Assembly (NCBI GenBank): GCA_905178155.1
Contig: CAJINV010000004.1
Span: 2,854,460 to 2,918,459 of the forward strand
Direction of reading: 5' to 3'
DNA length: 64,000 nucleotides
From: Amoebophrya sp. A120
Lineage: Eukaryota > Protista > Dinoflagellata
Shown here: positions 1 to 64,000 of the stretch, one piece after another
How positions within the stretch are numbered: position 1 is the first letter of the stretch
How the letters are laid out: each line of letters begins with the position of its first letter
The notes under the pieces: generated by a model
The model's database searches: none
What the model saw: only the letters and a program-made list of their open reading frames with translations
What the model was told of the DNA's origin: nothing
Translations under genes and position numbers: made by a program

Positions 1-156
1 AGCAGCATTACAGATCTAGTATCTCGTGCTGATTGGAGCATGACAAATTTCAAAACCGCATTAGAAAATGCTTCTCATGGGGCTCCGCATGAGAAACATT
101 TTAAGCATGCAGAGTTGCATGACAACTATGGTGTGGGTACGTTTTTACTCAGGATA
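1..156. mobile_element. Introner, family G (partial)
   Basis: Right end gtgtgggtacgtttttactcaggata; reverse-oriented relative of 18385-18666. Confidence 0.65.
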
Positions 157-1782
157 CTCTTATGTATCGCTTCTGGCCCGTTTCGCGGAGTTTGGGCATT
201 ATCGAATGCAAATACGTCTGGGTCTGGAAAGGTGGAACTTGTGTTGCATGTCCTGCATTTCTGAAAAATCTGTATTGCATAGCCACCAAGCGCGCGACTC
301 TTTTGTGATGCAAGAACGCAGCTTGTCATGCGTGCTACGCATCAGACGGCGCCAACTAAACTTGTCATGCATGGCTGCACTTGAAAACACCAGACTCATC
401 CATGCCTCAGCATCACAAGTTTCCAGACCCAGACATATTTGCAATCCATAGGCATTGGCGCATTACGATGCCCGTTGAGGACGTTCTCGAGGTATCGCAA
501 GACAAAACTTTCTCCGCGGCAAGAACTTGTGACGCACTACTTCGTCCTTGAGACAGTTTTTTGTCATGCTGGTAATGCAAGAGAGGCAGCCTTCCTTGAT
601 GTGTGTTCTCGTGATGCAGCTGTGGTCTACTGATCGCATCAAAGATGAGTCTGCAAAGGTTGGAGATTGAGACACTTTTTTCATCTTGCGATACGATGGC
701 GTCTAGATGCAGTTCCCGCTTGAACTCCCACATTTCTTTCTTTCGCTGCTTCAGCCGTGGTGACCTGCAAATGAATCGAAGATGAAGAAATTATCTCATT
801 ATACAACTTTAAAGATAAAGTACAAAACTGTTGCAGTTGCTCCTTCAGCTTCAAAAGCAAAACTTACCTGTCATCCGGCAGAAAGTCTTTTCGGAATTCG
901 CTCGCGGACGTGCTATGCAACGCAAAAGTGATTCTCTTGTGCTGCAGTTCTGGGATCTTCAAATAATGAAACCAGATCACATATGATCTTGCATATCGTT
1001 TTGCCTCCAAAGAATAAGAAATAGGAGGCATAATTCGTGGTTGTAATGAGTAGAATTCTTCAATATAATGGTTTACGCTTCTCCATGCTCCTCTGTACGA
1101 CTTCAGGCTACTTCGCACGACGTATCTATGTAGCTTTCTAATTTTAGCGCACGAGAACAATTTTTGTCTTCTTTGTTCACCCTGGATACGTGAACTCGGC
1201 TTCATATTTGTTGCCGAAGTCACTCTATCGAAGGCAAAGATATCTGGGTCGTCTGGATAAACAAGCAGGTACCTACTGGATTCGGCATGCAGAGCCTTGC
1301 ATGACAGAGCAACCTTTTGTAGGACATGAACGCAACACCACAAGTTTTTCTGGTCTTCTAGGCGAATTCGACCGTGCGTCGCATGACAAACTGAAACTTC
1401 CAGCAAGATAGACAACATCAAATGTGGCCACTTGCATTCCCGCATGACAGATCTCGCTGCCCTTCAACTTATTTCGCATTACAAGTGTTTTCCAGAGGAC
1501 CGCCCAGACATATTTGCAATGCATACGTCCTTCGTCTGCAGCTCTTCCTGTGGTATTCCTAATGCTATTCTCGCGGCGTCTATCCAGGAAAAAACACCCA
1601 TCGATCCCCATCATCCATTTTTTGCATTCCAAATAATGGACTTTATGCATGTTTTGCATGACAAATTGGACGGGGCTGGGTGTTTTTTCCTGGATAACGT
1701 CGACAGCGGAAGGGCCGTAGTGCTCCTGCAGGTGGTGCAACCGGAGCGTGACCGGGTCCGTGTGCCCCTTGCTTTTCGACAT
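1..1782 (-). CDS. Hypothetical protein, multi-exon, 3' part beyond window start
   Basis: Removing the introners and one GT-AG intron (~767-868) joins an open frame: MSKSKGHTDPVTLRLHHLQEHYGPSAVDAARIALGIPQEELQTK..DFGNKYEAEFTSASEFRKDFLPDDRSPRLKQRKKEMWEFKRELHLDAIENVLNGHRNAPMPKLRETGQKRY. No family recognised. Confidence 0.6.
200..450. mobile_element. Introner, family B (tgtctgggtctgga TIR)
   Basis: TAT..ATA; DR ggcat/ggcat. Confidence 0.85.
493..693. mobile_element. Introner (tatcgcaaga TIR)
   Basis: tatcgcaaga..tcttgcgata; DR cgagg/cgatg. Confidence 0.8.
914..1188. mobile_element. Introner, decayed
   Basis: tatgcaacgcaaaag..cctggata; DR cgtgc/cgtga; frame restored. Confidence 0.65.
1226..1525. 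mobile_element. Introner, family B, decayed DR
   Basis: tatcgaaggcaaagatatctggg..cccagacatatttgcaatgcata; flanks cactc/cgtcc. Confidence 0.7.
1581..1696. mobile_element. Introner, family F
   Basis: Perfect 20-bp TIR tatccaggaaaaaacaccca; DR gcgtc/acgtc. Confidence 0.85.
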
Positions 1783-1971
1783 TTTTTGCGTATTTGTTTT
1801 CTTATTCACAAAAATGAAGGCAACTAGTACTACAACAATCAAAGAAGCCACGCTGCGAAGAGATCATGGTGTAAGAAGTAGTTTTTCATCACCTTGACCG
1901 GCTTGTTCTGATTATATCGACCTTGTTCTTCCCCTAATACTTCTGAAAGGTGTAAAAATTCTTGCCACGAT

Positions 1972-3452
1972 CTGCACGACCACGTAGCTCGTCCTGCTTT
2001 CATTTTTATTTTATAACGTTCTAAAATCCGACCAAAAGTGGAATGGTTCGGAAAATCTTCGCCCGATGGTATGAGACCTCCTCGTAGAGGTCCCTTGAGG
2101 ACCTCCCTTGGGGACCTCCGGGAACGCCTCGAAAGGCCAGACTTCGGCTCGCACCTTTCCGCAGGACAAGGTCAGCGCCCCCCACTCCTGAAGCGAAGTG
2201 AACGGCCAACCCCGGGGCCCCGACCTGAAGGCGGACGCGCGGGCTTCTGCCAACACTGTGGCGGACTTGTAGGGCCCAAGCTGCGCATGGTGGAAACGCC
2301 ACGCAGCCTGCCGCTCGAAAAAAAAAGTTGCGAAATCTGAGCGAAGGGCTCACAAGCTTCGCCCAAAAACGCCATCCCGCTGGCCAGCGCCTGTTGCTTC
2401 ATTGCAACAATGGCCGCGCGCCATGAGCTTCACTAAAGTAACCAACATGTCTTCCGCGACAGGCGAGCTTCAGAGGCCGTGGCAAATTGGTGGACAAGAC
2501 AAGACGGGCGTCTAGCTAGTCTCCGATATGATAGCTTTCCGCGCCCGCTTCACCGTCATGCTTCCGGAGCCGCGCAAATTGCCCCAAAGGCTACGCGACT
2601 CCGTGCGGCGGCCTTTTTACCCGNTATAACTGCTACGCACGACATATATATTATATAAGGCAAACTTTGGGGCCGGAGAGGGTAGGGTAGAGGTTGGGGA
2701 GAGGTTCGGGAGAGGTAAAATAGAGGGTCGGAGAGGTAAAGTAGAGGGTCGGAGAAAATGAGAGGGTCGGGGAGAGGTAAAACGAGAGGGAAAATAGAGG
2801 TAAGGGAGAGGGTGCGTAGTATGTACGCCCTTAAAGCGCGCCTATACGCGCGCAGAGGTAGGGTAGAGGTTGGAGAGAGGTCAAATAGAGGATAGGGGAA
2901 GAGGGTGCAGAGGGTCGGAGAGGGTGCGCAGTATAGGGAGACCCTCTAGGCGACCCTCTACCGCGACCCTCTCCCGGGGCCTCTATTTTACCTCTCGGCC
3001 GACCCTCTCGGGACCTCCCCGACCCTCTCCCGGACCCTCTCCCGGACCCTCTCCGGGAACCTCTCCGACCCTCTCCCGGAACCTCTCAGACCCTCTCCCC
3101 GACCCTCTCCCGGACCCTCTCCCGGACCCTCTCCCGGAACCTCTACCGGAACCGCCCTTGCAGTGCAGTTCGCCCGCCTGCGCGCACTACCTGTATCTTA
3201 AAGTAAGAATGCAACTAGGGCCCTCCCCCTGGGGGGGCGCGGCGCCGCGCCTTAACGTAGGCGGCCACCTAGGGTGGCCGCAACTTCACACAACGCCCGC
3301 GCGCGGGCAACAGGTGCGGCGACTTTGTAGCGCAGTGAAAGTGGTTGTGACCAAAGTAGCGAAAGTGTGCCTGTGCCCGCTGTCTCTCGGCGCATAAGTA
3401 CCTGCACGACCACGTAGCTCGTCCTGCTTTCATTTTTATTTTATAACGTTCT
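1972..3452. mobile_element. 1379-bp insertion (2023-3401) flanked by a perfect 51-bp direct repeat
   Basis: ctgcacgaccacgtagctcgtcctgctttcatttttattttataacgttct at 1972-2022 and 3402-3452. One N at 2624. Confidence 0.75.
2676..3152. repeat. Fold-back minisatellite: GA-rich arm facing a complementary CT-rich arm
   Basis: gagagggtcgg-type units at ~2676-2926, then ccggaccctctc-type ~12-nt units at ~2940-3152. Confidence 0.8.
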
Positions 3453-4754
3453 CTTGTTCATCATCTTCGAAAACCAAAACTATTTTTAGGCATGAAGCTG
3501 CATAACTCATCATCATCCTCAACAAGAAGGCCACTTTCATATTATCTCCCCATGCTCCTGGGCTAGATCTTTGTCTTTCCCGCCCACGGTCCGACAATGA
3601 AAATCCGAAGCACGACGACGTATTTAACGAGGACCCAACCGAAATTTCGGGACAGAGGACAAAAGAAAGACGGATAGTTGTGGTCCAGCTTCAAGAACAA
3701 CTCGAGGACTGTCCATCAACCCATGAGGCTTTTTTGTTTTATTCATAACAACAGTCTGCAACAAGAACGACTTCTATCAATAATAGTTGACCCACCGAAT
3801 TTTTCAACAAAAGTCATGCACTCAAAAAATTAAGACATATATACGAATCCTTCAATATCTTCGCCTGAAGCCATGATCGCCAGAACAAGACAGCGTGGTC
3901 GAAATTACTGCCCCTTCAAGTGCTTGCAATTACACCTACTTTTTACGTAAACGTTTTTTCTTTTTATCATACGTAGGTTCGCTTTTCGCAGTTCGATAGT
4001 ATCTACGATGTTCTTGCTAGAGCACAAAAAAAAAGCATATCCATATATAGACTCAGATGTACTACAGCCTCGTGATTTGGTGCTCGACGACGTCCTTGTA
4101 GTAGTACCTGTGCGTAGTACTGCCGGTGCAATTTTTATGGCTTGCAAATGTATAAAAAAGTCTGGGCCTGTACAACAGATCTTCTGCTGCTGATGAAAGT
4201 TAATGATGGAGCATCTCGCTGCTCTTGCTCTCGTGTGCAGCCTAGAATGGCAAAGATTTTGCAGCGACGTTGGGCGTACGCGTACCAGCGTAGCGAGGGC
4301 GATCGTTACAAATAAAAACTGCGTTTTTGTATGATAAGAGAGGTACTCGCGCTTGTGATGTTACTCCTGCAATATTACAGACTTGGTTTGTATGCAAGTC
4401 ATCAAGCAATACAGGTTCCACTTTATTTAAGAACTCCAGACCCGAATGACACTACATTTCCATTTGCCACGTTGATAGCATTTATTTTTGTTTTCGTCAC
4501 GTTGTCGTTCCGTGGTCCATGAGGAGCTGCAGTTGATGAATTTCGAGCACCCACCATGCAAGAAAACCCTGTGTAAAGTGAAAGTAAGTCTGTAGGAGCT
4601 AATGCAAAGCATGCATCAACACAGTTACATCCTGGCATGCTGGAGGTGGTCAGCTATGAAGTACATTTTCGCGTAAAAACAGCCGTGCACAAAGGCCTTT
4701 TTCTGTCTTCATGCAGACTGAAGTTGTTCTTACGCTGTCACTGGTCCATGCTCG

Positions 4755-7700
4755 TCATGCGCATGCGCATGACATCACCGTACTTTGTTCACTAAACACA
4801 GTTTTTTCCACCTTGGATACCCACATCCGCAGAAACAAGGCGGGCGCCGCACTCTGCGCAGCGAACCAGCCCACGGGCGGGCCCACGCCCGGCACGGCGA
4901 TCAGCAGAATTAATAGCATATGCATTGCAAAAGTATCGCACCCGTATTGCTCGCGGTTATGCATGTGCATGACAGATCAATCTACTCTCTAATCTGAAAC
5001 AGCATGACAAATGCAAATTTCAGTTTGTTGTTTCCGGAAAATTTGCAAATTATGTAATGTTGAAATTTCCACCAACACGATAGTTTTGCAATTCATATGG
5101 CAGCCCAAAACCGAACAGTTCCGGCTCGTGTGCCGAGCGCGTTTGGTATGAGCGTGCGCGGCTACTTACCGCCCCCACCCCCTTTTATTTTTGAAATAGC
5201 CTAACAGGTGCAATGGATAATGGAATGAACGCCAGGGCCAGCAGCCGAGCAAACATGGACTCTGTGCATGAAAACAAATTCCTGGTGCGCCTGGATCTGA
5301 AATAATTTATTTGCATGACACATGGGAGGGAATGAAGCAGAAGTCCTCGTGCGCTGTTCTCATATGTCGCTCCACCGGCGGTCCAGGAAAGGCGTCGGAG
5401 CTGCAGACGACTTAGTGGAAGAAGAGTAAGCGGCGCCACCGGGAGCATTTTTTTCTGATGTAGAATTACCGCCCCCGCCCCGGTTGAACTTTCCGTAGCG
5501 ATTTTGCACGGAAGCAGTGGCCGCTGTCACGAGAGAAGAGAGGGCGCCCGCGCTCTTGCTGAGGAGGCGCTTGGCAGGTGAGGCAGGTGCCGAGGCTTCT
5601 CCATGCTCGAGATCGAATCCGATTGCACAACCCCCCCTCGAACGTCCCCCTGAATTGTGTGATATGAGCCATAAGTAGCTGAGACACACACTCGTCAAGT
5701 AGAACTGTTGTAGCTTCTGCATCACAAATCCGGGCATGCGCATGGGCTTGGCTTGTTCCGCAGTCATTTGATATCATGCGATCAGTACCAAAAGGCAGCA
5801 AGAATAACTCCGCGAGGACTTGTTCGCCTTCTTCTTGGTACTTCTACTTCGCACGTTGAGAAATAAGGAGAACATCAAGGCGGAGTTGTGTTGAACTCGT
5901 CTCGTAGGCCACCAGAAGCAGCAAGATCTTGAAGACCTTGTTCGGGGCCCCGCTGCCGCGCGTCATCACTCCTCATCATCTTCGACCTCGTATGCAAGCA
6001 GAAAACTGCGAAACAAGGTGTAACCTTGTGTACTAGTTGCATATTACGTGGTGATGTGTAAAACAGTTATAATTACTTCTTCTTGCGAATCTGCATGACA
6101 TGTTGCGTCTTTTTAGACTAGTTCCGTACTTTTTTAAGTACTTTCTGGTGCAGCAACAGGCCGGAATTCTGTACAAATAATAAACGAAATGAAATTTGTA
6201 TAACAAGTATGCAAATGTTGTTCCTGCTCCGATAAAAAAGCTACACTCGTCACAGAAGCTACAGCTACTACAGTTACACTACAATTTGTCTCTTGGATAC
6301 GTCGCCATTACCACCTCCGGTGGTGGCAGCCGTCCAGTTTTTTTGTAGCGAAAGTAGGCGTCGCGCGGCACGAATTCCAGCCGACGGTGCTCTTGGTGGT
6401 AGAACAGCACGCAGTCCGGGTGCTCGCGGAGCCGGGCAATGACCGGGTCCAATACCTCGCGACAGAGCGCGGATACGGCGATGAAGTAGGACACAAACTG
6501 CAGCAGGTTTGGCGTCAGGAAGGGAAGGAAGAAGGTCATATGGAAGCGTCAGGATTGAAATCGTCAAAGTTGAAATAACTTGTAATGCATAAAATCGATA
6601 CCAGTTGGAAGCCCAATTTTCAAGCGGTGCATGACAAATTTCGGCAACGTGTAAATCCAGTTTGTCATGCTGTTTTGGGACAGAAGGCGTCTTTTGTCAT
6701 GCTACTTCAGCAGCTCTACCGCACACCCCAAACAGGCTGACTGTCGGCCTCACTTGCCATCCCGGCAAGAGAGGCACTTCATGCCTTGCAATTTATGCAT
6801 GAGAAATTATTTCAACTTTGACGATTTCAATCCTGACGCTTCCATACGTCACGCAGGCACAGTAAAAGGCGCGCTTCAGCCCCAGTTTGTCGTAGATCAC
6901 AAAAAATTGGAAGACCTGGTACCCGTACCGAAATCGCGCCTGGTGCGAGGAAGCAGAGGAGGAAAATGAGGATGATGGAGCTACTGCAGAAGCTGCTGCA
7001 CCAAGACTATGATCGGAACCGTCACCACCATCGTCAGGCGAAGAGCTACTTGCACTGCCCTCTGCGGTACCGACGCCGGTGATTCGGCTATGCATTGCAA
7101 AAGTATGATCCTCGCGCTCCAGAGCTAGTGTGCGCTTGGGCGTAGCCTGTGCCTGCTTCATCGTCCCAAGTTCTTAAAATCACGCCCAGTTTGTAGTGCT
7201 GGCGAAGGCCGCCCCCGTCGTGGGACACTAGATGTAGATTTTTTGTCATGCTGTATTCACTTCAGGTTCAGTAGTTGCACGAGGTGGACGAGCTCGATAA
7301 ATGTTATACTTTGTTTTGCAGAGGGTAGAGGCCTGTTGCAGCCGTTGGTCCTCCACCGAGCGTTGAGAAAAGGTAGAAACCGATGAGCACGAGGACCCCG
7401 ATCTATCCTGTGCAAAAGTATCGTACTCGTATTGCAGTCATGCATTACAAATTTTTTTCTTAAGCTGCGTCAGCATTACAAATTTTATTTCTAATGCTAA
7501 GGTGGAAATTTGTAATGCATTCATAACGTCGAGTACGATACTTTTGCAATTCATACGATCAGGTTCCGCACAACTCTGTAGGCCATGGCGTCCACAGTGT
7601 TCGAAACCGCTGGGAGGGCCTGTATTTGCTCCACGAACTCATCGACGTTGGAAATGGGCAGGGTCGAGTACTGCTCCAGCTCTGGTCGTGCAATTCCTCC

Positions 7701-9034
7701 ACCAGGAGCAGAAAGGCCGCCCCCGGGAGGTGGTCGTCCGGGTGGTCCTGCCCATGCAGGTCGTCCTTCGTCCCCACGACCTATGCATTGTTTGCAAAAG
7801 TATTGTACTAGTATAAATCGCAATACAAATTGGCTCAGCATTACAAATTAAATTTGTATATGCGGATTTACCCTAGCAAGTAGATTTGTAATGCATAATT
7901 GCGATCAGGATCACTACGAGTACGATACTTTTGCACAGGATACGACCACGAGAGGAGCAGCTACTAGAAGAACTACCTCCGTCCAGCATGAGAGGCCGCT
8001 GAAATTTCGCGTTGCAGCGGTGCAGCAGGTCCTTGAGGGCCAGGAAGAAACAGGTATCCAACTTCTTGAAAAAAAGGTACCGGATCAGAAGCAGGTGCAC
8101 CAGGGGCGCGATGCGCAGAAAGCAGTGCAGAAAAAACCACTCGTACTCCGCACCGATATCGAGCAAGTCGCGCGCAGTCTGGTGAAACCGAAACAGGTAG
8201 AGACACCCGGTGAGCCGCTACGAAAAGAAAAAATGCCCGCGCCGCCCGCGCCTCCGATCCCGAAGATCCCGAAGGGAGCAAATGACTTCGCACAAGAAGA
8301 AGAACTTCTCGAACTCGATGAGTTTTTGATTTTGTATTTCTTTTTTTTACAACATATTGGTGCAACATGCCCATCATGCGCTTGTCTTCAACAATGAAGA
8401 ATTATTTCCTTCACTGGACGCAAGTTCTCGATAAAAAAAAAGGGCGATCTTATATTTAACACACTTTTTTCTCTCGGTGGGTTCATCTGCTGGGGCCGGC
8501 TGCTGGAGGCGGGGCGGGTTTTCGTCAGCACGTTGCGTAGTAACAACAGGGGAGACACGAACACCAAGACCGTCAGTGTGAGAAACCCGAGAATCACAAA
8601 GGCCTGCGCCCGAAAAAATTCCAGCAGCTCCCGGCGGATGGCCCGGGACCGAAGCGAAAAAATCAGTCCGTCGCAGACCGCCTTGCGGCACCCGACGAAG
8701 AAATTTCGGGTGAAGTCGAGCACGTACTCCTCGTCGGTGGGGTATCCACAGAGAATCAGTAAAACTTCCCGCACGCGCTGATGTACAAAAGCGGTCTCTA
8801 CTGCACGACAAAAAAAATGATTTTCCTTCATCCTATTGCTATTCAGCATGACAAGCGTCATGCTTCCAGTTGTCGAAATTTTTGATGTATTTCGTACGTC
8901 GTGTACAGGAAATTTGTATTGCATAGGGGGAAAAAGAAATCTTCCACGACCTTCAGTTCCAGACTGTCGCGCCACTTTTGAGGCAAAAAAGTCCGCTTCC
9001 ACCGACTGTAGTAGGTCGTCCTCCTGCCGCTCAT
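4755..9034 (-). CDS. Multi-pass membrane protein, EI24/CysZ-like; multi-exon, ends uncertain
   Basis: Spliced segments VVEDFFFPTDEEY..IFSLRSRAIRRELLEFFRAQAFVILGFLTLTVLVFVSP, CACVTFFLPFLTPNLLQFVSYFIAVSALCREVLDPVIARL and EPELFGFGLLLILLIAVPGVGPPVGWFAAQSAA resemble the EI24/CysZ helix pattern (..E.LD....R; GFG...LLL.IP.VG). Joining them into one gene is inferred. Confidence 0.45.
4919..5097. mobile_element. Introner, family A (TAT-N5-gcaaaagtatcg)
   Basis: DR tagca/tggca; joins FGFGL|LLIL. Confidence 0.8.
6539..6846. mobile_element. Introner, family C
   Basis: 40-bp TIR tatggaagcgtcaggattgaaatcgtcaaagttgaaataa; DR ggtca/cgtca. Confidence 0.9.
7404..7555. mobile_element. Introner, family A
   Basis: DR cgatc/cgatc. 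Confidence 0.85.
7782..7942. mobile_element. Introner, family A
   Basis: DR cgacc/cgacc. Confidence 0.85.
8743..8925. mobile_element. Introner, family D
   Basis: tatccacag..aaatttgtattgcata; DR tgggg/ggggg. Confidence 0.75.
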
Positions 9035-10293
9035 AGTACCGCTCAAGGAAGACGATGTGGACGGCGCGAGCCTCGGCGTCAAGAATATAAACCGCAGCCT
9101 CATGTTCGATTTCTTGTGCTGGTATCACAACTGTAACTTTAGTTATACGCTTTTAAAGGTTAAAGATGAAGACCAACAGTTTAATATTGCCCATACAACC
9201 AGAAGGAGAAGTCAAGGTGAAGGTCAACAAAGAAATACAGAAATATATTCTACGTCTACAAGGAAAAGGCGGGAGTCGAGGTCGCTTCAACCTTGACTTT
9301 GTTCTTTGTCACGCACAACCACCGGGGTAAACTTCATACATACGAATCGCACCTCTTTGTTCTTCTTGCGCATGTGACTGATAAATTTTGATGGAGGCTG
9401 GCTTCAGATAGATCCTGATACAGGCAGGTGATAGATCTTAAAAGAGATAGATAGATCTTACCGACCTGGTGGCAACCTTTCTTATTGCCAATAAAAGTGT
9501 AAAATTTTTGTGAGATCGTTCGGGGGCGGAAGCCATACTCCCTCCACACTTCCAAGGTGGCGGTCAAAGTGATCATCTTCATCTCAGATGGAGATGGACT
9601 GGAAGCTTGTACCAGAACTCTAGGATTGCAAAAACAACCACACGAGCATATCTATCATTCAACGTGAAGACGTCGAAACCTCCTCGACATGAATGAGAAA
9701 AGACGATGAATCCGAACCACATTGTTTTCACTTCTGATCACGTAAGAAAGACCAGAGGACGACTAGGACCATGAGAAGGGGACCTACATATAAAAAGCGC
9801 GTGGCATCTTATTTGTAGCATGGGGCAAATACGCTTAAAGTTCAACGACCATGTGCTCGTAGTACTTTACTTATGTAGAAGAGCACGAGGTGGAGACGAT
9901 GCTGAAGAACAATTATCCGCGGCCCCTGTTGCATTTTATTTCATGCGGACCACGCCGGAAGTCTGTGGCGTTCGCACGATCGTAATTGTTGCAGAAGCAG
10001 AATGCGCTTGATGAAGATGTTGCTCAGTGTGACTATCGGCCATTAAAATGGGCATATGTAGTTGAGCACAGCGGGTCGCGCAGAGACAAAATGGAGACAG
10101 CACTTGATCTTATTCTTAATGTTTGTTTCCTTGTAGGCATGTGCTCTACTGCAACTGTCTCTACGTGGGCTAGTATGCCATCCGCACATGTCTCTGCTTT
10201 CGGGGCGGACAGCAAACAGAGATTGTGCTGGATAGAAAGATAAGAATTGGCGCCTTGATGTTCTCATGATGTTCTCTACTACAACAGAACAAC

Positions 10294-12816
10294 TTACTCG
10301 CCACCTGCTCCACTTGCCGCATCTCCCGCCACCGCTTTTGCTTTTTCCCTTCCCCGTCCTTTCCGCGTGCTTTTTTTATTCTCGTGCTTTTGCATCGGCT
10401 TCGAAGTTGTTCTGCTCTTCTGGTTCATTTTATTTCCACTCGCCGCGTTGTTCTTTTGGGTTGTACCAGAGGATGATTTTTTCCATTTGTCTAACACCGA
10501 AAGCTTCTTCTTGTCCATCTTTGGATGTTGTTTCATCGTTTGATTTCCCTTACCTCCTTTGTTCGCTTTAGAAGTCGTGGCGCTGTTGATTTCCACCGTT
10601 CCCGGGTTTCCTGCAGTAGATGCTGTTGAAGACCCTTCTTTTTTGTTCTTGCGGGACCACGAGAAGGGGTTAAACTTCGCCCTACTTGTCGTATTTTTAG
10701 AGCCATTGGTTGTTGAGGCGGAAGAGGTTGCTCTCGTCCCGTCTACGTCGGCTCCTTCGATCATATCGACATCGTCGTCCTCCTCGTCTTCTTCTTCCCC
10801 TCCGATTCGCTTGACGACGCGGTCCTGCTTTCGTTGCTCGAATTGCTCCTGTATGGATTGCAAATATCATGTCTGGCACTGGCTCTCTGGAAGTACATTG
10901 CGAGATCATCTGTGGTCAACATGCTAGTTTGGCAGGTCGCGGACTCTGAGCTCTGTATACATAATTTTTCTTGCGTGGGCACCAGGAGGACCTCGTGTTG
11001 TCTGTCATAAGACGCTGTAGTGTCTCATGCGAAATTATACGCAAAGCAGAACGACCGCGAAAAAATATGTCATGCTTGGTCGTGGCGCACGTGGAATAGT
11101 ACTTCAGTGCGCTCAAACTATTCATCGCTGACATGCATCTTCCCAACTTTATTCCAGACCTAGATGAATATTTGCGATGCATATCCCGCTTCGCGCGCAG
11201 CTGCTCCCGGTGCTGCTGGTCCGCTTCCAGTTTTTCCTGTTTCAGCGTCTTCTGCTTTTCCGCGTCCAGCATGCGCTTTGCCACCTGCGCCTGTTCCCGC
11301 GCGGTCTTTTGCAGGAACTCCTGAAACAGGATACTGCCCTCGTAAAACCCCGTCTCGCCCTTCAGCAATTTCAGCGTCATCCGCGGCCCGATCTCCACCA
11401 GTTTCACCGCCACGGAGTTCTTCTTGCGGCGTGCCGCATCCTCTGCCCCTGAATTCATTTTGGCGTGGTGGGCCGACGATATGTCGTGGTTACATACGTT
11501 TTTTTTGCTTGTGAGCAAGATAGTACATTAAGTAGCGAGAACGTCTCTGCTCATTGAGTAGTTGCCCTTCATGAATGTTGATGCACTACTTCTCATCTTC
11601 ACTACGCATTAGCACTACTGGAAGCTGCCTTCTGCCCCGTGGTTCAACATCTTGGTGGAACTACCTCAGTAGAAGATCGAAGAACAACTCCCTCGGATCG
11701 ACGCAGCGTCAGTAAGTAATACTGGCCGCAGCTGCTCCCCTCCTGATTTAAAAACCACCGCGCGGCGGAATTTGAACAGAGAGCAACTACTAGAAAACAA
11801 ACTACGTTCTGGTTGTACAGTACAACTTGTACTAGGTCAACACAACACCAACTCGTACCATAATTTTCCGCGTCCCCCTGTTTCCTTCTCGTCGTCCAGC
11901 CCGGGGCGGTCTCTTCCAGCAGCATGGACTCCCCACCCTCGCTGTCTGAGTCGCACCCGCCCGCGCCCTGATTCAACAGGTAGTTACACACGTCCTTCTT
12001 GCGGTTCACAAAGGTCGGCTTCATCAGCTTCTGCACAGTGCGCGACACGTCCGCGGCGTGGTTCTCGACGATTCCGTAGTGCCGGAAGTAGAGCAGCTGC
12101 TTCTTCTGGTCGTAGTTGAACAAGGCCACGCGACGGCACCGCTTCGTGGAGAACGTGTTCACGTCGACCGCTGGAAACATGTTCTTGAGCGCCGTGGCGA
12201 CCAGGTGCAGGCTGGCGGCGGACGTCGTAGAGTTAGAAGATGCGGAGGTTGTACTTGTTGGTCGTGTGGTCGACGTGGTGGTCCCACTGCTAGTAGCGCA
12301 ACTACTGTTCTTGTTCCCCGCAGCATCCACACCAGCCTCCTCCTGTGCAGCAATATCTTCGGGAACAACATCTTGCAACCGCATGCCGTTCAACAACAAC
12401 AAAGGCGGCTGCAGGTAGTCCTTGGATGCGTCCCGGGGCTTCTTCTGGAAGCTCTTTACGTCCTTGCACGTGGTGAACTCCTTCAGCACGAAGGTCAGGG
12501 TGGGGCCCTGGGGCAGCTTGCCAATCTTGAAGTAGCAGTAATCCGTGTTCTGGCTAAATTGGTTCACGTGCGTCACGTGGAAATGCGAGGCCACGTTCAC
12601 GAAGTCGCGCATCTTGTTCATCCGAGACTCCTTCAGCTTCAGGGCCGAGTTCGGAGCGCACACGTGCCGAAAGTCCTGGACCAGCTCCTGGAGCGTTTTA
12701 TCCACTTTGCCCTTCTTCACGACAAAGCATTTTGGCGTCTTGCGCGTCTCTTCCTCGCCCGCAGCCGCGACCTTGTGCGTGCGGGTCTTCTTCCGCTTGT
12801 TGCCGGCACGGGGCAT
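10294..12816 (-). CDS. PPAN: Brix-domain 60S ribosome biogenesis protein Ssf1/Peter Pan
   Basis: N-term MPRAGNKRKKTRTH..PKCFVVKKG..LVQDFRHVCAPNSALKLKESRMNKMRDFV, KLPQGPTLTF, CRRVALFNYD..YFRHY, and Brix sigma70-like motif VKLVEIGPRMTLKLLK. Introner 10852-11183 joins AKR|EQFEQ. Confidence 0.9.
10852..11183. mobile_element. Introner, family B, decayed
   Basis: tatggattgcaaatat..atatttgcgatgcata; DR tcctg/tcccg. Confidence 0.8.
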
Positions 12817-14253
12817 GGTGGTTAGACTTAGATAGGAGTTGTAGACCAGTGATATACGACTAGGGGCGAAACTGCAGCAGCGCTACAAAGTGCTTCAAGA
12901 ACAAAAGTCTGGATGAAAACAGATGAAGTTGAAGGTACTAGCGCGCATGCCATGCAAGGAAGAACTTATTCGGTATTAAAATTGCTGTTGCTCCGCATCA
13001 TAACATGGAATAAACAAGGGTATATAAAATCTTGTCTTCGAAGGATCGTTAGGTCGCTCCAGATACAGAAACAGTTTCCGTACAACTTCTATTCGCTTGT
13101 TCTGTTCTATATTTCTTGCGCGACGAGAGATAATACCATGTAGGTAGACCTGTGCAGATATTATTAGACAGAGTAGATGTAGTCGTGCCGGCTGCACCAG
13201 GACAAACGATTCTTGCTCCGCGTGTCACTTCTAAAAATGGTCTTGTCTACTTCATGATTCTGCGGATGCAGACGCCGGCAAAACCTATTCCAATTCGAAT
13301 GAATGTCACCAGGACAACATCGTCGAGAGGAAAGGCTGCAGTTTATTTCTTGATCAACTAATAAAATATGCACCAATTTATCGATGATAAAAATTTGCAC
13401 CACCAACTGAAGATCGCCACATTTGAATTTCTTATAAGGATCTTCATCTTCATCTATTAACATTGACACGGATTTTTCAAGTATGAAGAAGTTCTCACGC
13501 GTGGTTACACTGATCGCTGTTCTTTTTACACGTTTTAGTATGCAGAGTCAATATCACATTCCATGGCCACAAGATGATCAACAAGCTGCTTCGCGTGACA
13601 AGAAATTTTGATTTTCGTTTAGTTCGACGAAGTCCTAGATACTGCTATAGAAGTATTCATTGGAGGAATGATCTTCCGTGGCGGATCTGTGCTGCAAGAA
13701 GGAAGCGCCAGCTCCCGATCAGTATAACGCTTGAGGGTTGAGATGAAGATCGCTTGTACGTGTACCGACAAGTGAAGCAGGCATAAACTGATAAGTCATT
13801 TATACACTGACCTGAGGCTAATTTTTCACCGATGCTGCATTTTGATCCGCTCCCTCGTAGTTAGAACAACATTTTGTTTTTTCAAAACAATTCTGCAATA
13901 GCGGCGGTACAACCTTAAGCTTACAGACCAGTCGAAGGAGCTCTGCGGACCTCCTCGGCTGCAGTACAATGGACACATCAAGGTCCATCACATGATCTTC
14001 GGTGGAGTAGACGCATATTATTTTTTAATATAATACAACAGAGGCAGCTGTTGATTTAAATTCATTTCGGCCTAGTACAAGAACTTCTTGGTGGTCCTCG
14101 ACGTCTCAATGTTGGCTTCAAAGTGACAAGAAGGACGAAACCGAAAGTGGGATATTCCGTTCTGTTCCCCAATATCATCGTCTGGTGGATCACCTAGCAA
14201 GACTTCTACCCCGCCACACACGAAACAGCGGCATCTCCTCAGCTCGTCCTGGT

Positions 14254-17200
14254 TCACTGCAGCAACTGCCTCACGTGGTGCGGGATCAGGTGCAGCGGCT
14301 GCGTCGCGCAGTACTCCTTCAGATAGTTTTTCCACTCGGGAAACTGCGCCAACTGGTCCTCCAACTGCTGGAGCGGTAGGAGCGACAAGACCTTCGCCGG
14401 CACTCGCTTGTCGGCCGCCTTTTCGAAGGAATACTTGATCGACCACCGGATGCCCTCCTGCAACCGGGAGTGTTTCTCGGAAAAGATGATCGGCTTCTTC
14501 ACCAGCGCGGGGAGAATCTCGGTCGAAATGAAGTCGTTTAAGAAGTCGGCGTGTATCAACTGGAAAAGTGTCTGGGTCTGGAAGGATGCGAACTTGTGAC
14601 GCGTGTTGCGGATCATACAAAAATCTGTGTTGCGTGACTTGCAAAAGGTCCCCATTTATTCTGGCCATGCTGAGAGGGCAGCATTTCTCATGCAGTATAG
14701 GCATCGCCAAGGCGCTGCAGAACTACCTGTGATGCTATGCTTTGCATTCCAGACTTGGTGGAACTTGGAAAAACTGCATGACAAATCTCGTAATCTTCCA
14801 GAGGCAGACCCAGACTACATATTTATATATTTGCATTTGATAGTGTGCTTCTGCAGTCGAATCAACGTCCGGAACATCAAGGTGGGGAACCCCACCGCCT
14901 CTTCCTCCTCTTCCGCCAGACTCTGGAGCGCGAACACGTACCGCGAGACATCAATTTCGTCGGCCTCGAGCAGCTCGTGCATCGTGTTCAGACAAATCAC
15001 CGCCTTGGCGGTCGGGATATGAATTGCAAAAGTGTCTGGAGAGTCTGGAAGAATGCAGATTTTTGTCATGCTGTTTTTGCATGACACAAAATGTCTGTCA
15101 TGGAAGCCCTAGCATCACAGACTTCGAGAAGTAGCTTCCGAATTGCTTAATCCGCATGACAAATTCCCCATTTTGGTGACAGGAAGTGGGCGCCTTTTGC
15201 TGCCTGTGCATGAGAGATTTGTCTGTGTTGTGAAATGCGCATCACATCCAGACCCAGACATTTTTGGCACTTGATACGGGACCAGGTCGCACAAGGTCGT
15301 GTTCAAATGGTGGATTTCGCTGAGTAGCTCCGCGTATGAACTGCAAAAGTATCGTATTCGTATAAATGCATTACAAATTTCCTCGGCATGAGAAATAAAA
15401 TTTGTAATGCGGATTTACCTTAACAAAAGGATTTGTAATGCATGACTGCAATACGAGTACGATACTTTTGCACAGAATACCGCGACCCCCAGACAGTTGG
15501 CGTCCACCTCCCCCACCAAGGTTTCGTGGTTGGAACTCCGATATGCATTGCAAAAGTAATATCGTACTCGTCGTATGAATGCGTTACAAATTCCCCCAGC
15601 GTGAGAAATAAAATTTGTCATGCGGATTTGCCTTAAGTCAAAGATTTGTAGTGCAAGACTTGCATTCACATTCTCATTCATACGAATACGATACTTTTGC
15701 ACAGGATATCCGGACCAGGTGGCGAATGATCCACTTCACGTCTTCCCCGCTCATCTTGCTCGACGTCAGCAAATCGGTTAAGTACCGCACGCAGTCGTTC
15801 CGCGGGACCAGGGCGATGATCGGCATCAGCAGGCGCGGGTTGCCCAGACTCTCGTACTTGGCCAACACCACGTCGCGAAACCGGAAAGGCAGGTTCATGG
15901 GGCGCGCCTTGCGCTCCTCGTCGGTGCTCGCCTGCGCGTACGTGTCCAGTCGCTCCTGCAGCAAAATCTGGAGCATTTTTCCGACCAGGTCGAGCGCGTT
16001 TATGGCGCTCTCAACCGTTACACTCTCAACTGTTACATGAATTTGTCATGCAGAACTACCATCAAGATTCACACTGGAAAGCTGCTTCGCATGACAAATT
16101 TGCGAAGGGCTAAACAGCACCTAAATCTGTGCAAAGCCAACCTCTCCCCTTTCACTTTTCCAATTCTTGCATCACAAATCCACGTAACAGTTGAGAATGT
16201 AACAGTTGAGAATGCCATAGCGTTCACCCGCTCCGTGGCGCCGATCACCTCCAGCAGCTCCGTCCCCTGTTGCGCCTCGGGGTCAATGTGCTTCTATGCA
16301 TTGCAAATGTGTACGTAGTACTATGGATCGTCTGGAGTTGGAGACATGCAGACTCGTGACGCGGCGCATTTCAGATCGTTGTACGAAAATCTGTCATGCA
16401 TAAACAGCAAAAGCCTCCCGCTGTTGCGCTTCTTGTCACCGAATAAAGAGGACGCTTGTATTTGTATGAGTTCTGCTCATGCCGATGCCCATGCGGATCA
16501 TTTAGGCATAATTTATTGGCAGGCCTTGTAAAAAAATGTGGTGCTAGGACAACTTGCATGCCAGACCAAGTTGTGCAGGGTGATGAAGCAAAACCAGCAT
16601 GCCAGAGATCTGCACGCAACTACATGATCCAGGCCCACCAGTAGACATGATACTTTTATTTGCATTTGATAGCTTCACGGCCTCGCCAATGTGCTCCGCG
16701 AGGGTGTCCTTCACAGCCTCCAGTATGAAAGCCTCACAATGGAAATCCTCAAAGTGGAAATAATTTGTGACGCATGAAATGCAAGGCGAAAAAGACTGTA
16801 TTGCAGAGGACACGACAATGGAGACCGACTATTGTCCTGCTAGGGGTTCAGAATTGGGCTGCTGATTAGCACGAGAAAAGGGCACCCCTTTGCCTACCTA
16901 GCATGACAGACATGCTTTGAGTGCCCGGAAAATTTGCCATGCGCCGACTAGAAATGGCACTTCAACTGGAGCCGTTTTTTTGCATTACAAATTATTTCCA
17001 CTTTGAGGATTTCCAACCTGACGAGGCTTTCATATCCAGAGGGCCGGCCTGTTGCTCCGCGATCGAGTAGACCTCCAGCAGCTGTGTGAGCAGTAACGGT
17101 TTCTTGATGCTCATGGCTAAAAACAGCCAGTGGCGCTGCGTGCCCGGCACGACGTGGGGGTTGTTTAGAATCTCCTCGACAATCTGCCGCACGTACCCGG

Positions 17201-20200
17201 AGGGAGGCTATGCACCGCAAAAGCATCGTCATAGTACAAATCGCATGTTGACACTTTGGCTTAGCATTACAAATTAAATTGAATTTGTATATGCGGATTT
17301 ACCTTAACAGCTAAATTTGTCATGCACGACTGCGTCCTCTGCGATTAGTACGAGTACGATGCTTTTCCAATGCATAGATGCAGCGTTTCGCCAAACTTCT
17401 GGTACCCGACCATACTCCGCAGCATCTGCGTCGCGAGATCCTCCAGGTCCTTGCCTTTCAGCGCATCCAGCGCAATCACGCTGTTCATGTTCGTGTCGGC
17501 CACTTGGTGCTGGGCAGCTCCTGTCGTGGATGACGAGGAGGAGGAAGCTTGGTGTTCTACGACTCCAGCTTCCCCCCCTTCCTCCTCCGTTTTCTTCTTC
17601 GAAAGCATGTCTTGCGGCGAGTAGACTTTTCCGGCCAGATATGCAATGTAAATTTCCTGTACATGTACAAAATGCATGACAAATTTCGCTACCTTGCAGA
17701 GTCCAACTTGTCATGCTGGACTAGGTTTGAAGGCAAGTTTTGTCATGCAGAGACTGCGTTTGTACGTGTACGGGAAATTTACTGTGGATACCAGAAACCG
17801 GGTCGCGGTTTGGCAGGTGGATTCGTCGGTGATCGGGCCCTCGCTCAGATGGGTGTACGCCATCTTGAACAGCACCCGCATCGCCTGCGCGCGGGCCTGC
17901 GGAAACTTCTCGGCCACGTAGAAGCAGGTGATCAGCGCCTGCCGCCGCGTGCCCTCGTGGTGGCACTGGCCCTCCAGCTTCGCGAACAACGACTCGGGGA
18001 GGTAGGGCAGGAGGCCGAAGAACTCGCGGAGCTCCTTTTTCGTCACGGTCCCGAACTGTTTGGCGTACACGCGCAGAAAGAGGTCGAACATATGACAGCG
18101 CACAACTCCCCCACCTCCCCCTCATTGGTAGTATATCAGCACGAAGGGCAACACAAGCATCAGCAAGACTGCCGGTTTTGCATGGCAAATTTAAATTGCA
18201 CGACTGGATTGTCGCGCTATTTGGGCTACCAGAACTTGTCATGCATAATAGTGAAAGGAGGGAAAGTGTGCTGGATTGGGTGCTTTGCATGAGAAATGAG
18301 AACGAGGGGGAGTAGCATGTTGTGCACTGTGATAGAACAAGCTCGCATAGCTGAAGTCGTGGTCGCTGGCCACTTCCAGCGCGATATCCTGAGGAAAAAT
18401 GTCCCCACCCCAGAGCTGTCATGCAGATTTGCGATTACAGGAAGATTTGTAATGCGCATCTCCTTGAGAGGCGTTTCCAATCGTGTTTTGGAATTCGTAA
18501 TGCTGTAAACAGGATAGGCAGATGGATTCGTGATGCGGTTGTCGTTGCTAGTAACATGCACTACTCTACGGACTGCAAGTTGTCATGCGTGGCTCCCAAA
18601 ACTCGTCGATTTGTGTTGCTACGTTCCCATCTTGACTCTGGTGTGGGGACGTTTTTACATATGATACGCGACCTTGAGCCGGGACCGGTCCTCCATGGTA
18701 CGCTGGATCGTGGAGGCGTACTTGGCATAGAAGAGGGGCAGGATGTCTTGCTGCCACGTGTCGTTTATGCATTGCAAAAGCATCGGACTAGTACAAAACG
18801 CATGACAAATTTTTCGTTTAAGGAAAAATGAAATTTGTCATGCAGAACAAGCTAAAAAAGCAGATCTGTCATGCAAGACCTGCATTTATAGATACGAGTA
18901 CGGTACTTGTGCACAGGATATCGTTCGATTTCACCAGCGCCTTGCCGATGGCTTTCCCGTAAAACACCTCCTCCAACAGAGGGTCTTCGATGAAACTGGC
19001 GAGGTGGGAAACCACACGGTTATTCATCTGGTCGAACTGTTTCAGCGCTGAGTCGGCCATATCAAATGTAAAAATGTCTGGGTCTGGAAGAATGCAAGTT
19101 TGTCATGCTTGTCTCACATGACTCTTGAATTTGTCATGCACATTACCCAAGAGCCCTATTTTTCTGTCATGCAGAAACGCAGTTTGTCATGCGGAAGAGG
19201 CAATAGACAATAGACACCCAAAATAGCTCGTAGAACCCTGTCAACTTCCGCCAAGTGAAACATCACTGGTGAGGTGAGCCCAGGGCCCCTGGAGGTGAGA
19301 AACGAGGGTGGCACCTATAGTCGACCATACCAACTGGTCAACCAGGAAATGAGGAAGTGGGTAAGGAACACAAATGTCCCGGGATAACAAAAACTGAATA
19401 TCCCGCACAACCTCTAGAGAAGAGGCAACACCTAGAAGCTCAGAAACTTGTCATGCTGAGCCAGCACTTGTGGCCTCCTCATGATACGCCACCCGGCATC
19501 ACAAGTTTCCAGACCCAGACATTTTTGCATTTGATAGGCCACGCAGCTGGCCTGCAGACTCCGCATCATCCGGGACCGGGCCTGCAGCACCTCGTGAAAG
19601 ACCATCTGTTGCATACCCTGGATCTGCTGCTGCCCTGCCGACCCCTCGAACTGCGTCACCGTGGTGTCCAGGTACTGCTCCTTCGTGCTATCCTTAATCT
19701 TCTGCCGTTTCCTCGCCCGCGGGTCCGCCACCTCCTGGTCGGCCTCGTCCAGGAAGGAGTCCGCAGTGACTACCTTGCCGCTCCCGGGAACGAGGGTGGC
19801 GGCCCCCTGGGTTCCCACTTTTCCTCCGCCGCCAGCTACCGCGGCGCCTCCGGTACTCGGCAAAGCCTCCAGATCCTTCGTCGCGCGCAGCGGCTGCTCA
19901 AACGTCTTCGCCGAGTCGAGCTGCTTTTCCAAGCCGGTGAGGCACACGCGAGCCGCGTCCTTGGGGTTCAGCCGCAGAGTCATCAGTGTATACGGTTCGA
20001 CGTACTTGGTCTGGTCGGTTTCTACCAATTCCGACGCGGACACGACTTGCTCCGTCCCCAGCAGCGTGTCGCCATCAAAGGGCAGCTTCGTATGCAATAC
20101 AAACTTCCCGTACATGCACAAAATACATGACAAATGATTTCGCTATTAACCTGGTGGAGTCGGGTCAAAGAACTTGTCATGCTGACTAAGTAGCCTAATG

Positions 20201-22097
20201 CTGAAGGCAAGTTTTGTCATGCAGGAACAGCGTCTGTACGTGTACGGAAAATTTCATGTGGATACTCCAGAATCTCCTGCACCAATGGGTTGCGTCGCTT
20301 CTCGGAATATTTCGCGCGCAGCTGATCCTGCCGCGCCACCGCAATCAAATTCTCCATGGGAAGACCTAAAATAGAATGCAGCAGGAGCAGCTTGGTGGAA
20401 TTGCAAATACTCAGAATACTGCAATTAGGAGATCATGCAAGTCAACATGCAGCACAATAAAAAGCTTATTCATATCATCGCGGCTTTCTGTCGTCGCACC
20501 CGCATCGGCGTTGATAAAACATCATGTCCTACTTCCGAACAAGATATATAAATTTACAGCGACATCAAAGCAGATGAATCATCAACCTACTAGTACAAAG
20601 CAACAAGAAAATTCATCAAGCAGTTTTTATTTTACCCGCACTGGTCGGGTCGATCCGCTTCAAGACGTGGACGCAGGTCGCGTGGTAGTCGCCGTCGAGC
20701 GGACACGCGAGAAAGGACCGCATATCAACTGCAAAAGTGTCTGGGTCTGGGAGAGTGCCAGACTTGTCACGCAGGTTTTCCATGACCCATGAGGTCTGGT
20801 ATGAAGGACATAGCATGAGAGATTCTGTGGGAGTTCTATCATGCCTATCCTGCATGAGAAACCGCCTCTCGATTAGGTTAAAAGTGGACAGCTTTTGGTA
20901 ATCACGCAACACAGATTTTTACATCATTCAGATATAGCATGACAAGTTGATTTGTTCCAGACCCAGACATTTTTGCATGTGATACCGCACGTGAAACGAT
21001 AGTAAAGTGTCGAGCCAGGGGTCCTGGCCGATGCATTTTTGGAAGGCCTCCAAGACGCGAGACAAGATCTGCGGCCGGTACCGACCGATGACTGACAGCG
21101 CGTCCAACAGGGAAATGACGTGGTCCGGGTTGCTCTGGGCCTGGGGCTGGGTCAGGCACTGGTCGAGAAGCGTGATTAGCCCGGACAGCCGCTCCGTGGC
21201 CCGCTCGGTGAGGTGTGACAGTGCACAACTCCCCCTCCCCCTCATTTCTGTAGCATGAAGGGCAACACAAGCAGTGGTACAAATGTGGCTGTCGCATGAC
21301 AAATACACGCGCGGTGGATTGTAGGGCACTACTTTGGGCTTCGAAAACTTGTCATGCATGTAGTGCCACAAATAAGCCAAGAGTGGATTTGGTATTTTGC
21401 ATCACAAATGGGGGGGATGAGATGGAGTTGTGCATTGTCATATGAGGTGTGTGGGGGACAGAAAGTCGTTTGGGGGGATGTCCTCGATGCTCGCTACGCC
21501 GCGCTGCTCCGCGCCGATGCTGGGACGCACGAAGACCGCGGATGAGGTGGTGATGATGATTTGGTGCGCGATAAAGAGACAGGCTTGGTGGAACGGCGTG
21601 CTCTTACTTTGGTCGTTGGCGAGGTTTTGCACGCTGTACTCCAGAATTTTCCAGATCCGATCCTGCAGCTGCGCCAAGGCCTGGCACGCGGCCTCTACGT
21701 TGCTGCTCTGCGCCGAACTCGCTTTTGCGATCAGTAATAGAGCGCGGCTCTGCAAACTGCGGGCGGACTGGATGGCGATCTGCCTCGTCAGGCTGTCCGG
21801 GTCTTCCAACAAGGAGATGCAGGCGGGGACGCACCGCAGCGCCATTTTTGACTTTCGCAGCGCCACCTGCTCGAGAAAGTACGCCAGGTAGCGCCGGAGC
21901 GGCGGCGGCCGCGAGTCATAGTGGCGGAGGTGCAAAAAATTTTGCAGCACCGCCTCGATGCACCGGTAACTGGGGTCGTCTACCAGAACGAACTTTTCAA
22001 TGCGGAGCAGCAGATTCAGCTTCTCTTTTGCCTCGCTGCACTCGTCCAGAGCCCGGAAAGCCTGCTCCGCCTTTCGCAGCGCCTCGATTGTGGCCAT
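14254..22097 (-). CDS. SYMPK: Symplekin (pre-mRNA 3' processing scaffold), split by 16 introners plus at least one GT-AG intron
   Basis: N-terminal HEAT-like region (LRRYLAYFLEQV..CISLLEDPDSLTRQIAIQSARSL). C-terminal symplekin domain (PRLLMPIIALVPRNDCVRYL; FPTLMFRTLI..FISTEILPALVKK..LQEGI..VLSLLPLQQL..L). Confidence 0.8.
14554..14842. mobile_element. Introner, family B
   Basis: DR gcgtg/gtgtg; reverse relative of 31288-31516. Confidence 0.85.
15018..15276. mobile_element. Introner, family B
   Basis: DR cggga/cggga. Confidence 0.85.
15335..15479. mobile_element. Introner, family A (145 bp)
   Basis: DR ccgcg/ccgcg; near-identical to 30639-30783. Confidence 0.9.
15542..15708. mobile_element. 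Introner, family A
   Basis: DR tccga/tccgg. Confidence 0.85.
16001..16219. mobile_element. Introner with tandem subrepeats in its TIRs
   Basis: tatggcg(ctctcaacYgttaca)x2..(gtaacagttgagaat)x2 gccata; DR gcgtt/gcgtt. Confidence 0.85.
16295..16671. mobile_element. Introner, B-like, decayed
   Basis: tatgcattgcaaat..atttgcatttgata; DR gcttc/gcttc. Confidence 0.8.
16724..17034. mobile_element. Introner, family C2
   Basis: tatgaaagcctc..ggaaatcctcaaagtggaaataatttgt TIR; DR tccag/tccag. Confidence 0.9.
17209..17376. mobile_element. Introner, family A
   Basis: DR gaggc/gatgc. Confidence 0.8.
17640..17790. mobile_element. Introner, family D
   Basis: tatgcaatgtaaatttcc..ggaaatttactgtggata; DR ccaga/ccaga. 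Confidence 0.9.
18091..18334. mobile_element. Introner, family E
   Basis: tatgacagcgcacaac..gttgtgcactgtgata; DR gaaca/gaaca. Confidence 0.85.
18385..18666. mobile_element. Introner, family G
   Basis: tatcctgaggaaaaatgtccccac..gtggggacgtttttacatatgata; DR cgcga/cgcga. Confidence 0.85.
18766..18920. mobile_element. Introner, family A
   Basis: DR tcgtt/tcgtt. Confidence 0.85.
19060..19536. mobile_element. Introner, family B (252-bp type) carrying a nested insertion
   Basis: 30-bp TIR tatcaaatgYaaaaatgtctgggtctggaa; DR ggcca/ggcca. Confidence 0.9.
19194..19428. mobile_element. 215-bp insertion nested inside an introner, 10-bp target duplication
   Basis: gaagaggcaa at 19194-19203 and 19419-19428. 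Removing the insert gives a 252-bp element collinear with 41079-41330. Confidence 0.85.
20091..20264. mobile_element. Introner, family D
   Basis: Collinear with 17640; flanks cttcg/ctcca. Confidence 0.8.
20723..20984. mobile_element. Introner, family B
   Basis: DR ccgca/ccgca; reverse relative of 49788-50080. Confidence 0.9.
21214..21442. mobile_element. Introner, family E (left end TGT)
   Basis: DR tgagg/tgagg. Confidence 0.85.
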
Positions 22098-23568
22098 CTT
22101 GATGTACTAATAGGGGAAGAAAAACTTCTACCAGATATCTTTATCTGTATGATTCAGCATAGGCATATCATGTGGTGACACACAATGGTGTCGGTGTACG
22201 CAATCGCACAAAGAGTCGTGCTCGTGGTGCGGCACAGCTTTTTCTTGTCTTCGCTGTTGGTATCGAGGTCATAAATTTTTCACGGCGTACAAAACAAATC
22301 TAGAAGGGAGTTATTGCCTGCCTGCTACAAAAACTGTACGAGTCATCAAAACACTTTATGTTTCTAAATTCATTACTCTTTTGGAAACGTTTCTAAGTGT
22401 CGAAAACCGTTGTTGGAGTGTCGCTGATGGAGAAAAAGAAAATGCAGACCATAACTACGTACATACTTGATCCAACACGAAGATGATGATCGACAATCTC
22501 ATCAATCGGAAGATCTTCGTCCACCAAACTACAGGCCGTAAATGTATCAATCTAAGGTCGTTCCTGCTGCAAGAGCCAATGGCTGATCGAAATAAAGATG
22601 AGTGCGACGGCGCAGTTGTCACGGAAAAAAGTTCGTGAATTTTCGCAAATGGTGGATCGATGTCGATCTGCGTGCGGCTTCTTTGTAGCAAAGCTGCTAG
22701 TACCTGCTACATGTCTAGTTCTATCGTATGTGGTCGGAAGTCGCCCTCGCGCTCGCCTGATACAAATGAGATTGACAACGGAACGAAGACAAACTAGTAC
22801 AGCATTGAGATTGACACCAGCTGTCCTCCCAGTTCTCTTTCATCTTCCGTATGATCCGCGATCTTCGGGAAAAGGGAAAACAAAAATATCGTTTCAATTT
22901 TTCATGTTCAAATCCAAAATACACAGCTTCACTCACGCACAGCTAGTATCAAATGTGATCCTCGTGCTACGCTGTGGCAAAAATGATGGTTAGAGATGGC
23001 GAAACCTAGTGAGTAGTTATGACTTCTGAACAAGATCCTCTCCACCTCCTGGTGGTCATCGATCGTCATGAAGCTTATCGAAGGTGTTTCTTTCATCGTT
23101 CGTGTGTGGTGCAACTGCGACATGAAAATAAGATCAACACCGTCACCGACCTCGTTCTCCTTCCTTAGCAGGAACAGGATAAGAGCTTCCGCTGGTGGGC
23201 GCGAACATCTTCTGTGCTAGGCGTTCAAGTGAACATGATGAACAAGCAAAACTACTGTTCATTCTACTTTGAATGATATGCCCTGCTGTTTGGGCAGCAC
23301 AAGCACTGCGAAAAGTGATTGGAAAAAACAAGAAAGGCGGCCGCGAGGTCCTCGACAGAGCCTCCACTCCTCCAAGATAATCGCAACACCACGACTGCAT
23401 CAACAGTAGGTGTTGGAGTTGCGTTTCAGTTTTACTCTATTTATACTTCTTGTTCATCCAACGACCACCTCGTCCCGGGGAAAAGAAAATTACTTCGTCC
23501 GTGATGCCGAACAAAGTACCTCCGAACACATCGGATCAAAAACAAACACTCGAGATATCACTTATCCC

Positions 23569-26500
23569 TCACGTCAAGCAGCCGTTCTGCTGTCCCGGCG
23601 TGCAGTAGGGAATGTCCTCGGTTCCCCGGTGTTCTTGCGTCGGATGCGGATGCGGGGACTTTTCTACGACCACCATGCCATCGTAGAAGGAAATGTCGTT
23701 CACAGACGTGTATCCTGTGCAAAAGTAACGTACTCTTACTACTTGCAGGCATGATGCGTCACAAATCCTACTGTTAAGGTAAAACAGCATGACAAAATCA
23801 GTTTTTCATGCTGACAAAATTTGTAATGCAATTTAAATTTATACTAACTAGTGCGATACTTTTGCAATTCATAACGTGACGAAGGGGTCGTTCCAGGGGT
23901 TCACCGGAGCCCCAGGCTGCGCGAACTTCTATATGCACTACAAATAAGTACCTCTGGGTCTCGATCTCGTCCTGGAAAAAAATTGCATGACTTGCAATGC
24001 TGAACCACAGTGTTCCTGAATTATGTACGACATGCTACGGTGCTAGAAGGGCAAGGGTATTGCTTCTTTGTCGTACAAAAATACGGCTAGGGCTACTTCG
24101 CTTCATGCGACTTACGCATAATTGCAGAACCGTTCTTCAAAAATTCGTCATGCTTGAAGATGAAGACTGCCTTCTGCCCCTGCTGTAACAAGTCTTCTAC
24201 CCTTGTTCCTATGCCTATCTTTGCATGACAAGTTCAGGTTTCTGTTTCCAGACCCAGATACATCAATTTGCCAAATCCATATTCCAATACCCGTTCACGT
24301 AGTCGACTCTGGTTTTCATGTGTATGGGAGTGTCAAAATCGAAATTGACAAAATCGAAATCATTTGTCATGCATAAAATGGATTCCAGTTCGAACCCAGT
24401 TTCTAAGTGGCGCATCACAAATTGTAGCGGTGCCTAAATCCAGTTCGTAATGCTGTTTAGGCAAAGAAGACTTATTCTCTAATGCTGCCTTAGCAGCTCG
24501 AGCTATAACCCCAAACAGGCTCACAATCGGCCTCACTTGCCTGCTCTGCAACACACGTATTTCGCGTCATGCATTTTTTGCATCCCAAATTTTTCGATTT
24601 TGTCGATTTCGATCCTAACACATCCATAATGTGCTCCACGAACGACTCCTGCTGCGAACTGACCGCGGGGAGACTCAGGATGCTCGCCGGGGCTTGCTGC
24701 ATGTGCACCGATATGCATTGCAAACGCGTAATATCAATTGTCGCCACGCGCATGAAAAATCTCTTTCCAAAAAAATACCTGGAGCAGCATCTTTTTACAG
24801 ATTCCACTTCGTTTTTTCTTGTCGATGAAATTATTGCTATTTATACTAGGTAAGTACTAGTACGACTACGATAGAACAAGTACTTTTGCAATCCATAACC
24901 GAGCTCTGCGGCGCACCGTAGTTGGTCGTGACGTCTTCCACAATGTAGACGCCGTTGTAGATGTGCAGGTGCGGGTACATAGTTTCAAAAGTCGCGATTT
25001 GGTGCCACGCGATGTGCGATCCGTCGTCAAGAACGATGTGTAAGGGTGCGCCCGAAGCGGCGATCTCCTGTATGAGTGTGCACAACTCCCGCCCCTCCCC
25101 ATCATTTGAAGGGCATAAGTTGCAACACAAGTCCTGGCATAAGTGCAGCTTTTGCATGGCAAATTCGCGACCGGTTCTAGTGCTATATCGGCTTCCGGAG
25201 TCTGTCATGCAAGCTGTGCCAAAGGGGAAAGAGTGGAGGATTTGGTATTTTGCATGACAAATGAGGGGGAGCAGGGGAAGTTGTGCATTATCATATCCTG
25301 CTGCACGGACGCTAAAAACGAGGCGTCCGACTGGTCCCCGATGAAAATTTATCGTGTGCAAAAGTATCGTACTCGTACTAATCGCATTTATGCATTACAA
25401 ATCTCTTTATCAAGGAAAATCAGCATTACAAATTCAATTTGTAATGCTGGGCGAACTTGTAATGCAATTTATACTAGGACGATGCTTCTGCACAGGATAA
25501 AATTTTCGTGTTCGGGTATTTCTGCTCGATTTGCTTGTATGAGAGTGGTGCACAACTCTTCCCCCTCGTCTCCCGTATTTGAAAAGCGACAGAGACTAGG
25601 GCCGCGCGGCAAAGCCGCGTAGCTTATGCGTGACAGATTTCATCATCTCAACAGACGCAACCTGTGCAAGTATACTTGTGTTAGGGTCTTGGTCCAGCTC
25701 GACGAGCTTGTAATGCAAGGCGAAGCTGTTTCATCTATTGGGCGATAGTACAACAGGTGAAGCTGAGGGTGTCCTCGTGTGTTGTTTCGTGACATCAAAT
25801 GAGGGGGAACGGGAAGTAGGAGATGTGCACTCTCAACATAGCTTACAGGCCGGGTTCACGTCGATACCATAGTAGTGCAGGTTCGGCCCGAAGTATTCGC
25901 GCCACATCCCCACCTCTCCGCCGGACTGGACCCCGATGACCAGCATGTTGAGTCGCTGATCCCGGTAGGCGCGCAGCGGATCCAGGTGCCGGTGGTTATG
26001 GAAGTGTCAGGATTGAAATCGTCAAAGTTGGAATGACTTGCAATGCATAAAATGCAAGCCACAAAGTGCCTGTCTTGCAGAGTAGGCAAGGGAGGCAGAT
26101 TGCAAGCCTGTTGAGGGGTAGAGATAGAGCTGCTAAAGTAGCATGACAAAAGGCATCTTCCTTACCCAAACAGCACTACAGACTGGATTTAGGCACCGCC
26201 AAAATTTGTCACGCGCCACTTGAAAGAAAACTGGGTTCCAACTGGCATCCATTTTATGCATGGCAAATCATTTCAACTTTGTCAATTTCAATCCTGACTA
26301 CAGTTCCATAGTGGTAGACCTGAAAGTAGTGGTGCCACTTCCAAATTTTCAAGCCCGTGGTGTACTTGAAAAAGTACTCCGCCAGGGGATTGGTGACCCA
26401 GGCCGGACGCGCGCCGTTCGGATCGGTGGTCACCGTGTAGGGGTTATGCATTGCAAATATCCCTGGATGTCTGTGGAAACGTGTGATGCTGGGCGGCGTG

Positions 26501-27295
26501 TCATGAGGAGGCCACGAACGATGACTCAGCATCACAAGTTTCCGAGCTTCTAGGTGTTCTTGCCTATTCTGCATGACAAACTGCCTTTCTGCATGACAGA
26601 AAAATGGGGCTCTTGGGTAACGTGCATGACAGATTCATTTAATGGTCATGCCAGACAAGCATGACAAACCTGCATTCTTCCAGACCCAGACATATTTGCA
26701 CTTGATAGGGGTGGTCTTGGTGCGAAGCCGTGTCCCGTTCCGTCTTCGCGTGCAGGCGAATCAGCTGCTGCTGCTCGTCGAAGGCTTCTCTTGATGTAGT
26801 TGTCGTTTCTTCGTTGTTCGTCCCATCCTCGAAGATGTTATTCACCTTCTGCTCGTGGTCGTGCAGTGCCTGGGACATCAATGCATGCTTTGACAAGCTG
26901 GACGACTGTGTTGTAGAAGCACCAGCAGCAGCACCTTGGACAACACCAGAGTTTTGTGTCGTTTCTGTTGAAGCTTCTTCATTTTCGGCCGACGGTGAGG
27001 GCGTTCTTGCAGTTCCTGCTCCTGCCGCCCGTGCTTCTTTTTCTACTTTCTCTACTTCTGTCTGCTGCTGTTGATGTGTCTGCGCAGGGCGGTTCTTCGC
27101 GTTGTTGTTTTTGCTGGGGATCACGGTCACTGCACCACACAGGTGATGTGCCGTCTGCGAGACAAAGAACGAAGATCCTCGTGATAACCAGGATGTAGTA
27201 GTTGCACGAGAGAATACTTCGAACGCACGCAAGACTCTTGACGTCGTCAAAAATACCGGACGACGTCGCGCCCCCTTCCGATTCGAGAGTGGCAT
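23569..27295 (-). CDS. Class I SAM-dependent methyltransferase (KWHHY / GVQSGG / DDGSH type), split by 9 introners
   Basis: Spliced product: IWKWHHYFQVYHRHLDPL..MLVIGVQSGGEVGMWREYFGPNLHYYGIDVNPACKQIEQKYPNTKIFIGDQSD..HIVLDDGSHIAWHQIATFETMYPHL..GVYIVEDV..ISFYDGMVVVEK. Start codon uncertain. Confidence 0.85.
23711..23873. mobile_element. Introner, family A
   Basis: DR acgtg/acgtg. Confidence 0.85.
23932..24281. mobile_element. Introner, family B, decayed
   Basis: DR ttcta/ttcca; joins NGYW|KFAQ. Confidence 0.8.
24323..24628. mobile_element. Introner, family C
   Basis: DR atgtg/atgtg. Confidence 0.85.
24712..24897. mobile_element. Introner, family A
   Basis: DR accga/accga. Confidence 0.85.
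25071..25295. mobile_element. Introner, family E
   Basis: DR tcctg/tcctg. Confidence 0.85.
25350..25499. mobile_element. Introner, family A
   Basis: DR aaatt/aaatt; joins NTKI|FIGDQ. Confidence 0.85.
25538..25840. mobile_element. Introner, family E-like
   Basis: DR gcttg/gctta; joins NPAC|KQIE. Confidence 0.8.
25997..26310. mobile_element. Introner, family C (reverse of 6539)
   Basis: DR gtggt/gtggt; joins VYH|RHLD. Confidence 0.9.
26445..26707. mobile_element. Introner, family B (252-bp type)
   Basis: DR ggggt/ggggt; joins QDHP|YTVT. Confidence 0.9.
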
Positions 27296-28159
27296 TGTCC
27301 TCTTCTTCGGCGTAGTACGACGAGGCTCTTCTGTTTTATTTCTTGCAAGGGCAATAAAGAAGCTCGTAAATTTTTCGCAGTCAAGGTGAAGAAAAATCCA
27401 CTGCAACCAATTCAGTAACAGAAGCACTGACCACTCTGGATCTGGTGAAGACGGTGTAGCTCACACTCATCAAAATGCTCTCTAGAGTTTGATGTTCCTT
27501 TTGATGCCCCATTATCTTCTGTTCTATGTGTCACAATGAATTCTACAGCGTCCGAGGAGGCGGATGTAATACTATCACGCACTCGCACCACGCTTTTCCG
27601 TGTTCCAACTCCAACACCAGACGAATTATAGACGCCACGAAAACAAGAGGCTATGCAGATATCGCTCGTACTTCGGGGAACACCACTTATCAGAAACGTA
27701 TTCGTAAAGAATCATTTTCGCTAGCACTGCTGCTGCGACAGTCTCGCGAGGCGGGGGCTCCGGCAAGGGACTTTTACACTTTAGTCGTCCGCCGCGTATT
27801 GTGATATTACTTCTTCTTGAAAAATACATCGCGAGATGTAGTTCAAGGTGGATTATTTTCACTAGGATTTAGATTTACATCGTCCTCGCCGACTTGGAGT
27901 TGTTGCCTGTAGTAAAAACCGGTGGACCACCAGCACTCAAATTCCTCCTTTCATGTCGCACCAGCAAAGTCTCGATCTTCAGAAGTAGGCCATACCCCGC
28001 CAGAGGATAATTTCTATTGCGGTTCTGCTGCAAAATTCTTCTGTGTGCCACGAGAACTGGTGTGCAGCACTATTTATTCATCTGTGCGACAGTGGTACGG
28101 AGGAGTCGACCTGCTCACGAAGTAGACAGTAGGCCCTCGTAGCAGTTGTACTTACCCCG

Positions 28160-28981
28160 GCTTAATACCTCCCTCCAGCACGGACGAGGACGACCACGGG
28201 CTCCACAACCACAAGTAGAGTTGTCTCTTAATGCAGAACCGCCCTAGAATTAATTGTGTTTCTTAATGAATTCAGAATGAATTCAGAATTTCCCACTTTT
28301 TGGGATTTTGGGGTGAGTGGCATCATGTAAGTCACCTCAAAGAGCGCCAACGTTGCCCCCTTGGCCCGATAGTATGGTGGCTGACAGAACGCAAAAACGC
28401 AGGCCGCAAAAGTGGGCGCATCGACCGCCACGCAGCGGCGGGCTCTCTACGCAACTGGCCCCAATGTTTCCCGGCGCAGGCCCCCGATCTGGGAGGGGCG
28501 TGCGCGTGTTTTACACGTCAACCTCTCAAACACCCAACAACCACGACGACAGACTCGTCCCCCAGGCTGCGCCACAAAAATCGCCAGCGCCGAGCTAGAA
28601 AACGTCAACCACTCGTTGGCCCCCGGCGATCACAAATACACACACAGAGCAAGGAGGAAACTAGCCGCGCAGCGACAGCATTGGGGGGCGTGGACAAGGA
28701 AACACAAAAGCCCGACGGCCTCAGGTTGTCCGGCTTCCAGCCATCCTTTCCAAGCGATGCCACAGGCCTTCGCGCCTCGATGCGCTTTGCCAAAACACGA
28801 AGAAGGACACAGGGCGCGCGGCATTGCTAGCCCTAGCTGGCGAATGAAAGACGAGTACTGCGCGCGCGCGCAGCGCGCGCGTCTCCAAAATACCTTTGCC
28901 GCGTCTCCAAAATACCTTTGTTGCTTAATACCCTCCAGCACGGACGAGGACGACCACGGGCTCCACAAGTAGAATTGTCTC
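28160..28981. mobile_element. ~695-bp insertion flanked by a ~59-68-bp imperfect direct repeat
   Basis: gcttaata(cct)ccctccagcacggacgaggacgaccacgggctccacaa(ccacaa)gtagaRttgtctc at 28160-28227 and 28923-28981. A tandem cgcgtctccaaaatacctttg pair lies at the right end. Confidence 0.7.
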
Positions 28982-29860
28982 GTTGCTAGTACGCTAAAAC
29001 TGATACAAAAACAAATAAGCTGATAAATAAACAAGTTGGTAAAGGTTAGTTCAAGTTTCGTTCCTCGTGAAATCGAGAGGGAAATTTTCAATTAGCAACG
29101 AGAACGAGGAGGTGGAGTTGTTCCAGTGCCACCTCACGCTGTACTACAACTGCTACTGTAAAGTCTAACGGCGTATAATCTTTAGCAAATGCATATTTAC
29201 GAGGACAGGTGAAATGGCGGGATAAAAGTCCAGCTGTGGTGCTGACCACGCTATTTCTGTTGCTTGCTCTACTGTGTGACAATTGTGTTATCTTCATCTT
29301 ACGCGTGCGTCCGCGTAAGAACTATTCCTCTGCTTCTGAGTTGTCTCTCTCTACTATTTTGATTTTTCTCTGACAATTTCTGAACTATTTCTAGGCTTAA
29401 TATTACGAGTAAGTGTGATAAAACTGAAGGTTTAGAAGTTGTAAAAGTTAAGACAAAAGTTTTAGTAAATCACCAGCGATGACCACGACGAGCACGAGCA
29501 TCTTCATGATAATTAGCTTTGTATTTATTGTGTACTGTTAAGGTTAAATTCTGTTCAAGTTCATTTTTCTCATTGGCATTTTCTGAGTTCGTAACAAACT
29601 GGTACTATTGATGTTGATTTCTGGTAATAAATTGAAGAAGCCCACCGGCCAATCTATCGCGACCGTTTTTTAGGCTAAGTTTCTACTAGTTGAGCTGCAT
29701 CATCTTGTTTGCAAAGGAAGACGCTCGTCGTTTGCAGGGTGTTGTTTTTAGTCTTTCTGGTTCTTCATGCTTGCCCCGATGTGCATAAAAATGTTTTATG
29801 TTTTTCTGAACTGTTCGTGTTCACACTCGAAACATCATTTTTCGACCCACCTGGCGTTTT

Positions 29861-32800
29861 TTACACCGCGATCTTCTTTTTCGCAAGCTCAGACCAGTAC
29901 TATGAGAGCGCACAGCTACCCCTCCCCCGCAGTTGTCACGCAAAATTCCAAACTAACGCAGTACCAGTTGCTGCCTTGTAGCACTGCTCACATGACAAAC
30001 TCTGGAAGCGCAAAGAGAACTACAATCGGCGCACGAACATGTCATGCACAGCATGCGTGTGATGTGCTACTTGTATTGGTTTGTATTGCTGGTCATACCA
30101 ACATACAAATCATGAGGGGGAGGGGAACTTGTGCACCATCATAAGTACTTCTCCGGAACACCGACCTTCTTCAGCTCGTCGATCTTGCGCGACTTGATCT
30201 TTTCCAGCTTGCGCCGTTCCGCGGCCAGCTCTGCCCGCACGTTGTTACCCTCCTCCAGCGCATTCCTGCGGTCCTGCAACTGCTTCTCCTCCCGGGCCGC
30301 AATCTGCTTACGCAACTCGTCGCAGTGGAGATACCTTTATGAATGTTCTTACAGTGTGCGTGTAACGATTGTTCTCTTCATGCGGATAATCCAAATTATA
30401 CAGCTGCCCCCTACATGTTGTTGACTCGCTCCGCTTGCGCATCTGCTTCTCGTCTAGTAGAGTGGATAAAACAAGAAAGCATCTGAGCATTTTCATCTGA
30501 GCAGGAGGATCGTTTACAAACTGACATCGGTGGATCATAATGATTCTGATTTTGATTTAGATCATTCCCCATCGATGTATTCTGTACCTGGCCTTTTTCT
30601 CGTTACTGGACTTTTCGGTTTCCGCTTCTTCTTGTTGGTATGAACTGCAAAAGTATCGCACTCGTATGAATGCATTACAAATTTCCTCAGCATGAGAAAT
30701 AAAATTTGCAATGCGGATTTACCTTAAGAAAAAGATTTGTAATGCATGACTGCAATACGAGTACGATAGTTTTGCGTAGGATAGTTGGATTTGCACAGCG
30801 ATAATCCGGTCGAACTCGTCTCTTTCCTGCTTCGCCTGCTCGGCCAGTCGTCGCTCCTTCTCGGCGGTCTGACGCTTGCGGGCCACGGAAAGCTCCTCGT
30901 TGATGGCCTCGATGCGCGCTCGCTCCTGCTGTTCCTTGCCCCGGGCCGCACGCTCCGCGGCTTCGAAGGCCCGCTTTGCGCGCAACGCATCCTGCCGCGT
31001 AATTAAAATAGAAAATGCGTGGACGTCTGCAATGTACTACGGGAAGAACAACTACTATGGACTATGATCATATAGTTTGTTCGTATCATACAAGTAGTAC
31101 ATAATCAACAACAAAATTATCTCGCTGGTCTCGCATGACAAAATAAACTTGAAACTTGTACAAATTCTTGCATGCCATCATCTTCCACCTTTTTGACAAC
31201 ATCCTTAGTTATACCATTTCTGCTGCCTTGTCGGCGGCTTTTTCCTGCTGTGCTCGGAGTTTCGCGGTTTCGGCCTCCTTTTCCGCCTATCAAATGCAAA
31301 AATGTCTGGGTCTGGGAGATTCCGAGATTTGTTATGAAGTTTTTCCAAGGTCTTCCACGTCTGGAACGCAGGGCCTAGCATCACAGGTTCTGCAGCTCCT
31401 TGGTGATGCGTATTCCGCATGAGAAATGCCCTCTCAGCATGACAGATCTTTGTAGGATGCGGAACACGCATCACAAGTTCGGGTCCGTCCAGACCCAGAC
31501 ATATTTGCATTTGATACCGCCGCGACGCGCTTCTTTTCTTCCTCGATCTCGCGCTCTCGGCGCTCCCTGGCCCGCTGGTACTCGAGAATCTGCTGATCAT
31601 CGAGTCGCTCGGCCAAGATTTTCTCTTATCGAAATGAAAACTGCCCCTGGTGGTAGTACCCCAGAAATAAAAGGAAGCTAGTTTTATTGCGAAAGAAGTC
31701 CCAATGTTCTTGTAAACAGTCCGAGCCTTGCTGCATCTTGCAGCAACACAATTTTTTTATGCAGAAGAGCCAAATTTTGTGTTGCAAAAAGACCTAGCAG
31801 CCGGAGGATCTACCATGTTTGTAGCAACGACTTTCAACAGTCTGAGCTTTCGATTTTTAGGAAGCAGACTCATCGTAGCGGTCCTTTCAATCATGCAAGA
31901 CGAAAATTTCGCATTTAGCTAGAAAACTGTTGATGCATGAGAAACATTAACATTTTTCACCTCTGGGGGTCCTCGTAGGGCACATTTCTTCATTTCAATA
32001 TCTCCTCCTTGATCTTCATGGTCGCTGCGTTCGCCACCGCGACCTCGCCCATCAGCTTTGCGGTATGAAAGCCTCAGGTTGGAAATCCTCAAAGTGTAAT
32101 GCAAAAAAACGACTCCAGTTGAAGCGCCATTTGTAGTCGGCGCATGACAAATTTCCCGGGCACTCAAAACGTGTCTGTCATGCTAGTTAGGCAAAGGGGT
32201 GCCCTTCTGTCGTGCTAATCAGCAGCCCACTCCTTCACCCCTAGCAGGATAACAGTCGGCCTCCATTGTGTCCTCTGCAATCCAGTCGCTTTTGCCTTGC
32301 ATTTCATGCATCACAAATTATTTCCACTTTGAGGATTTCTATTCTGAGGCCTTCATATGCGGCGGCCACCTTTTTCGCCTTCTGCAGCTCCACTTCCTCC
32401 TGCTTCATGGCCTGAATCTGCTTCAGGATAAATGCTCGCTCCTGGTCCCGTGACTCCTCCTCCCGTAATCGCTGCGCCTGACGGTCCTTAATCTGCTCGA
32501 TGATAACCTGTTTTGATAATGTTATGTGTCATTGATTCATGCGGGGCATCAATTCATCTTGACCTTTCCGCACGTACGAAGAACAAGAAGCGTTGCTTCA
32601 TTTTTTCCAGTGGCACAGATTACAACTCGACATTTTATCGCACTCGCACGGGCATGCAAAAATGTGTAAAACCATGCTGCATCTTCAATAAACGAAACTC
32701 GTCTAATAATTACCTGTGCCCCTCGCCTCTGGTCCATTGCTCGGGCTTTGTTTCGCTCCTCGTACATTTTCAAGGCCTTGAGTCGCTCAATTTCCATCAT

Positions 32801-34088
32801 CGTATCCAATTGTGCCTCTTCTTCCTCCCGTTCCTGGTGGATGTACCTTTATTTGGGTCATTTCATAAATTTTTCTCTTTGCCGAGCGCAGCGGTGGGCA
32901 CATCTTCGACGCAATGCAAAATGAAAATAAAAGTAAAACTAGTGCAATGTGTACGTACAGAAACAAGAGCACACCTCTTTTCCTGGACTTGTGCGTCCCT
33001 GATGGTGACCACCTTGGAGTACATCATCATGGCATTCATGTGCTTCACGTCATCGTGCGCTTCGTCCATCTTGTCCTTCGCTTTCTGCAGCAGACCGTTT
33101 GTGCTGGCCTGCTCCTCTTTCTCGAAGTCCGTCATTCGTTATCGAGGGAAAATCCTGCTTCACTGGAGCTGTACTTGTACTAGACTTTGCATGACAAGTT
33201 TGTTGCGCTTAACAGAGAAAGTTTTCCATGCGTGCTTCGTCCCTAGTAGGAAACAATAGCAAAGCACAGACATATTAAAGGCTACGTGCTTCTCGCATTT
33301 CTAACACGACAATAAAGTTTGCTATTTTGCATCTTCAGCATCACAGGTTTTTTCCAGTGAAATAGGTTTTTATTTGTTGCGATATTTGCATCGCCATCTT
33401 CATTTTCCGCTCCTCCTCCATCAGGATCTTTGAGTTCATGAAGATGTAATCATAATCATGTAAGACATTGTTCACTACATTTCTCAGGTAAATCAGCATG
33501 ACAAACAGCACACACTGCAAGTGCAACATGATTTTTACTTTTGGAATTCATAAACCGCTTCGCTCTTTACCATTTTCTCCTTTCTCGCTCTGCTCTTGGC
33601 CTCTTTTTCGGCCTTCGCTGCCTCGTTGATTTTTTTCATGGCCACCTCCTCCTGCTTCGAGACGATTTTCGTGGACTCCTTAATTCGGTTCAGTTCCGAT
33701 GCTGCCACTACGGTCGCCATGCCAGCGTCGGCCTGAAATGGAGTTCGAGTTGTGTGTTATGAAGTACAAACCAGTCCAAGCCGAAAATAAATGCAAAAAC
33801 GACGAGTCGTGAACTCGTCTGCGTTTCCCAACGGGGCGATTTGGAGTGGATATCGATATTCATGAAGCTACTGCTACTCATCTTCGTGAAGAATAGTACC
33901 GGATTTGCGGCGACTACGGGGCCTCCCTTCTTCTTTTTCACGGTGTCCTTGCCGACAATCATCAGATTTGAGATGTCCTTGCTCTTCGTTTTTCTCGCTC
34001 CCCCGGTCGTTGAGCCGAACAGCGTCTCGTCCACCTGTGCATTGTGCGTCGGTGCGCCACCGCCTGAAGTTGCCGCCAGGCCGGGCAT
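29861..34088 (-). CDS. CFAP45: Cilia- and flagella-associated protein 45 (CCDC19), multi-exon
   Basis: VDETLFG motif, AKDKMDEAHDDVKHMNAMMMYSKVVTIRDAQVQEK, LDTMMEIERLKAL, long coiled coil, C-term KIDELKKVGVPEKYWSELAKKKIAV*. Confidence 0.85.
29901..30143. mobile_element. Introner, family E (reverse orientation)
   Basis: DR agtac/agtac; joins PEKY|WSEL. Confidence 0.85.
30639..30783. mobile_element. Introner, family A (145 bp)
   Basis: DR gttgg/gttgg. Confidence 0.9.
31288..31516. mobile_element. Introner, family B
   Basis: DR ccgcc/ccgcc. Confidence 0.9.
32064..32357. mobile_element. Introner, family C2 (reverse of 16724)
   Basis: DR tgcgg/tgcgg. Confidence 0.9.
33140..33384. mobile_element. 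Introner, decayed
   Basis: tatcg..cgata ends; flanks ttcgt/tttgc; joins MAMQ|MTDF. Confidence 0.55.
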
Positions 34089-35581
34089 TTTTTTTGGTTT
34101 TTCTTCTTTCCTTTCGTTGAAAATCTCACTGTTGTTGTATCAAGAAGCCTACGGCCGTCTGTACAACAATACCGAAGGAAAAAAAAAAAAATCTACTCCC
34201 CCCTGGATGAAAAATGTTTCGATTTCACCCATTCATTGTGATAGAGTTGCATGATGTTGTTATGACTTTAAATAATTTTGAGTCATTACCACGTATAGCC
34301 ATCCTGGTGCTTCAGGTTCAAATTAAATTAAACCGACCCGAATCCGAAAAATAAAAATTACATGTCCCAAACTAACAAGGTATGCTTAATTACCGCGTTT
34401 ACGAGAACGTCGCAAACGAAGTGCTAGTTTCTCTATCCGTCGCCATCGCTCATTGACACTCAAAGAGATCATCCCAATGCACGAATAAACGCTCATACGT
34501 ACTACGCCACACAGGAGATGAAGACATTGTGGCTAGCAACATGGACGAGCAGGACGCCGACACGCAGACGTAGGTTGATATAGAGCTGCTAGAATTTCTT
34601 GCCTTGTTGTATCTATTCACTCACGACAAATGATGAACTACAGTGCTAACGCCCAAGGGCACACGTACTAACGAACCTCCATTCAAGAAATGGAATCATC
34701 AAAACGATAAAAGCAGCATCGGTGTAGTTGGGCTTACGAATTTTTATTTCGCTCAGGCAACAAGCTAGAACAACGACAGCGACGTGAGGATCAATAGAAT
34801 ACGGTAGTACTCGAGACGAGATGTGCAACCGTAGTTGCTCACACGGCACCTCCTGTCTGTGCGCGTTTTCAATGCGGTCACAAACGAGATGGTGTGGTCA
34901 GGCCATCATGTATTCTTCTTTGGTCGAAGATTAAGATATCTCGATCACCGTTGAATGCGGTGCTTGCGGGGTAAGTAGGGCTAGGGGGTCGTCTTCATTG
35001 GAATGAATGTCGCTCAACTACTCTATGTAGTTTTGTATTTGTTTTCTTCATCATAGAGCGCACCACATGCACTTGGGGTGGGACTACCAATGTGTGTCTT
35101 AGGGTAAGATTTCTCGTGGCCCTTGCATCGGGCGGGTGACAAGAGGATTTTTGCGATCGGAGTGGTCATAGCCAACATCAAGCGTGATCTATGCGCAAGG
35201 ATAACAAGAGAGCTGGCACAACTACGGAGGGCATGTGCAATTCCAATTTCTTGTTCGCCTTCATCTTCTCAATTACTTACACTTCGTCGAGTCGAATTGA
35301 CGACACCATGTTCAGGAGAAGTTAACAACTTCTTAAACTACTCTACACTACTACTAGTAACTAGGTAGCACGACTGTACTGAGTTGCAGCACTCTTTGCT
35401 GCTTGAAAATTGGTGTTTATCGCTTGTGGCTCTGCCAAAGCGGTCAGAATCACCAGATTAAGAATTTCGGTTTGTTCATCCTCGTCCAGATTGATGAGCC
35501 AGTTCATGTTCATGTTCGTGCTACCCGAGAACATTCTCCCCCCAGCTGCACGAGGAGGACATCAGCATCTACTTCCCAGCA

Positions 35582-38167
35582 CTACAGCCGAAACGGCGGG
35601 AACCGGGTGAAAACCTGTCCCGTCGTAATTCCGAGCACCACCGCGCCGGAAAACATGGCACCGACCAGCTGCTTCTCGCTCCCCCGGTCCACCGTCTTCC
35701 CGATGTTCATCATGGTAAGCGACGTCAGGGCCCCGCCGACGACAGCGAAACAGGCGAAGGCGGCGAATTTGAACCAGTCCTGATTGAAAATATTGTGGTC
35801 TAGATCTGAAGTAGTTGTGCTTACGGGGTCGTTGCTATTCAGTTGTAGTACTTCCGGGGCGGGAGCCTCCTGCTGCTCGAGCTGCGCCCGACTCGTGTTT
35901 CGAACGTGCAATAGTAGAGGGATGAACCCGATGCCGCGGAGCAACGCAGCGGAAAGCAGAACTAGCTGGTAGAAGAGAGACGGGCGGGTGCTGGACGAGG
36001 AGGGGGCTGAAGGTGGTTTATCTTCAATATTTGCGGTGTCTTGATCCTGTATTTCCATGTCTGCAACGACCTCTGGGCCCAGCTCGAGATCTGGTGCATC
36101 TTCTGAGCCGGCTCTGTCGTCTTGCAAAATAAGCCTCTGCTGCTGCTTGTCGAGCGAGGACCTCATGCCACCTCGAGTTTGCTGCGCCTCCAAATCAAAA
36201 TTTGGAGGTCGGTGTACTAGAAGCGGGTCCACCTCCTGCTCGTCGCTGTTGCATTTTGGTGCGTCTATAATTGCTTCCTCATTCCCACCAGCATCTTCAT
36301 CCCTGCGCTTCTTTCGGTCGTGACAGCAGAAGCAATACTCACAGCCCTTGGCAATCACGCTGCACAGTGCGCGGCCGGTCACGTCGGCGAGGGCTACAGT
36401 AACGATCAACCGCGTTTTGAACGACAGGATCAGGTCCTGCTTCTGCTGTTGCTGCTCCGGCGTCAGGGCTGTTGCAGGCTGTGGTTGTAGTGCGTTGGTT
36501 CCATTTGAAGATGCTGTTTGCGACCCGAAAAGCAGATCCGACGGAAGCTGTGGCAGTGTTTGACTGCACAACACAGGAAACACCATCATGAGCACCATCA
36601 TGTTGAAAAATTTCGCGAAAATCAGCAAACTCGCGTCGCAAAAAATCGCCCAAATCGAGCGACGCGGCTGATCTTCAAGTGAGGCTGCTTCTGTTGTCTC
36701 CAGCGTGGTGTCCTCGGGCTTGTTCGCTACAACCGATCTTGTTGTTCCGTCAGCGGTATTCTTAAGAGTATCATAATTTTGATGGAAGCTAGTGGCACTC
36801 ATCTCGTCATCTTTTCTGAGAAGTGCTGGTTTTTCAAGAAGCGTTGCTTTTTCCCGATCCGTTATTGTCGTCCCCTCCGCGCCACCGTCAAGAAGCTGGC
36901 CTGCAGAAGTTGTTTTATTTTCATATAGAGGGGGCACCTCCGTGTGGTCTGCGCACCCTGACTCCGATCTGGACCGAGATCGTAGTGTGTAGTTTTTGTC
37001 CAAAAGAAATTCCGGCTCTTGATCACCGTCGCTGGCGATGTCAACTTCAGGAGAGAAGTGTAGTTTAGTTGATGGGTCACCACCTTCACGGTTTTTCATA
37101 GCTCTCGGAGAACTGCTCAGAGGAGCAGCAGTTTCTGATTCGTCCCTCGTCAATGTGATTTCAAAAACACGACCAGAAGTGCCACTTATCTTGCTTTTCC
37201 CAGTACTTCTACTACAGGTAGTGTCCCCCCGCTTTCGTCGTCGTCCACAGAGCCACCTCCTGCTGCCGTCAAAATATTCCTGCAGGACTCTGTTGCGGAG
37301 GAAAAAGCTGAGGCCCAGCGCAAACCCCGCGAAGAGAAAAACCGCGACGAAGGCGAAGCACCCGACTGGCGCCCACGGGTTGGTGATGCTTTGCACCATG
37401 AAGCCCAGGATCGCGATCGCGAGCGACGCCAGGCCCTGCCCGACGCTGAAACAGTAGCAGCCCATCGGATCCTTCAGACGGGACACGAACCCGATCATGG
37501 TCGCGTTCAGCACCGCAGAACCAATGCCGGCGATCAGGATCAGCGCGAAACCCGACCCGGCGATGAGGTCAATCGTTCGGATAGTCGAAGATTTTGTTGA
37601 CGTCGTGGAGGCACCAGCGATAGTACCTTGCTCATCATGATCCCCTACTACTAGCCCCGCCAGCCTCGGCAATACATTCGCGTAGGCAACGAGGACCGCC
37701 AGCACCAAGTAGCACCCCGCCTGCACGGTCGTGGCGATGTGCCAGTTGAGCAGCAGCGGCAACTCCTTGCGGGTGCAGAAAAACGTCCAGCCAGCGCCGA
37801 TCACGTTGCCCACCGCGCGAAAGAGGGACACCAGGTCGCCCCACTGCGTTTGCTTCTGAAAAGTCTCGTCGGACATTGTGGGAATGCACATCGCGGTTAC
37901 GTTGTACCCGATCATCCCGCTGATGCCCAGGAGAAGCAACACCCATCGCGGCAGGGGTTCTACAGGCACTTGTTGCGGGTCTTGTGATGAAGATGATGTT
38001 TTTAGTTGTACCTCCTGGTCTACTTCGTGGAGGTCATCTGTCGAAATTGTTTTCTTCATCCGTTCGCCTGCTCCTGCAGCTGCCAGTGGTGTCGCAGTTA
38101 TTGACGCACCTAGAATTCGACCACTTCCCGACCGATCGGGTTCGGCAGGGTCAACATCCATCAGCAT
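35582..38167 (-). CDS. Equilibrative nucleoside transporter (SLC29/ENT), intronless
   Basis: 861-aa ORF with ENT motifs LLGISGMIGYN, VGQGLAS, FNMMVLMMVFP, ADVTGR, LLRGIGFIPLL, FAVVGGALTSLTMM, SGAVVLGITTG. Confidence 0.85.
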   Translation of the reverse strand: MLMDVDPAEPDRSGSGRILGASITATPLAAAGAGERMKKTISTDDLHEVDQEVQLKTSSSSQDPQQVPVEPLPRWVLLLLGISGMIGYNVTAMCIPTMSDETFQKQTQWGDLVSLFRAVGNVIGAGWTFFCTRKELPLLLNWHIATTVQAGCYLVLAVLVAYANVLPRLAGLVVGDHDEQGTIAGASTTSTKSSTIRTIDLIAGSGFALILIAGIGSAVLNATMIGFVSRLKDPMGCYCFSVGQGLASLAIAILGFMVQSITNPWAPVGCFAFVAVFLFAGFALGLSFFLRNRVLQEYFDGSRRWLCGRRRKRGDTTCSRSTGKSKISGTSGRVFEITLTRDESETAAPLSSSPRAMKNREGGDPSTKLHFSPEVDIASDGDQEPEFLLDKNYTLRSRSRSESGCADHTEVPPLYENKTTSAGQLLDGGAEGTTITDREKATLLEKPALLRKDDEMSATSFHQNYDTLKNTADGTTRSVVANKPEDTTLETTEAASLEDQPRRSIWAIFCDASLLIFAKFFNMMVLMMVFPVLCSQTLPQLPSDLLFGSQTASSNGTNALQPQPATALTPEQQQQKQDLILSFKTRLIVTVALADVTGRALCSVIAKGCEYCFCCHDRKKRRDEDAGGNEEAIIDAPKCNSDEQEVDPLLVHRPPNFDLEAQQTRGGMRSSLDKQQQRLILQDDRAGSEDAPDLELGPEVVADMEIQDQDTANIEDKPPSAPSSSSTRPSLFYQLVLLSAALLRGIGFIPLLLHVRNTSRAQLEQQEAPAPEVLQLNSNDPVSTTTSDLDHNIFNQDWFKFAAFACFAVVGGALTSLTMMNIGKTVDRGSEKQLVGAMFSGAVVLGITTGQVFTRFPPFRL

Positions 38168-39495
38168 GCTCCTTCTCAGTATAATTTACTTGTTCGGCTG
38201 CCAGGTGATAATTTAGCTTTCTTTTAACGTGCGTCTATGCCTGATTCGGCATTGGCCACTGGGTATGATATTCATCATCTCCAACGAATTATGCGTCGAC
38301 AATCTTCAAGTCCAATACTTCTAATGACTGAATCGCCTCAACTATCATTAAAATATGGCGTCCAATATGGTGTTGATACAGCCAACATTACGATGAGCTA
38401 AACCTCGAGGGCCCAGGCCTAACAAAAAAAATGACAAGAATCATCAATGAAGTGGCCAAAAGCACCAGTCGCTGTCGCAAAAAAAATCACACACCATCAC
38501 AAACCTGGACTTGTGACATTTTGAGTAGAATCAGAATCACTCTACTAGACAAAGAGGGCCGGCTCTCGCTGAATTTAAATGAACTTCTCTGTGCTTTACG
38601 GAGATCTTCTTCAAGAACATGAGCAAAGGCATGAAACAACGTCGATCTTCCGGACAGACAATGAAAAAACGATCGGTGTTTGTTTTGATATACTGCAATT
38701 CTGCTCTTTTGCTCAGATTTTCGGGTTCGGAACTTCACAATCACAATCACAAAAACGATTGGCCGAGCAACTCATTTCTTTCTTGAATGTGTTAATAGAT
38801 TGATCTTTGAGGTAGATGTGCCGCCGAGCACCTAATATTGCGACGAAAAACTTCAGCTTCACTCTCGTGAACGCGAAGCAATATGGTCCTTGGTCTGTCG
38901 TGCAGCACATGTATATCTAACGAGCTTAAAGTCACAGCCGCTAGTACGTTAGAAACCACTCAAAATTTGATTTGGTGAGGGACATGCAGCTCCCACCTGG
39001 TCTAGAAGTCGCGATAGTAGTTCACGTTTATTCACTTTCGTGGTTCATTTTGTGCCTCTTCGGCAACGAGGACTCCGACGACCAGGATTACATGATCCAT
39101 ATCAAGGCTTGTCGTGGTCGGCATCGGTCGTCGAAAAAGACGAAAAATTAAGTAACAAACAACTATCCGCAGAGCGGCCTCAGAAGTTTTGTCATTTGTG
39201 AAGGCTGTTTTCTCGAGTTCTCCTGGTGCGGTCTACGAATTAAAATAGCGCACAAAGTTCAAGAAGACCCAGAGAATTCATTCGGTGTAGCTGGAAATCA
39301 TCATATTTTGATTTTCGTCGAAAAGGAAGTCGTGCGGCACCAGCACCACGCACAGTCACCGACCGCTGGTAAGCGTGAAATCGTCCGATGAAGCGGATGC
39401 CGCTGGTCCTGGAGGAGGTGATCTAAAACTGCATGTAAGACTTGACTCGCGGCTCCTCCGCATCTTGATTGGTGGCATCACCCACCGACCGCGAC

Positions 39496-42400
39496 TCAGT
39501 AGGCAATCCCGGTGTGCATGTAGTAGTCGATCATGGTGACCGTTTCGCGGAAAAAAGCCTGCAGCAAATAGCCCACACAACCCCCGAGCAGAATCCCGAA
39601 GGTGACAGAAAAGTTCGTGATTTGCCCGACCATCTCCTTCGCTTTTGTACTCGTCTGCGTGTTGGTGGCTTGGAGGAAGATCGTTGTGGACAGGTAGCTA
39701 TGCACTGCAAAAGTATCGTGGTACTAGTATAAATTGCATTACAAATTTTTCCAAGAACAAAAATGCAATTTGTCATGCTATTTCAGGTAGAGAGTTGGAT
39801 TTGTCATGCATATCTGCAATTAGTACGAGTACAATACTTTTGCACAGGATAGTAGCCGTTGGTCACTGCGAAAACACCGGCGAGAAACTGTGTGGTGCAT
39901 TGAAGTTGAACATCACAACAACAAAAAAGCTTAATACAGGTTTGAACTTGATAATGCCGTGTCTTTTACATGTACGAAAGAATCTCCCCAAATCAATGCA
40001 ACAAAATGAATCTGATTCCCGTTATTTTCCGAATTCGACGGGAAAAACCCGTAAAAAAAAGTACAAATTTCCAAGGCAGCCCCACGTTTTCTTCGTTCTG
40101 CGCGAGGAGTAAAAGCAGCGGGATGAAGGCAATCCTCAAGACCGACAAAACCGCAATGGGTTTTTTCCGGGTGGTGCGCAGGAACTCCACATCCGGGCTT
40201 TTCCGCCCCACCACGTCGAAGATCTGATATCCAAGAAAAAAACATTGTAGGTGTAACTTTTTTGGAGGAACAGCATTACAAATCTGTCTGGCATGACAGC
40301 AGAAACCTGTCATGCGCAGATTGTACGTGAAAACGGTCTTTGATGGAACCTACATGGCATGACAAGCATGACAGACGCAATCAATTTGCATGCTGCGCAT
40401 CACAAATTTACACTAACAGCGTTTTTTTCTTTGATATCTGAAAGGTGCCGATTAGTAATTGACCGAGAAAATCGTCCTTCGGGCAGAGTTATCCTGTGTA
40501 AAAGTATCGCACTCGTATAAATGCAAGTCTTGCATTACAAATTTTTTTCGTAAGGTAAATCCGCATTACAGATTTTATTTCTCACGCTGAGGAAATTTCT
40601 CATGCATTTGTACGAGTACGAAGATGCTTTTGCAATGCATAAGAGTTGCACGAGCGGTCCGGGAAACAGCGCGAAGGTTGTGACGTAGCAAAGAAACAGC
40701 GAGAATTGGTAGCTCCGAATCCGCGGCCAGACGGTTCGGAGGAGAGAGGTTTCTTCTTGGGCGACTAAGTTATAACGTCGCTCTTCTTCCTCGTCTGGCG
40801 TGCTATAACTGTCTTCTATTTCACTAAAAGCCTGTTCAGCATCTGCTTCCTCTCGATGAAGATCAGCCATAACGAGCGCCCCACTCTGGACGGTGCTGTG
40901 AGGTTCTAAATGACCATCTTCCACTTGTTGTGGGGTACCATCCTGAACATCATGATCAGTTGTCTTTTCTTGCTGACCGTGATTTCTTCCACTCCCTGCT
41001 CGCAGATCTCCTGTAATTTTTCGAATTCCTTCCCGTTGCCCGAAATACTGCAATCCGTTTTTGTGCACCAGGTTCTTCTATGAATTGCAAAAGTGTCTGG
41101 GTCTGGAAACTTGTGATGCTGGGTGGCGTATCATCAGGAGGCCACAAGTGCTGGCTCAGCATGACAAGTTTCTGAGCTTCTAGGTGTTGCCTATTCTCCA
41201 TGACAGACTGCGTTTCTACACGACAGAAAAATGGGTCTCTTGGGTACTGTGCATGACAGATATAGGAGTCATGCGAAACAAGCATGACAAACGTGCATTC
41301 TTCCAGACCCAGATATTTTTGCATCTGATATCTTCAAATGCGGCTGCTTCTTGAACACCAGATACAGGCCGTGGCAGGACAGCCACAGCACGAAAGCCAA
41401 AAGCAGCAAGTAGATGAACGTGAGCACCTTGCTCAGCGGGATGAAGGACAGAGAGCCGCCGACCAAGCCGGCCAGCCCCTGTCCCGTGCTGGTCGCGACC
41501 AGCACCTCCACGGCGCCGAGTCCCGCGGACAAACCCACGATCTGGGTGCAGAAGACTGACCCGAAGAAGTTGCAGAACAACAGACAAACAACGGTCAAGG
41601 TGAAGGACCGGAGCGCGATCGCGACGAGGAGACAGATCAGCGAAACGCACATTCCGTACAGGCTGCCGTACCAGCGCAGTTCGAACGACGTGAAAAGGTC
41701 GCGCCAGAAGGATTTGCTGGAAAACATGCGGGACTTGAGGGACGGGGGGAGGGCGAAAGTTTTAATTTCTCGGGGGGAAGGTGAAGGAGCGGCACGACGA
41801 ACTGTGGTCATTCTTTCTTCCTGGAACTGATCCCCAAACGAAATCACGTGGTCCTGCTCCGAGGCCGTGTGAAGGTCCGCACTAGGGGGCTCCAGCATTT
41901 TATTATTCCGCTCGGCAACGCCATCGAGGTCGACGTCTCCCCTGGCGCCGCGAAGGGGAACAACGTCAGTCACTCTACTAGTGCGGCTCCCATGCGGACT
42001 GGCGGAAGCTGCAATGTTGACGACAGGCGGATGAGAATTTTTTACCTCTACTTCCCGACCAAAGTCGGCTTGTAAATCCACCTCCGGCGAAGAACAATCT
42101 TCAGAAGACTCATCTTCGGAGGCGTCACTGCATTCATCTTGCTGTTGTGGCGTGCACGGTCGAGGAGTGCGGTCGTCACCGTCAGTAGCTGAAAGAAGGC
42201 GCTTGCTCATCTTCGCTGATTCATTTCTCGTGTCGGGTTCATCTTTCATCCCCGCTGTCCTCTGCTCATCCTCTGTAAAACCACCGGCAGCCTCTTGACC
42301 AGCAAGCCCCTGGTGCCCGCCCACGGCAGCTGCAGTTGGAGGCCTTCTGCTCCTCCGCTTTCTCCGCTTCATTTTCGCGGGTGTCCCGGCCTGCGTTTGG

Positions 42401-45400
42401 CGGGGTAGCGGTGGCTGAAGCCGCTGGGGAAGGGTGGTAGCGCCCTTGTTCGGCTTTCTTGTTGGACTGGCTTGATCCTCAGTATCATTGACAGCGCCAA
42501 CACCTTCTTTTGCTGAAGATGGCTCAGCAGGAGCCTTGCTCCCGTGCTCGTCGTGCTCTACCACTTGCAGTACATCGACGACCTCACAAGTTACACCTTC
42601 GGCGAACACTTGTTCTTCATCTCGATCCCCACTCACCCTGCGCCGTGGCGGCGTGGCCTGCAACTCAATCATCGATCCGGCAGCAGCTTCTTCTTCGCCA
42701 GTGCGTTGTCTTGTTTTACTGTTTCTGTGTCCGCGCAAAGCCCCCGAGGCCTCTGTGTCCGAAGTGGATTTCGACGCAGAAGAGCTGCTCGAGGAGGAGG
42801 AAGCCGACGACGAGGACGACACGCCAGACCATTCTTTACTCGAAGACGACGCAGTGGCCGCAGCTCCGTCACCCGTGGTAGCACAACTTGAGGAGCTCGA
42901 GCCAGAGCTGGTTGTCGCACTTATTTGCACTTCCGGCCCACGACCTTGTGGCGGTACCTCTACCTGCTGTTCTGCCGCGCGAAGAATCACGCTGGTCTTC
43001 TTCCTTTTCTGTTCGTCAATGGCCGCAGATGAGAAAAAAGTCTGCTCGGACAAGGACGAATCGCGTTCGGATTTTGGTTTTATTGCACGAGAAACTACGC
43101 CGGAAGCTGGAGGTAGTACTGCACCTACTTCATCCACCTCCCAGTTGATCTCCTCTGGAACGACCACGCAGGTAGACCGAGGTTTCGGAAGGACTTCCAA
43201 GTCAACAACGTCTTCACCGCTGCCATTGTTCCTTCCGTGGGCGGTGGGTCCTCCTGCACGACCACTAGATAGATGTCCAGCATCGCCTTCGCCGCTTGTC
43301 CACCGCTTGGTCGCTCCTCCGTGTGTCGGCCCCTTCCACTCCCACCCCTGCAGTAAGATCGTGACGCAACTGCCGAACAGCATGGCGAAGCCACTGATCA
43401 CGCCGAAGAGGAAGAGCAACTCTTCCCCCAAATCGTCCGTGTTGCGGAAGACTTTGTGACACAAAAACGGCAAGAGAATCAAGGTGATGTTGTAGGGTAA
43501 TAACGTTTCCAGGCCCAGGAACAAGAAAAGCCCCCGCGTACTGCAATTGATTCCCAACCGGAGCTGGCACACGTTATCGTCGGATAGTGATGAAACAGGA
43601 AGGCCGGCGCAGTCCTCGGGAGGCAGTGGTCGTGCCGAAGGAGCTCCTCTGTGACCTGTTGAAGCTCGTGCCGGAGGCGGCGAAGTCGTGAGTAGCGGCA
43701 CATGCGCTCCTCCCAATGATCTTCGATTCGATACAGCGAGGTTTTTGCCATCTACCTCCTCGTCGTGGTTTCCCGGTAGGCGCAGCCCATCGTTGCACAG
43801 TTCAAAGGTTACGGGACCGGGCGGGCGGGATGGCTGGATAAAAACGGTACGGCTACTGGCTCCCGTGCAGCTTTCTTCAGCGCGACTATTTCCTGCTTCG
43901 TCTAGAAGAGCAGCGGAACGCGATGCGGACGATAACGCTGATGATTCGGGAACAGACTGTCTGCCCGTGATTCTAGCAGCCGCCGGTCCGGCACAAACAT
44001 CCGCTCCAGAATCTTGGTTCGCGCTGGACGGAGCTGTCTTCAGATGTTGATCTTGCGCGATGCTTTCGCCAACTGCAGCCTCTTCAACCAATGTAGTCCT
44101 ACTCCCTTGAGGGTACGACCGTGCGCCAGCGCTGCTTGTCCCCTGCAGCTGCACGGTAGGACTTCCATTTGCTGCAGCGGCCGCTGCGTCCCCTGTGCCA
44201 CCAGAGGACTCGAGGTGTTTGGTAGTTGACGACGAAGCAGCAGCAGTACCTGCCTTCACGGCTGGCGTTGAGGAACAAGATGCGGAGGATGAAACGGAGG
44301 CGGGAGCTTTGATGTCCTCTCGTGCAGGAGTTGTAGTCGGCGGAGTCTGAGTCGTTGGCGCAGCTGCTGGTGCTGCAACTTCTACATCTGGTCGTCCACT
44401 AGACGGAGAAGAGGACCTACTTGCAGCAGAAGCAGATTGAGAAGTTCTCTGGTGTGGCGTAATCGCTGGACCATGAGCAGTTGGGCTCCTTTCCTTCGAA
44501 ACACAGGCAGTTGATGAGGCCGCTCTATCAGCCACGACGGGAGCGGTAACGGCTCCTCCGCAGTCGGGAGCGCCTGTAGTAGTCGTTCCAACAGGTGGAA
44601 CTATAGGTGAAACTACCGCATCAACATCCTGCGGAGCTGCAGAAGCGTCTGTACTGCTTCTGCGTTCTTTCTTCTCCGCCCCAAATTTTGGCAAATTAGT
44701 ACCGGCACAACTTGAGGTAGTGCTAGGAGAAGACGTTGCAGGTGCGGTCTTCTCGCCAATTAATGGGGCTCCTTCATGATCCGTTTTCGTCCTCCCGGCA
44801 GAACCTGCGTCTTCCTCTTTCTCGAACGCTTCAGGCGGCGCAAGTACGTCGACCACTGCGGCTGATGTGCCTTCGACGTCGTCCGTTTCTTTCGTATTTC
44901 CATCTGCAACTACGCAACTATCGCGAGGACGACCCGAGTTTTTTCTCTCGACGCCCGCTTCTTGTTTCTCCTCCTCGAGGACCGCGGAAGGACTTGGTTG
45001 ATCTTCTTCTTCGCCTCCTGGAACGTCGTTGACGGAACTGTCAACGCCACCTCCTGGTCGTGTTGTGGTAGTCTCCGCAAGTACTGCGGCTTGACTTTCT
45101 ATGGGATCCAAATTCATTTGCGTTGACGAGCCAACATTGCCATCTACGGGAGGCGAAGGCACGAGGGCCGCCTCTTCTGCTGGTGGCAGGTCGTTCACAG
45201 CAGCGGCAGCCTTCTCGACGTCCTTCTCCTTGCTAATATCTGCATCTGCTTCTGCAATAGAAACACGGACATTTGGATCTCCTTTCACTTCATCGCTTTC
45301 TGGTGCTGCCGGAACATCTTTTATCTCTCCTTCAGTTCTAGCTGAGGATGACGCTGCTGGAGGCGCGGTTGCAGAAACGGGCACTGTGCCGTCAGCAGGA

Positions 45401-45549
45401 GATGCGGATGAACGCGGGCGGCCCCTGCCCTCTTCTTGTTTGATCCCGTCATGATCTTCTGGTGCGCCGGTAAGGGCCACTCTCTCGTCCTCTGACGGCC
45501 CGTCCTGTTCGTCAACAGCAACAGGACCGTAGTTGGCCGCGGCCATCAT
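39496..45549 (-). CDS. Equilibrative nucleoside transporter (SLC29/ENT) with very long low-complexity N-terminus and loops
   Basis: FLGLETLLPYN (TM1), STGQGLAG, LFLCYVTTFALFPG, IFDVVGR, LRIAFIPLL, FAVTNGYLST after removing introners at 41079, 40490, 40228 and 39699. Confidence 0.85.
39699..39851. mobile_element. Introner, family A
   Basis: DR gtagc/gtagc; joins TNGY|LST. Confidence 0.9.
40228..40436. mobile_element. Introner (tatcMaagaaaaaaac TIR)
   Basis: DR tctga/tctga. Confidence 0.85.
40490..40641. mobile_element. Introner, family A (reverse of 15335/30639)
   Basis: DR agagt/agagt. Confidence 0.9.
41079..41330. mobile_element. Introner, family B (252 bp, reverse of 19060)
   Basis: DR tcttc/tcttc. 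Confidence 0.9.
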
Positions 45550-46877
45550 GGACCGATCTGTATCTGCTCCGTCGTTTATTTTTTTGTGAGTAGAGCGCGT
45601 GCGCGACTGGGACTGCTGTGAGCTGGTCGTGGAGAGAAGTAGTTTTGGTTTTGCTCTTCAGGATGCAAAAATCCTGGAATTCATTTCAACTACACTCTCA
45701 AAAGAACCAGAAGCCTTGCGTTCTCGTCGCATAACCGTGCGTCCCGCTTTTCATAACTCGGATGAATGTGTTGAAGGGACGACGAGGAAAGGGATACCAC
45801 TTGATATGCGGAATGATTGTCACGAACTGGAACAACAATTACACCTTCGAGATGCAGTGTGGAGGTCCAGCACAGCAGCGGCGCTACAGGCCGCAACACA
45901 GACTCACTGCCGTGTCTTTCTATATCATGTGAGTATAATGTGGTCATTCAAGTGCTAACACATCCATCCGGCAGTTAAGATCGAAATTCAATCATCTGTT
46001 CCGATGTACAATCACTAGTAGCGCGCGCCATAATAATTTTGTCCCACCTGTGCATTTTGTTCATTATCTTCACTGTTCGTCTGCGTCCACTGCCATAATT
46101 AGAAAACGGCGAGTGATCATCTCACTGTGCCTACGCCGGGTTTCTCTTTCATCTTCAATAAAAATTGACTACTTCCATCGGGTTTGCGACGATGAGAACG
46201 AGTACTCATCGAAACATTTTTTCGTCTTTGTCGTTGGTAATTATGGTATCATGCACGAAGCAATTGAAAAACCCTGTATCACTCTTGCGGCTGACGCTGA
46301 AGATTATATTAGCAGCTAAACACTATTCATAGTTTTAGTTTTTTCTGTTCGAGAAAAATCATTATTCTTGCAGTATTTTTCCACTATTCCCGAGTTGTGT
46401 TGAGACGTCGTCACACTCTGCGTCTGCAACGCCGTGTAGGACGAAGACGATCGTCCGTTTCGTGGAATGGTGTGGCGTGGTCAACGTGATAGATGCTGCA
46501 AGGAGCATATGATGATGAATTCGTGATAAAATTGAAACTCGCTCTACTATCTTAAAAGACCTTTATGCTCCGCTGCCTGCAGTTTCATCACGAGTTCCTT
46601 TCCATTAAGTCGCTATGTTTAGCAAGTGAAAAAAACATCCAAAAGACAGTTTGGCCCTGGACGCGAGCCGCGAGGCAAATATCCTCATACTTTGGCAGAA
46701 AGGAGCCGCCTAGTGAAAACTTGCAGCACACCAAGATGCTTTCCGGTACTGTAGTTGTTGTAGCCATGATTTTCACTCTTGCGGTGAGAAATTGTTTCAA
46801 ACGTATACATTCCCGTCCCCATCCTGTAGCTCTTTTTACCGTCGCATTTCCAATGCTTCGCCGTCAGCATGATCTTC

Positions 46878-49800
46878 TCATTCCGAATCCGGTTTGTTTC
46901 GTCCCCCAGTTAATATGCTAAAAATTCGCTGTGTCTCCTCTTCCGACGCAAACAATTGCTCTGCCGGCCTTGCTTTCGCCGCCGTACTGGAGGAGGATGG
47001 CGCTATGGGTTGCGGTGGCGCAGGAGCGGAAGTTGTGGGGAGATCGGAACTATTCTGCATAATTTGGTCTCCAACTACACCAGCAAGAACACTCGGAGTA
47101 CTACTAGTACCACCCGCTTGCTGTTTTCGGGGACTTTGCGAACTTTTCCGAAGTTCTGCCTGAATGCGGGTTACCTGGTGCGCCAAAATCCGCTCATCTT
47201 CGCTCAAGCGCAACGCTGCGGCAGGGCCACTCGATGTCGCCTTCGCGGCTTGGCGCTGTTGATAAACCTGCTGCTCCGGTGGATACGCGACCTCGGCGGA
47301 AGATGAACCTTGAGCGTGTTGCTGCATCGTCCGTGAGGACGCGGTTCTTGACGGCGCTGGTGCACCATAGCTGCTCATAATTTGATGCGACGACGTTGGC
47401 TGTTGTATCGTTGAGAAGAGAAACGGGTCTTCGTTCTGGAAAGACAACTCCACACTGGCGGTCTTTTGCGAAGACGACGTCGACGCGCGGAGCTGCGGCT
47501 GCGCCAGCAGAGACTGCAAAGCAGTGCTGTAAAATCGCTCGTACTCCGTGCTCGACTTCAGCTGCTGTTGCTGTTGCTCTCCCGCGGCCAGCCCGGTTGT
47601 TGCTGTGGACGCCTTGGACCCACCCCCTGAGAAATCCGTGGCTGCTGGAAGGCCAACCGTAACATTCGCAAGCGGCGGTTGTAGTTCCGCGCTCGCTCCA
47701 CTGGCGAACAAAAACGGGGACTTCGGTTGGTGTTGTACTGCGAAACTTGCACTGCTGCTCGATGCCGGCACGGAGGTGGGAGAGGTCGTGGCCCCTCCTG
47801 CTGTACCAAAAGGACCAGCTGCTGCTCCAAATAAACTAGAACTACTGTTCGTAGTTCCGACGAGACCACTTCCAGCTGCACTCGCGTTGTCTTGCGTCAT
47901 GCGCTTCCGGAGGGAGTCCAGTTCCGCCATGTTTTGCAGGTGCAAAGCCCGGAGCTGGTCCGATTCGTAGGTTTGTAACTCTGCCTCCCCGCTTATCCAC
48001 AGCAAATTTTCCGTGCACGACGTCCAAATGCAGTCTCGCCTTCAATCCTAGTCTAGCATGACAAGTTGGACACTGCAAGTTAGCGAAATTTGTCATGCAT
48101 TTTGTACATGTACGGGAAATTTACATTGCATACCGCTTTCCCAGCGCTGCTCGTAGAAATTTGAAGGACCAGAACCTCCTGGTGCAGGCTGATGTACTAT
48201 ACCAGAAGTACTAGCCCCGGCCACGTCAAACCTAGCGGCGGTCGCAAACCCGGTGACGCCCGCTCCCCGCAGAACCGGCGGGGACAGCGACCGCGCGGGC
48301 GAGATTGACCCTCCACCACCTCCGAAAATTGACGTTGCAGTCGTTGTCCCTCCAATTACTCCGCCGTCGCGCGACGTCCGCAGCAACGTACCCTCCACGA
48401 CTTCCCGCTCGCGGCTGGCGGCGTTTTTTATGGAGGAGACCCGTTTCCCTATTCCCTATTCTATAAAGCGTTCTATAATACAGCGAGGCACTTTGCACGA
48501 GATTCAGCTTAGGCCACTGGAAGGCAATGCCTCTCTTCACGCAGGATAGGCGTTGCGGAGCCGTGGCAAAACTTGCGATGATACAGTTCGCAATCCAGAC
48601 CTTCTGGCGCATGCCGGACAAGCATCACAAAGCGCTACACTTTTCCAGACCCAGACCAACCCGCGCGAGGGTCTGCGCGAAGGTCCGCGCGACACCATGT
48701 CCAACTATGGAGACAATTTTGGGACCGACCTATTGCCGGTTTCCCAAAATTGTCTCCATAGTTGGAAGGGGGGTCGCGTTTGACCCCTCAGTCAAGTCTG
48801 GAGACAATTTTGGGAGGCCGAATTTTCTTTGCGTTTCTATAGGAGCACTTTTGCCACAGTTGCGCTGACAGTCCCCAGCTAAAAGCGCGACCCCCTTTGG
48901 CTTCTCTTGCTCCCACCATAGCTCAAAAACAGAAACCAACAGGCGCCAAACTCAAAGCCCCCAAACGGAGACACTGAGAACTCAACAAAATGGGCAGGGT
49001 CCAAAACATTGGAAAAAGTGCCGCGCCATTTGCCAGCGATTTTGCCTTGGGACGCTGCCCACACACGGAAAGTCGCAGCGCCGCAATAGCTTCCCAGCCT
49101 GATGCCAGTCGTCGGCCCTGCCGGGTCTTCGTCGCTTCTGCCGGCCTACCGGATCGCGCCTGGTCGCCATTACCCCTCCGGGGCTACCTCTCAGCCCCAG
49201 GGGATCAAAATTTTTGAATTTGGGATCCGGAGACAAAATTCCCGTTAGTACGCGACGTCCGCAGCAACGTACCCTCCACGACTTCCCGCTCGCGGCTGGC
49301 GGCGTTCTTTATGGAGGAGACCCGTTCTTCCAGCTGGGCCAGGTTGTTCTGCAGCTTCGCTTCTAGCCACTCAATGTCCTGCAACGATTTCCACACGACA
49401 GGGTTATTATCTCCAGCACCGTTTGGTCGGCTCGTCGCGGCACTGATTGATCGCGCTGGCGACACGCCCCCGCGCAGGTAGGAGGACGAGGAAGCTGCTC
49501 CTGCGGCAGCGGTAGATGAAGTTCCACCAACGACTCCGGCTCCTGATAAGGTCCCGTAGTTCGGGGACCATGCGTCTTGCATCACGACGTCCCGGGAGGA
49601 CGGGGACGGCCGCTCCAGCTGGTGGTGTTGAAAATCAGTGTTCATAATTCTCGAAGACGTTGTTGACGATGCGAGAAGGGAATTCACCGTCACTGCAGGC
49701 TGCTTGTTTTTATCTACTGCTGATGCGTCGTTCACCTCGCGCAAAACTTCTTGGATGTCGGGGAACAGCTGCAGGTCGACTACAAAGCATCAAATGCAAA

Positions 49801-52800
49801 AGCGTCTGGGTCTGGAACAAAGTATACTTGTCATGCTAAATCTGAACCTTCGCTACCCGCCATGCTAAATCTGAATCATGTAAAAGCTCTGTGTTGTATG
49901 ATTGCCAAAAGCTGTCCACTTTTGACCTAGTCGACAGGTAGTTTCTCATGCTGCAAAGGCATGATAGAACTCTCACAGAATCTGTCATGCTATGTCCTAC
50001 ATGCCAGACCTCCTGGGACATGGAAAACCTGCATGACAAGTCTGGCACTCTTCCAGACCCAGACACTTTTGCAGTTGATAGAAAGGCGACGACATCGAAA
50101 ACCCCGGTGACCGGGTCCCACCATGTCGGATGCTGTCGCAAGAAACTCCAGTAACTCTCCGGTAGCGGACTCTGGTCCGCTTCCGCGAGCGCGAAGTCCA
50201 CCAACCGACGGAACTCGGACCACCGCAGGGGAACCACGGAGCTGTTGTTTTTCGCCAAAAAGTCGAACAGCTTCGTCCGTAACTTCAGCCAGCAGGGCTG
50301 CAACTTTTGCGCGACCGCACGGAGGGAGAGGTAGAACAGCAGCGCTTCGACCGTGTACAGTGCGTCCATGGGTTATGCAACACAAATCTAGCATCGTACT
50401 ACACGGACCATCTGCTATCAAAAGCTGTGGGGTAATGCTGAGTTTGATTGTAATACCAGCAGCAAAACTTTGTCATGCAATAGTGCATTTTCATTTTGTG
50501 CGTCCTGTAATACGGGAGTAAACTTCCTGTAGATATCGGCTTCTCGCGCAAATGGTGGACGACAGGGACGGATTGGTGCAACAAAGTCGTGAAAAATGAG
50601 GAAGAGGAAGTTGTGCTAGTCTTCACGGCAGCAGAAGTTGCACCAGCATCATCACCCACTGAAGAGGACACCATCAACCCCTCCAGCAGGCACTTGGGGA
50701 CGATTGAAGTGATCATGTCTTTCAAGACGGTTCCCTCCGCGCCGCCCTTTCGGTACGAAGCGTCTTGTATCCGGGTGATCAGGTTCACCACCTGTGGCTG
50801 CGGTGCCGCAGCAACCCCTCCTCCAGATGAACCGGCTGTATGCAACGCAAAAGTTGCATCGCTGTCGTACTAGTGCTGCGGCTATTGATAAAGGTAATTC
50901 TAATTCTAATTGCATATACAAAGTTGCTCAGCATGATCATGATGTAATGCTACGAAAGTACACCTTCGGAAAAAAATGTCTTGCATGACCGCATTTTTTA
51001 GTACGACGGCGATAGTTAGTACTTTTGCAATGCATAAGCCGCTCCACCACCACCTTGGCTCGCGATCTGCTCGTCGGCGAGCAACTTGCACAGCACTTCC
51101 ATGATCAGCTCCAGGGGCGGACGCAGTTTTTTCGCGGCGGCGATCGTGGGCGGGCCGTGCCCGAGCACCCAGCTCCACTTGGTTTGGGTCGCCACGCTCG
51201 GGATGCTGTAGGAGGGGGTCACTAAACTGGACGGGAGCATCAACATGGGAGCAGGTGGTCCACCACGAGCAGTTGTTCCACCACCCGTAGGATCGGAGGG
51301 CACTGAAATTGCAGCACCACTCAAGGGCGGGAACGACGTCGTTGGGTCCACCCGCAAATCCGTTTCCAGCCCCGGAACGCAGACTTGGTAGGAAAACAAA
51401 AACTTTCCGACGAGTTCCGTTTTGGAGGAAAAGCTGCCCCACGCGCTGGTCTCGATCGCACCCACGTCCGCGTAGAGTGTCATACTGCCCTCGCCGATGC
51501 AGGCGGGAGCTGTGGTAGGAAGGAAGTTCCTCGTTCTTCAAAATATGAGGATTTTGACTAATGGCCGCAGCTGTAACTCATACATAGAAATAAATACTTT
51601 CTGGTTACGCGACAGTGACTACATCAGAAAAAAACAAGGATAAAACCCAATCCTACCCGCCCCACTCCCGCCGATTTGAAACAGCTTGGCCGCCACTCGC
51701 ACGATCTGCTCTGGGGCTGGGATGGTTTTCGGTTTCGCGGGAATTGCAATGGTATCCAGGAAGAAACTAAACCCATCCCCTGGAGATCATCATCAACTTT
51801 TTGCATGACAGACAATGCATCTGATGCACGTTTTGCATCATGACAAATTGGTGGACAGGAGAGTAGACGGGTGTAGTTTTTCCTCAGTGGATAAATGGGT
51901 ACCAGTTCGTCCACCGGCCCGAGTTGCGCCCAACTAGAGTTGGGCGCGTCCAAAAACGCGGTGACTTGTAGCGGCAAACTCCGGTGGTTGGTAGTCGCCC
52001 CGGCGGTGGTGGTCAAAGCGTATTCCACGTAGTAGCAGACATTGTTCCCCACCATACCGTTCCGGACCACGGCGCCCTTCAGCCGCAACAGCATCTTGCG
52101 CTCGTGCCCCGTGATCTCCTTCGGCAGAGGCGGTGGAGCAGGAGCCGGTGGAACAGCAGCGCCCGGAGCAGGAGCGCCAGGTTTCGGTACGGCCGACGAG
52201 GGTTGCGCCATCGCCGCGCTCCCGTACACCGAGGACACGGCGCTGCCCCCGTACACCGAGGTCGGCCCGCCGAAGGAACTTGCAGAGGGCGCTTTCGGCA
52301 TAGCGGGCAGAGTAGAGGATCCGACTCCTGGTTTATTGCTCGCAGCTCCAGATGAGTCCGCGTTTATCCCGGTCAGATACAGCAAGCTCATCACATCCGC
52401 GTTGGGTAGGGTGATGGAAAATTTCACGTCAACGGACGCTAGGAACTCCCCCGCACTTTGCTGCAGAAACAGCTGTTGTTGGTGAGCAGAACTCATGGCG
52501 CCGGACGGGCCGGCCATTTGCGCGGAACTTGGCTGGGCCATCATCGTGGTTCCGGCTGAGGTGGAAACCGCGACGTTAGCCGGCCCACCGGACGTGAAGG
52601 TCGCGCCTTGGGCAGCTGCTGCACCAGGGCCAGTTGTAGTACCTCCCATCGGTCTGTTCACACCTCCCGGTCCTCCTCCGGCGGGAAACGCAGAGGAGGA
52701 ACTGCTGCTCTCCGGCCCGCCTACCTTCGCGTGGAACTGGGCCTTGCGGTTCAACACCAATGCGGATTGTGCCTTGGACGCGTCGAGTTGGCTGTGCAGC

Positions 52801-55800
52801 AGTTTGAGCGGGAAGGTGTCCTTCGCGAGGCACACCTCCACCGACTTCGCGCGGTCCAGCTGGTGGAATTCGTCATTCTGCTCGATTACCAGCCACAGCT
52901 CAATCACGCCGATGTCGGACTTGAGAGCCTCGAAGAACCCCGGGGTCGGCGGCAGCAAAGGGGATTGCCACTGCCAGTATCCACAGAAAAAAACCCATCC
53001 ACATCCATTTTTTGCATGGCAAACACATGATTTCATACGTGTTTTGCATGACAAATTGGATGTGGGTTGGTTTTTTTCTGTGCATAGCCAGTCGCCGAAG
53101 TCCAGAGCAGTGTAGCCTGGTTTGCTGGTTGTAGCGGGAGTTGACCCTGATGAAGACCCCGTGGCGGGAGCTTGTCTGAAATTGCTCATGGAGCTCGTAC
53201 TTGACGCCGCTGGAACAACACCAGCAGGACCAGCCGCTTTGCTTGCTGAAGCACTTGGCATGAAACTCAGGGACGCGACCGCGGCCTTCGCGGCCGAATT
53301 CGCGACGGAGCTGTCCATGGACTGCGCCACCACCGGCTGACTGTCCGTCCCGCCGGCCATGCGTGCTTTCGCTGCCGCCACTGGGGATAGGTCGCCGTTT
53401 TGCGGAGGAAGCGCTGAAGAGGGCTTCATCGCACTTGTTGTACCAGTAGATGCGTTTGCTGCAGAAGCTGCGCTAGTAGTTGTAGCTCCTGTGGGACCTC
53501 CTGCTGCTGCAGCCGGTGCGGCAGCAGTAGCTTTGTTCGCAGCAGAAATTGCTCCAGCTGCTGTAGGTGCTGGTGCTCCTGCTGGTGCGCTGCCGTTTTT
53601 ATTACCTGAAGACGAGGAAGCGGACGACCATCCCAACAACAAGGATGCCAACGACATGGGCTTCGGCTCTCCCGAAATCCAGGCGCCACCGCAGGCCGCC
53701 TGCAACTTCGGGTGGTTCGGGAACAAACCGATGCGCAGCACCACGCGCACACTCTGGATGTCCAACACGCTTGTGGACACGCTGGGTTGCAGCGAGCTTT
53801 TGTACCACTGCTCCGCGAGCCGGCGGAACAGATCGGGATTCAACTCGCCCCTGGACAACCCAATCTCGATCCCCACCGTGTTCTCCACCGTTTGCTCTGT
53901 TCGAGACACACGGGAGACCGCACCTCCACCGGATAGACATGAGCCCCGCACCGTGGAAAGTGGCGGGAAAAACACCATGCCGGCACCACCGGCACCACCA
54001 CCAGCTCCAGTGGAAGATGATGACATCGCAAACGCTGTGTCTGCTTGCGCGGCGCTCCTGTAGTCCCCGCTTTTTCTCCTCGGTAGCGAAGAGTCAAGTG
54101 CTGCGCCAGCGCCGTTCAAAGTTATTCCTGGGAGAAGCAGGTCAGCGCTTGCTCCTGCTGGTCCTGCTCCACCACCCCCTCCCCCGCCAGCGCGCATTTG
54201 GTACGACAGCAGGCTGTTGCCTTCAAACGTGGTCCGCCAACGCGGGGCCTTTGCGGTGCAAGCCCGGCGAATCTGGTAGAACAGGCGGACCACGACGCTG
54301 CCAAGTCTCGTCCCGTCACTGGACAACACCGGCACCGGGTTTTCCCACGTGGCGCCCAGCAAAGCCTCGGCCTTCCAACCGCCTTTGGCCTCGGCAACGT
54401 CGTCCAAGAACGCGGCGATTGCCTCCGTCGGAAAGACGCAGCGACCGACGGTAACCGCAGTGCTGCTGCTGGAAGCGGTGTTATCGAGGTACCGCAACGC
54501 GCTACGGGTGTTGTTCACCGTCGTCCCTGCTGCTGTTTTATCAAATGCAAACTACATGATCTCTACGTCTGGAACTACGTGCTAAAGTTTCTTGTCAACT
54601 ACATGCAGGTTTGGCATGGCCCAGATATGGTCTGGAACTACGCGTACGCAGGGCCCCGCATCACAAGTTTTCATGCGACGGATTTGCAGTGCCTGTTGCG
54701 CATGAGAAATCTTCATCTCTCAACAGCGTGGCAGATGAACATGCATTCTGCCATATTACGCATTACAGGTTCACTCGTCTTGTGTGTCCTCTCACAAACA
54801 GCATCACAAGCTACTCGAATCTGTATTCCAGGAGATGTTCTTGACCCAGACATCATGTTTGCAAAAGTTCATATGCACCTGTTGTAGCTGTGCCGTCGGA
54901 AGTGTAATTGCTCCCACCGCGGTTCTCCGGTAAAACACGCACCACATCGAGCAACAGGCCGCAGGAAAGCGTTCCTAGCCGCACTTCCTGGATGAGCAGG
55001 TCCGTCAGACTGTCCCCCGCATTTGAGGCCAAGCAAAACGTGTGCGACGCAGCAAAGTCCAAAGGGTAGAAGCCACCCGCTTGGCTACTCGTGGTTTGCG
55101 CTTGATACGTCGTGCCGTGGCAGGCGTAGCGGAGAAAATACCGTGGCTGTGCGCCGCTTCCTCCGTTTTCGGAAGTGCCGGCAGGGAGCGACATTTATGA
55201 AAGGGCACAAGACCGCAATTGTTTATAGTGGTCCCCCTGCTGCGCCTAGTTCTAACCAGGGGGCACGGCCAGCAAGAACAGAAACAGCTTTCCCTATATT
55301 TATATTTCCATTTCGTTTTCGCTTTCGCAGTTTGCATGACAAACGAGGGCGACGACTCGTGTTCTTGGGTTGTGCGCTTTCATAAAGTCAAATCGGTTCC
55401 CAGAACGCGGATTTCTAGCTCGTGTTCGTCATAATCAGAGGTGATGAGAGGAAGAAGGGAGAGCCGACGGAGAGGGTAAGAATCTTTATAGCCGGTCTGC
55501 TGTTCATCTCCTGTGTCGTCTTTGATAGTTCTCGTCAACGTCGGACTACCAGCAGCAGCGATCCCACCAGCTGCACCTGCACCTCCTGTGTAGCGGAAGT
55601 AGAAGTTTGTCAGCGCCGAAGCGTTTTGCAGCACCTGCAGGCACTCGCTTTCCGTCAAATTGCACTTGTCCAGCAAGTTTTGCAGCAGCTCCTTGCTGTC
55701 CACACTGTCTTGGTCTTGGTCAAGAAGAAACGAGGACACTGCGAGCTTGTTGTCCGCCTGCTGAAACTTGCGCCAGGTTTTTTCTACATCGGTTTGCTGC

Positions 55801-58800
55801 TCGCCAGTGGTTGTAGTTCCTTGCCGCGCAGCTGAGGATCCCGACACGCCGAACGCCGTGGAGCATTTGCTGGTACGACCAGGCCCCCTGGCTGCACCTC
55901 CGGACGGTGACCTAACTTCGTTTTCTAACACAAACAGGTTCATCCCGGAATCGTTCCGATTTGCTGGTTTCTGCAGTGAAGACGAATTGCCTCCAAATCG
56001 CCTTCTCCCAGCACCTCCCGAAGTAGATGTTGCCGCTCGGTTGGCTCGGGCGAAAGTTTCGCAGCTGGCACGGTCCACCGTGCGAGCTGATTCGACGGTT
56101 GCGGACAATGTTGAACTTGCCCCGGGGTAAATCAACGCCAGGAGGTTCTTCAGCTCAAATACGGGAATCCCGTTCTGGTCGCACATGCGCTCTTGGAAAA
56201 CCTTCAACGGGAGGGAGCCCTGATCCTCGAAAACGCTCGGCAAAGCGTTTGTGAACGCATCCAGGTCGAAGGATGTTGCTTGCTCGAAAGCCTGCAGGGT
56301 CAGTGTCCACGTTGGTTTCACCCCGAGGTCCTCCGCGGTAATGTCTGCTGCAGAGGAAGAGCTGCCACTATCTTCCTCCTGCAGAACCGTCGTCACAGCG
56401 CGGCGCAGGTCGCTGAAATCCAGAAACCCCTTACTGCCGCGGTCTAGCGACTTGAACGCACTCCCCAGGCTGATGTCGTTGCGGCGCATGGTTTGCGACA
56501 GTTCGAAAAAGAGCAAAGGAACCAAATGCTGCGCTTTGTTTTTCATCGTGGTAGACGTAGAGCCTCCTGCGGTTTCCTCTTCCGCGCCGGCTTTGCCTGC
56601 ACTCCCGGCCGTACTTGCGTCTGTTTGTAGCTGCTTTTCTACTTTGTTCGTCGCCGAAACAACGCCGACAGAAGTGGAGCTTTTGCTGGACGAACCCGAC
56701 GAGGCAGTTGCAGCTCCGCCCGCCTTTGACGCGCGGCGACTGAAAGTTGTGGTTTTTTCCGAAGCCGTTTTGGGCAACACCCGGTCCACCAGGCCGGGAA
56801 TCTGAGCGAAGTCGAAAACCGACGTTGGCGGCGCGCGGAGGGTGAGAAAGCCGTTGCTCGCCGCAATCACGGTGTCCACAAAGTCGTCAATCAGCTCGTC
56901 GTCTGCCGGCAGACTGGTAGTACTGTTGTTGTCCTTTGCCAACAGAGTCCGCACCTGCGCCGCATCCAGCCTCGCCCCGAAGGTTTCGGGCGGCAGCGAC
57001 GGCGCAAGTTGCTGCAGAATGGTGAAGCCCACACTCAGTGCGTGCTCGAGGTACATGCGCTGCTCGTCGCGAAGCGCGTCGAGGAGTTCCTGAGAGAGAA
57101 TGAATAGTGAAGCAGGTTCTGTCCGAACAAGAAAATTATGATCTTGAATGATAGTTCAGAGTGCACCATCAAAAGAAATTAGGTCGTGTTGCACGAGACT
57201 TGGCCTCGTTCTGGGCAGATCTTCCATAGATTTATCGGGGTATACTTTTCAGAAAGGATACCTTGTACGACACGAGATCCCCTTGGCGGTAGTCGTATCC
57301 TGTGCAAACCTATCGTACTCGTGGAAATGCATGACAAATCTCCTCAGCATTAGAAATGAAATTTGTAATGTGGATTTCGATTTACCAGAAGAAAAAAATT
57401 TGTAATGCATGACTGCAATATACTACGGGTACGATACTTTTGCAGAGCATAAATCGTTCCCCAGCACCCGCAAGTCCTCTTTGGCGAGAAAGACGCGGCC
57501 GACTGTCGCCGTCAAAATCTGACCGATTTGCTCGTCGGTTAGAAATATGCAGCGCAAAAAAATCGTGTTCGTACCAATTGCATGAGTACTTTTTGTTTTT
57601 ATAGCCATGGGCATGACCAATCTGCTTTAGCACAAGGTAAACTCTCAGGACTAACTCCATTTTTCATTGCCCATCAAACAAAGATGTATATGCAATTCAC
57701 TTGATATTGATTATATATACTGGTACGATACAAGAACTCTTGCACATGATAAGAAACCCGCTCTTCTTGGCGTCAGCAGCGAGGAAGCGGTCCACCAGGC
57801 TGCCGGGTTTGTTCTGTGGATTGGATGAACAAGTCGGAGCTATAAAATTAATGTGTCTTGCACTACTACTTGCACTGACACTGAGTGTAAACCAAGTTGC
57901 ACAAAGAACTTAGCCATACGCACTAAGAAGAGAAGCATACTTCTTTGACAATCTGTATCTGAATAGAATCCTATACCTTAGTCGCCCGGAAAACGACTTT
58001 CAAAAGTCGCGCCTTCAAGCTCTGCCGGTATTCTGCGGAGTCCAGAACTGCCGAGAGGAAATCCGACACCAGCACCTTCTCGTTCACCGCCAGTGTGCGC
58101 CACAATTCGGAGCGCGCCGTCTTCGGAAGAAAAGTCGGTGGAATGATGGACAGCCGTTCCTCCAGCTCCAGGCGGGACAAACTTTGCGTCGTCGCAGAGA
58201 GCGCGTTTGGTCTTGGCGCGTTGGGCGGCGCGGTTAGGTGGTTCGCGAGGTCGAAAATGATCCAGGAGTGCTTTAACAGCCACATCCGGACCTTCGGTAG
58301 CGGGGAGTTACTCGATATCACCACCGGGTACTCGTCCGACCATTTTGGCAGTTGCCCGACCGCTTTCAGCAGCTTCTCGAAGTTTTCCGGCGTGGTTGAC
58401 GTTGACGAGGACGAGGCTTGCTTGGTACTGCTGGTACTAGTTCTTGCACCACCATCTTCCGCATTATTATGTCCTGTAGTCGTGATCGCTCCAGCACCAA
58501 GGGCTCCTGCTCCGCCAGCCTGCTGCACACTGACCGCAGCTACATTGCTGACGTTAAGATTCGTGAGGAAGTCGAAGAGCGAATGCAGGTCCTCTTTGCT
58601 GTGCGCACAGCCACCGGACGTGGCGAGCAGGCTTTCGCAGGCGCCAACAAATCCGAACCGATCCAGCCTCGTGCCTTCCAGAGCCTGCGGGGCCAACGCC
58701 GGATATTGACACGAAATAATTCCACCTACACGACGTACAAACTTCTAAGCGGCATCTGCATGAAAGAACTGTTGCTCTGATGTGTCTCTCCGCTTCTATT

Positions 58801-58989
58801 CAGCATGACAAGTAGCTCGTATGCTCTAGAAAAACAGCGAGATTTCAATTTGATGACTTCATGTCGTGTTTTAGTTTATTTGTAAGTGTGCGGAAAATTT
58901 GTATCGGATACCGGCGGGGACGACGCTATTGCAACTGGTGGCGGGACTGCGGGTGGCGGCGGATCTGCGCCGGTCGTGATCGAGCTCAT
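46878..58989 (-). CDS. Very large multi-exon protein with EF-hand-like and C2-like segments
   Basis: Successive minus-strand ORFs join in frame across introners (e.g. SSPP|ALAPQ, DFGDW|QWQS, EKP|MDAL). EF-hand-like AFKSLDRGSKGFLDFSDLRRA and beta-rich C2-like stretches (TRLGSVVVRLFY; LKSDIGVIELW). That it is one gene is inferred; family not identified. Confidence 0.5.
47994..48132. mobile_element. Introner, family D (reverse of 17640)
   Basis: DR ccgct/ccgct. Confidence 0.9.
48370..49326. mobile_element. 805-bp insertion (48446-49250) inside a coding exon, flanked by a 76-bp duplication of exon sequence
   Basis: cgcgacgtcc...ggagacccgtt at 48370-48445 and 49251-49326 (1 mismatch). Both copies encode RVSSIKNAASREREVVEGTLLRTS. 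Confidence 0.8.
48700..48766. repeat. Perfect 25-bp inverted repeat with 17-nt spacer
   Basis: tccaactatggagacaattttggga ... tcccaaaattgtctccatagttgga. A third partial copy lies at 48799-48815. Confidence 0.9.
49788..50080. mobile_element. Introner, family B (left end CAT)
   Basis: DR caaag/gaaag; reverse relative of 20723. Confidence 0.85.
50374..50535. mobile_element. Introner, decayed
   Basis: tatgcaac..tgtagata; flanks tgggt/tcggc; joins EKP|MDAL. Confidence 0.55.
50839..51036. mobile_element. Introner, family A, decayed
   Basis: tatgcaacgcaaaagt..acttttgcaatgcata; flanks ggctg/agccg. Confidence 0.75.
52978..53086. mobile_element. Introner, family F
   Basis: tatccacagaaaaaaacc..ggtttttttctgtgcata; DR gccag/gccag. 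Confidence 0.85.
54539..54873. mobile_element. Introner, B-like, decayed
   Basis: tatcaaatgcaaac..gtttgcaaaagttcata; joins TTG|AAGTT in frame. Confidence 0.6.
57296..57451. mobile_element. Introner, family A
   Basis: DR agtcg/aatcg. Confidence 0.85.
58704..58910. mobile_element. Introner, D-like, decayed
   Basis: DR ccgga/ccggc; joins SSPP|ALAP. Confidence 0.65.
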
Positions 58990-59855
58990 GGTGGCGCGAT
59001 CTGGTAGGTACCGGGGGCGTTATGGTTGTATTTCTGCCTCTGTAGTACGTCTACGTGATCGAAGAAAAGAAGGCACCATCCAAGCGCCGGACCCAGAATG
59101 CCTGTGTCGCTAGGACCTCCGCACGAGCACGAGTGACTTCTTGATCTTTTTGTTTATATGGTTCTCTTCCAAACGGAAATCACCCAGCGGAACAACTATT
59201 TGTATTTCGTACGTATGGCACAAGGGTCAGCGTATTTATGTACTAGAAGTTACGGGACGATGTACAACTGTTGTGAAAAACTACAGTTGACACAGAAAGG
59301 AAAAGGCCACCTATTCAAGTTGCAGGTACAACACTTGGAGTTTGTTGCTGTTGCTTAGAAGCAGAGACTCAGCTTCACCATCGTCTTCCAGTTTGAAGGC
59401 TGACAACATCCCTATGTTGTCCACTCGGCAACATTTTCGCTTGTAGTCTCCGTCTCGTCGCAATTTTTACGAAAAAAACTTCGACTCAAGAAAGAACAAA
59501 AGCCTAGAGCTGGAGGTCCTCCTGCCAGGAGGGGCCGGAAGAAACACGAACTGACATCATGATAGCGCTGATGAAAAATCCCATAGCACTTCATCGGAAA
59601 TTATAGGTGGAGCTCAAGGCTCAAGGGAAGGACGTCGCAAGAACACACGATGAAAAAGTCCTAGGTGAAACGTGTAACAAGTACGAACTTACTACACTAG
59701 AAAAGTTAGCACTGCTGGCGCATTCTGTGTCTTTTATGTATTCATACAGAAATCGCTCTTGTTTCGCCTGGCCCTTTTTGTTGTGCTTGTCAGCGACCTC
59801 GTGGTAAGTAACCAGCAGCAAGGTTCATTGTCTCGCTCCTTCCCGCACGACTTCC

Positions 59856-62800
59856 TCAGACGAAGTTCGTTAATGCATTGCCCTCGTCCACAAATTCCTC
59901 GTCGGCTTGCGTCAACAGCCGAAAATGCTGGTGGTACGCGATGCCGATGGTTTTGATCGGTCCCTCCTCCATCACCGTGAACCGCGCCCCGTTCGCCGTG
60001 AACAGCAACGCCCACGGCTCCGTCACGTTGTGCCGTGTCGCGTCGTGGAACTGCAGCACCACCGTAAACGGGGCGGTCCGGCTGACGTGCCAAAACCCTT
60101 CCACCGCGTGAAGCTCGTAGGACTTCGCGTTATTATTTCTGGCAGAGTATAACGCGTGCTGTTCCTGTGGAGGAGATGGCGCAGCTTGTGCTTGATCTCC
60201 TGATCCGGAAAGGCTTGGAGTTGCAGAAGAACCAGTGGGAATACTAGCTCCGCCTTCCCCTGAAGCGGAAGCTGCAGATGGAAACAAACTCGTTCCCGCC
60301 CACGCTGCCAGGGAGTCCGACTTGTGACCCGGCGGTAGTTATCCATGGGAAATATGTCTGAGTGTCTGGAAGATTGCAACAGTTTTTGTCAACCTTGTCT
60401 GGCAGGACTCTGAGCTAGTTCGTGACGCATAGCCACGAACGAATCGCCTTGGCTGTAGTCTTGCTGCAAAAGCGCAGTCTACACATGGCAGCCCAAACAC
60501 TTGGCGTGCGCGACCACGGATCGCTACTTGCAGTGCACTCATCACAGTCATCATAGTCATTCCCACAGAGTTGCATTTTTACAATTTTCCAGACCGTCAG
60601 ACACTTTCGCAATGGATATTAGATGCGGAAAGTGTCGCAATCCCAGCTCGACCTGTCGCAGGTTTTGCTCGTAGATGTTCTGCATCAGCTGCGCCTCTAT
60701 GCATCGCAAAAGTAATATGAATATCGCACCAATTGTACTGTTGTAAAAATAGAATCACAACTTTGTTTTTCAGAAAGAAAGATCGGTGGATTTTCATCCA
60801 CTTACCAATTTGCTTGGGAGGACGAAAAAGGTGTGCACAAGTATGGTCATGCATGCCTGTTGCCATCGTAAATCACCCAATATTCGACGTACTACGAGGA
60901 CTCCGATACTTTTGCACGCGGGGGATACCTTCCGGAGCGAGAGGGGGGTGGTGCTTCGTCCTCCGGGAAAGGGACGTGGGAGTCCCGTAAGTATAACCCG
61001 CTCCTGTTGAACCACCAGAATCCACACGATAATTTCTCTCCACCTGCTGGGATAGCACCAAGCGAAACCGGTTTCTCTTGCGGAATTGCAGGTACCCGGA
61101 CACCCGCTGGAGACCCTGGCTGCGACCGCCTTCGAACACGTGGGGGATGGACTCGAGGATTATCCACAAAAAAACAACCATCCCCACCCTCCAATTTGTC
61201 ATGCAAAACACGTATGATTGAAGTTCTGTGTTTGTCATGCGTAAAATGGATGGTGGGGTTGTTTTTTCCTGGATAAGCATCCCGAGCGGCAAGGCTGGAA
61301 AGACGTCCATGAAGTGCTGTTGGAAGCGGGCGTTGTCGGCCTGCCACTGCAGGTCGTGCATGCAGAAGACGCCGTAGTTGAGAATGGACCTCTCCAGCAG
61401 CTGCCGCACCACTGGGCGGACGAGCAAGTTGCCGGTGCCAGAGGCTTCGTGTTCGTACTGGTAGAGCGTTTGCGGCTTCAACAGGATGGGCCGTGGGTCG
61501 TGCTTGATGTGGTCGAAAAGGTTTTCGAAAAGATTCTCCATTTTCCTCTGCTCGGAAAGATCAACATTCGACGAAGAAGCACTATTTCTACCCACGCCCG
61601 TCCGCAACGCCCAGTCCGCAAAGTCTCGGTAGACTTTCAGCATCTCATCGCGGCACTCGTGCAGGTCGCGGTGGAACCGCAGCAGGTTCTCTTCCGTATC
61701 CCGCCCGACGTCGCGCAGCCGGCAGGCGTGGCGGGAGGCAAACAGCCGCTCTCGGAGGTAGATATTGATATTGTTGGCATCGTTGTTCATCATGTTCGTG
61801 GAGCTGCTGGAGTGCTGCTTGATGTTCTTCTTGTCCACGATTTGTAGTTTATTTTCCGATTCCGCAAACCACTCTTTCGAAACGAACTGCGGTTTCAGTT
61901 CGACCAACAGCCCCTCCGGGTGCGTCGGAAAAAACGCGGCTTCCGGACGGGCGGCGGAAAGCATGCGGCCCTCGCGGTGGACCCACGGGCGTGTTGACGA
62001 GGAGGGGAATGGTGGTGGGCGAGTTTTTACTCCTGTTGTTCCAACAACTTCATTCTCTTCAGGACCTTGCTGTTCCCACCCTGTTCCCGACAGGTACTCG
62101 TCGAGTTTCGGCTGAAATTCCGCTTCCCAGCGGGTTTTCTGAACTTGGGGCTGCTGGTGCGCGGTTAGAGGTGGTTCTTCTTGCTTTTCGACGTTTTGGT
62201 CGTCATTTTCAGCCGCCGGTGGACACTGCAGCATGTGCGCCGCGTCGTTTTCGCCCCAGTTGTGCGGGAATCCGGAGCCGATGTGCTTCCACTTGGCCGC
62301 GAAGAAAGAGGTCAAGCCTGTGTCCTTAATCGCCTGCATGACGCCGGGAAAATAGAAGTCGTGGAAGATCAGCGTGTGGACGCAGCACGCCAGCTTCGAC
62401 AGCACTGCGTTAATGTCGAATAGCACCGCCGCGTGATCGTGCAGGGCGTCGATGAAGACGACGTCGATTCGGGTCGAGGAGAGCGCTAGCGGCCACGTGG
62501 CCCCCTCCTGATACAGGTCGAAGTTGAGCTTCAACAGATTCGGGTAGTTCGGCACCACCAGTTTGGTCAGCTGCGTCCGCTTCTCGATGCAGATCACCCG
62601 GTGGAAGAGCTTTACACGGATTTATCATTGTACAGGCGGCAGGGACGAGGAACAAAGGTGCTTTCACTGGTGGCGGTTGAGAATTTGATAATATCGATGT
62701 GAATGTACTACCTACGCTACAACTAAATGCAGAAAATACACACAAGTCAGGTCGTCTACCAGGGGGCCCCCAGGGCTCCTTCTCAACTCAATGCGAAAGT

Positions 62801-64000
62801 GAGCAAGTCAGTACCCACATTGCCCTTGTTACCGAAGCTTCTGCGAAAAAAGAAGCAACAATGCTCCTCACACCGCCACGATCGCTGAGCTTTATTAGAT
62901 GAAGGCTCTAGAAGCCAGGTGCGTTCTCCATGACACTGAAGAAGCCGCCGATCTTATCAACGCTATTTTGGATTCGATAATACACGTCGCAATTTTTCCA
63001 TGACGCCTGGCAGGATTTTCATTTGCGTTTCTTACAGTATCCGCGTGGTTTCTCCGCTGGCGCATCCCAATTCCAGAATGGTCTCGTTTTGTCGCCGGCC
63101 GAGAGGTATGCGTTGCAAATAACTATGCCTGGTGGACCTGCTGAAAAAGTCGGAATTGTCTTACTCGTCTGGCACTCCAGGGAAATCGGTACTGCATGAG
63201 TGACTAAGACCCCAGCAGCTTCATTTGTCATGCAAAAACGCAGTTACCATCTGTAAATTGTAGAGCGCATGACCACCACAGAGGGTCCACCGACAAACAT
63301 GTCATGCAGCGTGGCTGCAGTGAGGAGTAGCGCTTCCTTCATGCAAACTGCAACTTCCGCATCACAAATTAGCTCGCTCCAGACGGTCGAGACATATATC
63401 TATTTGCGATGGATAAAACGGAAATGTTTGATCAGGTCGTGGTGGAGCTTGGAGTATCCCGTGCGAAAGCAATGTCGCGCGTGTTGTAATCCTCAGCATC
63501 ACAAATTTTATTTTTCTCAATTTGTCATGTTGACCGAGCTTAAATTTCAACTTGCAATGCCAATGCAGTTACGACTAGCGCAGACTTGTTCTACTTTTGC
63601 AATTCGTATGGACGTGGTCAACGTTTGATTCGCCTGCCGGTCGGAAAACGTGCTGTACGTTTCAAACCGAGCGGAGCCGTCCCCGTCTTCCGCGTCACCA
63701 GCAGGAAGAGTGCTTTTCTCTGGAAGATGTTGAGCAAACACGCCGGCATAGCGGAACTCCGGGAACTGCGGTCCAAAGAGTTCTGTTTCGTTCTGCAGGA
63801 ATTGCGCTGCGTGCACAATCCGCTCGTCTGCTTCATCGGGTGGACGAGGTGACGCAGGCATATGCATACCTTCGTCGTCGAACACGGCCGCGTGTTGCCG
63901 CGGTTCGGTCCTGTGCCCGTTCGTCGCCTTAACAACCCGCTCTCGAACCGAGTCACTTCCCACTGCCCGCGGTCTGCGAAACGGGTAGCGCCCGATCGAC
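59856..64000 (-). CDS. Class I SAM-dependent methyltransferase (Methyltransf_24-like), 5' end probably beyond the window
   Basis: LTTSKLHHDLIKHF, motif I NETILELGCASGETTRIL (~63035-63090), LFHRVICIE, IDVVFIDALHDHAAVLFDI..LIFHDF. The C-terminal exons join in frame across the elements at 60698 and 60340. Confidence 0.75.
60340..60618. mobile_element. Introner, B-like
   Basis: tatccatgggaaa..tgtctg / cagacactttcgcaatggata; flanks gtagt/ttaga; frame restored. Confidence 0.7.
60698..60927. mobile_element. Introner, family A, decayed
   Basis: tatgcatcgcaaaagta..tacttttgcacgcgggggata; flanks gcctc/ccttc. Confidence 0.7.
61161..61275. mobile_element. Introner, family F (reverse of 1581/52978)
   Basis: DR aggat/agcat. 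Confidence 0.85.
63107..63415. mobile_element. Introner, B-like, decayed
   Basis: tatgcgttgcaaata..tatttgcgatggata; joins KHFR|LGRRQNETILELG. Confidence 0.7.
63455..63608. mobile_element. Introner, family A (right end GTA)
   Basis: DR tggag/tggac; joins LTTS|KLHH. Confidence 0.75.

What the first reader, a model, noticed from the sequence alone, without database searches (positions are those of the whole stretch)
200..63608. Dense system of TIR-bounded, non-GT-AG introns (introners): ~59 copies from about ten families with one architecture
Seen: about 59 elements of 109-477 bp interrupt conserved reading frames. They share the layout [5-bp DR]-TAT...TIR...ATA-[5-bp DR], although their internal sequences are unrelated between families. 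At the junctions I translated, deleting element plus one DR restores the frame (e.g. VYH|RHLD, NTKI|FIGDQ, TNGY|LST, PEKY|WSEL). Most have no GT/AG at the junction. Known: IR/DR-bounded non-canonical introners with TAT starts are reported for Amoebophrya (Farhat et al. 2021), and MITE-derived introners are known from Micromonas and Aureococcus. Inference: essential genes (symplekin, Ssf1, CFAP45) depend on a splicing route that reads element ends or a terminal hairpin rather than GT-AG. To my knowledge its mechanism and mobilising enzyme are unresolved.
Basis: partly seen in the sequence, partly recalled or inferred. Interest (0 to 1): 0.85.

Follow-up and report, generated by a model that had tools for sequence, protein, structure and literature searches.

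The report
Transposon introns with fixed-offset splice code
Dozens of small jumping-DNA inserts in this marine parasite's genes, a kind already described for this strain, are missing precisely from likely transcript assemblies although they lack normal intron ends; only one cut position fits them all (one base before and four bases after the insert), and a remodelled spliceosome likely reads it.

Summary
The window encodes Amoebophrya sp. A120 proteins, and these are the TAT-type introners of Farhat et al. 2021. I count 68 elements (109-477 bp, 25% of the window) with TAT...ATA ends and a 5-bp target duplication. Contigs of probable RNA runs (one sample) skip element+5 nt at 12 of 12 element joints listed; DNA contigs keep the elements. 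What may be new: mutated duplications fix the cut. One register alone fits 12/12 RNA joints and 38/38 junctions in annotated proteins: intron = N-TAT...ATA-NNNN. Farhat called the position variable or unknown (figures not seen). In this register 1 of 68 is GT-AG, +1 and -2 are unbiased, +2/+3 are always TA, and 5 of 12 RNA-confirmed elements have almost no predicted end-to-end stem. Likeliest: a U1-less, remodelled spliceosome using the element's TA as its GU-A register and counting to the 3' cut (0.55). Main rival: separate Euglena-like machinery (0.33). No transposase found. The scan noted two look-alike introns in other dinoflagellate DNA (unchecked).

The parts
1..1696 (-). Unnamed gene cut by the window start; elements 200-450, 493-693, 914-1188, 1226-1525, 1581-1696, and one partial element whose end lies at 156
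   Evidence: pattern and restored frame; partial element matches whole copies in loci; no RNA or protein test
4500..9103 (-). Gene of P0005 (641 aa, no Pfam family): all 11 introns are elements: 4555-4819, 4919-5097, 5147-5364, 5616-5906, 5991-6299 (the only GT-AG one), 6539-6846, 7089-7327, 7404-7555, 7782-7942, 8219-8539, 8743-8925
   Evidence: annotated protein matched across all junctions; 648-codon open frame across 11 elements
10852..11183 (-). Element in a Brix-domain gene (10297-12882; 'Ssf1' by recall)
   Evidence: pattern, frame; Brix domain
14257..22097 (-). Symplekin gene (P0001, 1194 aa): 16 elements 14554-14842, 15018-15276, 15335-15479, 15542-15708, 16001-16219, 16295-16671, 16724-17034, 17209-17376, 17640-17790, 18091-18334, 18385-18666, 18766-18920, 19060-19536, 20091-20264, 20723-20984, 21214-21442; one GT-AG intron 20366-20635
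   Evidence: 100% match to P0001 after removal; Pfam PF12295, PF11935; orthologues P0002, P0003
23572..27460 (-). Gene with 9 elements: 23711-23873, 23932-24281, 24323-24628, 24712-24897, 25071-25295, 25350-25499, 25538-25840, 25997-26310, 26445-26707
   Evidence: X4 contig of 1734 nt spans 4039 genomic bases; 2305 missing = 2260 + 9x5; DNA run X5 contigs run through three of them
29901..33384 (-). Elements in a TPH-domain gene ('CFAP45' by recall): 29901-30143, 30639-30783, 31288-31516, 31627-32000, 32064-32357, 33140-33384
   Evidence: pattern and frame; TPH domain in 4 of 5 exon pieces; no RNA joint seen
39699..41330 (-). Elements 39699-39851, 40228-40436, 40490-40641, 41079-41330 in a long unnamed gene
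   Evidence: pattern, perfect repeats, restored 1678-codon frame across three of them
46881..58989 (-). Gene of P0004 (2852 aa): 11 elements 47994-48132, 49788-50080, 50374-50535, 50839-51036, 51753-51893, 52978-53086, 54539-54873, 55196-55384, 57296-57451, 57546-57751, 58704-58910; GT-AG introns 51510-51656, 57090-57261, 57814-57976
   Evidence: RNA joints for 9 elements and 3 canonical introns, most on one 9502-nt contig; protein match
60340..63608 (-). Elements 60340-60618, 60698-60927, 61161-61275 (RNA joints) and 63107-63415, 63455-63608 (pattern and frame)
50834..51041 (-). Worked example of the register: element 50839-51036 with a 3/5 repeat; the RNA joint allows 2-4 upstream repeat bases kept, neighbours 55196 and 57296 allow only 4-5; supported intron 50835-51037

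Best explanation
These are short non-coding inverted-repeat elements with 5-bp target duplications that are absent, together with exactly 5 bases, from probable transcript contigs, always in a way that fits a cut one base before TAT and four bases after ATA, and they are likely removed by a remodelled spliceosome. Steps. (1) Shown: architecture, copies in both orientations, presence in DNA. (2) Inferred: a DDE transposase encoded elsewhere inserted them and made the duplication. (3) Shown: net-zero removal, so the original codons return; retention would break 37 of 38 tested frames. (4) Shown within the limits of 19 informative junctions: one register, intron = N-TAT...ATA-NNNN. (5) Inferred: that register puts the element's T and A at +2/+3, where canonical introns have U and A, so the catalytic core would dock the 5' end as usual while ignoring +1; the 3' cut would be set by counting from the terminal ATA (candidate branch A at -7 or -5) rather than by AG. 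Because both ends carry the same motif, an element works in either orientation and at any target. End pairing may help bring the ends together but a stable stem is predicted to be dispensable.
For: Register: only 4 retained upstream bases fit 12/12 RNA joints and 38/38 protein junctions; 8 junctions exclude <=3 and 5 exclude 5; a shared register arose in 0.4% (RNA only) and 0 of 200,000 (RNA+protein) simulations with free registers. Orthologues favour the same reading at 20091. +2 T and +3 A are invariant in all 50 supported elements, and TAT/ATA deviates at 8/300 positions against 39/250 repeat mismatches. The 4 supported canonical introns also begin GTA. The same geometry (5-nt duplication NNAGG, its last G plus the element's first base as donor) is described for spliceosomal class-12 introners of Polarella (bioRxiv 2020.10.14.339549, passages). 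U1 was not detected in A120 or A25 although nearly all spliceosomal proteins were (PMC7789003), whereas a GT-AG Amoebophrya has U1 (PMC12005148). The nine commonest A120 non-canonical end classes in Farhat Table S4 all have T second, as do the TT-starting A25 classes. Fixed branch-to-3' distances exist in other spliceosomes (PMC2483917).
Against: No trace of the usual spliceosomal docking bases: +1 is A/C/G/T 18/18/18/14 and AG at -2/-1 occurs in 6 of 68; in 178 oriented elements from fetched loci G at +1 is 51 and AG 11 against 9 for the mirror control. Mutations at +1 do not trend to G (2 of 8 towards, 1 away). No branch consensus is visible and the two ends are nearly symmetric; a 3' U-tract bias in the window (18 v 5) vanished in the loci (19 v 19). 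T at +2 would coincide by chance in about 1 of 6 registers. No lariat, inhibitor or snRNA evidence was obtained. The RNA runs are one sample and only guessed to be RNA; protein junctions come from the published gene models.
Confidence: 0.55

Rival explanations
1. A second, non-spliceosomal machinery reads the paired terminal triplet TAT/ATA and cuts at fixed spacers (1 and 4 nt), as proposed for Euglena nonconventional introns; canonical introns use the ordinary spliceosome in parallel.
For: Euglena code N3-CDG...CH'G-N5-6 has the same design, a complementary triplet with fixed, longer 3' spacer (PMC12501133, passages). The triplet is Watson-Crick paired in 65-67 of 68 elements per position. 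Total indifference to +1 and -2 and end symmetry need no special pleading.
Against: No excess of G.U over A.C pairs on the transcribed strand (73 v 62 in the window, 119 v 105 in loci). 5 of 12 RNA-confirmed elements have predicted end pairing below 0.2. It leaves the +2/+3 match to canonical GTA, the Polarella class-12 geometry and the reported U1 loss as coincidences.
Confidence: 0.33
2. The terminal hairpin alone juxtaposes the exons and the cut slides freely within the direct repeat (the variable-site reading of Farhat et al., Fig. 3 legend).
For: 48 of 68 elements are predicted to pair their ends with probability above 0.5; own ends pair better than ends of other elements (-14.6 v -7.7 kcal/mol). 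22 of 41 supported junctions cannot show the register.
Against: 19 informative junctions share one register. A two-register mixture is less firmly excluded: simulated chance 0.06 for registers 4/5 and 0.008 for 3/4. Contigs drop minor forms, so rare slippage is not excluded.
Confidence: 0.06
3. The elements are self-splicing RNAs.
For: Several interiors form strong predicted folds.
Against: No Rfam family at gathering score anywhere in the window; 109-bp members and unrelated interiors share only about 14 terminal bases.
Confidence: 0.03
4. No unusual RNA splicing: the genes are pseudogenes, or the elements are excised from DNA, or canonical sites elsewhere are used.
For: The spliced contigs are only guessed to be RNA; the DNA run's joint table was swamped by repeats (2094 rows hidden), so rare DNA excision is not excluded.
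Against: X5 contigs run through elements at depth 24-31 with no mismatch, including 23711-24281 that X4 skips. The same contigs that skip elements also skip GT-AG introns. Listed joints lie at element ends, none at distant GT-AG sites.
Confidence: 0.02

Closest known systems
Introner elements of Amoebophrya sp. A120 (Farhat et al. 2021, PMC7789003; also 58 A120 families in Gozashti et al. 2025, PMC12130899)
   Same: Same strain by protein identity; inverted repeat starting TAT, about 7 variable bases, then an A-run; short direct repeat; RNA-supported non-canonical junctions; no internal transposase.
   Different: Farhat gave repeats of 3-5 nt and called the splice position relative to the hairpin variable or unknown; the 40 of 58 Gozashti rows I saw give mixed mechanism calls and TSD lengths 2-6. 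Here the duplication is 5 bp and one register fits. Farhat's Figs 3 and S19-S23 were not visible and may show this offset as the mode.
Euglena nonconventional introns (PMC12501133; review PMC11282704)
   Same: Non-GT-AG, transposon-like, complementary terminal triplet at fixed spacers from both cuts, longer spacer on the 3' side, coexisting with canonical introns.
   Different: Triplet CDG/CH'G with spacers 3 and 5-6 and a purine opening the next exon, against TAT/ATA with spacers 1 and 4 and no purine rule (36 of 68); unrelated lineage.
Polarella glacialis class-12 introner-like elements (bioRxiv 2020.10.14.339549)
   Same: Dinoflagellate, 5-nt duplication, donor made of the duplication's last base plus the element's first base, acceptor taken from the duplication.
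   Different: They need G at +1 and AG from the target (NNAGG); the A120 elements need neither.
Fritillaria borealis non-canonical introns (PMC13326754, PMC11282704)
   Same: MITE-derived mass intron gain with non-GT-AG ends, attributed to an altered U2 spliceosome.
   Different: Preferred ends (AG-AC, AG-AT) and an intact U1; here the ends are free and U1 is reported undetected.
Aureococcus and Micromonas MITE introners (recalled; summarised in PMC9860276)
   Same: TIR plus target duplication, perfect removal.
   Different: They carry or co-opt canonical splice sites.

Membership tests
Amoebophrya A120 introner elements | Located in A120 genes | tested here: met
   P0001, P0004, P0005 named A120, 99-100% identity
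Amoebophrya A120 introner elements | Inverted repeat starting TAT, about 7 variable bases, then at least AAA | tested here: met
   position tables
Amoebophrya A120 introner elements | Direct repeat of 3-5 nt at the junction | tested here: met
   5 bp; perfect in 35 of 68
Amoebophrya A120 introner elements | Transcript-supported non-canonical junction | tested here: met
   12 of 12 listed element joints non-GT-AG in contigs of probable RNA runs, one sample
Amoebophrya A120 introner elements | Repeated, non-coding | tested here: met
   35 of 68 in 7 clusters; longest stop-free stretch 111 aa; 45 of 68 hit fetched loci
MITE / non-autonomous TIR DNA transposon | TIR, constant-length TSD, both orientations | tested here: met
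   6 of 7 clusters occur in both orientations relative to the gene
MITE / non-autonomous TIR DNA transposon | Cognate autonomous element with transposase | tested here: inconclusive
   no genome held; longest of 373 elements in 564 kb of loci 1104 bp; no transposase family among 22 frames
Ginger DNA transposons | Integrase-type transposase and Ginger termini (TGT...ACA, recalled) | tested here: not met
   termini are TAT...ATA (one TGT...ATA); no integrase hit in an 815-bp copy; Gozashti text also says family 38 lacks Ginger homology and termini although its table labels it Ginger
U2-type spliceosomal intron | GT-AG ends | tested here: not met
   1 of 68; 5 of 178 in loci
U2-type spliceosomal intron | U at +2 | tested here: met
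   50 of 50 supported elements in the fitted register
U2-type spliceosomal intron | Branch point and lariat, snRNP dependence | not testable with these tools
   no raw reads of this strain; contigs cannot show lariats
Euglena-type nonconventional intron | N3-CDG...CH'G-N5-6 then purine | tested here: not met
   motif and spacers differ
Euglena-type nonconventional intron | Complementary terminal triplet at fixed spacers (works like) | tested here: met
   TAT/ATA paired in 65-67 of 68; spacers 1 and 4
Euglena-type nonconventional intron | Excised as full-length circle without lariat | not testable with these tools
   needs raw reads or bench work

The most novel reading that the evidence does not exclude
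Amoebophrya A120 runs a splicing code, N-TAT...ATA-NNNN, that is wholly encoded by transposon ends and is executed by a machinery other than the spliceosome, evolved independently of the Euglena one; any DNA between two such ends would be removed without a scar at any target and in either orientation.
Probability: 0.3. Interest if true: 0.85.

Novelty: already known. Interest (0 to 1): 0.47.

Why it matters
The elements are published, but how most introns of this parasite are spliced is open. A fixed register turns an apparently random set of splice ends into one rule, gives exact predictions for lariat or circle junction searches (5' end one base before TAT; candidate branch A at -7 or -5), allows correct gene models, and explains why the invasion is tolerated: the element supplies every required base, so any insertion in either orientation is removed cleanly. 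Whichever machine does it, a spliceosome blind to G+1 and AG or a second nuclear splicing system, would be a real departure from the textbook.

Tried and rejected
No whole genome was held, so no genome-wide transposase search. Hypothesis that the intron is N-TAT...ATA-N and leaves one extra codon: rejected, 0 of 16 symplekin junctions fit and RNA lengths equal element+5. Drift of intronic repeat copies towards GT or AG: not seen at +1; G at -1 is mildly raised (28/68, p=0.024, mirror 26/68; loci 67/178 v mirror 43/178) but may reflect phase bias (18:7:13, p=0.09); inconclusive. RNA-level selection on the stem (G.U over A.C): one of four window widths gave p=0.04, not repeated in loci. 3' U-tract asymmetry: not repeated in loci. 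Branch consensus at a fixed place in canonical introns: A at -7 in 2 of 4, uninformative. No listed holder is on record as RNA. Including DNA run X5 in the first lay hid all true joints. Long copies in loci (815 and 1104 bp) and the 805-bp insert gave no transposase family. Rfam: nothing. Whether the JACKZZ01 contigs are this strain or a relative is undetermined: no exon overlap among the top 25 hits shown. Roy et al. 2023 Curr Biol was not held; only its preprint was seen.
Full report
OBSERVATION. A scan for direct repeats flanking inverted repeats, with no terminal motif assumed, found 31 TAT-starting pairs with a 5-bp repeat at >=10/16 matches, against 0-1 in each of 20 dinucleotide shuffles; other starts were 62 against 19-47. 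TAT dominated only at repeat length 5. Profile scans, then correction by RNA and protein evidence, gave 68 elements of 109-477 bp covering 24.7% of the window, with repeat matches of 5/5 in 35, 4/5 in 19, 3/5 in 9 and 2/5 in 5. Five first pairings were dropped or re-paired. BLAST grouped 35 copies in 7 clusters and left 33 singletons; 6 of 7 clusters occur in both orientations relative to the gene; the longest stop-free stretch is 111 codons.

IDENTITY. Three exon queries each returned an Amoebophrya sp. A120 protein at 99-100% identity. The window is therefore from the strain whose introners Farhat et al. described (PMC7789003: abstract, passages, sections 11 and 16 whole, supplement passages and part 3 of 5; figures not seen). 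P0001 is symplekin by Pfam. The three annotated genes hold 43 introns: 38 elements, 4 GT-AG introns and one odd 881-nt intron.

REMOVAL FROM RNA, NOT DNA. No listed run is on record as RNA; X1-X4 are guessed RNA and one sample. In 23283-27321 an X4 contig of 1734 nt spans 4039 bases; the 2305 missing equal nine elements plus 9x5. Contigs of X5 (kind not on record, behaving as DNA, possibly the window's own source) run unbroken through elements at depth 24-31, including ones X4 skips. In 49700-61400, 15 of 16 joints were shown: 12 skip an element plus 5 bases and 3 skip GT-AG introns, most on one 9502-nt contig. Annotated proteins match the net-zero removal at 38 of 38 element junctions; retention would break the frame at 37 of 38. 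A model leaving one extra codon fits 0 of 16.

THE REGISTER. Write the sense strand as U1-5, TAT...ATA, D1-5 and let k be the number of U bases kept. Where the two repeat copies differ, the transcript limits k. Among 41 elements with junction-level evidence 19 are informative: 8 exclude k<=3 (3 by RNA, 5 by protein) and 5 exclude k=5 (4 by RNA, 1 by protein). Only k=4 fits 12/12 RNA joints and 38/38 protein junctions. With registers drawn freely from 0-5, a shared one arose in 0.4% of simulations (RNA only) and 0 of 200,000 (both); for a 4/5 mixture the figure is 0.06 and for 3/4 0.008, so slight wobble is less firmly excluded, and contigs hide minor forms. Protein evidence depends on the published models; orthologues agree at 20091. 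The intron is thus N-TAT...ATA-NNNN. Farhat's Fig. [quoted passage not shown] S23 may point at this offset; I could not see those figures. In Gozashti et al. 2025 (PMC12130899: passages; supplement rows for 40 of 58 A120 families; files 13-14 not searched) the mechanism calls are mixed. Searches listed no paper stating this register; subscription papers are not covered.

WHAT IS READ. In this register 1 of 68 introns is GT-AG; +1 is 18/18/18/14 for A/C/G/T and AG ends 6 of 68. A metagenome scan gave 119 loci, 73 of the first 80 from contigs JACKZZ01; they hold the same families (45 of 68 window elements hit at 70-95%) and 373 elements, 296 with perfect 5-bp repeats. For 178 of 373 oriented by codon score (53 of 53 correct on the window, on which it was trained), G at +1 was 51, AG 11 against 9 for the mirror, GT-AG 5. 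G at -1 is mildly raised in both sets but may be a phase effect. In contrast the terminal triplets resist decay: 8 deviations in 300 positions against 39 of 250 repeat mismatches in the 50 supported elements, with +2 T and +3 A invariant and A-7 kept in 49 of 50. In old elements pairing of positions 11-14 falls to about 0.5 while positions 1-3 stay above 0.9. End pairing is predicted above 0.5 for 48 of 68, but below 0.2 for 5 of the 12 RNA-confirmed ones, and there is no consistent G.U excess on the transcribed strand. So the short terminal motif at fixed spacers matters more than a long stem. This is inference from conservation and folding, not a test.

MECHANISM. I favour a remodelled spliceosome (0.55). 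The register places T and A at +2/+3, as in the four supported canonical introns, which all begin GTA. It is the geometry of Polarella class-12 elements, which still need G and AG from an NNAGG target (bioRxiv 2020.10.14.339549, passages); A120 would be that arrangement with the target requirements lost. U1 is reported undetected in the two strains with such introns and present in a GT-AG strain (PMC12005148 passages), so the spliceosome itself seems changed in these lineages. Spliceosomes that fix the branch-to-3' distance exist (PMC2483917 passages), and tunicate non-canonical introns are attributed to an altered U2 spliceosome (PMC13326754 passages). Against: from established structural knowledge (recalled), G+1, G-1 and A-2 dock the 3' site, and +1 and -2 are free here; no branch consensus is seen. 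The rival (0.33) is a separate machinery like that proposed for Euglena, whose genetically tested code is also a complementary triplet at fixed spacers (PMC12501133 passages; review PMC11282704 passages); diplonemids show related end-pairing introns (PMC12621601 passages). Also seen: PMC9860276 and PMC11453091 passages.

MOBILISATION. TIRs, a constant 5-bp duplication and both orientations indicate a DNA transposon origin (inferred). No autonomous copy was found: no genome, longest locus copy 1104 bp, no transposase family in 22 frames from three long inserts. An 815-bp copy in L038 has the size of Gozashti's family 38 (808-810 bp, tabled as Ginger, 5-bp TSD, TA/TA termini); I did not compare their sequences.

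VERDICT. Real, already known as a system, with one possibly unreported and directly testable addition, the fixed cut rule. Two earlier scan notes describe similar single introns in other dinoflagellate DNA; they are unchecked and did not shape the reading. Supplement figures of Farhat et al. and the unseen part of the Gozashti supplements bear on how new the register is.

Noticed in passing
window:48370-49326: An 805-bp insert (48446-49250) sits between two copies of a 76-bp coding stretch (99% alike). P0004 holds one copy, implying an 881-nt intron with no GT-AG or GC-AG register; one register gives a G-TAC 5' end but no matching 3' motif. It has internal hairpins and a fragment of an introner family. 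No RNA joint was tested there.
   Followed up: partly
window:16724-16808, 20898-20948, 32299-32349: Raw RNA run X8 (same species label, no exon cover at 90%) has reads only on element ends, continuing into other sequence: a related strain seems to share these families and to transcribe at least one copy unspliced.
   Followed up: no
window:27880-29050: Transcribed in X4 contigs but without a clear protein frame; a stretch of about 60 bases occurs twice (near 28160-28230 and 28920-28980); no Rfam match.
   Followed up: no
window:33758-33858; ends at 4136, 4477, 13379, 62690, 62979: A 101-bp TAT...ATA element with a poor repeat inside a probable canonical intron, and several unpaired terminal motifs; not counted among the 68.
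   Followed up: no
window:7782-7942: A perfect-repeat element that can be read as GT-AG in another register; aligners would call such introns canonical, which may explain part of the 15% of A120 'canonical' introns reported with repeats.
   Followed up: partly
window:5986-6300: The one GT-AG element: its AG arises from a difference in the intronic repeat copy, a possible conversion of an introner into a canonical-looking intron.
   Followed up: partly
L038:2296-3110; L003:505-1608: Long members (815 and 1104 bp) with perfect 5-bp duplications; L038 also carries an introner-split topoisomerase II-like gene (recognised by recall). No Pfam transposase hit.
   Followed up: partly
window:1-64000: Every gene found reads on the minus strand, and exons between neighbouring elements are often only about 30-60 bases.
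   Followed up: no

Follow-up and report, generated by a model that had tools for sequence, protein, structure and literature searches.

Spliced transcript contigs of Amoebophrya sp. A120, a marine parasite with genes full of transposon-derived introns, all fit removal of its introners at a single register, one nucleotide before the TAT and four nucleotides after the ATA that end each element (N-TAT…ATA-NNNN, hereafter 1/4). T at intron position +2 and A at intron position -7 are protected, and a drift of the introners towards GT-AG is not supported. On balance we lean towards the reading that a U2/U6 spliceosome in modified form makes the one 1/4 cut in these probable MITE-type introners: it would recognise T+2 and measure from a predicted branch A at -7, in place of G+1 and AG.

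Introners and their host genes

The 64-kb stretch of DNA analysed here (the window) yielded 62 curated introners that end TAT…ATA, carry direct repeats (DRs) of 5 bp and lie, every one of them, in minus-strand genes. Introner length is 114-636 nt including one DR (median 264). The DR is one 5-bp repeat flush with both element ends, perfect in 34 of the 62 elements and mismatched in 28. The terminal inverted repeats (TIRs) begin TAT, have an A-run about 10 nt inward and pair in the folds predicted for the 62 elements (mean pair probability 0.61-0.68, three terminal pairs). There are 41 different end types among the 62, and element families are repeated, with 14 end matches within the window against 0 in shuffles. 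BLAST matches between window elements and elements of other loci ran at 77-93%; none of those loci overlapped the window genes, and their oriented elements had a perfect DR in 262 of 352 cases and a mismatched one in 90. Elements showed no orientation bias. Short length, TIRs, a target site duplication of constant length and multiple copies are found, as in a MITE, and the A120 introners, with their TAT…ATA ends and repeats of 5 bp, are probably transposon insertions of the MITE type. The host genes are:

9981..13207, minus strand: SSF1/Brix gene, 100% identical to an Amoebophrya sp. A120 protein (SSF1/Brix exon: A25 ortholog 51% identical)
13998..21989, minus strand: host gene carrying 16 introners; the ORF of its spliced chain (13998-20085) is 840 codons on minus vs 313 on plus
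49500..58978, minus strand: part of a host gene; ORF of 2316 codons on minus vs 295 on plus in the spliced chain
59709..62618, minus strand: host gene; spliced chain has an ORF of 707 codons on minus vs 223 on plus

The window elements correspond to the published A120 introners in organism, inverted repeats, DRs, ends, length class and gene co-orientation: the genome paper describes TAT-starting inverted repeats, short DRs, non-canonical ends, a length of about 240 nt and co-oriented genes (Farhat et al., 2021; PMC7789003). The same account has splice sites that vary with respect to the hairpin, an unknown border position and DRs of 3-5 nt at several positions. As far as that description goes, the flush 5-bp DR, the single 1/4 register, the lack of GT-AG drift and the protection of T+2 and A-7 go beyond it.

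A single splice register

RNA evidence came from spliced transcript contigs of one sample, marked 'RNA?', which drop minor isoforms. With k the count of upstream-DR bases retained in the mRNA, the 1/4 register is k=4, and the register proposed in the earlier note, which cuts 2 nt ahead of TAT and 3 nt beyond ATA (2/3), is k=3. Elements leave the transcripts with non-canonical ends (27 element joints among those listed), and canonical GT-AG introns are removed from the same contigs. The only register compatible with every one of these 27 joints is 1/4. The contigs are informative for 16 of the 28 mismatched window DRs, and among the joints listed 1/4 fits 16/16, while k=3 fits 12/16 and k=5 likewise 12/16. 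The probability of a 16/16 fit is 2e-5 under a random register 0-5. The introns, with DRs given as upstream/downstream, are:

14550..14843, minus: element 14554-14842, DR cacac/cacgc, ends CT..CG, k at least 4 (excludes 2/3); joint 14548->14843, both=1, X1+X2
50370..50536, minus: element 50374-50535, DR gccga/accca, k at least 4; joint 50367->50535, both=2, X1-X4
55192..55385, minus: element 55196-55384, DR gactt/aatgt, k at least 4; joint 55190->55385, both=1, X1-X3
57292..57452, minus: element 57296-57451, DR cgatt/cgact, k at least 4; joint 57290->57452, both=1, X1 only
49784..50081, minus: element 49788-50080, DR ctttc/ctttg, k at most 4, 3' triplet variant ATG; joint 49783->50082, both=4, X1-X4
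50835..51037, minus: element 50839-51036 (earlier note), DR cggct/cagcc, k 2-4; joint 50834->51038, both=2
60336..60619, minus: element 60340-60618, DR tctaa/actac, k 1-4; joint 60335->60620, both=3
60694..60928, minus: element 60698-60927 (earlier note), DR gaagg/gaggc, k 3-4; joint 60693->60929, both=1
23928..24282, minus: element 23932-24281 (earlier note), DR tggaa/tagaa, k at least 2; joint 23926->24282, both=3; stop codon if k is 1 or less
10848..11184, minus: element 10852-11183 (earlier note), DR cggga/cagga, k at least 2; contig piece ends 10846, record length fits
17205..17377, minus: element 17209-17376, DR gcatc/gcctc, k at least 3; joint 17203->17377, both=2
20087..20265, minus: element 20091-20264, DR tggag/cgaag, k at least 3; piece end 20085 and record length 407
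54535..54874, minus: element 54539-54873, DR gtgca/aaaca, k at least 3; joint 54533->54874, both=2
61157..61276, minus: element 61161-61275, DR atgct/atcct, k at least 3; piece start 61276, X4 loose end 61157, record length 301
15538..15709, minus: element 15542-15708, DR ccgga/tcgga, k at least 1; joint 15536->15709, both=4
58700..58911, minus: element 58704-58910, DR gccgg/tccgg, k at least 1; joint 58698->58911, both=4

Because one register fits the 27 listed element joints and the 16 informative ones, a fixed, sequence-independent ruler set by the element ends is supported. The earlier note had rightly proposed such a ruler and had placed it one base off, at 2/3. In 4 of the 16 informative joints (elements 14554, 50374, 55196 and 57296) the mRNA carries the upstream copy at DR position 4, which contradicts the 2/3 cut and refutes it as a general rule. 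The argument that a wrong cut at 23932 would replace Trp with a stop is correct: the stop arises if fewer than two upstream bases are kept, and this requires only that k be at least 2. At 10852 the change sits in the intronic (downstream) DR copy, and orthologs carry Arg here.

A crossover that shifts within DR positions 3-5 from one element or molecule to another, with 1/4 as the commonest choice, seems to us very improbable. In its favour, none of the RNA-tested elements individually bounds k=4 from both sides, contigs hide minor forms, and the legend of Figure 3 in Farhat et al. describes the position of the splice sites as variable with respect to the hairpin (PMC7789003). Yet none of the 16 joints requires a k other than 4, and the likelihood falls to 0.039 for a random register 3-5 and to 0.06 for each of the two-register mixtures 3/4 and 4/5, against 1. 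Both ends would also have to shift jointly to preserve the frame, and no alternative letters occur at any DR among the joints listed.

GT and AG at the direct repeats and cut sites

The earlier note had further argued that AG at downstream DR positions 2-3 and GT at upstream positions 4-5 are favoured, in a spliceosome-related reaction that prefers them. Its six DR pairs (elements 23932, 10852, 50839, 1226, 60698 and 1581) read as written on the minus (sense) strand. Downstream AG holds for the five pairs cited for it, but the other 23 of the 28 mismatched window DRs lack it, which gives 5 downstream-only against 0 upstream-only (two-sided p 0.062). When copies were swapped at random, a downstream 5:0 for AG at one offset or another had p 0.03, and a 5:0 for any dinucleotide had p 0.06-0.16. 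Upstream GT is present at 1581, but the window tally is 1 against 1, without excess. A wider tabulation of 90 independent mismatched DRs showed no AG/GT excess: AG at 2-3 was downstream-only in 2 and upstream-only in 3 (7 vs 3 when pooled with the window, p 0.34), and GT at 4-5 stood at 2 vs 2. At the 1/4 register an AG at DR 2-3 falls at intron -3/-2, off the acceptor.

Across the 352 oriented elements, the letters at +1, -2 and -1 match the exon background, with G at +1 in 115 (p 0.32 vs flank G 0.30), terminal AG in 27 (p 0.76, background level) and GT-AG ends at 1/4 in 9 vs 7.8 expected. Of the canonical U2 end letters, the elements show T+2 and neither G+1 nor terminal AG. GT-AG ends at k=3 occur in 0/62 window elements and 4/352 others. 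DR tallies and cut-site letters leave selection for AG/GT unsupported at 2/3 and at 1/4 alike. The combination of a 2/3 cut with GT/AG selection at that position can draw on the 5/28 downstream-only AGs, and four of the five AG cases have RNA data compatible with k=3; against the four joints that exclude k=3, the independent tallies and the scarcity of GT-AG ends at k=3, we consider it scarcely tenable. A spliceosome-related reaction is still the best reading, without the AG/GT preference. Canonical introns lie close by:

51510..51656, minus: GT-AG intron GTAGGA..CACAG, same transcript as element introns; spliced contigs
57090..57261, minus: GT-AG intron GTATCC..CTCAG; spliced contigs
57814..57976, minus: GT-AG intron GTATAG..CACAG; spliced contigs
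11449..11858, minus: GT-AG intron GTACGA..TTCAG; inferred from length of spliced contig
20366..20635, minus: GT-AG intron GTAAAA..TTTAG; inferred from length of spliced contig

The remaining elements named here, two of them with the DRs of the earlier note, are:

1222..1526, minus: element 1226-1525 (earlier note), DR ggacg/gagtg, mismatches 2, 3, 4; predicted borders
1577..1697, minus: element 1581-1696 (earlier note), DR gacgt/gacgc; predicted borders
5987..6300, minus: element 5991-6299, DR cgacg/cgagg, GT..AG ends at 1/4 (only 1/62 window elements); predicted borders
7085..7328, minus: element 7089-7327, variant TAC as sense 5' triplet; the DR is mismatched at positions 4 and 5, enough to fix the register within this one element
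21210..21443, minus: element 21214-21442, sense 3' triplet variant ACA, perfect DR; record length
63451..63609, minus: element 63455-63608, sense 5' triplet variant TAC; predicted borders

Protected bases in the terminal triplets

T stands at +2 in 351 of 352 oriented elements. Among 412 oriented elements with 26 oriented TIR variants, the 5' and 3' ends differed at position 1, with 0 variants against 10 (p 0.002), and at position 3, with 9 against 1 (p 0.02), while position 2 had 2 against 4, the 1/4 register being assumed for most loci that supplied variants. The union of detectors (31 variants) gave 1:10 and 13:1 (Fisher 3e-5); the asymmetry was re-counted on the same DNA where it was first noticed and is not an independent replication. 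Protection is strand-asymmetric and falls on the T at +2 and the A at -7 of the intron; the base opposite each of them in the hairpin varies. T+2 and A-7 do not pair with each other, and wobble tolerance would predict the reverse asymmetry at TIR position 3.

Bases -8 to -16 showed no 5'/3' asymmetry and no likeness to a branch consensus that could pair with U2 (T at -9 in no more than 165/352). No strand-asymmetric upstream motif was found in -5 to -64 or in motif counts (1/60 positions at p<0.01), nor any polypyrimidine- or branch-like asymmetry in the 352 oriented elements. The first exon base (DR position 5) is a purine in 153/262 perfect DRs, near background. One weak 5' CAT candidate was also seen (L071, 75-186, DR 3/5).

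Mechanism and alternatives

Our best reading, to which we give about an even chance, has a U2/U6 spliceosome act on a donor whose +1 base is relaxed and on a 3' site that lacks AG and is located by counting from a branch A at -7. TAT would supply +2 to +4 of a GTA-like donor with +1 relaxed; the canonical donors identified are GTA in 5/5 cases. The first A of ATA would be the branch nucleotide and would place the 3' cut 7 nt further on, which is very close for a branch point. The inverted repeats may draw the ends together and let the element work in both orientations. Exactly one DR copy (4+1 bases) would exit with the element, and insertion would therefore be neutral at any site, with little pressure towards GT-AG. 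More tentatively, the A120 spliceosome may need only U+2 and a branch A placed exactly 7 nt before the intron end, read neither G+1 nor AG and possibly lack U1, so that any exonic TAT…ATA insertion, in either orientation, would be a perfect intron from the start with no later drift to GT-AG. In the published tables, the nine main A120 non-canonical ends all begin NT and the nine A25 ends all begin TT (Table S4, PMC7789003); T at +2 therefore recurs in an independent element family. The genome paper reports U2, U4, U5 and U6 in A120 and U1 as not found (PMC7789003). In Giardia and Trichomonas the branch point is described as fused to the 3' splice site, with the spacing between them constant, and these published precedents retain AG (PMC6679479). 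The retained AG tells against our reading, as do the short branch distance, the poor branch context and lack of asymmetry at -8 to -16, and the 5' CAT candidate.

The same 1/4 register could instead be set by a hairpin-measuring machine apart from the ordinary spliceosome, as proposed for euglenids, with circle release and with T+2 and A-7 as protein-recognition bases. We regard this as rather unlikely. The pairing of the TIRs in predicted folds, the absence of orientation bias, of polypyrimidine- or branch-like asymmetry and of GT/AG preference, and the report that U1 was not found speak for it, as does the Euglena code N3CDG…CH'GN5-6|R, which likewise has fixed spacers around an inverted repeat (PMC12501133, PMC11282704). 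However, Euglena is described as needing a complementary pair, whereas the protected A120 bases are non-partners, each with a partner free to vary, and T occupies precisely the spliceosomal +2 position, both in A120 and, according to Table S4, in A25. Splicing could also be spliceosomal with this register and a T+2 donor while the branch lies farther upstream at variable sites, A-7 being otherwise used or a small-sample effect. The poor match of the A-7 context to a branch consensus would fit, and the position-3 asymmetry rests on 10-14 elements, several from one TAC-ended subfamily; but -5 to -64 holds no strand-asymmetric motif, and without AG some feature must still set the 3' cut. We judge this version improbable.

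Non-canonical introns make up about 65% of those in A120, and the genome paper settled neither their borders nor the way they are spliced (PMC7789003). A fixed 1/4 register gives exact ends for each such intron, and tens of thousands of annotated junctions would be corrected by it. It also replaces "no clear signature" with a specific code, an N-T donor, A at -7 and a free acceptor, which predicts lariats branching at -7. Should a U2/U6 spliceosome indeed count from A-7, this would be a natural case of AG-independent, ruler-type choice of the 3' splice site. The absence of GT-AG drift contrasts with the recruitment of canonical-type sites in Symbiodinium and Polarella, and suggests that the machinery, rather than the introns, adapted.

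Comparison with known systems

Introner-like elements of Symbiodinium and Polarella glacialis are likewise dinoflagellate introns from DNA transposons with TSDs, some classes being bidirectional; as described, they draw their GH donors and AG acceptors from TSD or element sequence, shifting the frame to do so, whereas A120 is without such a filter, and the GA-to-GC conversion reported for them was not seen in A120 elements (bioRxiv 10.1101/2020.10.14.339549). The MITE introns of Fritillaria borealis are also transposon-derived, non-GT/AG and attributed to an adapted U2 spliceosome (PMC11282704, PMC13326754). They are reported to prefer AG-AC and AG-AT ends and to keep U1, in contrast to A120, where +1, -2 and -1 are free and U1 was reported as not found (PMC11282704, PMC13326754, PMC7789003). 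Giardia, Trichomonas and Spironucleus would share with A120 a 3' splice site that keeps a short and constant distance to the branch A, if the predicted branch at -7 is right; by the published account they keep a strong branch consensus and terminal AG, and A120 has neither (PMC6679479).

The N3CDG…CH'GN5-6|R signature of euglenids is absent from the A120 elements, which end N-TAT…ATA-N4. Euglena is described as using a complementary CDG/CH'G pair and an exon-start purine, whereas in A120 non-partner bases are protected, with T at +2, and circular release is reported for the euglenid introns (PMC12501133, PMC11282704). Shared with these nonconventional introns are a probable MITE origin, inverted-repeat ends, the lack of GT-AG and a fixed asymmetric spacer that is shorter on the 5' side, of 3 and 5-6 nt in the published euglenid cases and of 1 and 4 nt in A120 (PMC12501133, PMC11282704).

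Introner elements and their host genes

We curated 62 elements in the window, each with a TAT start, an ATA end, inverted-repeat ends and flanking 5-bp direct repeats (DRs; 34 perfect, 28 mismatched), together covering 22% of the sequence. They belong to an already published family, the introner elements that Farhat et al. 2021 (PMC7789003) described in A120, and their inverted repeats pair in predicted folds (0.61-0.68 for terminal pairs). The Fig. 3 legend of that paper describes the position of the splice site relative to the hairpin as variable and leaves the border location undetermined. Three candidates (33140-33552, 8743-8925 and 4136-4477) are degenerate or doubtfully paired, with ambiguous ends; window counts were made with and without the doubtful pair 33140-33552, and 8743-8925 was left outside the curated set.

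The host genes all lie on the minus strand: spliced-chain open reading frames reach 840, 2316 and 707 codons there versus 313, 295 and 223 on the plus strand, and under cross-validation a coding model called 61 of the 62 elements minus or tied. Pfam searches returned the following.

11860-12879, minus: exon with a Brix domain
35585-38185 and 60876-62621, minus: weak matches, under the curated cutoff, to nucleoside transporter and Methyltransf_24

The Brix exon protein matches one named Amoebophrya sp. A120 at 100% identity, versus 51% for the A25 ortholog. No Pfam family was found in the other 19 non-Brix window ORFs examined, and neither the viral_contigs scan nor the Rfam search gave a match.

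Elements are removed at a fixed offset

An earlier note had placed the cut 2 nt before TAT and 3 nt after ATA whatever the sequence, with mutations towards GT and AG favoured. The six DR pairs it cited do read as claimed, and at element 23932 (elements are named by start coordinate) use of the downstream base yields a stop codon. We compared the window with coded sequence runs over 4400-24399 (X8, X9, X1, X2) and 49500-64000 (X1-X4). X1-X4 are contigs of one sample, presumed to be of RNA origin, in which minor isoforms are hidden. They lack the elements and, among the joints listed, three canonical GT-AG introns, and their long spliced pieces contain no letter differing from the window. Of 66 joints 30 were listed, 27 being element joints, 13 with mismatched DRs; 10852, 20091 and 61161 were added via piece ends and exact record lengths. 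The tested set thus holds 16 of the 28 mismatched window elements, the 12 left out including 1226 and 1581. The DR mismatches lie at positions 2, 3 and 4 in 1226, at 4 and 5 in 7089 and at 2 and 4 in 63107.

Write k for the count of bases that the mRNA retains from the upstream DR copy. At 14554, 50374, 55196 and 57296, k must be at least 4, which contradicts the earlier note's 2/3 register (k = 3); at 49788, 50839, 60340 and 60698 it must be at most 4, and the remaining tested elements permit 4. A single register, k = 4, fits 16/16 elements, against 12/16 for k = 3 and 12/16 for k = 5, with no single tested element pinning k to 4 from both sides. Such a fit has a chance of 2e-5 under a random register, 0.039 under random choice among 3-5 and 0.06 under two-way mixtures. 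The intron is therefore N-TAT…ATA-NNNN, a 1/4 register that we hold to be very probably correct. The idea of a sequence-independent ruler stands, its place being off by one base; a register varying between elements or molecules is quite improbable given the common fit, and k = 3 with GT/AG selection is hardly credible. At 10852 the intronic copy is the changed copy, because two orthologs have Arg, as encoded by the upstream copy.

Excision at the DNA level is unlikely, since the canonical introns are also absent from the same contigs and a word comparison found a fraction of 0.86 of an element-rich stretch's words in X5 and X6. Among raw RNA runs, X9 gave no reads matching 4400-24399, and X8 gave 76, confined to short stretches inside or at the ends of elements, their flanks being unrelated (20898-20948, 19059); X8 appears to represent a related population that carries these element families elsewhere.

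In Table S4 of the genome paper (PMC7789003), the main non-canonical ends start with NT in 9/9 cases for A120 and with TT in 9/9 for A25. This pattern agrees with the 1/4 register, and aligner scoring could contribute to it. The A25 inverted repeats start with TTA, and A25 may be cut flush with the element, which would again make +2 a T and +3 an A.

No detectable drift towards GT-AG

Metagenome contigs under one assembly prefix, scanned for the element pattern, gave 143 loci (717 kb) with the same element families as the window. As none of these overlaps a window gene, their link to A120 is tentative, and the 1/4 register was assumed for them. They hold 539 unique elements, of which 352 were oriented and used and 187, unoriented, were excluded. 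All 340 of 340 neighbour checks of orientation were concordant, and reversed-sequence controls gave 6 false elements. Intron length in these loci has no mod-3 bias (129/108/115). A reading-frame test of the register met a stop in 1 of 75 loci elements, and there solely at k = 5; codon likelihoods summed over the loci favoured no particular k.

The five window cases with AG at DR positions 2-3 of the downstream copy are real, but they are only 5 of 28 mismatched DRs. Their 5:0 excess over upstream-only AG has a two-sided p of 0.062, or 0.03 with any offset allowed, and some dinucleotide would give 5:0 with p 0.06-0.16. The loci did not repeat the excess, and GT at positions 4-5, said to be gained in the upstream copy, was balanced in the window (1:1) as in the loci.

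Mismatched DRs with a motif in the upstream copy only : downstream copy only
Motif and DR positions; 90 loci DRs; window and loci pooled (117 elements, none significant)
AG 2-3; 3:2; 3:7
AG 3-4; 5:2; 6:3
GT 4-5; 2:2; 3:3
G 5; 8:6; 10:7

At the 1/4 register, G stands at +1 in 115 of the 352 loci elements (p 0.32), 27 end in AG (p 0.76) and 9 have GT-AG ends, versus 7.8 expected. From these DR and cut-site counts, neither an insertion filter nor the proposed drift to GT-AG is detectable, at a sample size that a weak effect could escape. An apparent purging of G at −3 and gain at −1 in the window (6:0 and 1:4) was dropped when the independent loci gave 5:7 and 10:5. Nor is the G-richness of DR position 4 a splicing filter, because perfect DRs mirror it with C at position 2 (87 vs 81).

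Two terminal bases are retained

The element detectors tolerated a single altered base in TAT, whichever end it was at. Counting sense 5' against 3' ends, the first found changes at position 1 of the terminal inverted repeat in 0 versus 8 cases and at position 3 in 6 versus 1; the second, with 26 oriented variants, gave 0:10 (p 0.002), 2:4 and 9:1 (p 0.02) at positions 1, 2 and 3. Their union (31 variants) gives 1:10, 2:4 and 13:1 (Fisher test of position 1 versus 3, 3e-5), figures that are small, include shared subfamilies and are a recount on the data that first gave the hint. The sole 5' position-1 exception is a weak pair.

In intron coordinates, T+2 (first T of TAT) and A−7 (first A of ATA) are retained and +4 and −5 vary. 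T+2 and A−7 are not partners in the hairpin, where +2 is matched with −5 and +4 with −7. Wobble pairing and a transcription-related strand bias of mutation were both rejected as causes: each predicts changes biased to the same end at positions 1 and 3, whereas the observed biases point to opposite ends. From +5 inward the loci elements show no strand bias relative to transcription: asymmetric families occur in both orientations (31:24, 42:47, 10:9), motifs are as frequent on one strand as on the other, and no pyrimidine or branch-like motif peculiar to the sense 3' end was found. A recurring TAC-ended subfamily (L049 8510, L053 9515, L072 11975, L016 13360, L046 3600; locus and position) has TAC mostly at the sense 5' end, with L046 as the one oriented exception.

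A proposed spliceosomal ruler and its alternatives

What the data show is removal at a fixed offset, no base preference at either cut and the protection of two terminal bases. We lean towards splicing at 1/4 by the spliceosome, with U+2 as donor and a predicted branch at A−7 as ruler. U at +2 is the spliceosome's donor base, and the elements would supply an NTA donor; the five canonical donors in the window, seen or inferred, are all GTA.

11449-11858: canonical intron, starts GTA
20366-20635: canonical intron, starts GTA
51510-51656: canonical intron, starts GTA
57090-57261: canonical intron, starts GTA
57814-57976: canonical intron, starts GTA

Two of these start GTAT, resembling a G-preceded element end, with no matching ATA end. 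The A at fixed −7 would be the branch nucleotide, setting the distance to an AG-free 3' site, and the paired inverted repeats may bring the intron ends together. Group II introns have their branch 7-8 nt from the 3' end. Branch-to-3' spacing is described as invariant in Giardia and Trichomonas (PMC6679479).

The bases around A−7 in the loci elements match U2 poorly and show no asymmetry, which speaks against a branch there; a spliceosome branching elsewhere is a rather unlikely reading. Excision by a euglenid-like hairpin machine is a less favoured but serious possibility: euglenid nonconventional introns share fixed asymmetric spacers with the A120 elements, whereas the euglenid signature is absent from them. 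Unlike canonical U2 introns, the introners lack a constant G+1 and AG, and they differ from the introners of Symbiodinium and Polarella, which recruit GH and AG.

The open literature searched, with subscription journals mostly outside it, yielded no description of the A120 register or protected bases, including the accessible portions of PMC12130899, PMC9860276, PMC12005148, PMC11282704 and PMC13326754. A question left open by the genome paper becomes directly testable once the register is corrected and T+2/A−7 is taken as the code.

A further repeat region

An exact 51-bp direct repeat (1972-2022 and 3402-3452) bounds about 1.4 kb of GC-rich DNA containing tandem arrays of GAGAGG opposed to CCTCTC (2675-2790, 2952-3150). 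This region may represent either a duplication or another mobile element.

Follow-up and report, generated by a model that had tools for sequence, protein, structure and literature searches.

Introners of Amoebophrya sp. A120 are an already published system (Farhat et al., 2021; PMC7789003), and introners acting in either orientation have already been reported for Aureococcus and Polarella. The headline of the present analysis is not new, since the system is in print and intron-making transposons that work either way are known from other algae. In the published A120 account, as far as its text and legends go, the inverted repeats read TAT + 7 variable positions + AAA (at least three A), a likeness to MITEs is discussed, all nine predominant non-canonical boundary types in Table S4 start N-T, the intron border is termed variable or unknown, and gene models were built from BLAT-aligned transcripts (PMC7789003). 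Those text and legends make no mention of element orientation, the four main-text and three supplementary uses of the word concerning genes. In those text and legends and in the other literature text searched, we found neither the orientation of A120 elements nor a fixed register stated.

Here we analysed a window of 64,000 nucleotides (GenBank assembly GCA_905178155.1, contig CAJINV010000004.1, positions 2,854,460 to 2,918,459, forward strand). Amoebophrya sp. A120 is the named source of the proteins P0001 and P0011, both of which are 100% identical to window exons, and the repeats of the window match the published A120 introners in genome, ends, border repeat, removal and families.

Elements and host genes

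The catalogue was chosen by TAT/ATA ends, and the invariance of those ends is therefore partly built in. From 66 candidates, 64 elements of 109-477 nt were catalogued, 33437 and 33758 being dropped as they lie inside stretches skipped as other introns; an extra element at 5147-5364 was left out of the 64-element counts. The ends are inverted repeats, TAT[CG]...[CG]ATA, with a profile that is A-rich at positions 11-14 and agrees with the published start of the A120 inverted repeat. The target duplication is 5 bp, perfect in 34 of the 64 and with one mismatch in a further 19, against a chance expectation from shuffled flanks of 0.5 perfect and 1.5 one-mismatch duplications per 66; when duplication length was scanned over the 66 candidates, 33 were perfect at 5 nt and none at 6-9 nt. 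The 3-5 nt direct repeat described at A120 introner borders is present here as this 5-bp repeat, in which no base is required and only the fourth position shows a mild G/C excess. The longest ATG frame within any copy is 90 aa, and terminal stems are predicted to fold on both strands (56/64 and 55/64). As in MITEs, the elements are short, end in inverted repeats, are flanked by a duplication of constant length and carry no transposase gene. An internal motif, GC[AG]TnA[CG]A, occurs at 11.2 per kb inside elements and 0.39 per kb outside, and the internal GCATGACAA motif is likely to be a protein-binding repeat, putatively a transposase binding site.

The host genes, with the number of elements in each, are as follows.

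4500 to 9103, minus strand: host gene of P0011 (641 aa), seven catalogued elements
14254 to 22097, minus strand: host gene of P0001, symplekin/Pta1-like (PF12295, PF11935), 16 elements
23550 to 27300 (approximate limits), minus strand: host gene with nine elements and a 474-aa open frame after removal of each element plus 5 nt
29800 to 33900 (approximate limits), minus strand: host gene with six elements and five GT-AG introns, all removed in the same contigs
46881 to 58989, minus strand: host gene of P0005 (2852 aa), 11 elements
59859 to 64000, minus strand: host gene of P0004 (1006 aa, Methyltransf_24), five elements; runs off the window

A sequence-only reading of this DNA had placed every host gene on the minus strand, and this was borne out wherever checked: minus-strand exon queries found P0001, P0004, P0005 and P0011, which map to that strand, the five GT-AG introns of the window are all read on it, and once elements were removed in silico the longest ORFs were 1678, 1580 and 896 aa on the minus strand versus at most 327 aa on the plus. 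In protein alignments, the homologs P0002 and P0003 show no extra residues at most of the element sites in P0001.

Orientation of pairs and families

The same reading had listed reverse-complement pairs among the elements. All of the starts it gave are the first base of an element end (TAT; CAT at 49788 and TGT at 21214), and all 12 pairs aligned better as reverse complements after 16 nt had been cut from each end, so that the inverted termini could not count in the scores. Local scores are given below for opposite orientation, same orientation and the best of 200 shuffles.

6539 and 25997: 254, 67, 29
16724 and 32064: 376, 61, 28
14554 and 31288: 164, 26, 26
20723 and 49788: 291, 35, 27
19060 and 26445: 190, 30, 30
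19060 and 41079: 193, 28, 25
17640 and 47994: 134, 29, 21
15335 and 40490: 145, 30, 23
30639 and 40490: 150, 35, 24
1581 and 61161: 63, 23, 22
52978 and 61161: 83, 37, 24
21214 and 29901: 47, 22, 31 (the weakest of the 12)

Six families take in 37 of the 66 candidates and each holds both orientations, with counts within the window of 5/8, 5/4, 3/2, 3/1, 2/1 and 2/1 (one of 77 edges inconsistent).

Removal from transcript-type contigs and proteins

Contigs X1-X4 are of transcript type and come from one sample of one study, their RNA status being presumed; among the 15 of 20 joints listed, they skip exactly the element plus 5 nt at 10 of 10 element joints, and the five GT-AG introns are skipped in the same contigs. 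Five further elements fit the same amount (length+5) by arithmetic, sums of 2305, 587 and 693 nt matching exactly. The deposited proteins P0001, P0004, P0005 and P0011 agree with length+5 at 39 of 39 elements (16+5+11+7), and an RNA or protein check covers all but 10 of the 64. Elements of the six families (orientation in brackets) and others used below are listed with their evidence.

6539 to 6846 (+), family A: duplication with one mismatch; length+5 removed in P0011
16724 to 17034 (-), family A: perfect 5-bp duplication; length+5 removed in P0001
24323 to 24628 (+), family A: joint skips 311 = 306+5 in X1, X2 and X4
25997 to 26310 (-), family A: same gene as 24323; with 26445, 587 nt absent from an X4 contig, the sum of length+5
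32064 to 32357 (+), family A: joint skips 299 = 294+5 in X1 and X2
4919 to 5097 (+), family B: mismatch; 5' exon keeps at least 4 bases of the duplication (P0011)
15335 to 15479 (-), family B: length+5 removed in P0001
17209 to 17376 (-), family B: 5' exon keeps at least 3 bases of the duplication (P0001)
23711 to 23873 (+), family B: joint skips 168 = 163+5 in X1, X2 and X4
30639 to 30783 (-), family B: joint skips 150 = 145+5 in X1 and X2
40490 to 40641 (+), family B: removal by ORF continuity only
14554 to 14842 (+), family C: 5' exon keeps at least 4 bases of the duplication (P0001)
19060 to 19536 (+), family C: longest copy, 477 nt; length+5 removed in P0001
20723 to 20984 (-), family C: length+5 removed in P0001
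26445 to 26707 (-), family C: removed by sum in X2 and X4 contigs
31288 to 31516 (-), family C: joint skips 234 = 229+5 in X1, X2 and X3
41079 to 41330 (-), family C: removal by ORF continuity only
49788 to 50080 (+), family C: 5' exon keeps at most 4 bases of the duplication (Val in P0005; Val in homolog P0007)
21214 to 21442 (+), family D: one end TGT; length+5 removed in P0001
25071 to 25295 (+), family D: with 25350 and 25538, 693 nt absent from an X4 contig, the sum of length+5
29901 to 30143 (-), family D: joint skips 248 = 243+5 in X1 and X2
1581 to 1696 (+), family E: placed by family grouping and pair alignment only, without RNA or protein check
52978 to 53086 (+), family E: length+5 removed in P0005
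61161 to 61275 (-), family E: 5' exon keeps at least 3 bases of the duplication (P0004)
17640 to 17790 (+), family F: length+5 removed in P0001
47994 to 48132 (-), family F: length+5 removed in P0005
8743 to 8925: 5' exon keeps at most 4 bases of the duplication (P0011)
60340 to 60618: 5' exon keeps 1 to 4 bases of the duplication (P0004)
60698 to 60927: 5' exon keeps at most 4 bases of the duplication (P0004)
63107 to 63415: 5' exon keeps at least 4 bases of the duplication (P0004)
33140 to 33384: joint from 33133 to 33384 skips 250 = 245+5; three letters could belong to either side

The reading frame is restored when length+5 is removed. In the four fully opening multi-element genes, removals of +4, +3 and +0 gave shorter frames than +5 (for example 896 versus 315, 279 and 284 aa), and in several small or single-element regions the frame test either did not discriminate or put another offset ahead by a few residues. 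The opposite copies 23711 (+) and 30639 (-) of family B each skip length+5; in family A removal is direct at 24323 (+) and 32064 (+) and by sum at 25997 (-), and in family D direct at 29901 (-) and by sum at 25071 (+). The proposal that either strand makes a functional intron is thus supported by families A, B and D, from which length+5 is missing in transcript-type contigs in both orientations. As in published A120 introners, removal occurs with mostly non-GT-AG ends (10 joints and five elements by sum). The X5 contigs read through six elements and keep GT-AG introns, one X1 contig is unspliced across element 23932, and in the raw RNA runs X8 and X9 only pieces of elements are covered (6/30 and 4/30 bins).

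Cut position and splice signals

Where the two copies of a duplication mismatch, the base of one copy is kept, and from this the cut position is likely to be fixed, the intron taking in one nucleotide upstream of TAT (sense 5' end) and four downstream of ATA (sense 3' end), giving N-TAT...ATA-NNNN. At least four duplication bases are kept in the 5' exon at 14554, 63107, 4919, 5991 and 7089, and at most four at 49788, 60340, 60698 and 8743; homolog P0007 carries the predicted Val at 49788. An offset of 4 fits every informative site and no site excludes it. The contigs alone show at least 1, 1, 2 and 3 bases kept at 31627, 25538, 23932 and 33140, respectively (at 33140, bases of the sense-upstream duplication). 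The exact register rests mainly on deposited gene models, and the bound that the RNA contigs set is at least 3. In no family is the cut resolved to a single base for both orientations: in family C this is so for (+) only, and the lower bounds in family B are 4 for (+) and 3 for (-). Although the element itself is symmetric, the cut likely lies off its centre, which refines the earlier view of symmetric splicing information, and the offset rule is likely an addition to the published A120 account.

A GT/GC-AG intron is possible at any offset in only three of the 64 copies, the other 61 lacking it at all six offsets. Two of the five GT-AG introns of the window start GTAT or GTAC, and a decayed copy, 5991, reads GT-AG at exactly the offset of the element cut. 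The sequence-only reading saw no strand-specific polypyrimidine tract, and none was found here, the whole-element sense pyrimidine fraction being 0.498 and the sense minus antisense difference in the subterminal 40 nt being -0.02 (p=0.04), opposite in sign to what a tract would give. No preference was seen for a donor G at +5 (11 G vs 19 C in asymmetric copies, p=0.20), and no pairing rule between the first and last intron base (G-G or A-C) was found. The internal motif, which is TnAC-like, was considered as a general branch point and rejected: it is strand-neutral (74 sense vs 90 antisense; 49 vs 49 for GCATGAC), does not occur within the final 70 nt of family B copies, and lies 30-50 nt from the sense 3' end only 14 times in the 64 elements.

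Mechanism and alternatives

It is highly probable, in our assessment, that A120 introners are short non-coding elements with terminal inverted repeats, probably spread as DNA transposons, that enter exons in either orientation and are removed together with one copy of the duplication both ways. The earlier suggestion of DNA-mobilised MITEs gains support from the 5-bp target duplication, the terminal inverted repeats and the mixed orientation, which MITEs also display and which is seen in all six families. A transposase acting from elsewhere would make a 5-nt staggered cut with little target preference, and would likely bind the internal motif; none lies within the 64-kb window, and none was found in A120 by PMC7789003. 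A family described from A120 in PMC12130899 has inverted ends together with Copia/Gypsy-like ORFs. Removal of length+5 restores the frame, as seen above. Judged from the mismatched duplications, the intron would be N-TAT[CG]...[CG]ATA-NNNN, with its first base 1 nt ahead of the element and its last base 4 nt beyond it. Because the element ends are inverted repeats, both strands would offer the same signals, namely TAT at +2 to +4, TTTT at about -18 to -15, ATA at -7 to -5, together with a stem formed between the ends. The TAT would keep the T and the purine of a GT-A donor with the G relaxed, and a modified U2-type spliceosome would read these signals and measure to the 3' cut instead of needing AG.

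The same elements might instead be removed without a spliceosome, by a euglenid-like cut-and-ligate system that reads the terminal stem with 1-nt and 4-nt overhangs. The dispensability of GT or AG, the lack of a G-G or A-C rule at the first and last intron bases and the predicted stem on both strands would all suit such a system, and inverted-end introns of euglenids are reported to leave as circles (PMC11282704, PMC12501133). Also in its favour, U1 snRNA is described as not found in A120 (PMC7789003). On the other side, nearly all spliceosomal proteins and U2, U4, U5 and U6 are reported there (PMC7789003), the T at +2 and the A at +3 coincide exactly with the spliceosomal donor register, and both the GTAT and GTAC starts among the GT-AG introns and the GT-AG of copy 5991 at the identical offset speak against it, leaving this explanation improbable.

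Two further accounts seem to us very unlikely indeed. Were the elements to leave DNA, not RNA, by precise excision or programmed elimination leaving one duplication, the element and one duplication would also be lost, and the RNA status of X1-X4 is presumed; yet the five GT-AG introns are missing from those same contigs, the X5 contigs keep six elements along with GT-AG introns, and the retained bases track the direction of transcription, which DNA excision would not predict. In the second account the introns spread through RNA by reverse splicing, and opposite copies came from subsequent inversion or from antisense transcription. Reverse splicing has been put forward for introners of fungi (PMC9860276), and it would fit the lack of a reported transposase in A120 (PMC7789003). 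Reverse splicing calls for copies that are all sense and lack a target duplication, whereas all six families are mixed, the 5-bp duplication flanks both orientations and the internal motif is strand-neutral (GCATGAC, as above).

Returning to transposon spread, we offer a stronger reading tentatively, as somewhat short of an even chance: that the A120 splicing code lies wholly in the transposon inverted ends, cutting 1 nt before TAT and 4 nt after ATA on either strand with no G, GT or AG required, and, in its boldest form, that the remover is not the spliceosome. With the code in the inverted ends, insertion at any exonic site in either orientation would therefore be silent. If true, one ruler rule would replace variable borders and explain the invasion of exons by tens of thousands of copies. 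Should N-TAT...ATA-NNNN hold genome-wide, the non-canonical splicing of thousands of Amoebophrya introns without detected U1 would become testable; the rule predicts the donor register, the distance from stem to 3' cut and an mRNA unchanged upon element inversion, and would let gene finders place introner borders exactly.

Comparison with known systems

By protein identity, the A120 introners of Farhat et al. (2021; PMC7789003) belong to the same organism and are not a different system. Shared with that account, as given in its text, are the TAT + 7 + AAA ends, direct repeats of 3-5 nt (5 bp in the legend of Fig. S19), co-oriented gene blocks and N-T starts among the predominant boundary types; the border is variable or unknown there, whereas a single offset fits all informative sites here. 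Introners of Aureococcus anophagefferens (Huff et al., 2016, via PMC10228655 and bioRxiv 2020.10.14.339549) and Polarella glacialis (bioRxiv 10.1101/2020.10.14.339549) are described as having, like those here, inverted ends and duplications and as forming introns either way. In those descriptions the element carries one splice site and its partner (G[TCA] or AG) is recruited from the duplication or the flanking sequence, whereas here no duplication base is required and 61 of 64 copies have no GT/GC-AG; the Polarella classes quoted have 8-nt duplications as against 5 nt. The nonconventional introns of euglenids, another lineage, resemble these elements, in the parts of the accounts cited (PMC11282704; PMC12501133), in their non-canonical borders, lack of a pyrimidine tract, inverted ends pairing in offset register and probable MITE origin, but have CAG at +4 to +6 and CTG at -8 to -6 in place of TAT at +2 to +4 and ATA at -7 to -5. 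The euglenid introns leave in circular form (PMC11282704). The non-canonical introns of Fritillaria borealis, as reported via PMC11282704, are likewise MITE-like with inverted ends and duplications and are removed by an adapted spliceosome, with fixed AG-AC/AG-AT ends in contrast to the free first base and free last four bases found here.

Element catalogue and orientation

Elements were collected by a position-weight scan of their ends with hand curation, giving 66 candidates, two of which lay inside stretches skipped as other introns and were dropped. The resulting catalogue (n = 64), named by window start coordinate, covers 14,693 nt in copies of 109-477 nt. Each end starts with TAT[CG] and, after about six variable bases, has AAAA. 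A 5-bp direct repeat adjoins the element on either side; of the 64 copies, 34 have a perfect repeat and 19 a repeat with one mismatch, against shuffled-flank expectations per 66 of 0.5 and 1.5, respectively. Flank comparison across the candidate set found a perfect repeat of 6-9 nt in no copy. More partial or decayed elements lie outside the 64, at 1-156, 4136-4819 and 5147-5364, the last being removed as its length plus 5 nt in the deposited protein P0011.

A sequence-only reading had held that the same families are inserted in both orientations although every host gene is on the minus strand. All 21 of its coordinates are element ends and, with 16 nt cut off each element end before alignment, all 12 of its pairs scored best as reverse complements when compared with the same direction and with 200 shuffles (47 vs 31 for the weakest, 21214/29901). 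Clustering placed 37 of the 66 candidates, with one inconsistent edge in 77, and each of the six families A-F is mixed in orientation (5/8, 5/4, 3/2, 3/1, 2/1, 2/1). The host gene was on the minus strand at every gene checked.

Removal from transcript-type contigs and proteins

Contigs from four transcript-type runs (X1-X4; one sample, putative RNA) were aligned to 23201-33900 at 99% likeness. At least 10 element joints were found, each skipping exactly the element length plus one 5-bp duplication copy (10/10 among the joints listed, 15 of 20); the other five listed were GT-AG introns on the minus strand.

Element joints skipping length plus 5 nt in X1-X4, by element start
23711, 23932, 24323, 24712, 29901, 30639, 31288, 31627, 32064, 33140

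Contig coordinates explain five further elements, the missing nucleotides being the sum of these lengths: 2305 nt (nine elements of one gene), 587 nt (25997 and 26445) and 693 nt (25071, 25350 and 25538). Because joints and sums match length plus 5, families A, B and D are removed in both orientations, family B by direct joints in this putative RNA, A and D by a joint for one orientation and a summed length for the other, as expected if either strand can serve as an intron. Contigs of another run, X5, continue through six elements and GT-AG introns; genomic DNA therefore does not normally have the skipped form. One X1 contig left element 23932 unspliced. Length plus 5 also fits 39 of 39 elements in four deposited proteins, bringing RNA or protein support to 54 of 64 elements and to 18 of the 21 copies named by the earlier reading; 40490, 41079 and 1581 are not among the 18, the first two having open-frame support only (1659 aa vs 1443 unspliced).

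Two raw RNA runs that share their species label with X5 (X8 and X9) contain family A and C pieces in other flanks (at 16724, 20898-20948 and 32299-32349), and the window exons at these positions are absent from both runs; the pieces are related elements of a different strain. The window also holds an insertion of about 800 bp in a coding exon (48370-49326) between 76-bp direct duplications (99% identical), without TAT ends, containing a family C end fragment and a long inverted repeat and skipped in the deposited protein P0005; this insertion might represent a different type of removed sequence, or else an artefact of assembly. Insertions 1972-3452 and 28160-28981 likewise have long direct duplications (51 bp, 100%; 68 bp, 85%), the former with a 12-nt tandem repeat in inverted arrangement and the only N of the window. 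An exon of a Brix-domain gene (PF04427) occupies 11872-12816 on the minus strand.

Proposed cut register and candidate splice signals

Identical duplication copies leave six possible cut offsets, and where copies differ the kept base decides; j denotes the duplication bases remaining in the 5' exon. The X1-X4 contigs gave j of at least 1 at 31627 and 25538, at least 2 at 23932 and at least 3 at 33140, and j = 4 was put down as a prediction ahead of the protein comparison. The deposited proteins, whose gene models derive from BLAT-aligned transcripts, gave j of at least 4 at 14554, 63107, 4919, 5991 and 7089 and at most 4 at 49788 (where the homolog P0007 carries the same Val), 60340, 60698 and 8743. 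A value of 4 was excluded at none of the 39 elements compared. Since j = 4 is compatible with all informative sites, we infer a fixed register with the intron form N-TAT[CG]...[CG]ATA-NNNN. In no family do both orientations have the cut fixed to a single base. Table S4 of PMC7789003 gives nine predominant boundary types for A120, all of which begin N-T, in agreement with this register; the Fig. 3 legend there describes the sites as "variable" and the border as "unknown".

Under j = 4 the first intron base is free (A17 C16 G17 T14), +2 T and +3 A occur in 64 of 64 copies (partly built in by copy selection), and the acceptor side is T-rich from -18 to -15, with ATA at -7 to -5 and then four free bases. 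At the last intron base, 49 of 64 copies carry G or C, the flank value being 62%; as this was one among ten tested positions, p = 0.014 gives only a hint of an excess. No G preference at +5 was found, and just three of 64 copies offer GT/GC-AG at any offset, including 5991 at j = 4. All fixed signals lie in the inverted repeat and so are present on both strands, in line with the proposed symmetry of splicing information; terminal stems fold in 56 (sense) and 55 (antisense) of 64 copies, and a sense pyrimidine excess is absent, as had been noted of strand-specific polypyrimidine tracts.

The decayed element 5991-6299, with differing duplication copies, reads GT...AG exactly where j = 4 places the cut and may represent an intermediate between an element and a canonical intron. 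GT-AG introns 33428-33570 and 30992-31214 contain the elements' internal motif or an end resembling theirs and are perhaps old elements. This motif, GCATGACAA with its variants, is about 29-fold denser in elements than outside, strand-neutral, common to otherwise unrelated families and like part of the terminal repeat; its commonest same-strand spacing is 31 nt (13 cases), about three helical turns. It is likely a transposase-binding repeat. A general branch-point role was rejected, the motif being strand-neutral.

Mechanism

The elements have inverted ends and a 5-bp duplication, occur in both orientations and are removed together with one duplication copy. Mobilisation would proceed by DNA transposition, with the enzyme supplied from elsewhere. 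Copia-type integrases and Transib typically leave duplications of 5 bp. A possible lead to the mobiliser is an A120 family for which Gozashti et al. 2025 describe inverted ends together with Copia/Gypsy-like ORFs (PMC12130899). For removal, a modified U2-type spliceosome may recognise the ends, keeping +2 T and measuring from the stem to the 3' cut, with a fixed cut register. The main rival would be a non-spliceosomal, structure-reading remover, by analogy with that suspected for euglenid introns (PMC11282704; PMC12501133).

Comparison with known introner elements

A minus-strand window exon matches P0001, named Amoebophrya sp. A120, at 100% identity, and P0011 is likewise named. P0001 has an 82% homolog in A25 and another in one further proteome. 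The A120 introner elements of Farhat et al. 2021 have inverted repeats that open with TAT and continue with seven variable bases and a run of three or more A, as well as 3-5 nt direct repeats, in 29,850 copies; the genes form co-oriented blocks, U1 was not detected and a transposase was not found (PMC7789003). The window elements share every feature of this description that was compared and match the A120 introner elements. The sequence-only reading picked out a real feature and interpreted it correctly, in a system already known, to which the present analysis adds a sharper, testable rule; in the literature searches and the article text covered, no statement of element orientation or of a single fixed register was found for A120. 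Introns of a third Amoebophrya are mostly GT-AG (PMC12005148). Intron creation in either orientation is reported for Polarella classes and for Aureococcus (bioRxiv 10.1101/2020.10.14.339549; for Aureococcus also Huff et al. 2016, via PMC10228655), and copies in opposite orientation were admitted in one introner screen (PMC9860276). In Polarella and Aureococcus the duplication supplies the element with a canonical site, whereas the window elements need none.

Follow-up and report, generated by a model that had tools for sequence, protein, structure and literature searches.

The introns of Amoebophrya sp. A120 raise the question of why one short motif, GCAT[G/T/C]ACA, should recur in them on both strands. 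According to the available text of the original report, this genome holds about 30,000 introners, has no recognised transposase and splices without U1 or fixed end dinucleotides (PMC7789003). The first-pass annotation of a 64-kb window (the whole stretch of 64,000 nucleotides analysed here) had proposed for the motif either a transposase-binding site or a cis splicing signal, such as a branch point or enhancer. The explanation preferred here, to which we give an even chance, is that the motif is the putative site of a double-stranded DNA-binding protein, that introners probably depend on phased arrays of it for transposition, and that the sites of old introns probably serve the host as well. 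A DNA docking site is likelier than an RNA splicing signal because the sites are spaced by whole helix turns, lie on both strands and survive in old ordinary introns.

The window contains 143 exact copies, 83 on the plus and 60 on the minus strand, where dinucleotide shuffles give 7.3 ± 2.8; this bears out the annotated recurrence of several copies per element on both strands. Their variable position is G in 90 copies, T in 30, C in 23 and never A. The motif is confined to introns: the two long exons contain no exact copy, just as annotated, each of the seven intergenic stretches checked in the window has none either, and there is no enrichment in intergenic or coding DNA. UGCAUG is an RBFOX-type reading and TGACA a TALE-homeodomain site. 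The RBFOX-type reading of the motif was weighed as a candidate; the TALE-homeodomain site was rejected, as TGACA/TGTCA by itself is not enriched (ratio 1.2). Matches to a two-site motif pattern in viral contigs (24) are taken as chance, since all are isolated pairs without terminal inverted repeats (TIRs). No Rfam match, and no snRNA, was found in the 64-kb window, and a literature search for Amoebophrya together with 6mA found no paper.

Table 1. Coordinates of the motif sites, exons, introns and introners in the window.
Feature	Positions	Strand	Observations
Exact GCAT[G/T/C]ACA sites (n=143)	5..63503		confined to introns; extended consensus GCAWBASARRT
Old non-canonical intron	4132..4478	-	no exact site, one weak site
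Old non-canonical intron	5143..5365	-	decayed TIRs, TATG/CATA ends kept; RNA contig junction; lone site 5313, 45 nt from 5' end
GT-AG-reading intron	5987..6300	-	decayed TIR element (5991-6299) with lone site 6093; duplication 4/5
308-bp introner	6539..6846		sites 6581(-), 6629(+), 6663(-), 6695(-); spacings 48, 34, 32
Old non-canonical intron	7085..7328	-	site 7244, reading GCAUGACA; only one splice register possible
Spliced non-canonical intron	8215..8540	-	no motif site
Canonical intron, Brix-domain gene	11449..11858	-	no motif
151-bp introner	17640..17790		sites 17674(+), 17709(-), 17741(-); spacings 35, 32; perfect 5-bp duplication
282-bp introner	18385..18666		family's strong sites all in one direction
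TIR-less GT-AG intron	30992..31214	-	RNA contigs; RNA fold unremarkable (z -1.0); lone site 31133
Canonical introns without motif	32508..32713; likewise 30335-30587, 32847-32974, 33733-33899	- (32508..32713)	
GT-AG intron	33428..33570	-	RNA contigs; a 26-nt element match is all that remains; lone site 33496
Long exon, nucleoside-transporter-like (below Pfam cut-off)	35582..38167	-	0 motif sites
153-bp introner, largest family	39699..39851		sites 39736(+), 39771(-), 39802(-); spacings 35, 31
Long exon	41331..45549	-	0 motif sites
TIR element holding site 51803	51753..51893		perfect 5-bp duplication; not TIR-less
Element holding site 55334	55196..55384		matching arms, duplication decayed; outside RNA coverage; not TIR-less
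115-bp introner	61161..61275		two same-orientation sites

The carriers of the motif are introner elements with TIRs and ends of the form TAT[G/C]…[G/C]ATA. In the window and a further 486 kb from a related assembly, 541 were called, 48 of them in the window, and 436 fall in 18 families of four or more members. Their target-site duplication is 5 bp (without mismatch in 381, with a single one in 135 and with two in 25), a property that formed part of the element-calling score. They have the features of MITE-type (TIR DNA) introners: TIRs, a duplication of fixed length, dispersed multicopy families without coding capacity and precise removal from mRNA. The claim that the families are otherwise unrelated was overstated, as masking the motifs leaves the 18 consensus sequences linked in three groups. 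An 815-bp element (L046:6184-6998) shows a 5-bp duplication and carries the motif at either end, and its length fits that of A120 family 38 or 196 in the part of the dataset available (PMC12130899). The long elements scanned gave no Pfam hit above cut-off, and Pfam found no transposase or integrase in nine long-element ORFs, in 20 window ORFs or in 19 of the 31 ORFs of direct-repeat-flanked inserts. No integrase-like DDE transposase was found in the 815-bp element or in two other long elements, and a plasmid search with one insert gave no match.

Within the elements the sites obey a spacing grammar. At 33 of 36 consensus ends the first site lies 32-36 or 40-47 bp inward, or close to these distances, and the dyad-corrected distances (63 pairs, 14 family consensuses) cluster at 10-11, 18-22, 30-33, 39-43, 49-55 and 59-65 bp. 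The best period is 10.5 bp, matched by none of 300 random placements, and it persists when the 30-33 class is left out and in two groups of families taken singly. A fit just as good comes from a period near 16 bp (0.63 vs 0.59 for 10.5 bp). Of the 64 adjacent site pairs in the window, 37 fall within three 3-bp classes, against 3 expected. These spacings are inherited and did not evolve independently, because the families share ancestry in the three groups, and the length constraint inside families is weak (0.39 vs 0.50). A 10.5-bp phase is meaningless in single-stranded RNA and thus disfavours an RNA cis signal.

The motif is strongly conserved on the lineages that propagate. Mismatch amounts to 5.7% at motif sites, 19.4% in spacers and 9.7% in TIRs, and the motif evolves at a relative rate of 0.09 along internal branches and 0.39 along terminal ones (p 1e-11). 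In young copies, redundant sites are lost near-neutrally after insertion: the terminal-branch rate of 0.035 per site compares with a neutral rate of 0.04-0.05, estimated from duplication mismatches by codon position, which is rough because terminal branches include unsampled transposition history and the duplications were used in calling the elements. Duplication mismatch is uninformative as an age proxy, since copies so split show no spacer difference.

The arrangement is nearly symmetric with respect to the strands. Families whose strong sites all point in one direction insert in both orientations (16 vs 10 and 7 vs 2), as illustrated by the 115-bp introner of Table 1, whose family member at 52978-53086 is reversed in a gene on the same strand. 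Element orientation on trees is random, its changes equalling those of shuffled labels in four of four families. The 5-bp duplications, together with an orientation that is not inherited along lineages, do not fit reverse-splicing (RNA-mobile) introners. The substitution spectrum at motif sites is independent of transcript strand, in a test that had power, since it detected a strand-dependent position in a TIR at p 5e-10. Outside one position, no general G-U wobble excess is seen in TIR pairs, and purging of cryptic donors was not supported as the source of the TIR asymmetry. The annotated sense-strand bias held as a small preference (861 vs 676 sites, about 56:44; odds ratio 0.78, p 0.007; permutation p 0.028), which outside the families is 80 vs 44 and falls to 46 vs 32 with fuller masking. 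It counts against a purely DNA-symmetric site, because such a site predicts none.

An RNA cis signal with the reading UGUNAUGC, acting as branch point or splicing enhancer and carried on both strands for splicing in either orientation, would account for the consistent, slight preference for the UGU reading, which prevails 10 to 2 among the single-reading introns of the window, and for the presence of CAUG in both readings when the variable base is G. It is nevertheless very unlikely. The UGU-reading site is missing from 49 of 509 elements and the GCA-reading site from 65, old introns are enriched for both readings alike (21 vs 21), families with one-way sites integrate in either orientation, the substitution spectrum is independent of strand, and a helical phase does not apply to single-stranded RNA. 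The distance to the 3' end in canonical introns spans 19-170 nt. The motif does not behave as a spliceosomal branch point, because it occurs on either strand, lies at widely varying distances from the 3' end and is absent from six of the 28 RNA-supported introns; spliced introns contain either reading or none, and the one-way families speak against the annotated branch point as well.

These 28 introns rest on contigs presumed to be RNA, with at least 15 of 53 joints listed initially and the stretch from 48 to 64 kb outside their coverage; the 200 raw RNA reads match only short pieces of elements. Ten introns contain the UGU reading only, two the GCA reading only, ten both and six neither. RNA junctions carry 5-6 ambiguous bases, and the non-canonical introns splice at N/UAY…SRUW-NNNN/, the slashes marking the splice points. 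The register would leave one nucleotide of the duplication at the 5' end and four at the 3' end, and the intron at 4132..4478 has this as its single possible register, with 1 nt before TAT and 4 nt after ATA. Symmetric termini (N/UAY at the 5' end, SRUW plus four nucleotides at the 3' end) are likely to direct splicing, and therefore either orientation can be removed cleanly. Carriage of the motif on both strands, put forward to explain orientation-independent splicing, is not needed for this, as the symmetric termini set the register.

It has also been considered that plus and minus copies act as paired stems of an intron RNA hairpin. The RNA of the largest-family introner of Table 1 is predicted to fold into one long hairpin (z -4.1), in which two opposite sites pair. 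This alternative is extremely improbable, as the variable base shows no covariation across opposing sites (observed 0.52, expected 0.54), no general excess of G-U over A-C is seen, the sequence and not the pairing is conserved, and 24 of 33 motif-bearing canonical introns have a single site.

Lone sites in introns that have lost their TIRs were also annotated. All six listed sites are real, and in the transcript (minus strand) each reads UGUCAUGC; the counter-example near 7244 is present too, reading GCAUGACA. Only two of the six (31133 and 33496) lie in TIR-less DNA; the other four retain TIR remnants. Their common sense orientation reflects a selected list and does not hold generally, neither among the 28 RNA-supported introns nor in the predicted set described below. 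Persistence itself, wrongly claimed for those four examples, stands in general, since sites in TIR-less introns are more intact than neutral decay predicts.

That evidence comes from 88 TIR-less GT-AG introns predicted by a home-made gene finder, which recovered 15 of 28 RNA-supported introns exactly and seven of eight canonical ones. The motif is in excess in these introns, present in 33 and missing from 55, with 42 sites against 3.5 expected and the UGU and GCA readings at 21 each. De novo 6-mer discovery, proposed as a check, returned top 6-mers that all derive from the motif. The ratio of one-off to exact sites is 0.7, whereas neutral decay at matching TIR loss gives 3.1-3.8; with 14 introns with any blast hit dropped, it is 0.86 (95% 0.09-2.07). 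At 22 of 24 sites there, G occupies the variable position, against 46% in elements.

These old sites may be read as relics of extinct families without host function, the motif being an ordinary subterminal transposase-binding repeat and nothing else. Consistent with this are the contrast between internal and terminal branches, the near-neutral loss after insertion, the fixed distance of sites from both ends and the hAT precedent in the available text of PMC3143072. A neutral simulation at 0.3 substitutions per site gives the observed number of exact sites per intron, a weak TIR score is kept in 26 of the 88 canonical introns, and the bootstrap interval (to 2.07) touches the value for a divergence of 0.25-0.3. 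At 0.3, however, one-off sites should outnumber exact ones by 2-3 to 1, where 0.7 is observed; blast would detect remnants of sampled families in 99% of cases at 0.3 and 88% at 0.4; and only two of the 33 motif-bearing introns have the element-end G/C at +5, and two SATA. The relic reading is unlikely.

Conversely, the motif could be a host-only intron mark at the DNA level, arrays being kept in introners because marked insertions are tolerated or better spliced. It would agree with the 6-mers, with the GTATA/GTATT donors of motif-bearing canonical introns, unlike element ends, with UGU-reading sites 25-34 nt from the 5' end in seven of 21 cases (1.5 expected) and with the joining of coding frames by 316 of 343 family elements. 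Yet six of the 28 RNA-supported introns, one of them non-canonical, have no site, nor do 13 of 509 elements at strict score, redundant sites decay near-neutrally after insertion, and transposition is the simplest explanation of the added constraint seen on internal branches, which makes this mark on its own quite unlikely. A further reading, in which a host double-stranded DNA-binding protein marks introns on the chromosome and passes them to a U1-less spliceosome as they are transcribed, the introners having overrun the genome with phased arrays of its site that serve both transposition and clean removal, is judged unlikely.

In the preferred model, one sequence-specific double-stranded DNA-binding protein would bind the motif at phased sites, the first 32-36 or 40-47 bp from each end and doublets 31-33 bp apart. 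Bound there, it may bend the 110-310 bp element so that both ends meet an integrase-type transposase, which would leave the 5-bp duplications. The binder could be that transposase, or else a host factor that was co-opted. Old introns may keep one or two sites that act in chromatin or during transcription. As for the transposase-type site first suggested, helical phasing, strand symmetry and conservation on propagating lineages favour it, and the failure to find a transposase or other binding protein in the ORFs scanned counts against it.

The elements belong with the published A120 introners, with which they share non-canonical ends and genes in the same orientation; family lengths of 106, 149, 209, 252-260, 278 and 305 bp agree with the table available (PMC7789003; PMC12130899). 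Inverted repeats of TAT, seven variable bases and AAA, and direct repeats of 3-5 bp, are likewise common to both; neither a motif inside the elements nor a spacing grammar nor an exact splice register is mentioned in the text and supplement text available (PMC7789003; PMC12130899). Farhat et al. found no transposase in A120 and ruled out general transposase mobilisation, in the text at hand (PMC7789003), whereas the motif here behaves as a transposition-selected site. It lies near both ends at a fixed distance and is conserved in mobile lineages (rate 0.09), as a subterminal repeat does. In the portions available, the CG/AATTCAT transposase-binding repeat of Herves, a hAT element (PMC3143072), and piggyBat (PMC11707139) likewise show a short motif inside both ends, in both orientations and separate from the TIR. 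Unlike these, one motif is common here to families with different TIRs, stands in helical phase across 110-310 bp, persists in TIR-less host introns and accompanies a 5-bp duplication. The available dataset lists A120 family 38 as "Ginger, 5-bp TSD, TA/TA termini" (PMC12130899); within what is described of Ginger2/TDD (PMC2836005), the 5-bp duplication is as in TDD-4/5 and within their 4-5 bp, and the termini are TGTNR, unlike the TAT[G/C] here. MITE-derived introns of Fritillaria and euglenids similarly stem from TIRs and target-site duplications and have non-GT-AG ends, and the accessible text mentions no internal phased DNA motif (PMC11282704, PMC13326754). The ApiAP2 site TGCATGCA/GCATGC of apicomplexans, a sister lineage, is a double-stranded DNA site sharing the GCATG core (PMC6631176); the motif here is not that palindrome, and TGCATGCA occurs twice in 14.8 kb of canonical introns. 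An ApiAP2 promoter motif was rejected, as such sites are enriched between genes, where core ratios are 0.8-1.2 and TGCATGCA is absent.

A shared, helically phased motif unites many reported A120 families into one system, and could serve as bait for isolating the responsible protein, a direct handle on introner spread. The inferred splice register would offer one testable rule in place of "variable borders" and explain orientation independence. Retention in ordinary GT-AG introns suggests either that a transposon signal is undergoing domestication or that introners are hijacking a mark of host introns.

The motif GCAT[G/T/C]ACA is a genuine feature of this DNA that the first-pass annotation had partly misdescribed. 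The reported recurrence and absence from long exons are borne out: dinucleotide shuffles predict 7.3 exact copies for the window but 143 are present (83 plus-strand, 60 minus-strand), and none of them has A at the variable position, falls in the two long exons considered earlier or lies in the seven intergenic stretches. All annotated window genes are on the minus strand. Six lone sites had been described as lying in introns without terminal inverted repeats (TIRs); this is true of 31133 and 33496 only, recognisable element ends being present at 5313, 6093, 51803 and 55334.

The motif-bearing elements are introners of 110-480 bp that start with TAT[G/C], end with [G/C]ATA and carry TIRs and 5-bp flanking duplications; none of the TAT…ATA type was found between genes in any intergenic stretch of the window, and 316 of 343 family elements join coding frames. 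One stop-free frame of 975 codons spans two introners (Table), so that their retention alone would not truncate it. At least 28 splice junctions, 20 non-canonical and eight GT-AG, were recovered in the window (3460-12900 and 14400-34300) from contigs of presumed RNA runs. All 20 non-canonical introns allow a register with UA at +2,+3 and [C/G][A/G]U[A/G/U] at -8 to -5; it is the sole possibility at two junctions and one of two at another. The intron thus comprises a single base of one duplication copy, then the element, then four bases from the second copy. Since the element termini are symmetric, this register by itself explains splicing in either orientation, and the both-strand motif, formerly proposed as the basis of orientation independence, is unneeded. 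A GT-AG reading arises by chance under the register in 13 of 509 elements; canonical donors among the 28 junctions are mostly GTAY as well. Raw reads of RNA run X9, apparently from another strain, cover only two 50-nt pieces of elements at a depth of 60-110 with foreign flanks, which we take as related element fragments inside abundant transcripts.

A three-site pattern from the window, with six matches there and none in shuffles, was used as a query and matched at least 151 stretches in 31 of 64 parts of a metagenome collection. The resulting loci (L025-L174; 486 kb, contig prefix JACKZZ01 throughout) carry the window's element families at 68-97% identity and, together with the window, provide 541 elements, 436 of which fall into 18 families. 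For 509 elements the strand of the host gene could be assigned (456 agreeing and seven disagreeing within contigs), and rate estimates exclude the 145 copies matching the search pattern. Some introners hold internal insertions of 0.2-0.6 kb with sites kept at both ends. The one of 815 bp has the size of published family 38/196 in the PMC12130899 dataset; an integrase domain was not found in it. The window also contains inserts of 0.7-1.4 kb flanked by direct repeats of 50-75 bp, one with N and tandem repeats and one with half an introner; they gave no Pfam or plasmid match, and may be artefacts of gap filling during assembly or a different mobile element.

Table. Positions of individual features (window coordinates unless a locus is named)
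Feature	Position	Remark
Junction	4132-4478	one register only
Junction	7085-7328	one register only
Register, short form	4132-33899	5': 1 nt duplication + TAY; 3': SRTW + 4 nt
Stop-free frame	51624-54551	introners 51753-51893, 52978-53086
Introner with insertion	19060-19536	
Introner with insertion	L046:6184-6998	815 bp
Introner with insertion	L042:3808-4438	
Introner with insertion	L045:4568-5189	
Repeat-flanked insert	1972-2020/3402-3452	
Repeat-flanked insert	28166-28225/28925-28980	
Repeat-flanked insert	48371-48445/49251-49326	
Largest-family copy	39699-39851	
Largest-family copy	30639-30783	
Run X9 piece	20898-20948	
Run X9 piece	32299-32349	

Mismatch to family consensus is 5.7% in the motif, 19.4% in spacers and 9.7% in TIRs. 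On family trees, motif change relative to the spacer rate is 0.09 on internal and 0.39 on terminal branches (p 1e-11), and the terminal rate, 0.035 per site, lies near the 0.04-0.05 that duplication mismatches (0.043, 0.041 and 0.100 by codon position) indicate for neutral change after insertion. Such strong internal and near-neutral terminal constraint is the pattern of a site required for propagation. Families with every strong site in one direction insert in both orientations, element orientation is random on the trees, substitution spectra in motif sites are symmetric between strands, and no covariation between opposite sites was found. Against pure strand symmetry counts a small preference, in the transcript, for the UGUNAUGC reading: its sites are better preserved (6.8 vs 8.6% per base; odds ratio 0.78, p 0.007; permutation p 0.028) and commoner (861 vs 676 sites; UGU-rich orientation in 111 vs 82 elements). 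Neither reading is required in elements, as 49 of 509 lack UGUNAUGC, 65 lack GCAUNACA and 13 lack both; the 28 RNA-supported introns include ten with UGUNAUGC only, two with GCAUNACA only, ten with both and six, one of them non-canonical, without a site. The branch point proposed for the motif is therefore rejected. A genuine transcript-direction signal exists elsewhere: in the largest family, base 21 of a TIR arm changes from T to C almost exclusively where the arm forms the intron 3' end, which amounts to A to G some 21 nt ahead of the element end (55 vs 9 in one arm, 22 vs 6 in the other; p 5e-10), recurrently on the tree, and this change could mark the branch region.

The refined consensus GCAWBASARRT occurs 2.9 times per 100 bp (0.07 in shuffles), at recurrent spacings of 31-33 bp for same-orientation sites, 16-17 and 34-35 for converging and 15-16 and 45-48 for diverging ones; the first site lies 32-36 or 40-47 bp from the element end. 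When a point one base inside the motif is taken as reference, the 63 distances obtained from 14 consensuses fall into clusters at 10-11, 18-22, 30-33, 39-43, 49-55 and 59-65 bp. Their best period is 10.5, matched by none of 300 random placements and persisting without the 30-33 class and within single groups, although one of about 16 bp, centred differently, fits just as well (0.63 vs 0.59). Masking the motifs leaves the families linked in three groups, with 32% similarity between doublet spacers (26% when shuffled), so this grammar has been inherited and maintained and did not arise by convergence. A helix-phased site working in either orientation is most simply read by a putative protein on double-stranded DNA. 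Arrays of sites would let this protein bend the short element, bringing its ends to a transposase, which the 5-bp duplications and TA termini suggest to be integrase-type; PMC12130899 likewise notes such an enzyme for family 38.

Old canonical introns were approached with a simple gene finder, exact for 15 of 28 junctions and for seven of the eight canonical ones. Across 61 sequences it yielded 165 predicted GT-AG introns that resemble no element family, and the 88 that are AT-rich and start with GTA were analysed; 71 GC-rich predictions held only two sites and are probably largely false. A site is carried by 33 of the 88 and absent from 55, with 21 sites in each reading (2.3 expected for UGU, 1.2 for GCA), or 14 UGU and 7 GCA under a stricter score; intergenic and coding DNA show no enrichment. 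The ratio of one-off to exact sites is 0.7, where neutral decay of today's families to such a state would give at least 3; it is 0.86 (95% 0.09-2.07) once 14 introns with any blast hit are dropped. Among the 21 sites with the UGU reading, seven are placed 25-34 nt away from the donor (1.5 expected). Some sites retain partners at grammar spacings. Given the low ratio, G at the variable base in 22 of 24 sites and the absence of element-type ends from motif-bearing introns, the host seems to retain the motif in these introns on both strands. At their 3' end, many predicted canonical introns (L027, L034, L037, L046, L054, L055, L085) have an A/C-rich AACTA(T)CAG-like tail without pyrimidine tract, a candidate branch or acceptor signal.

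The introners themselves are already known, the elements matching the A120 description in the text of PMC7789003 and the family lengths the PMC12130899 dataset (among 38 of 58 A120 rows), and there is precedent for repeated subterminal binding motifs (PMC3143072, PMC11707139). By the definition in PMC2836005, the elements lack the termini of Ginger. The ApiAP2 promoter palindrome (PMC6631176) was rejected, as the motif differs from it and lacks intergenic enrichment. Neither motif, spacing nor register was found described in the literature searched, including the texts of PMC7789003 and PMC12130899 and passages of PMC12005148, PMC11282704, PMC13326754 and PMC9860276; figures, among them the snRNA alignments and logos of PMC7789003, supplements of PMC12130899 and subscription papers may bear on them. 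Of the two functions first envisaged, transposase binding or a splicing signal, the former stands in modified form: the motif is likely a DNA-level site for a putative protein with a role in transposition, and it probably has a host role as well.
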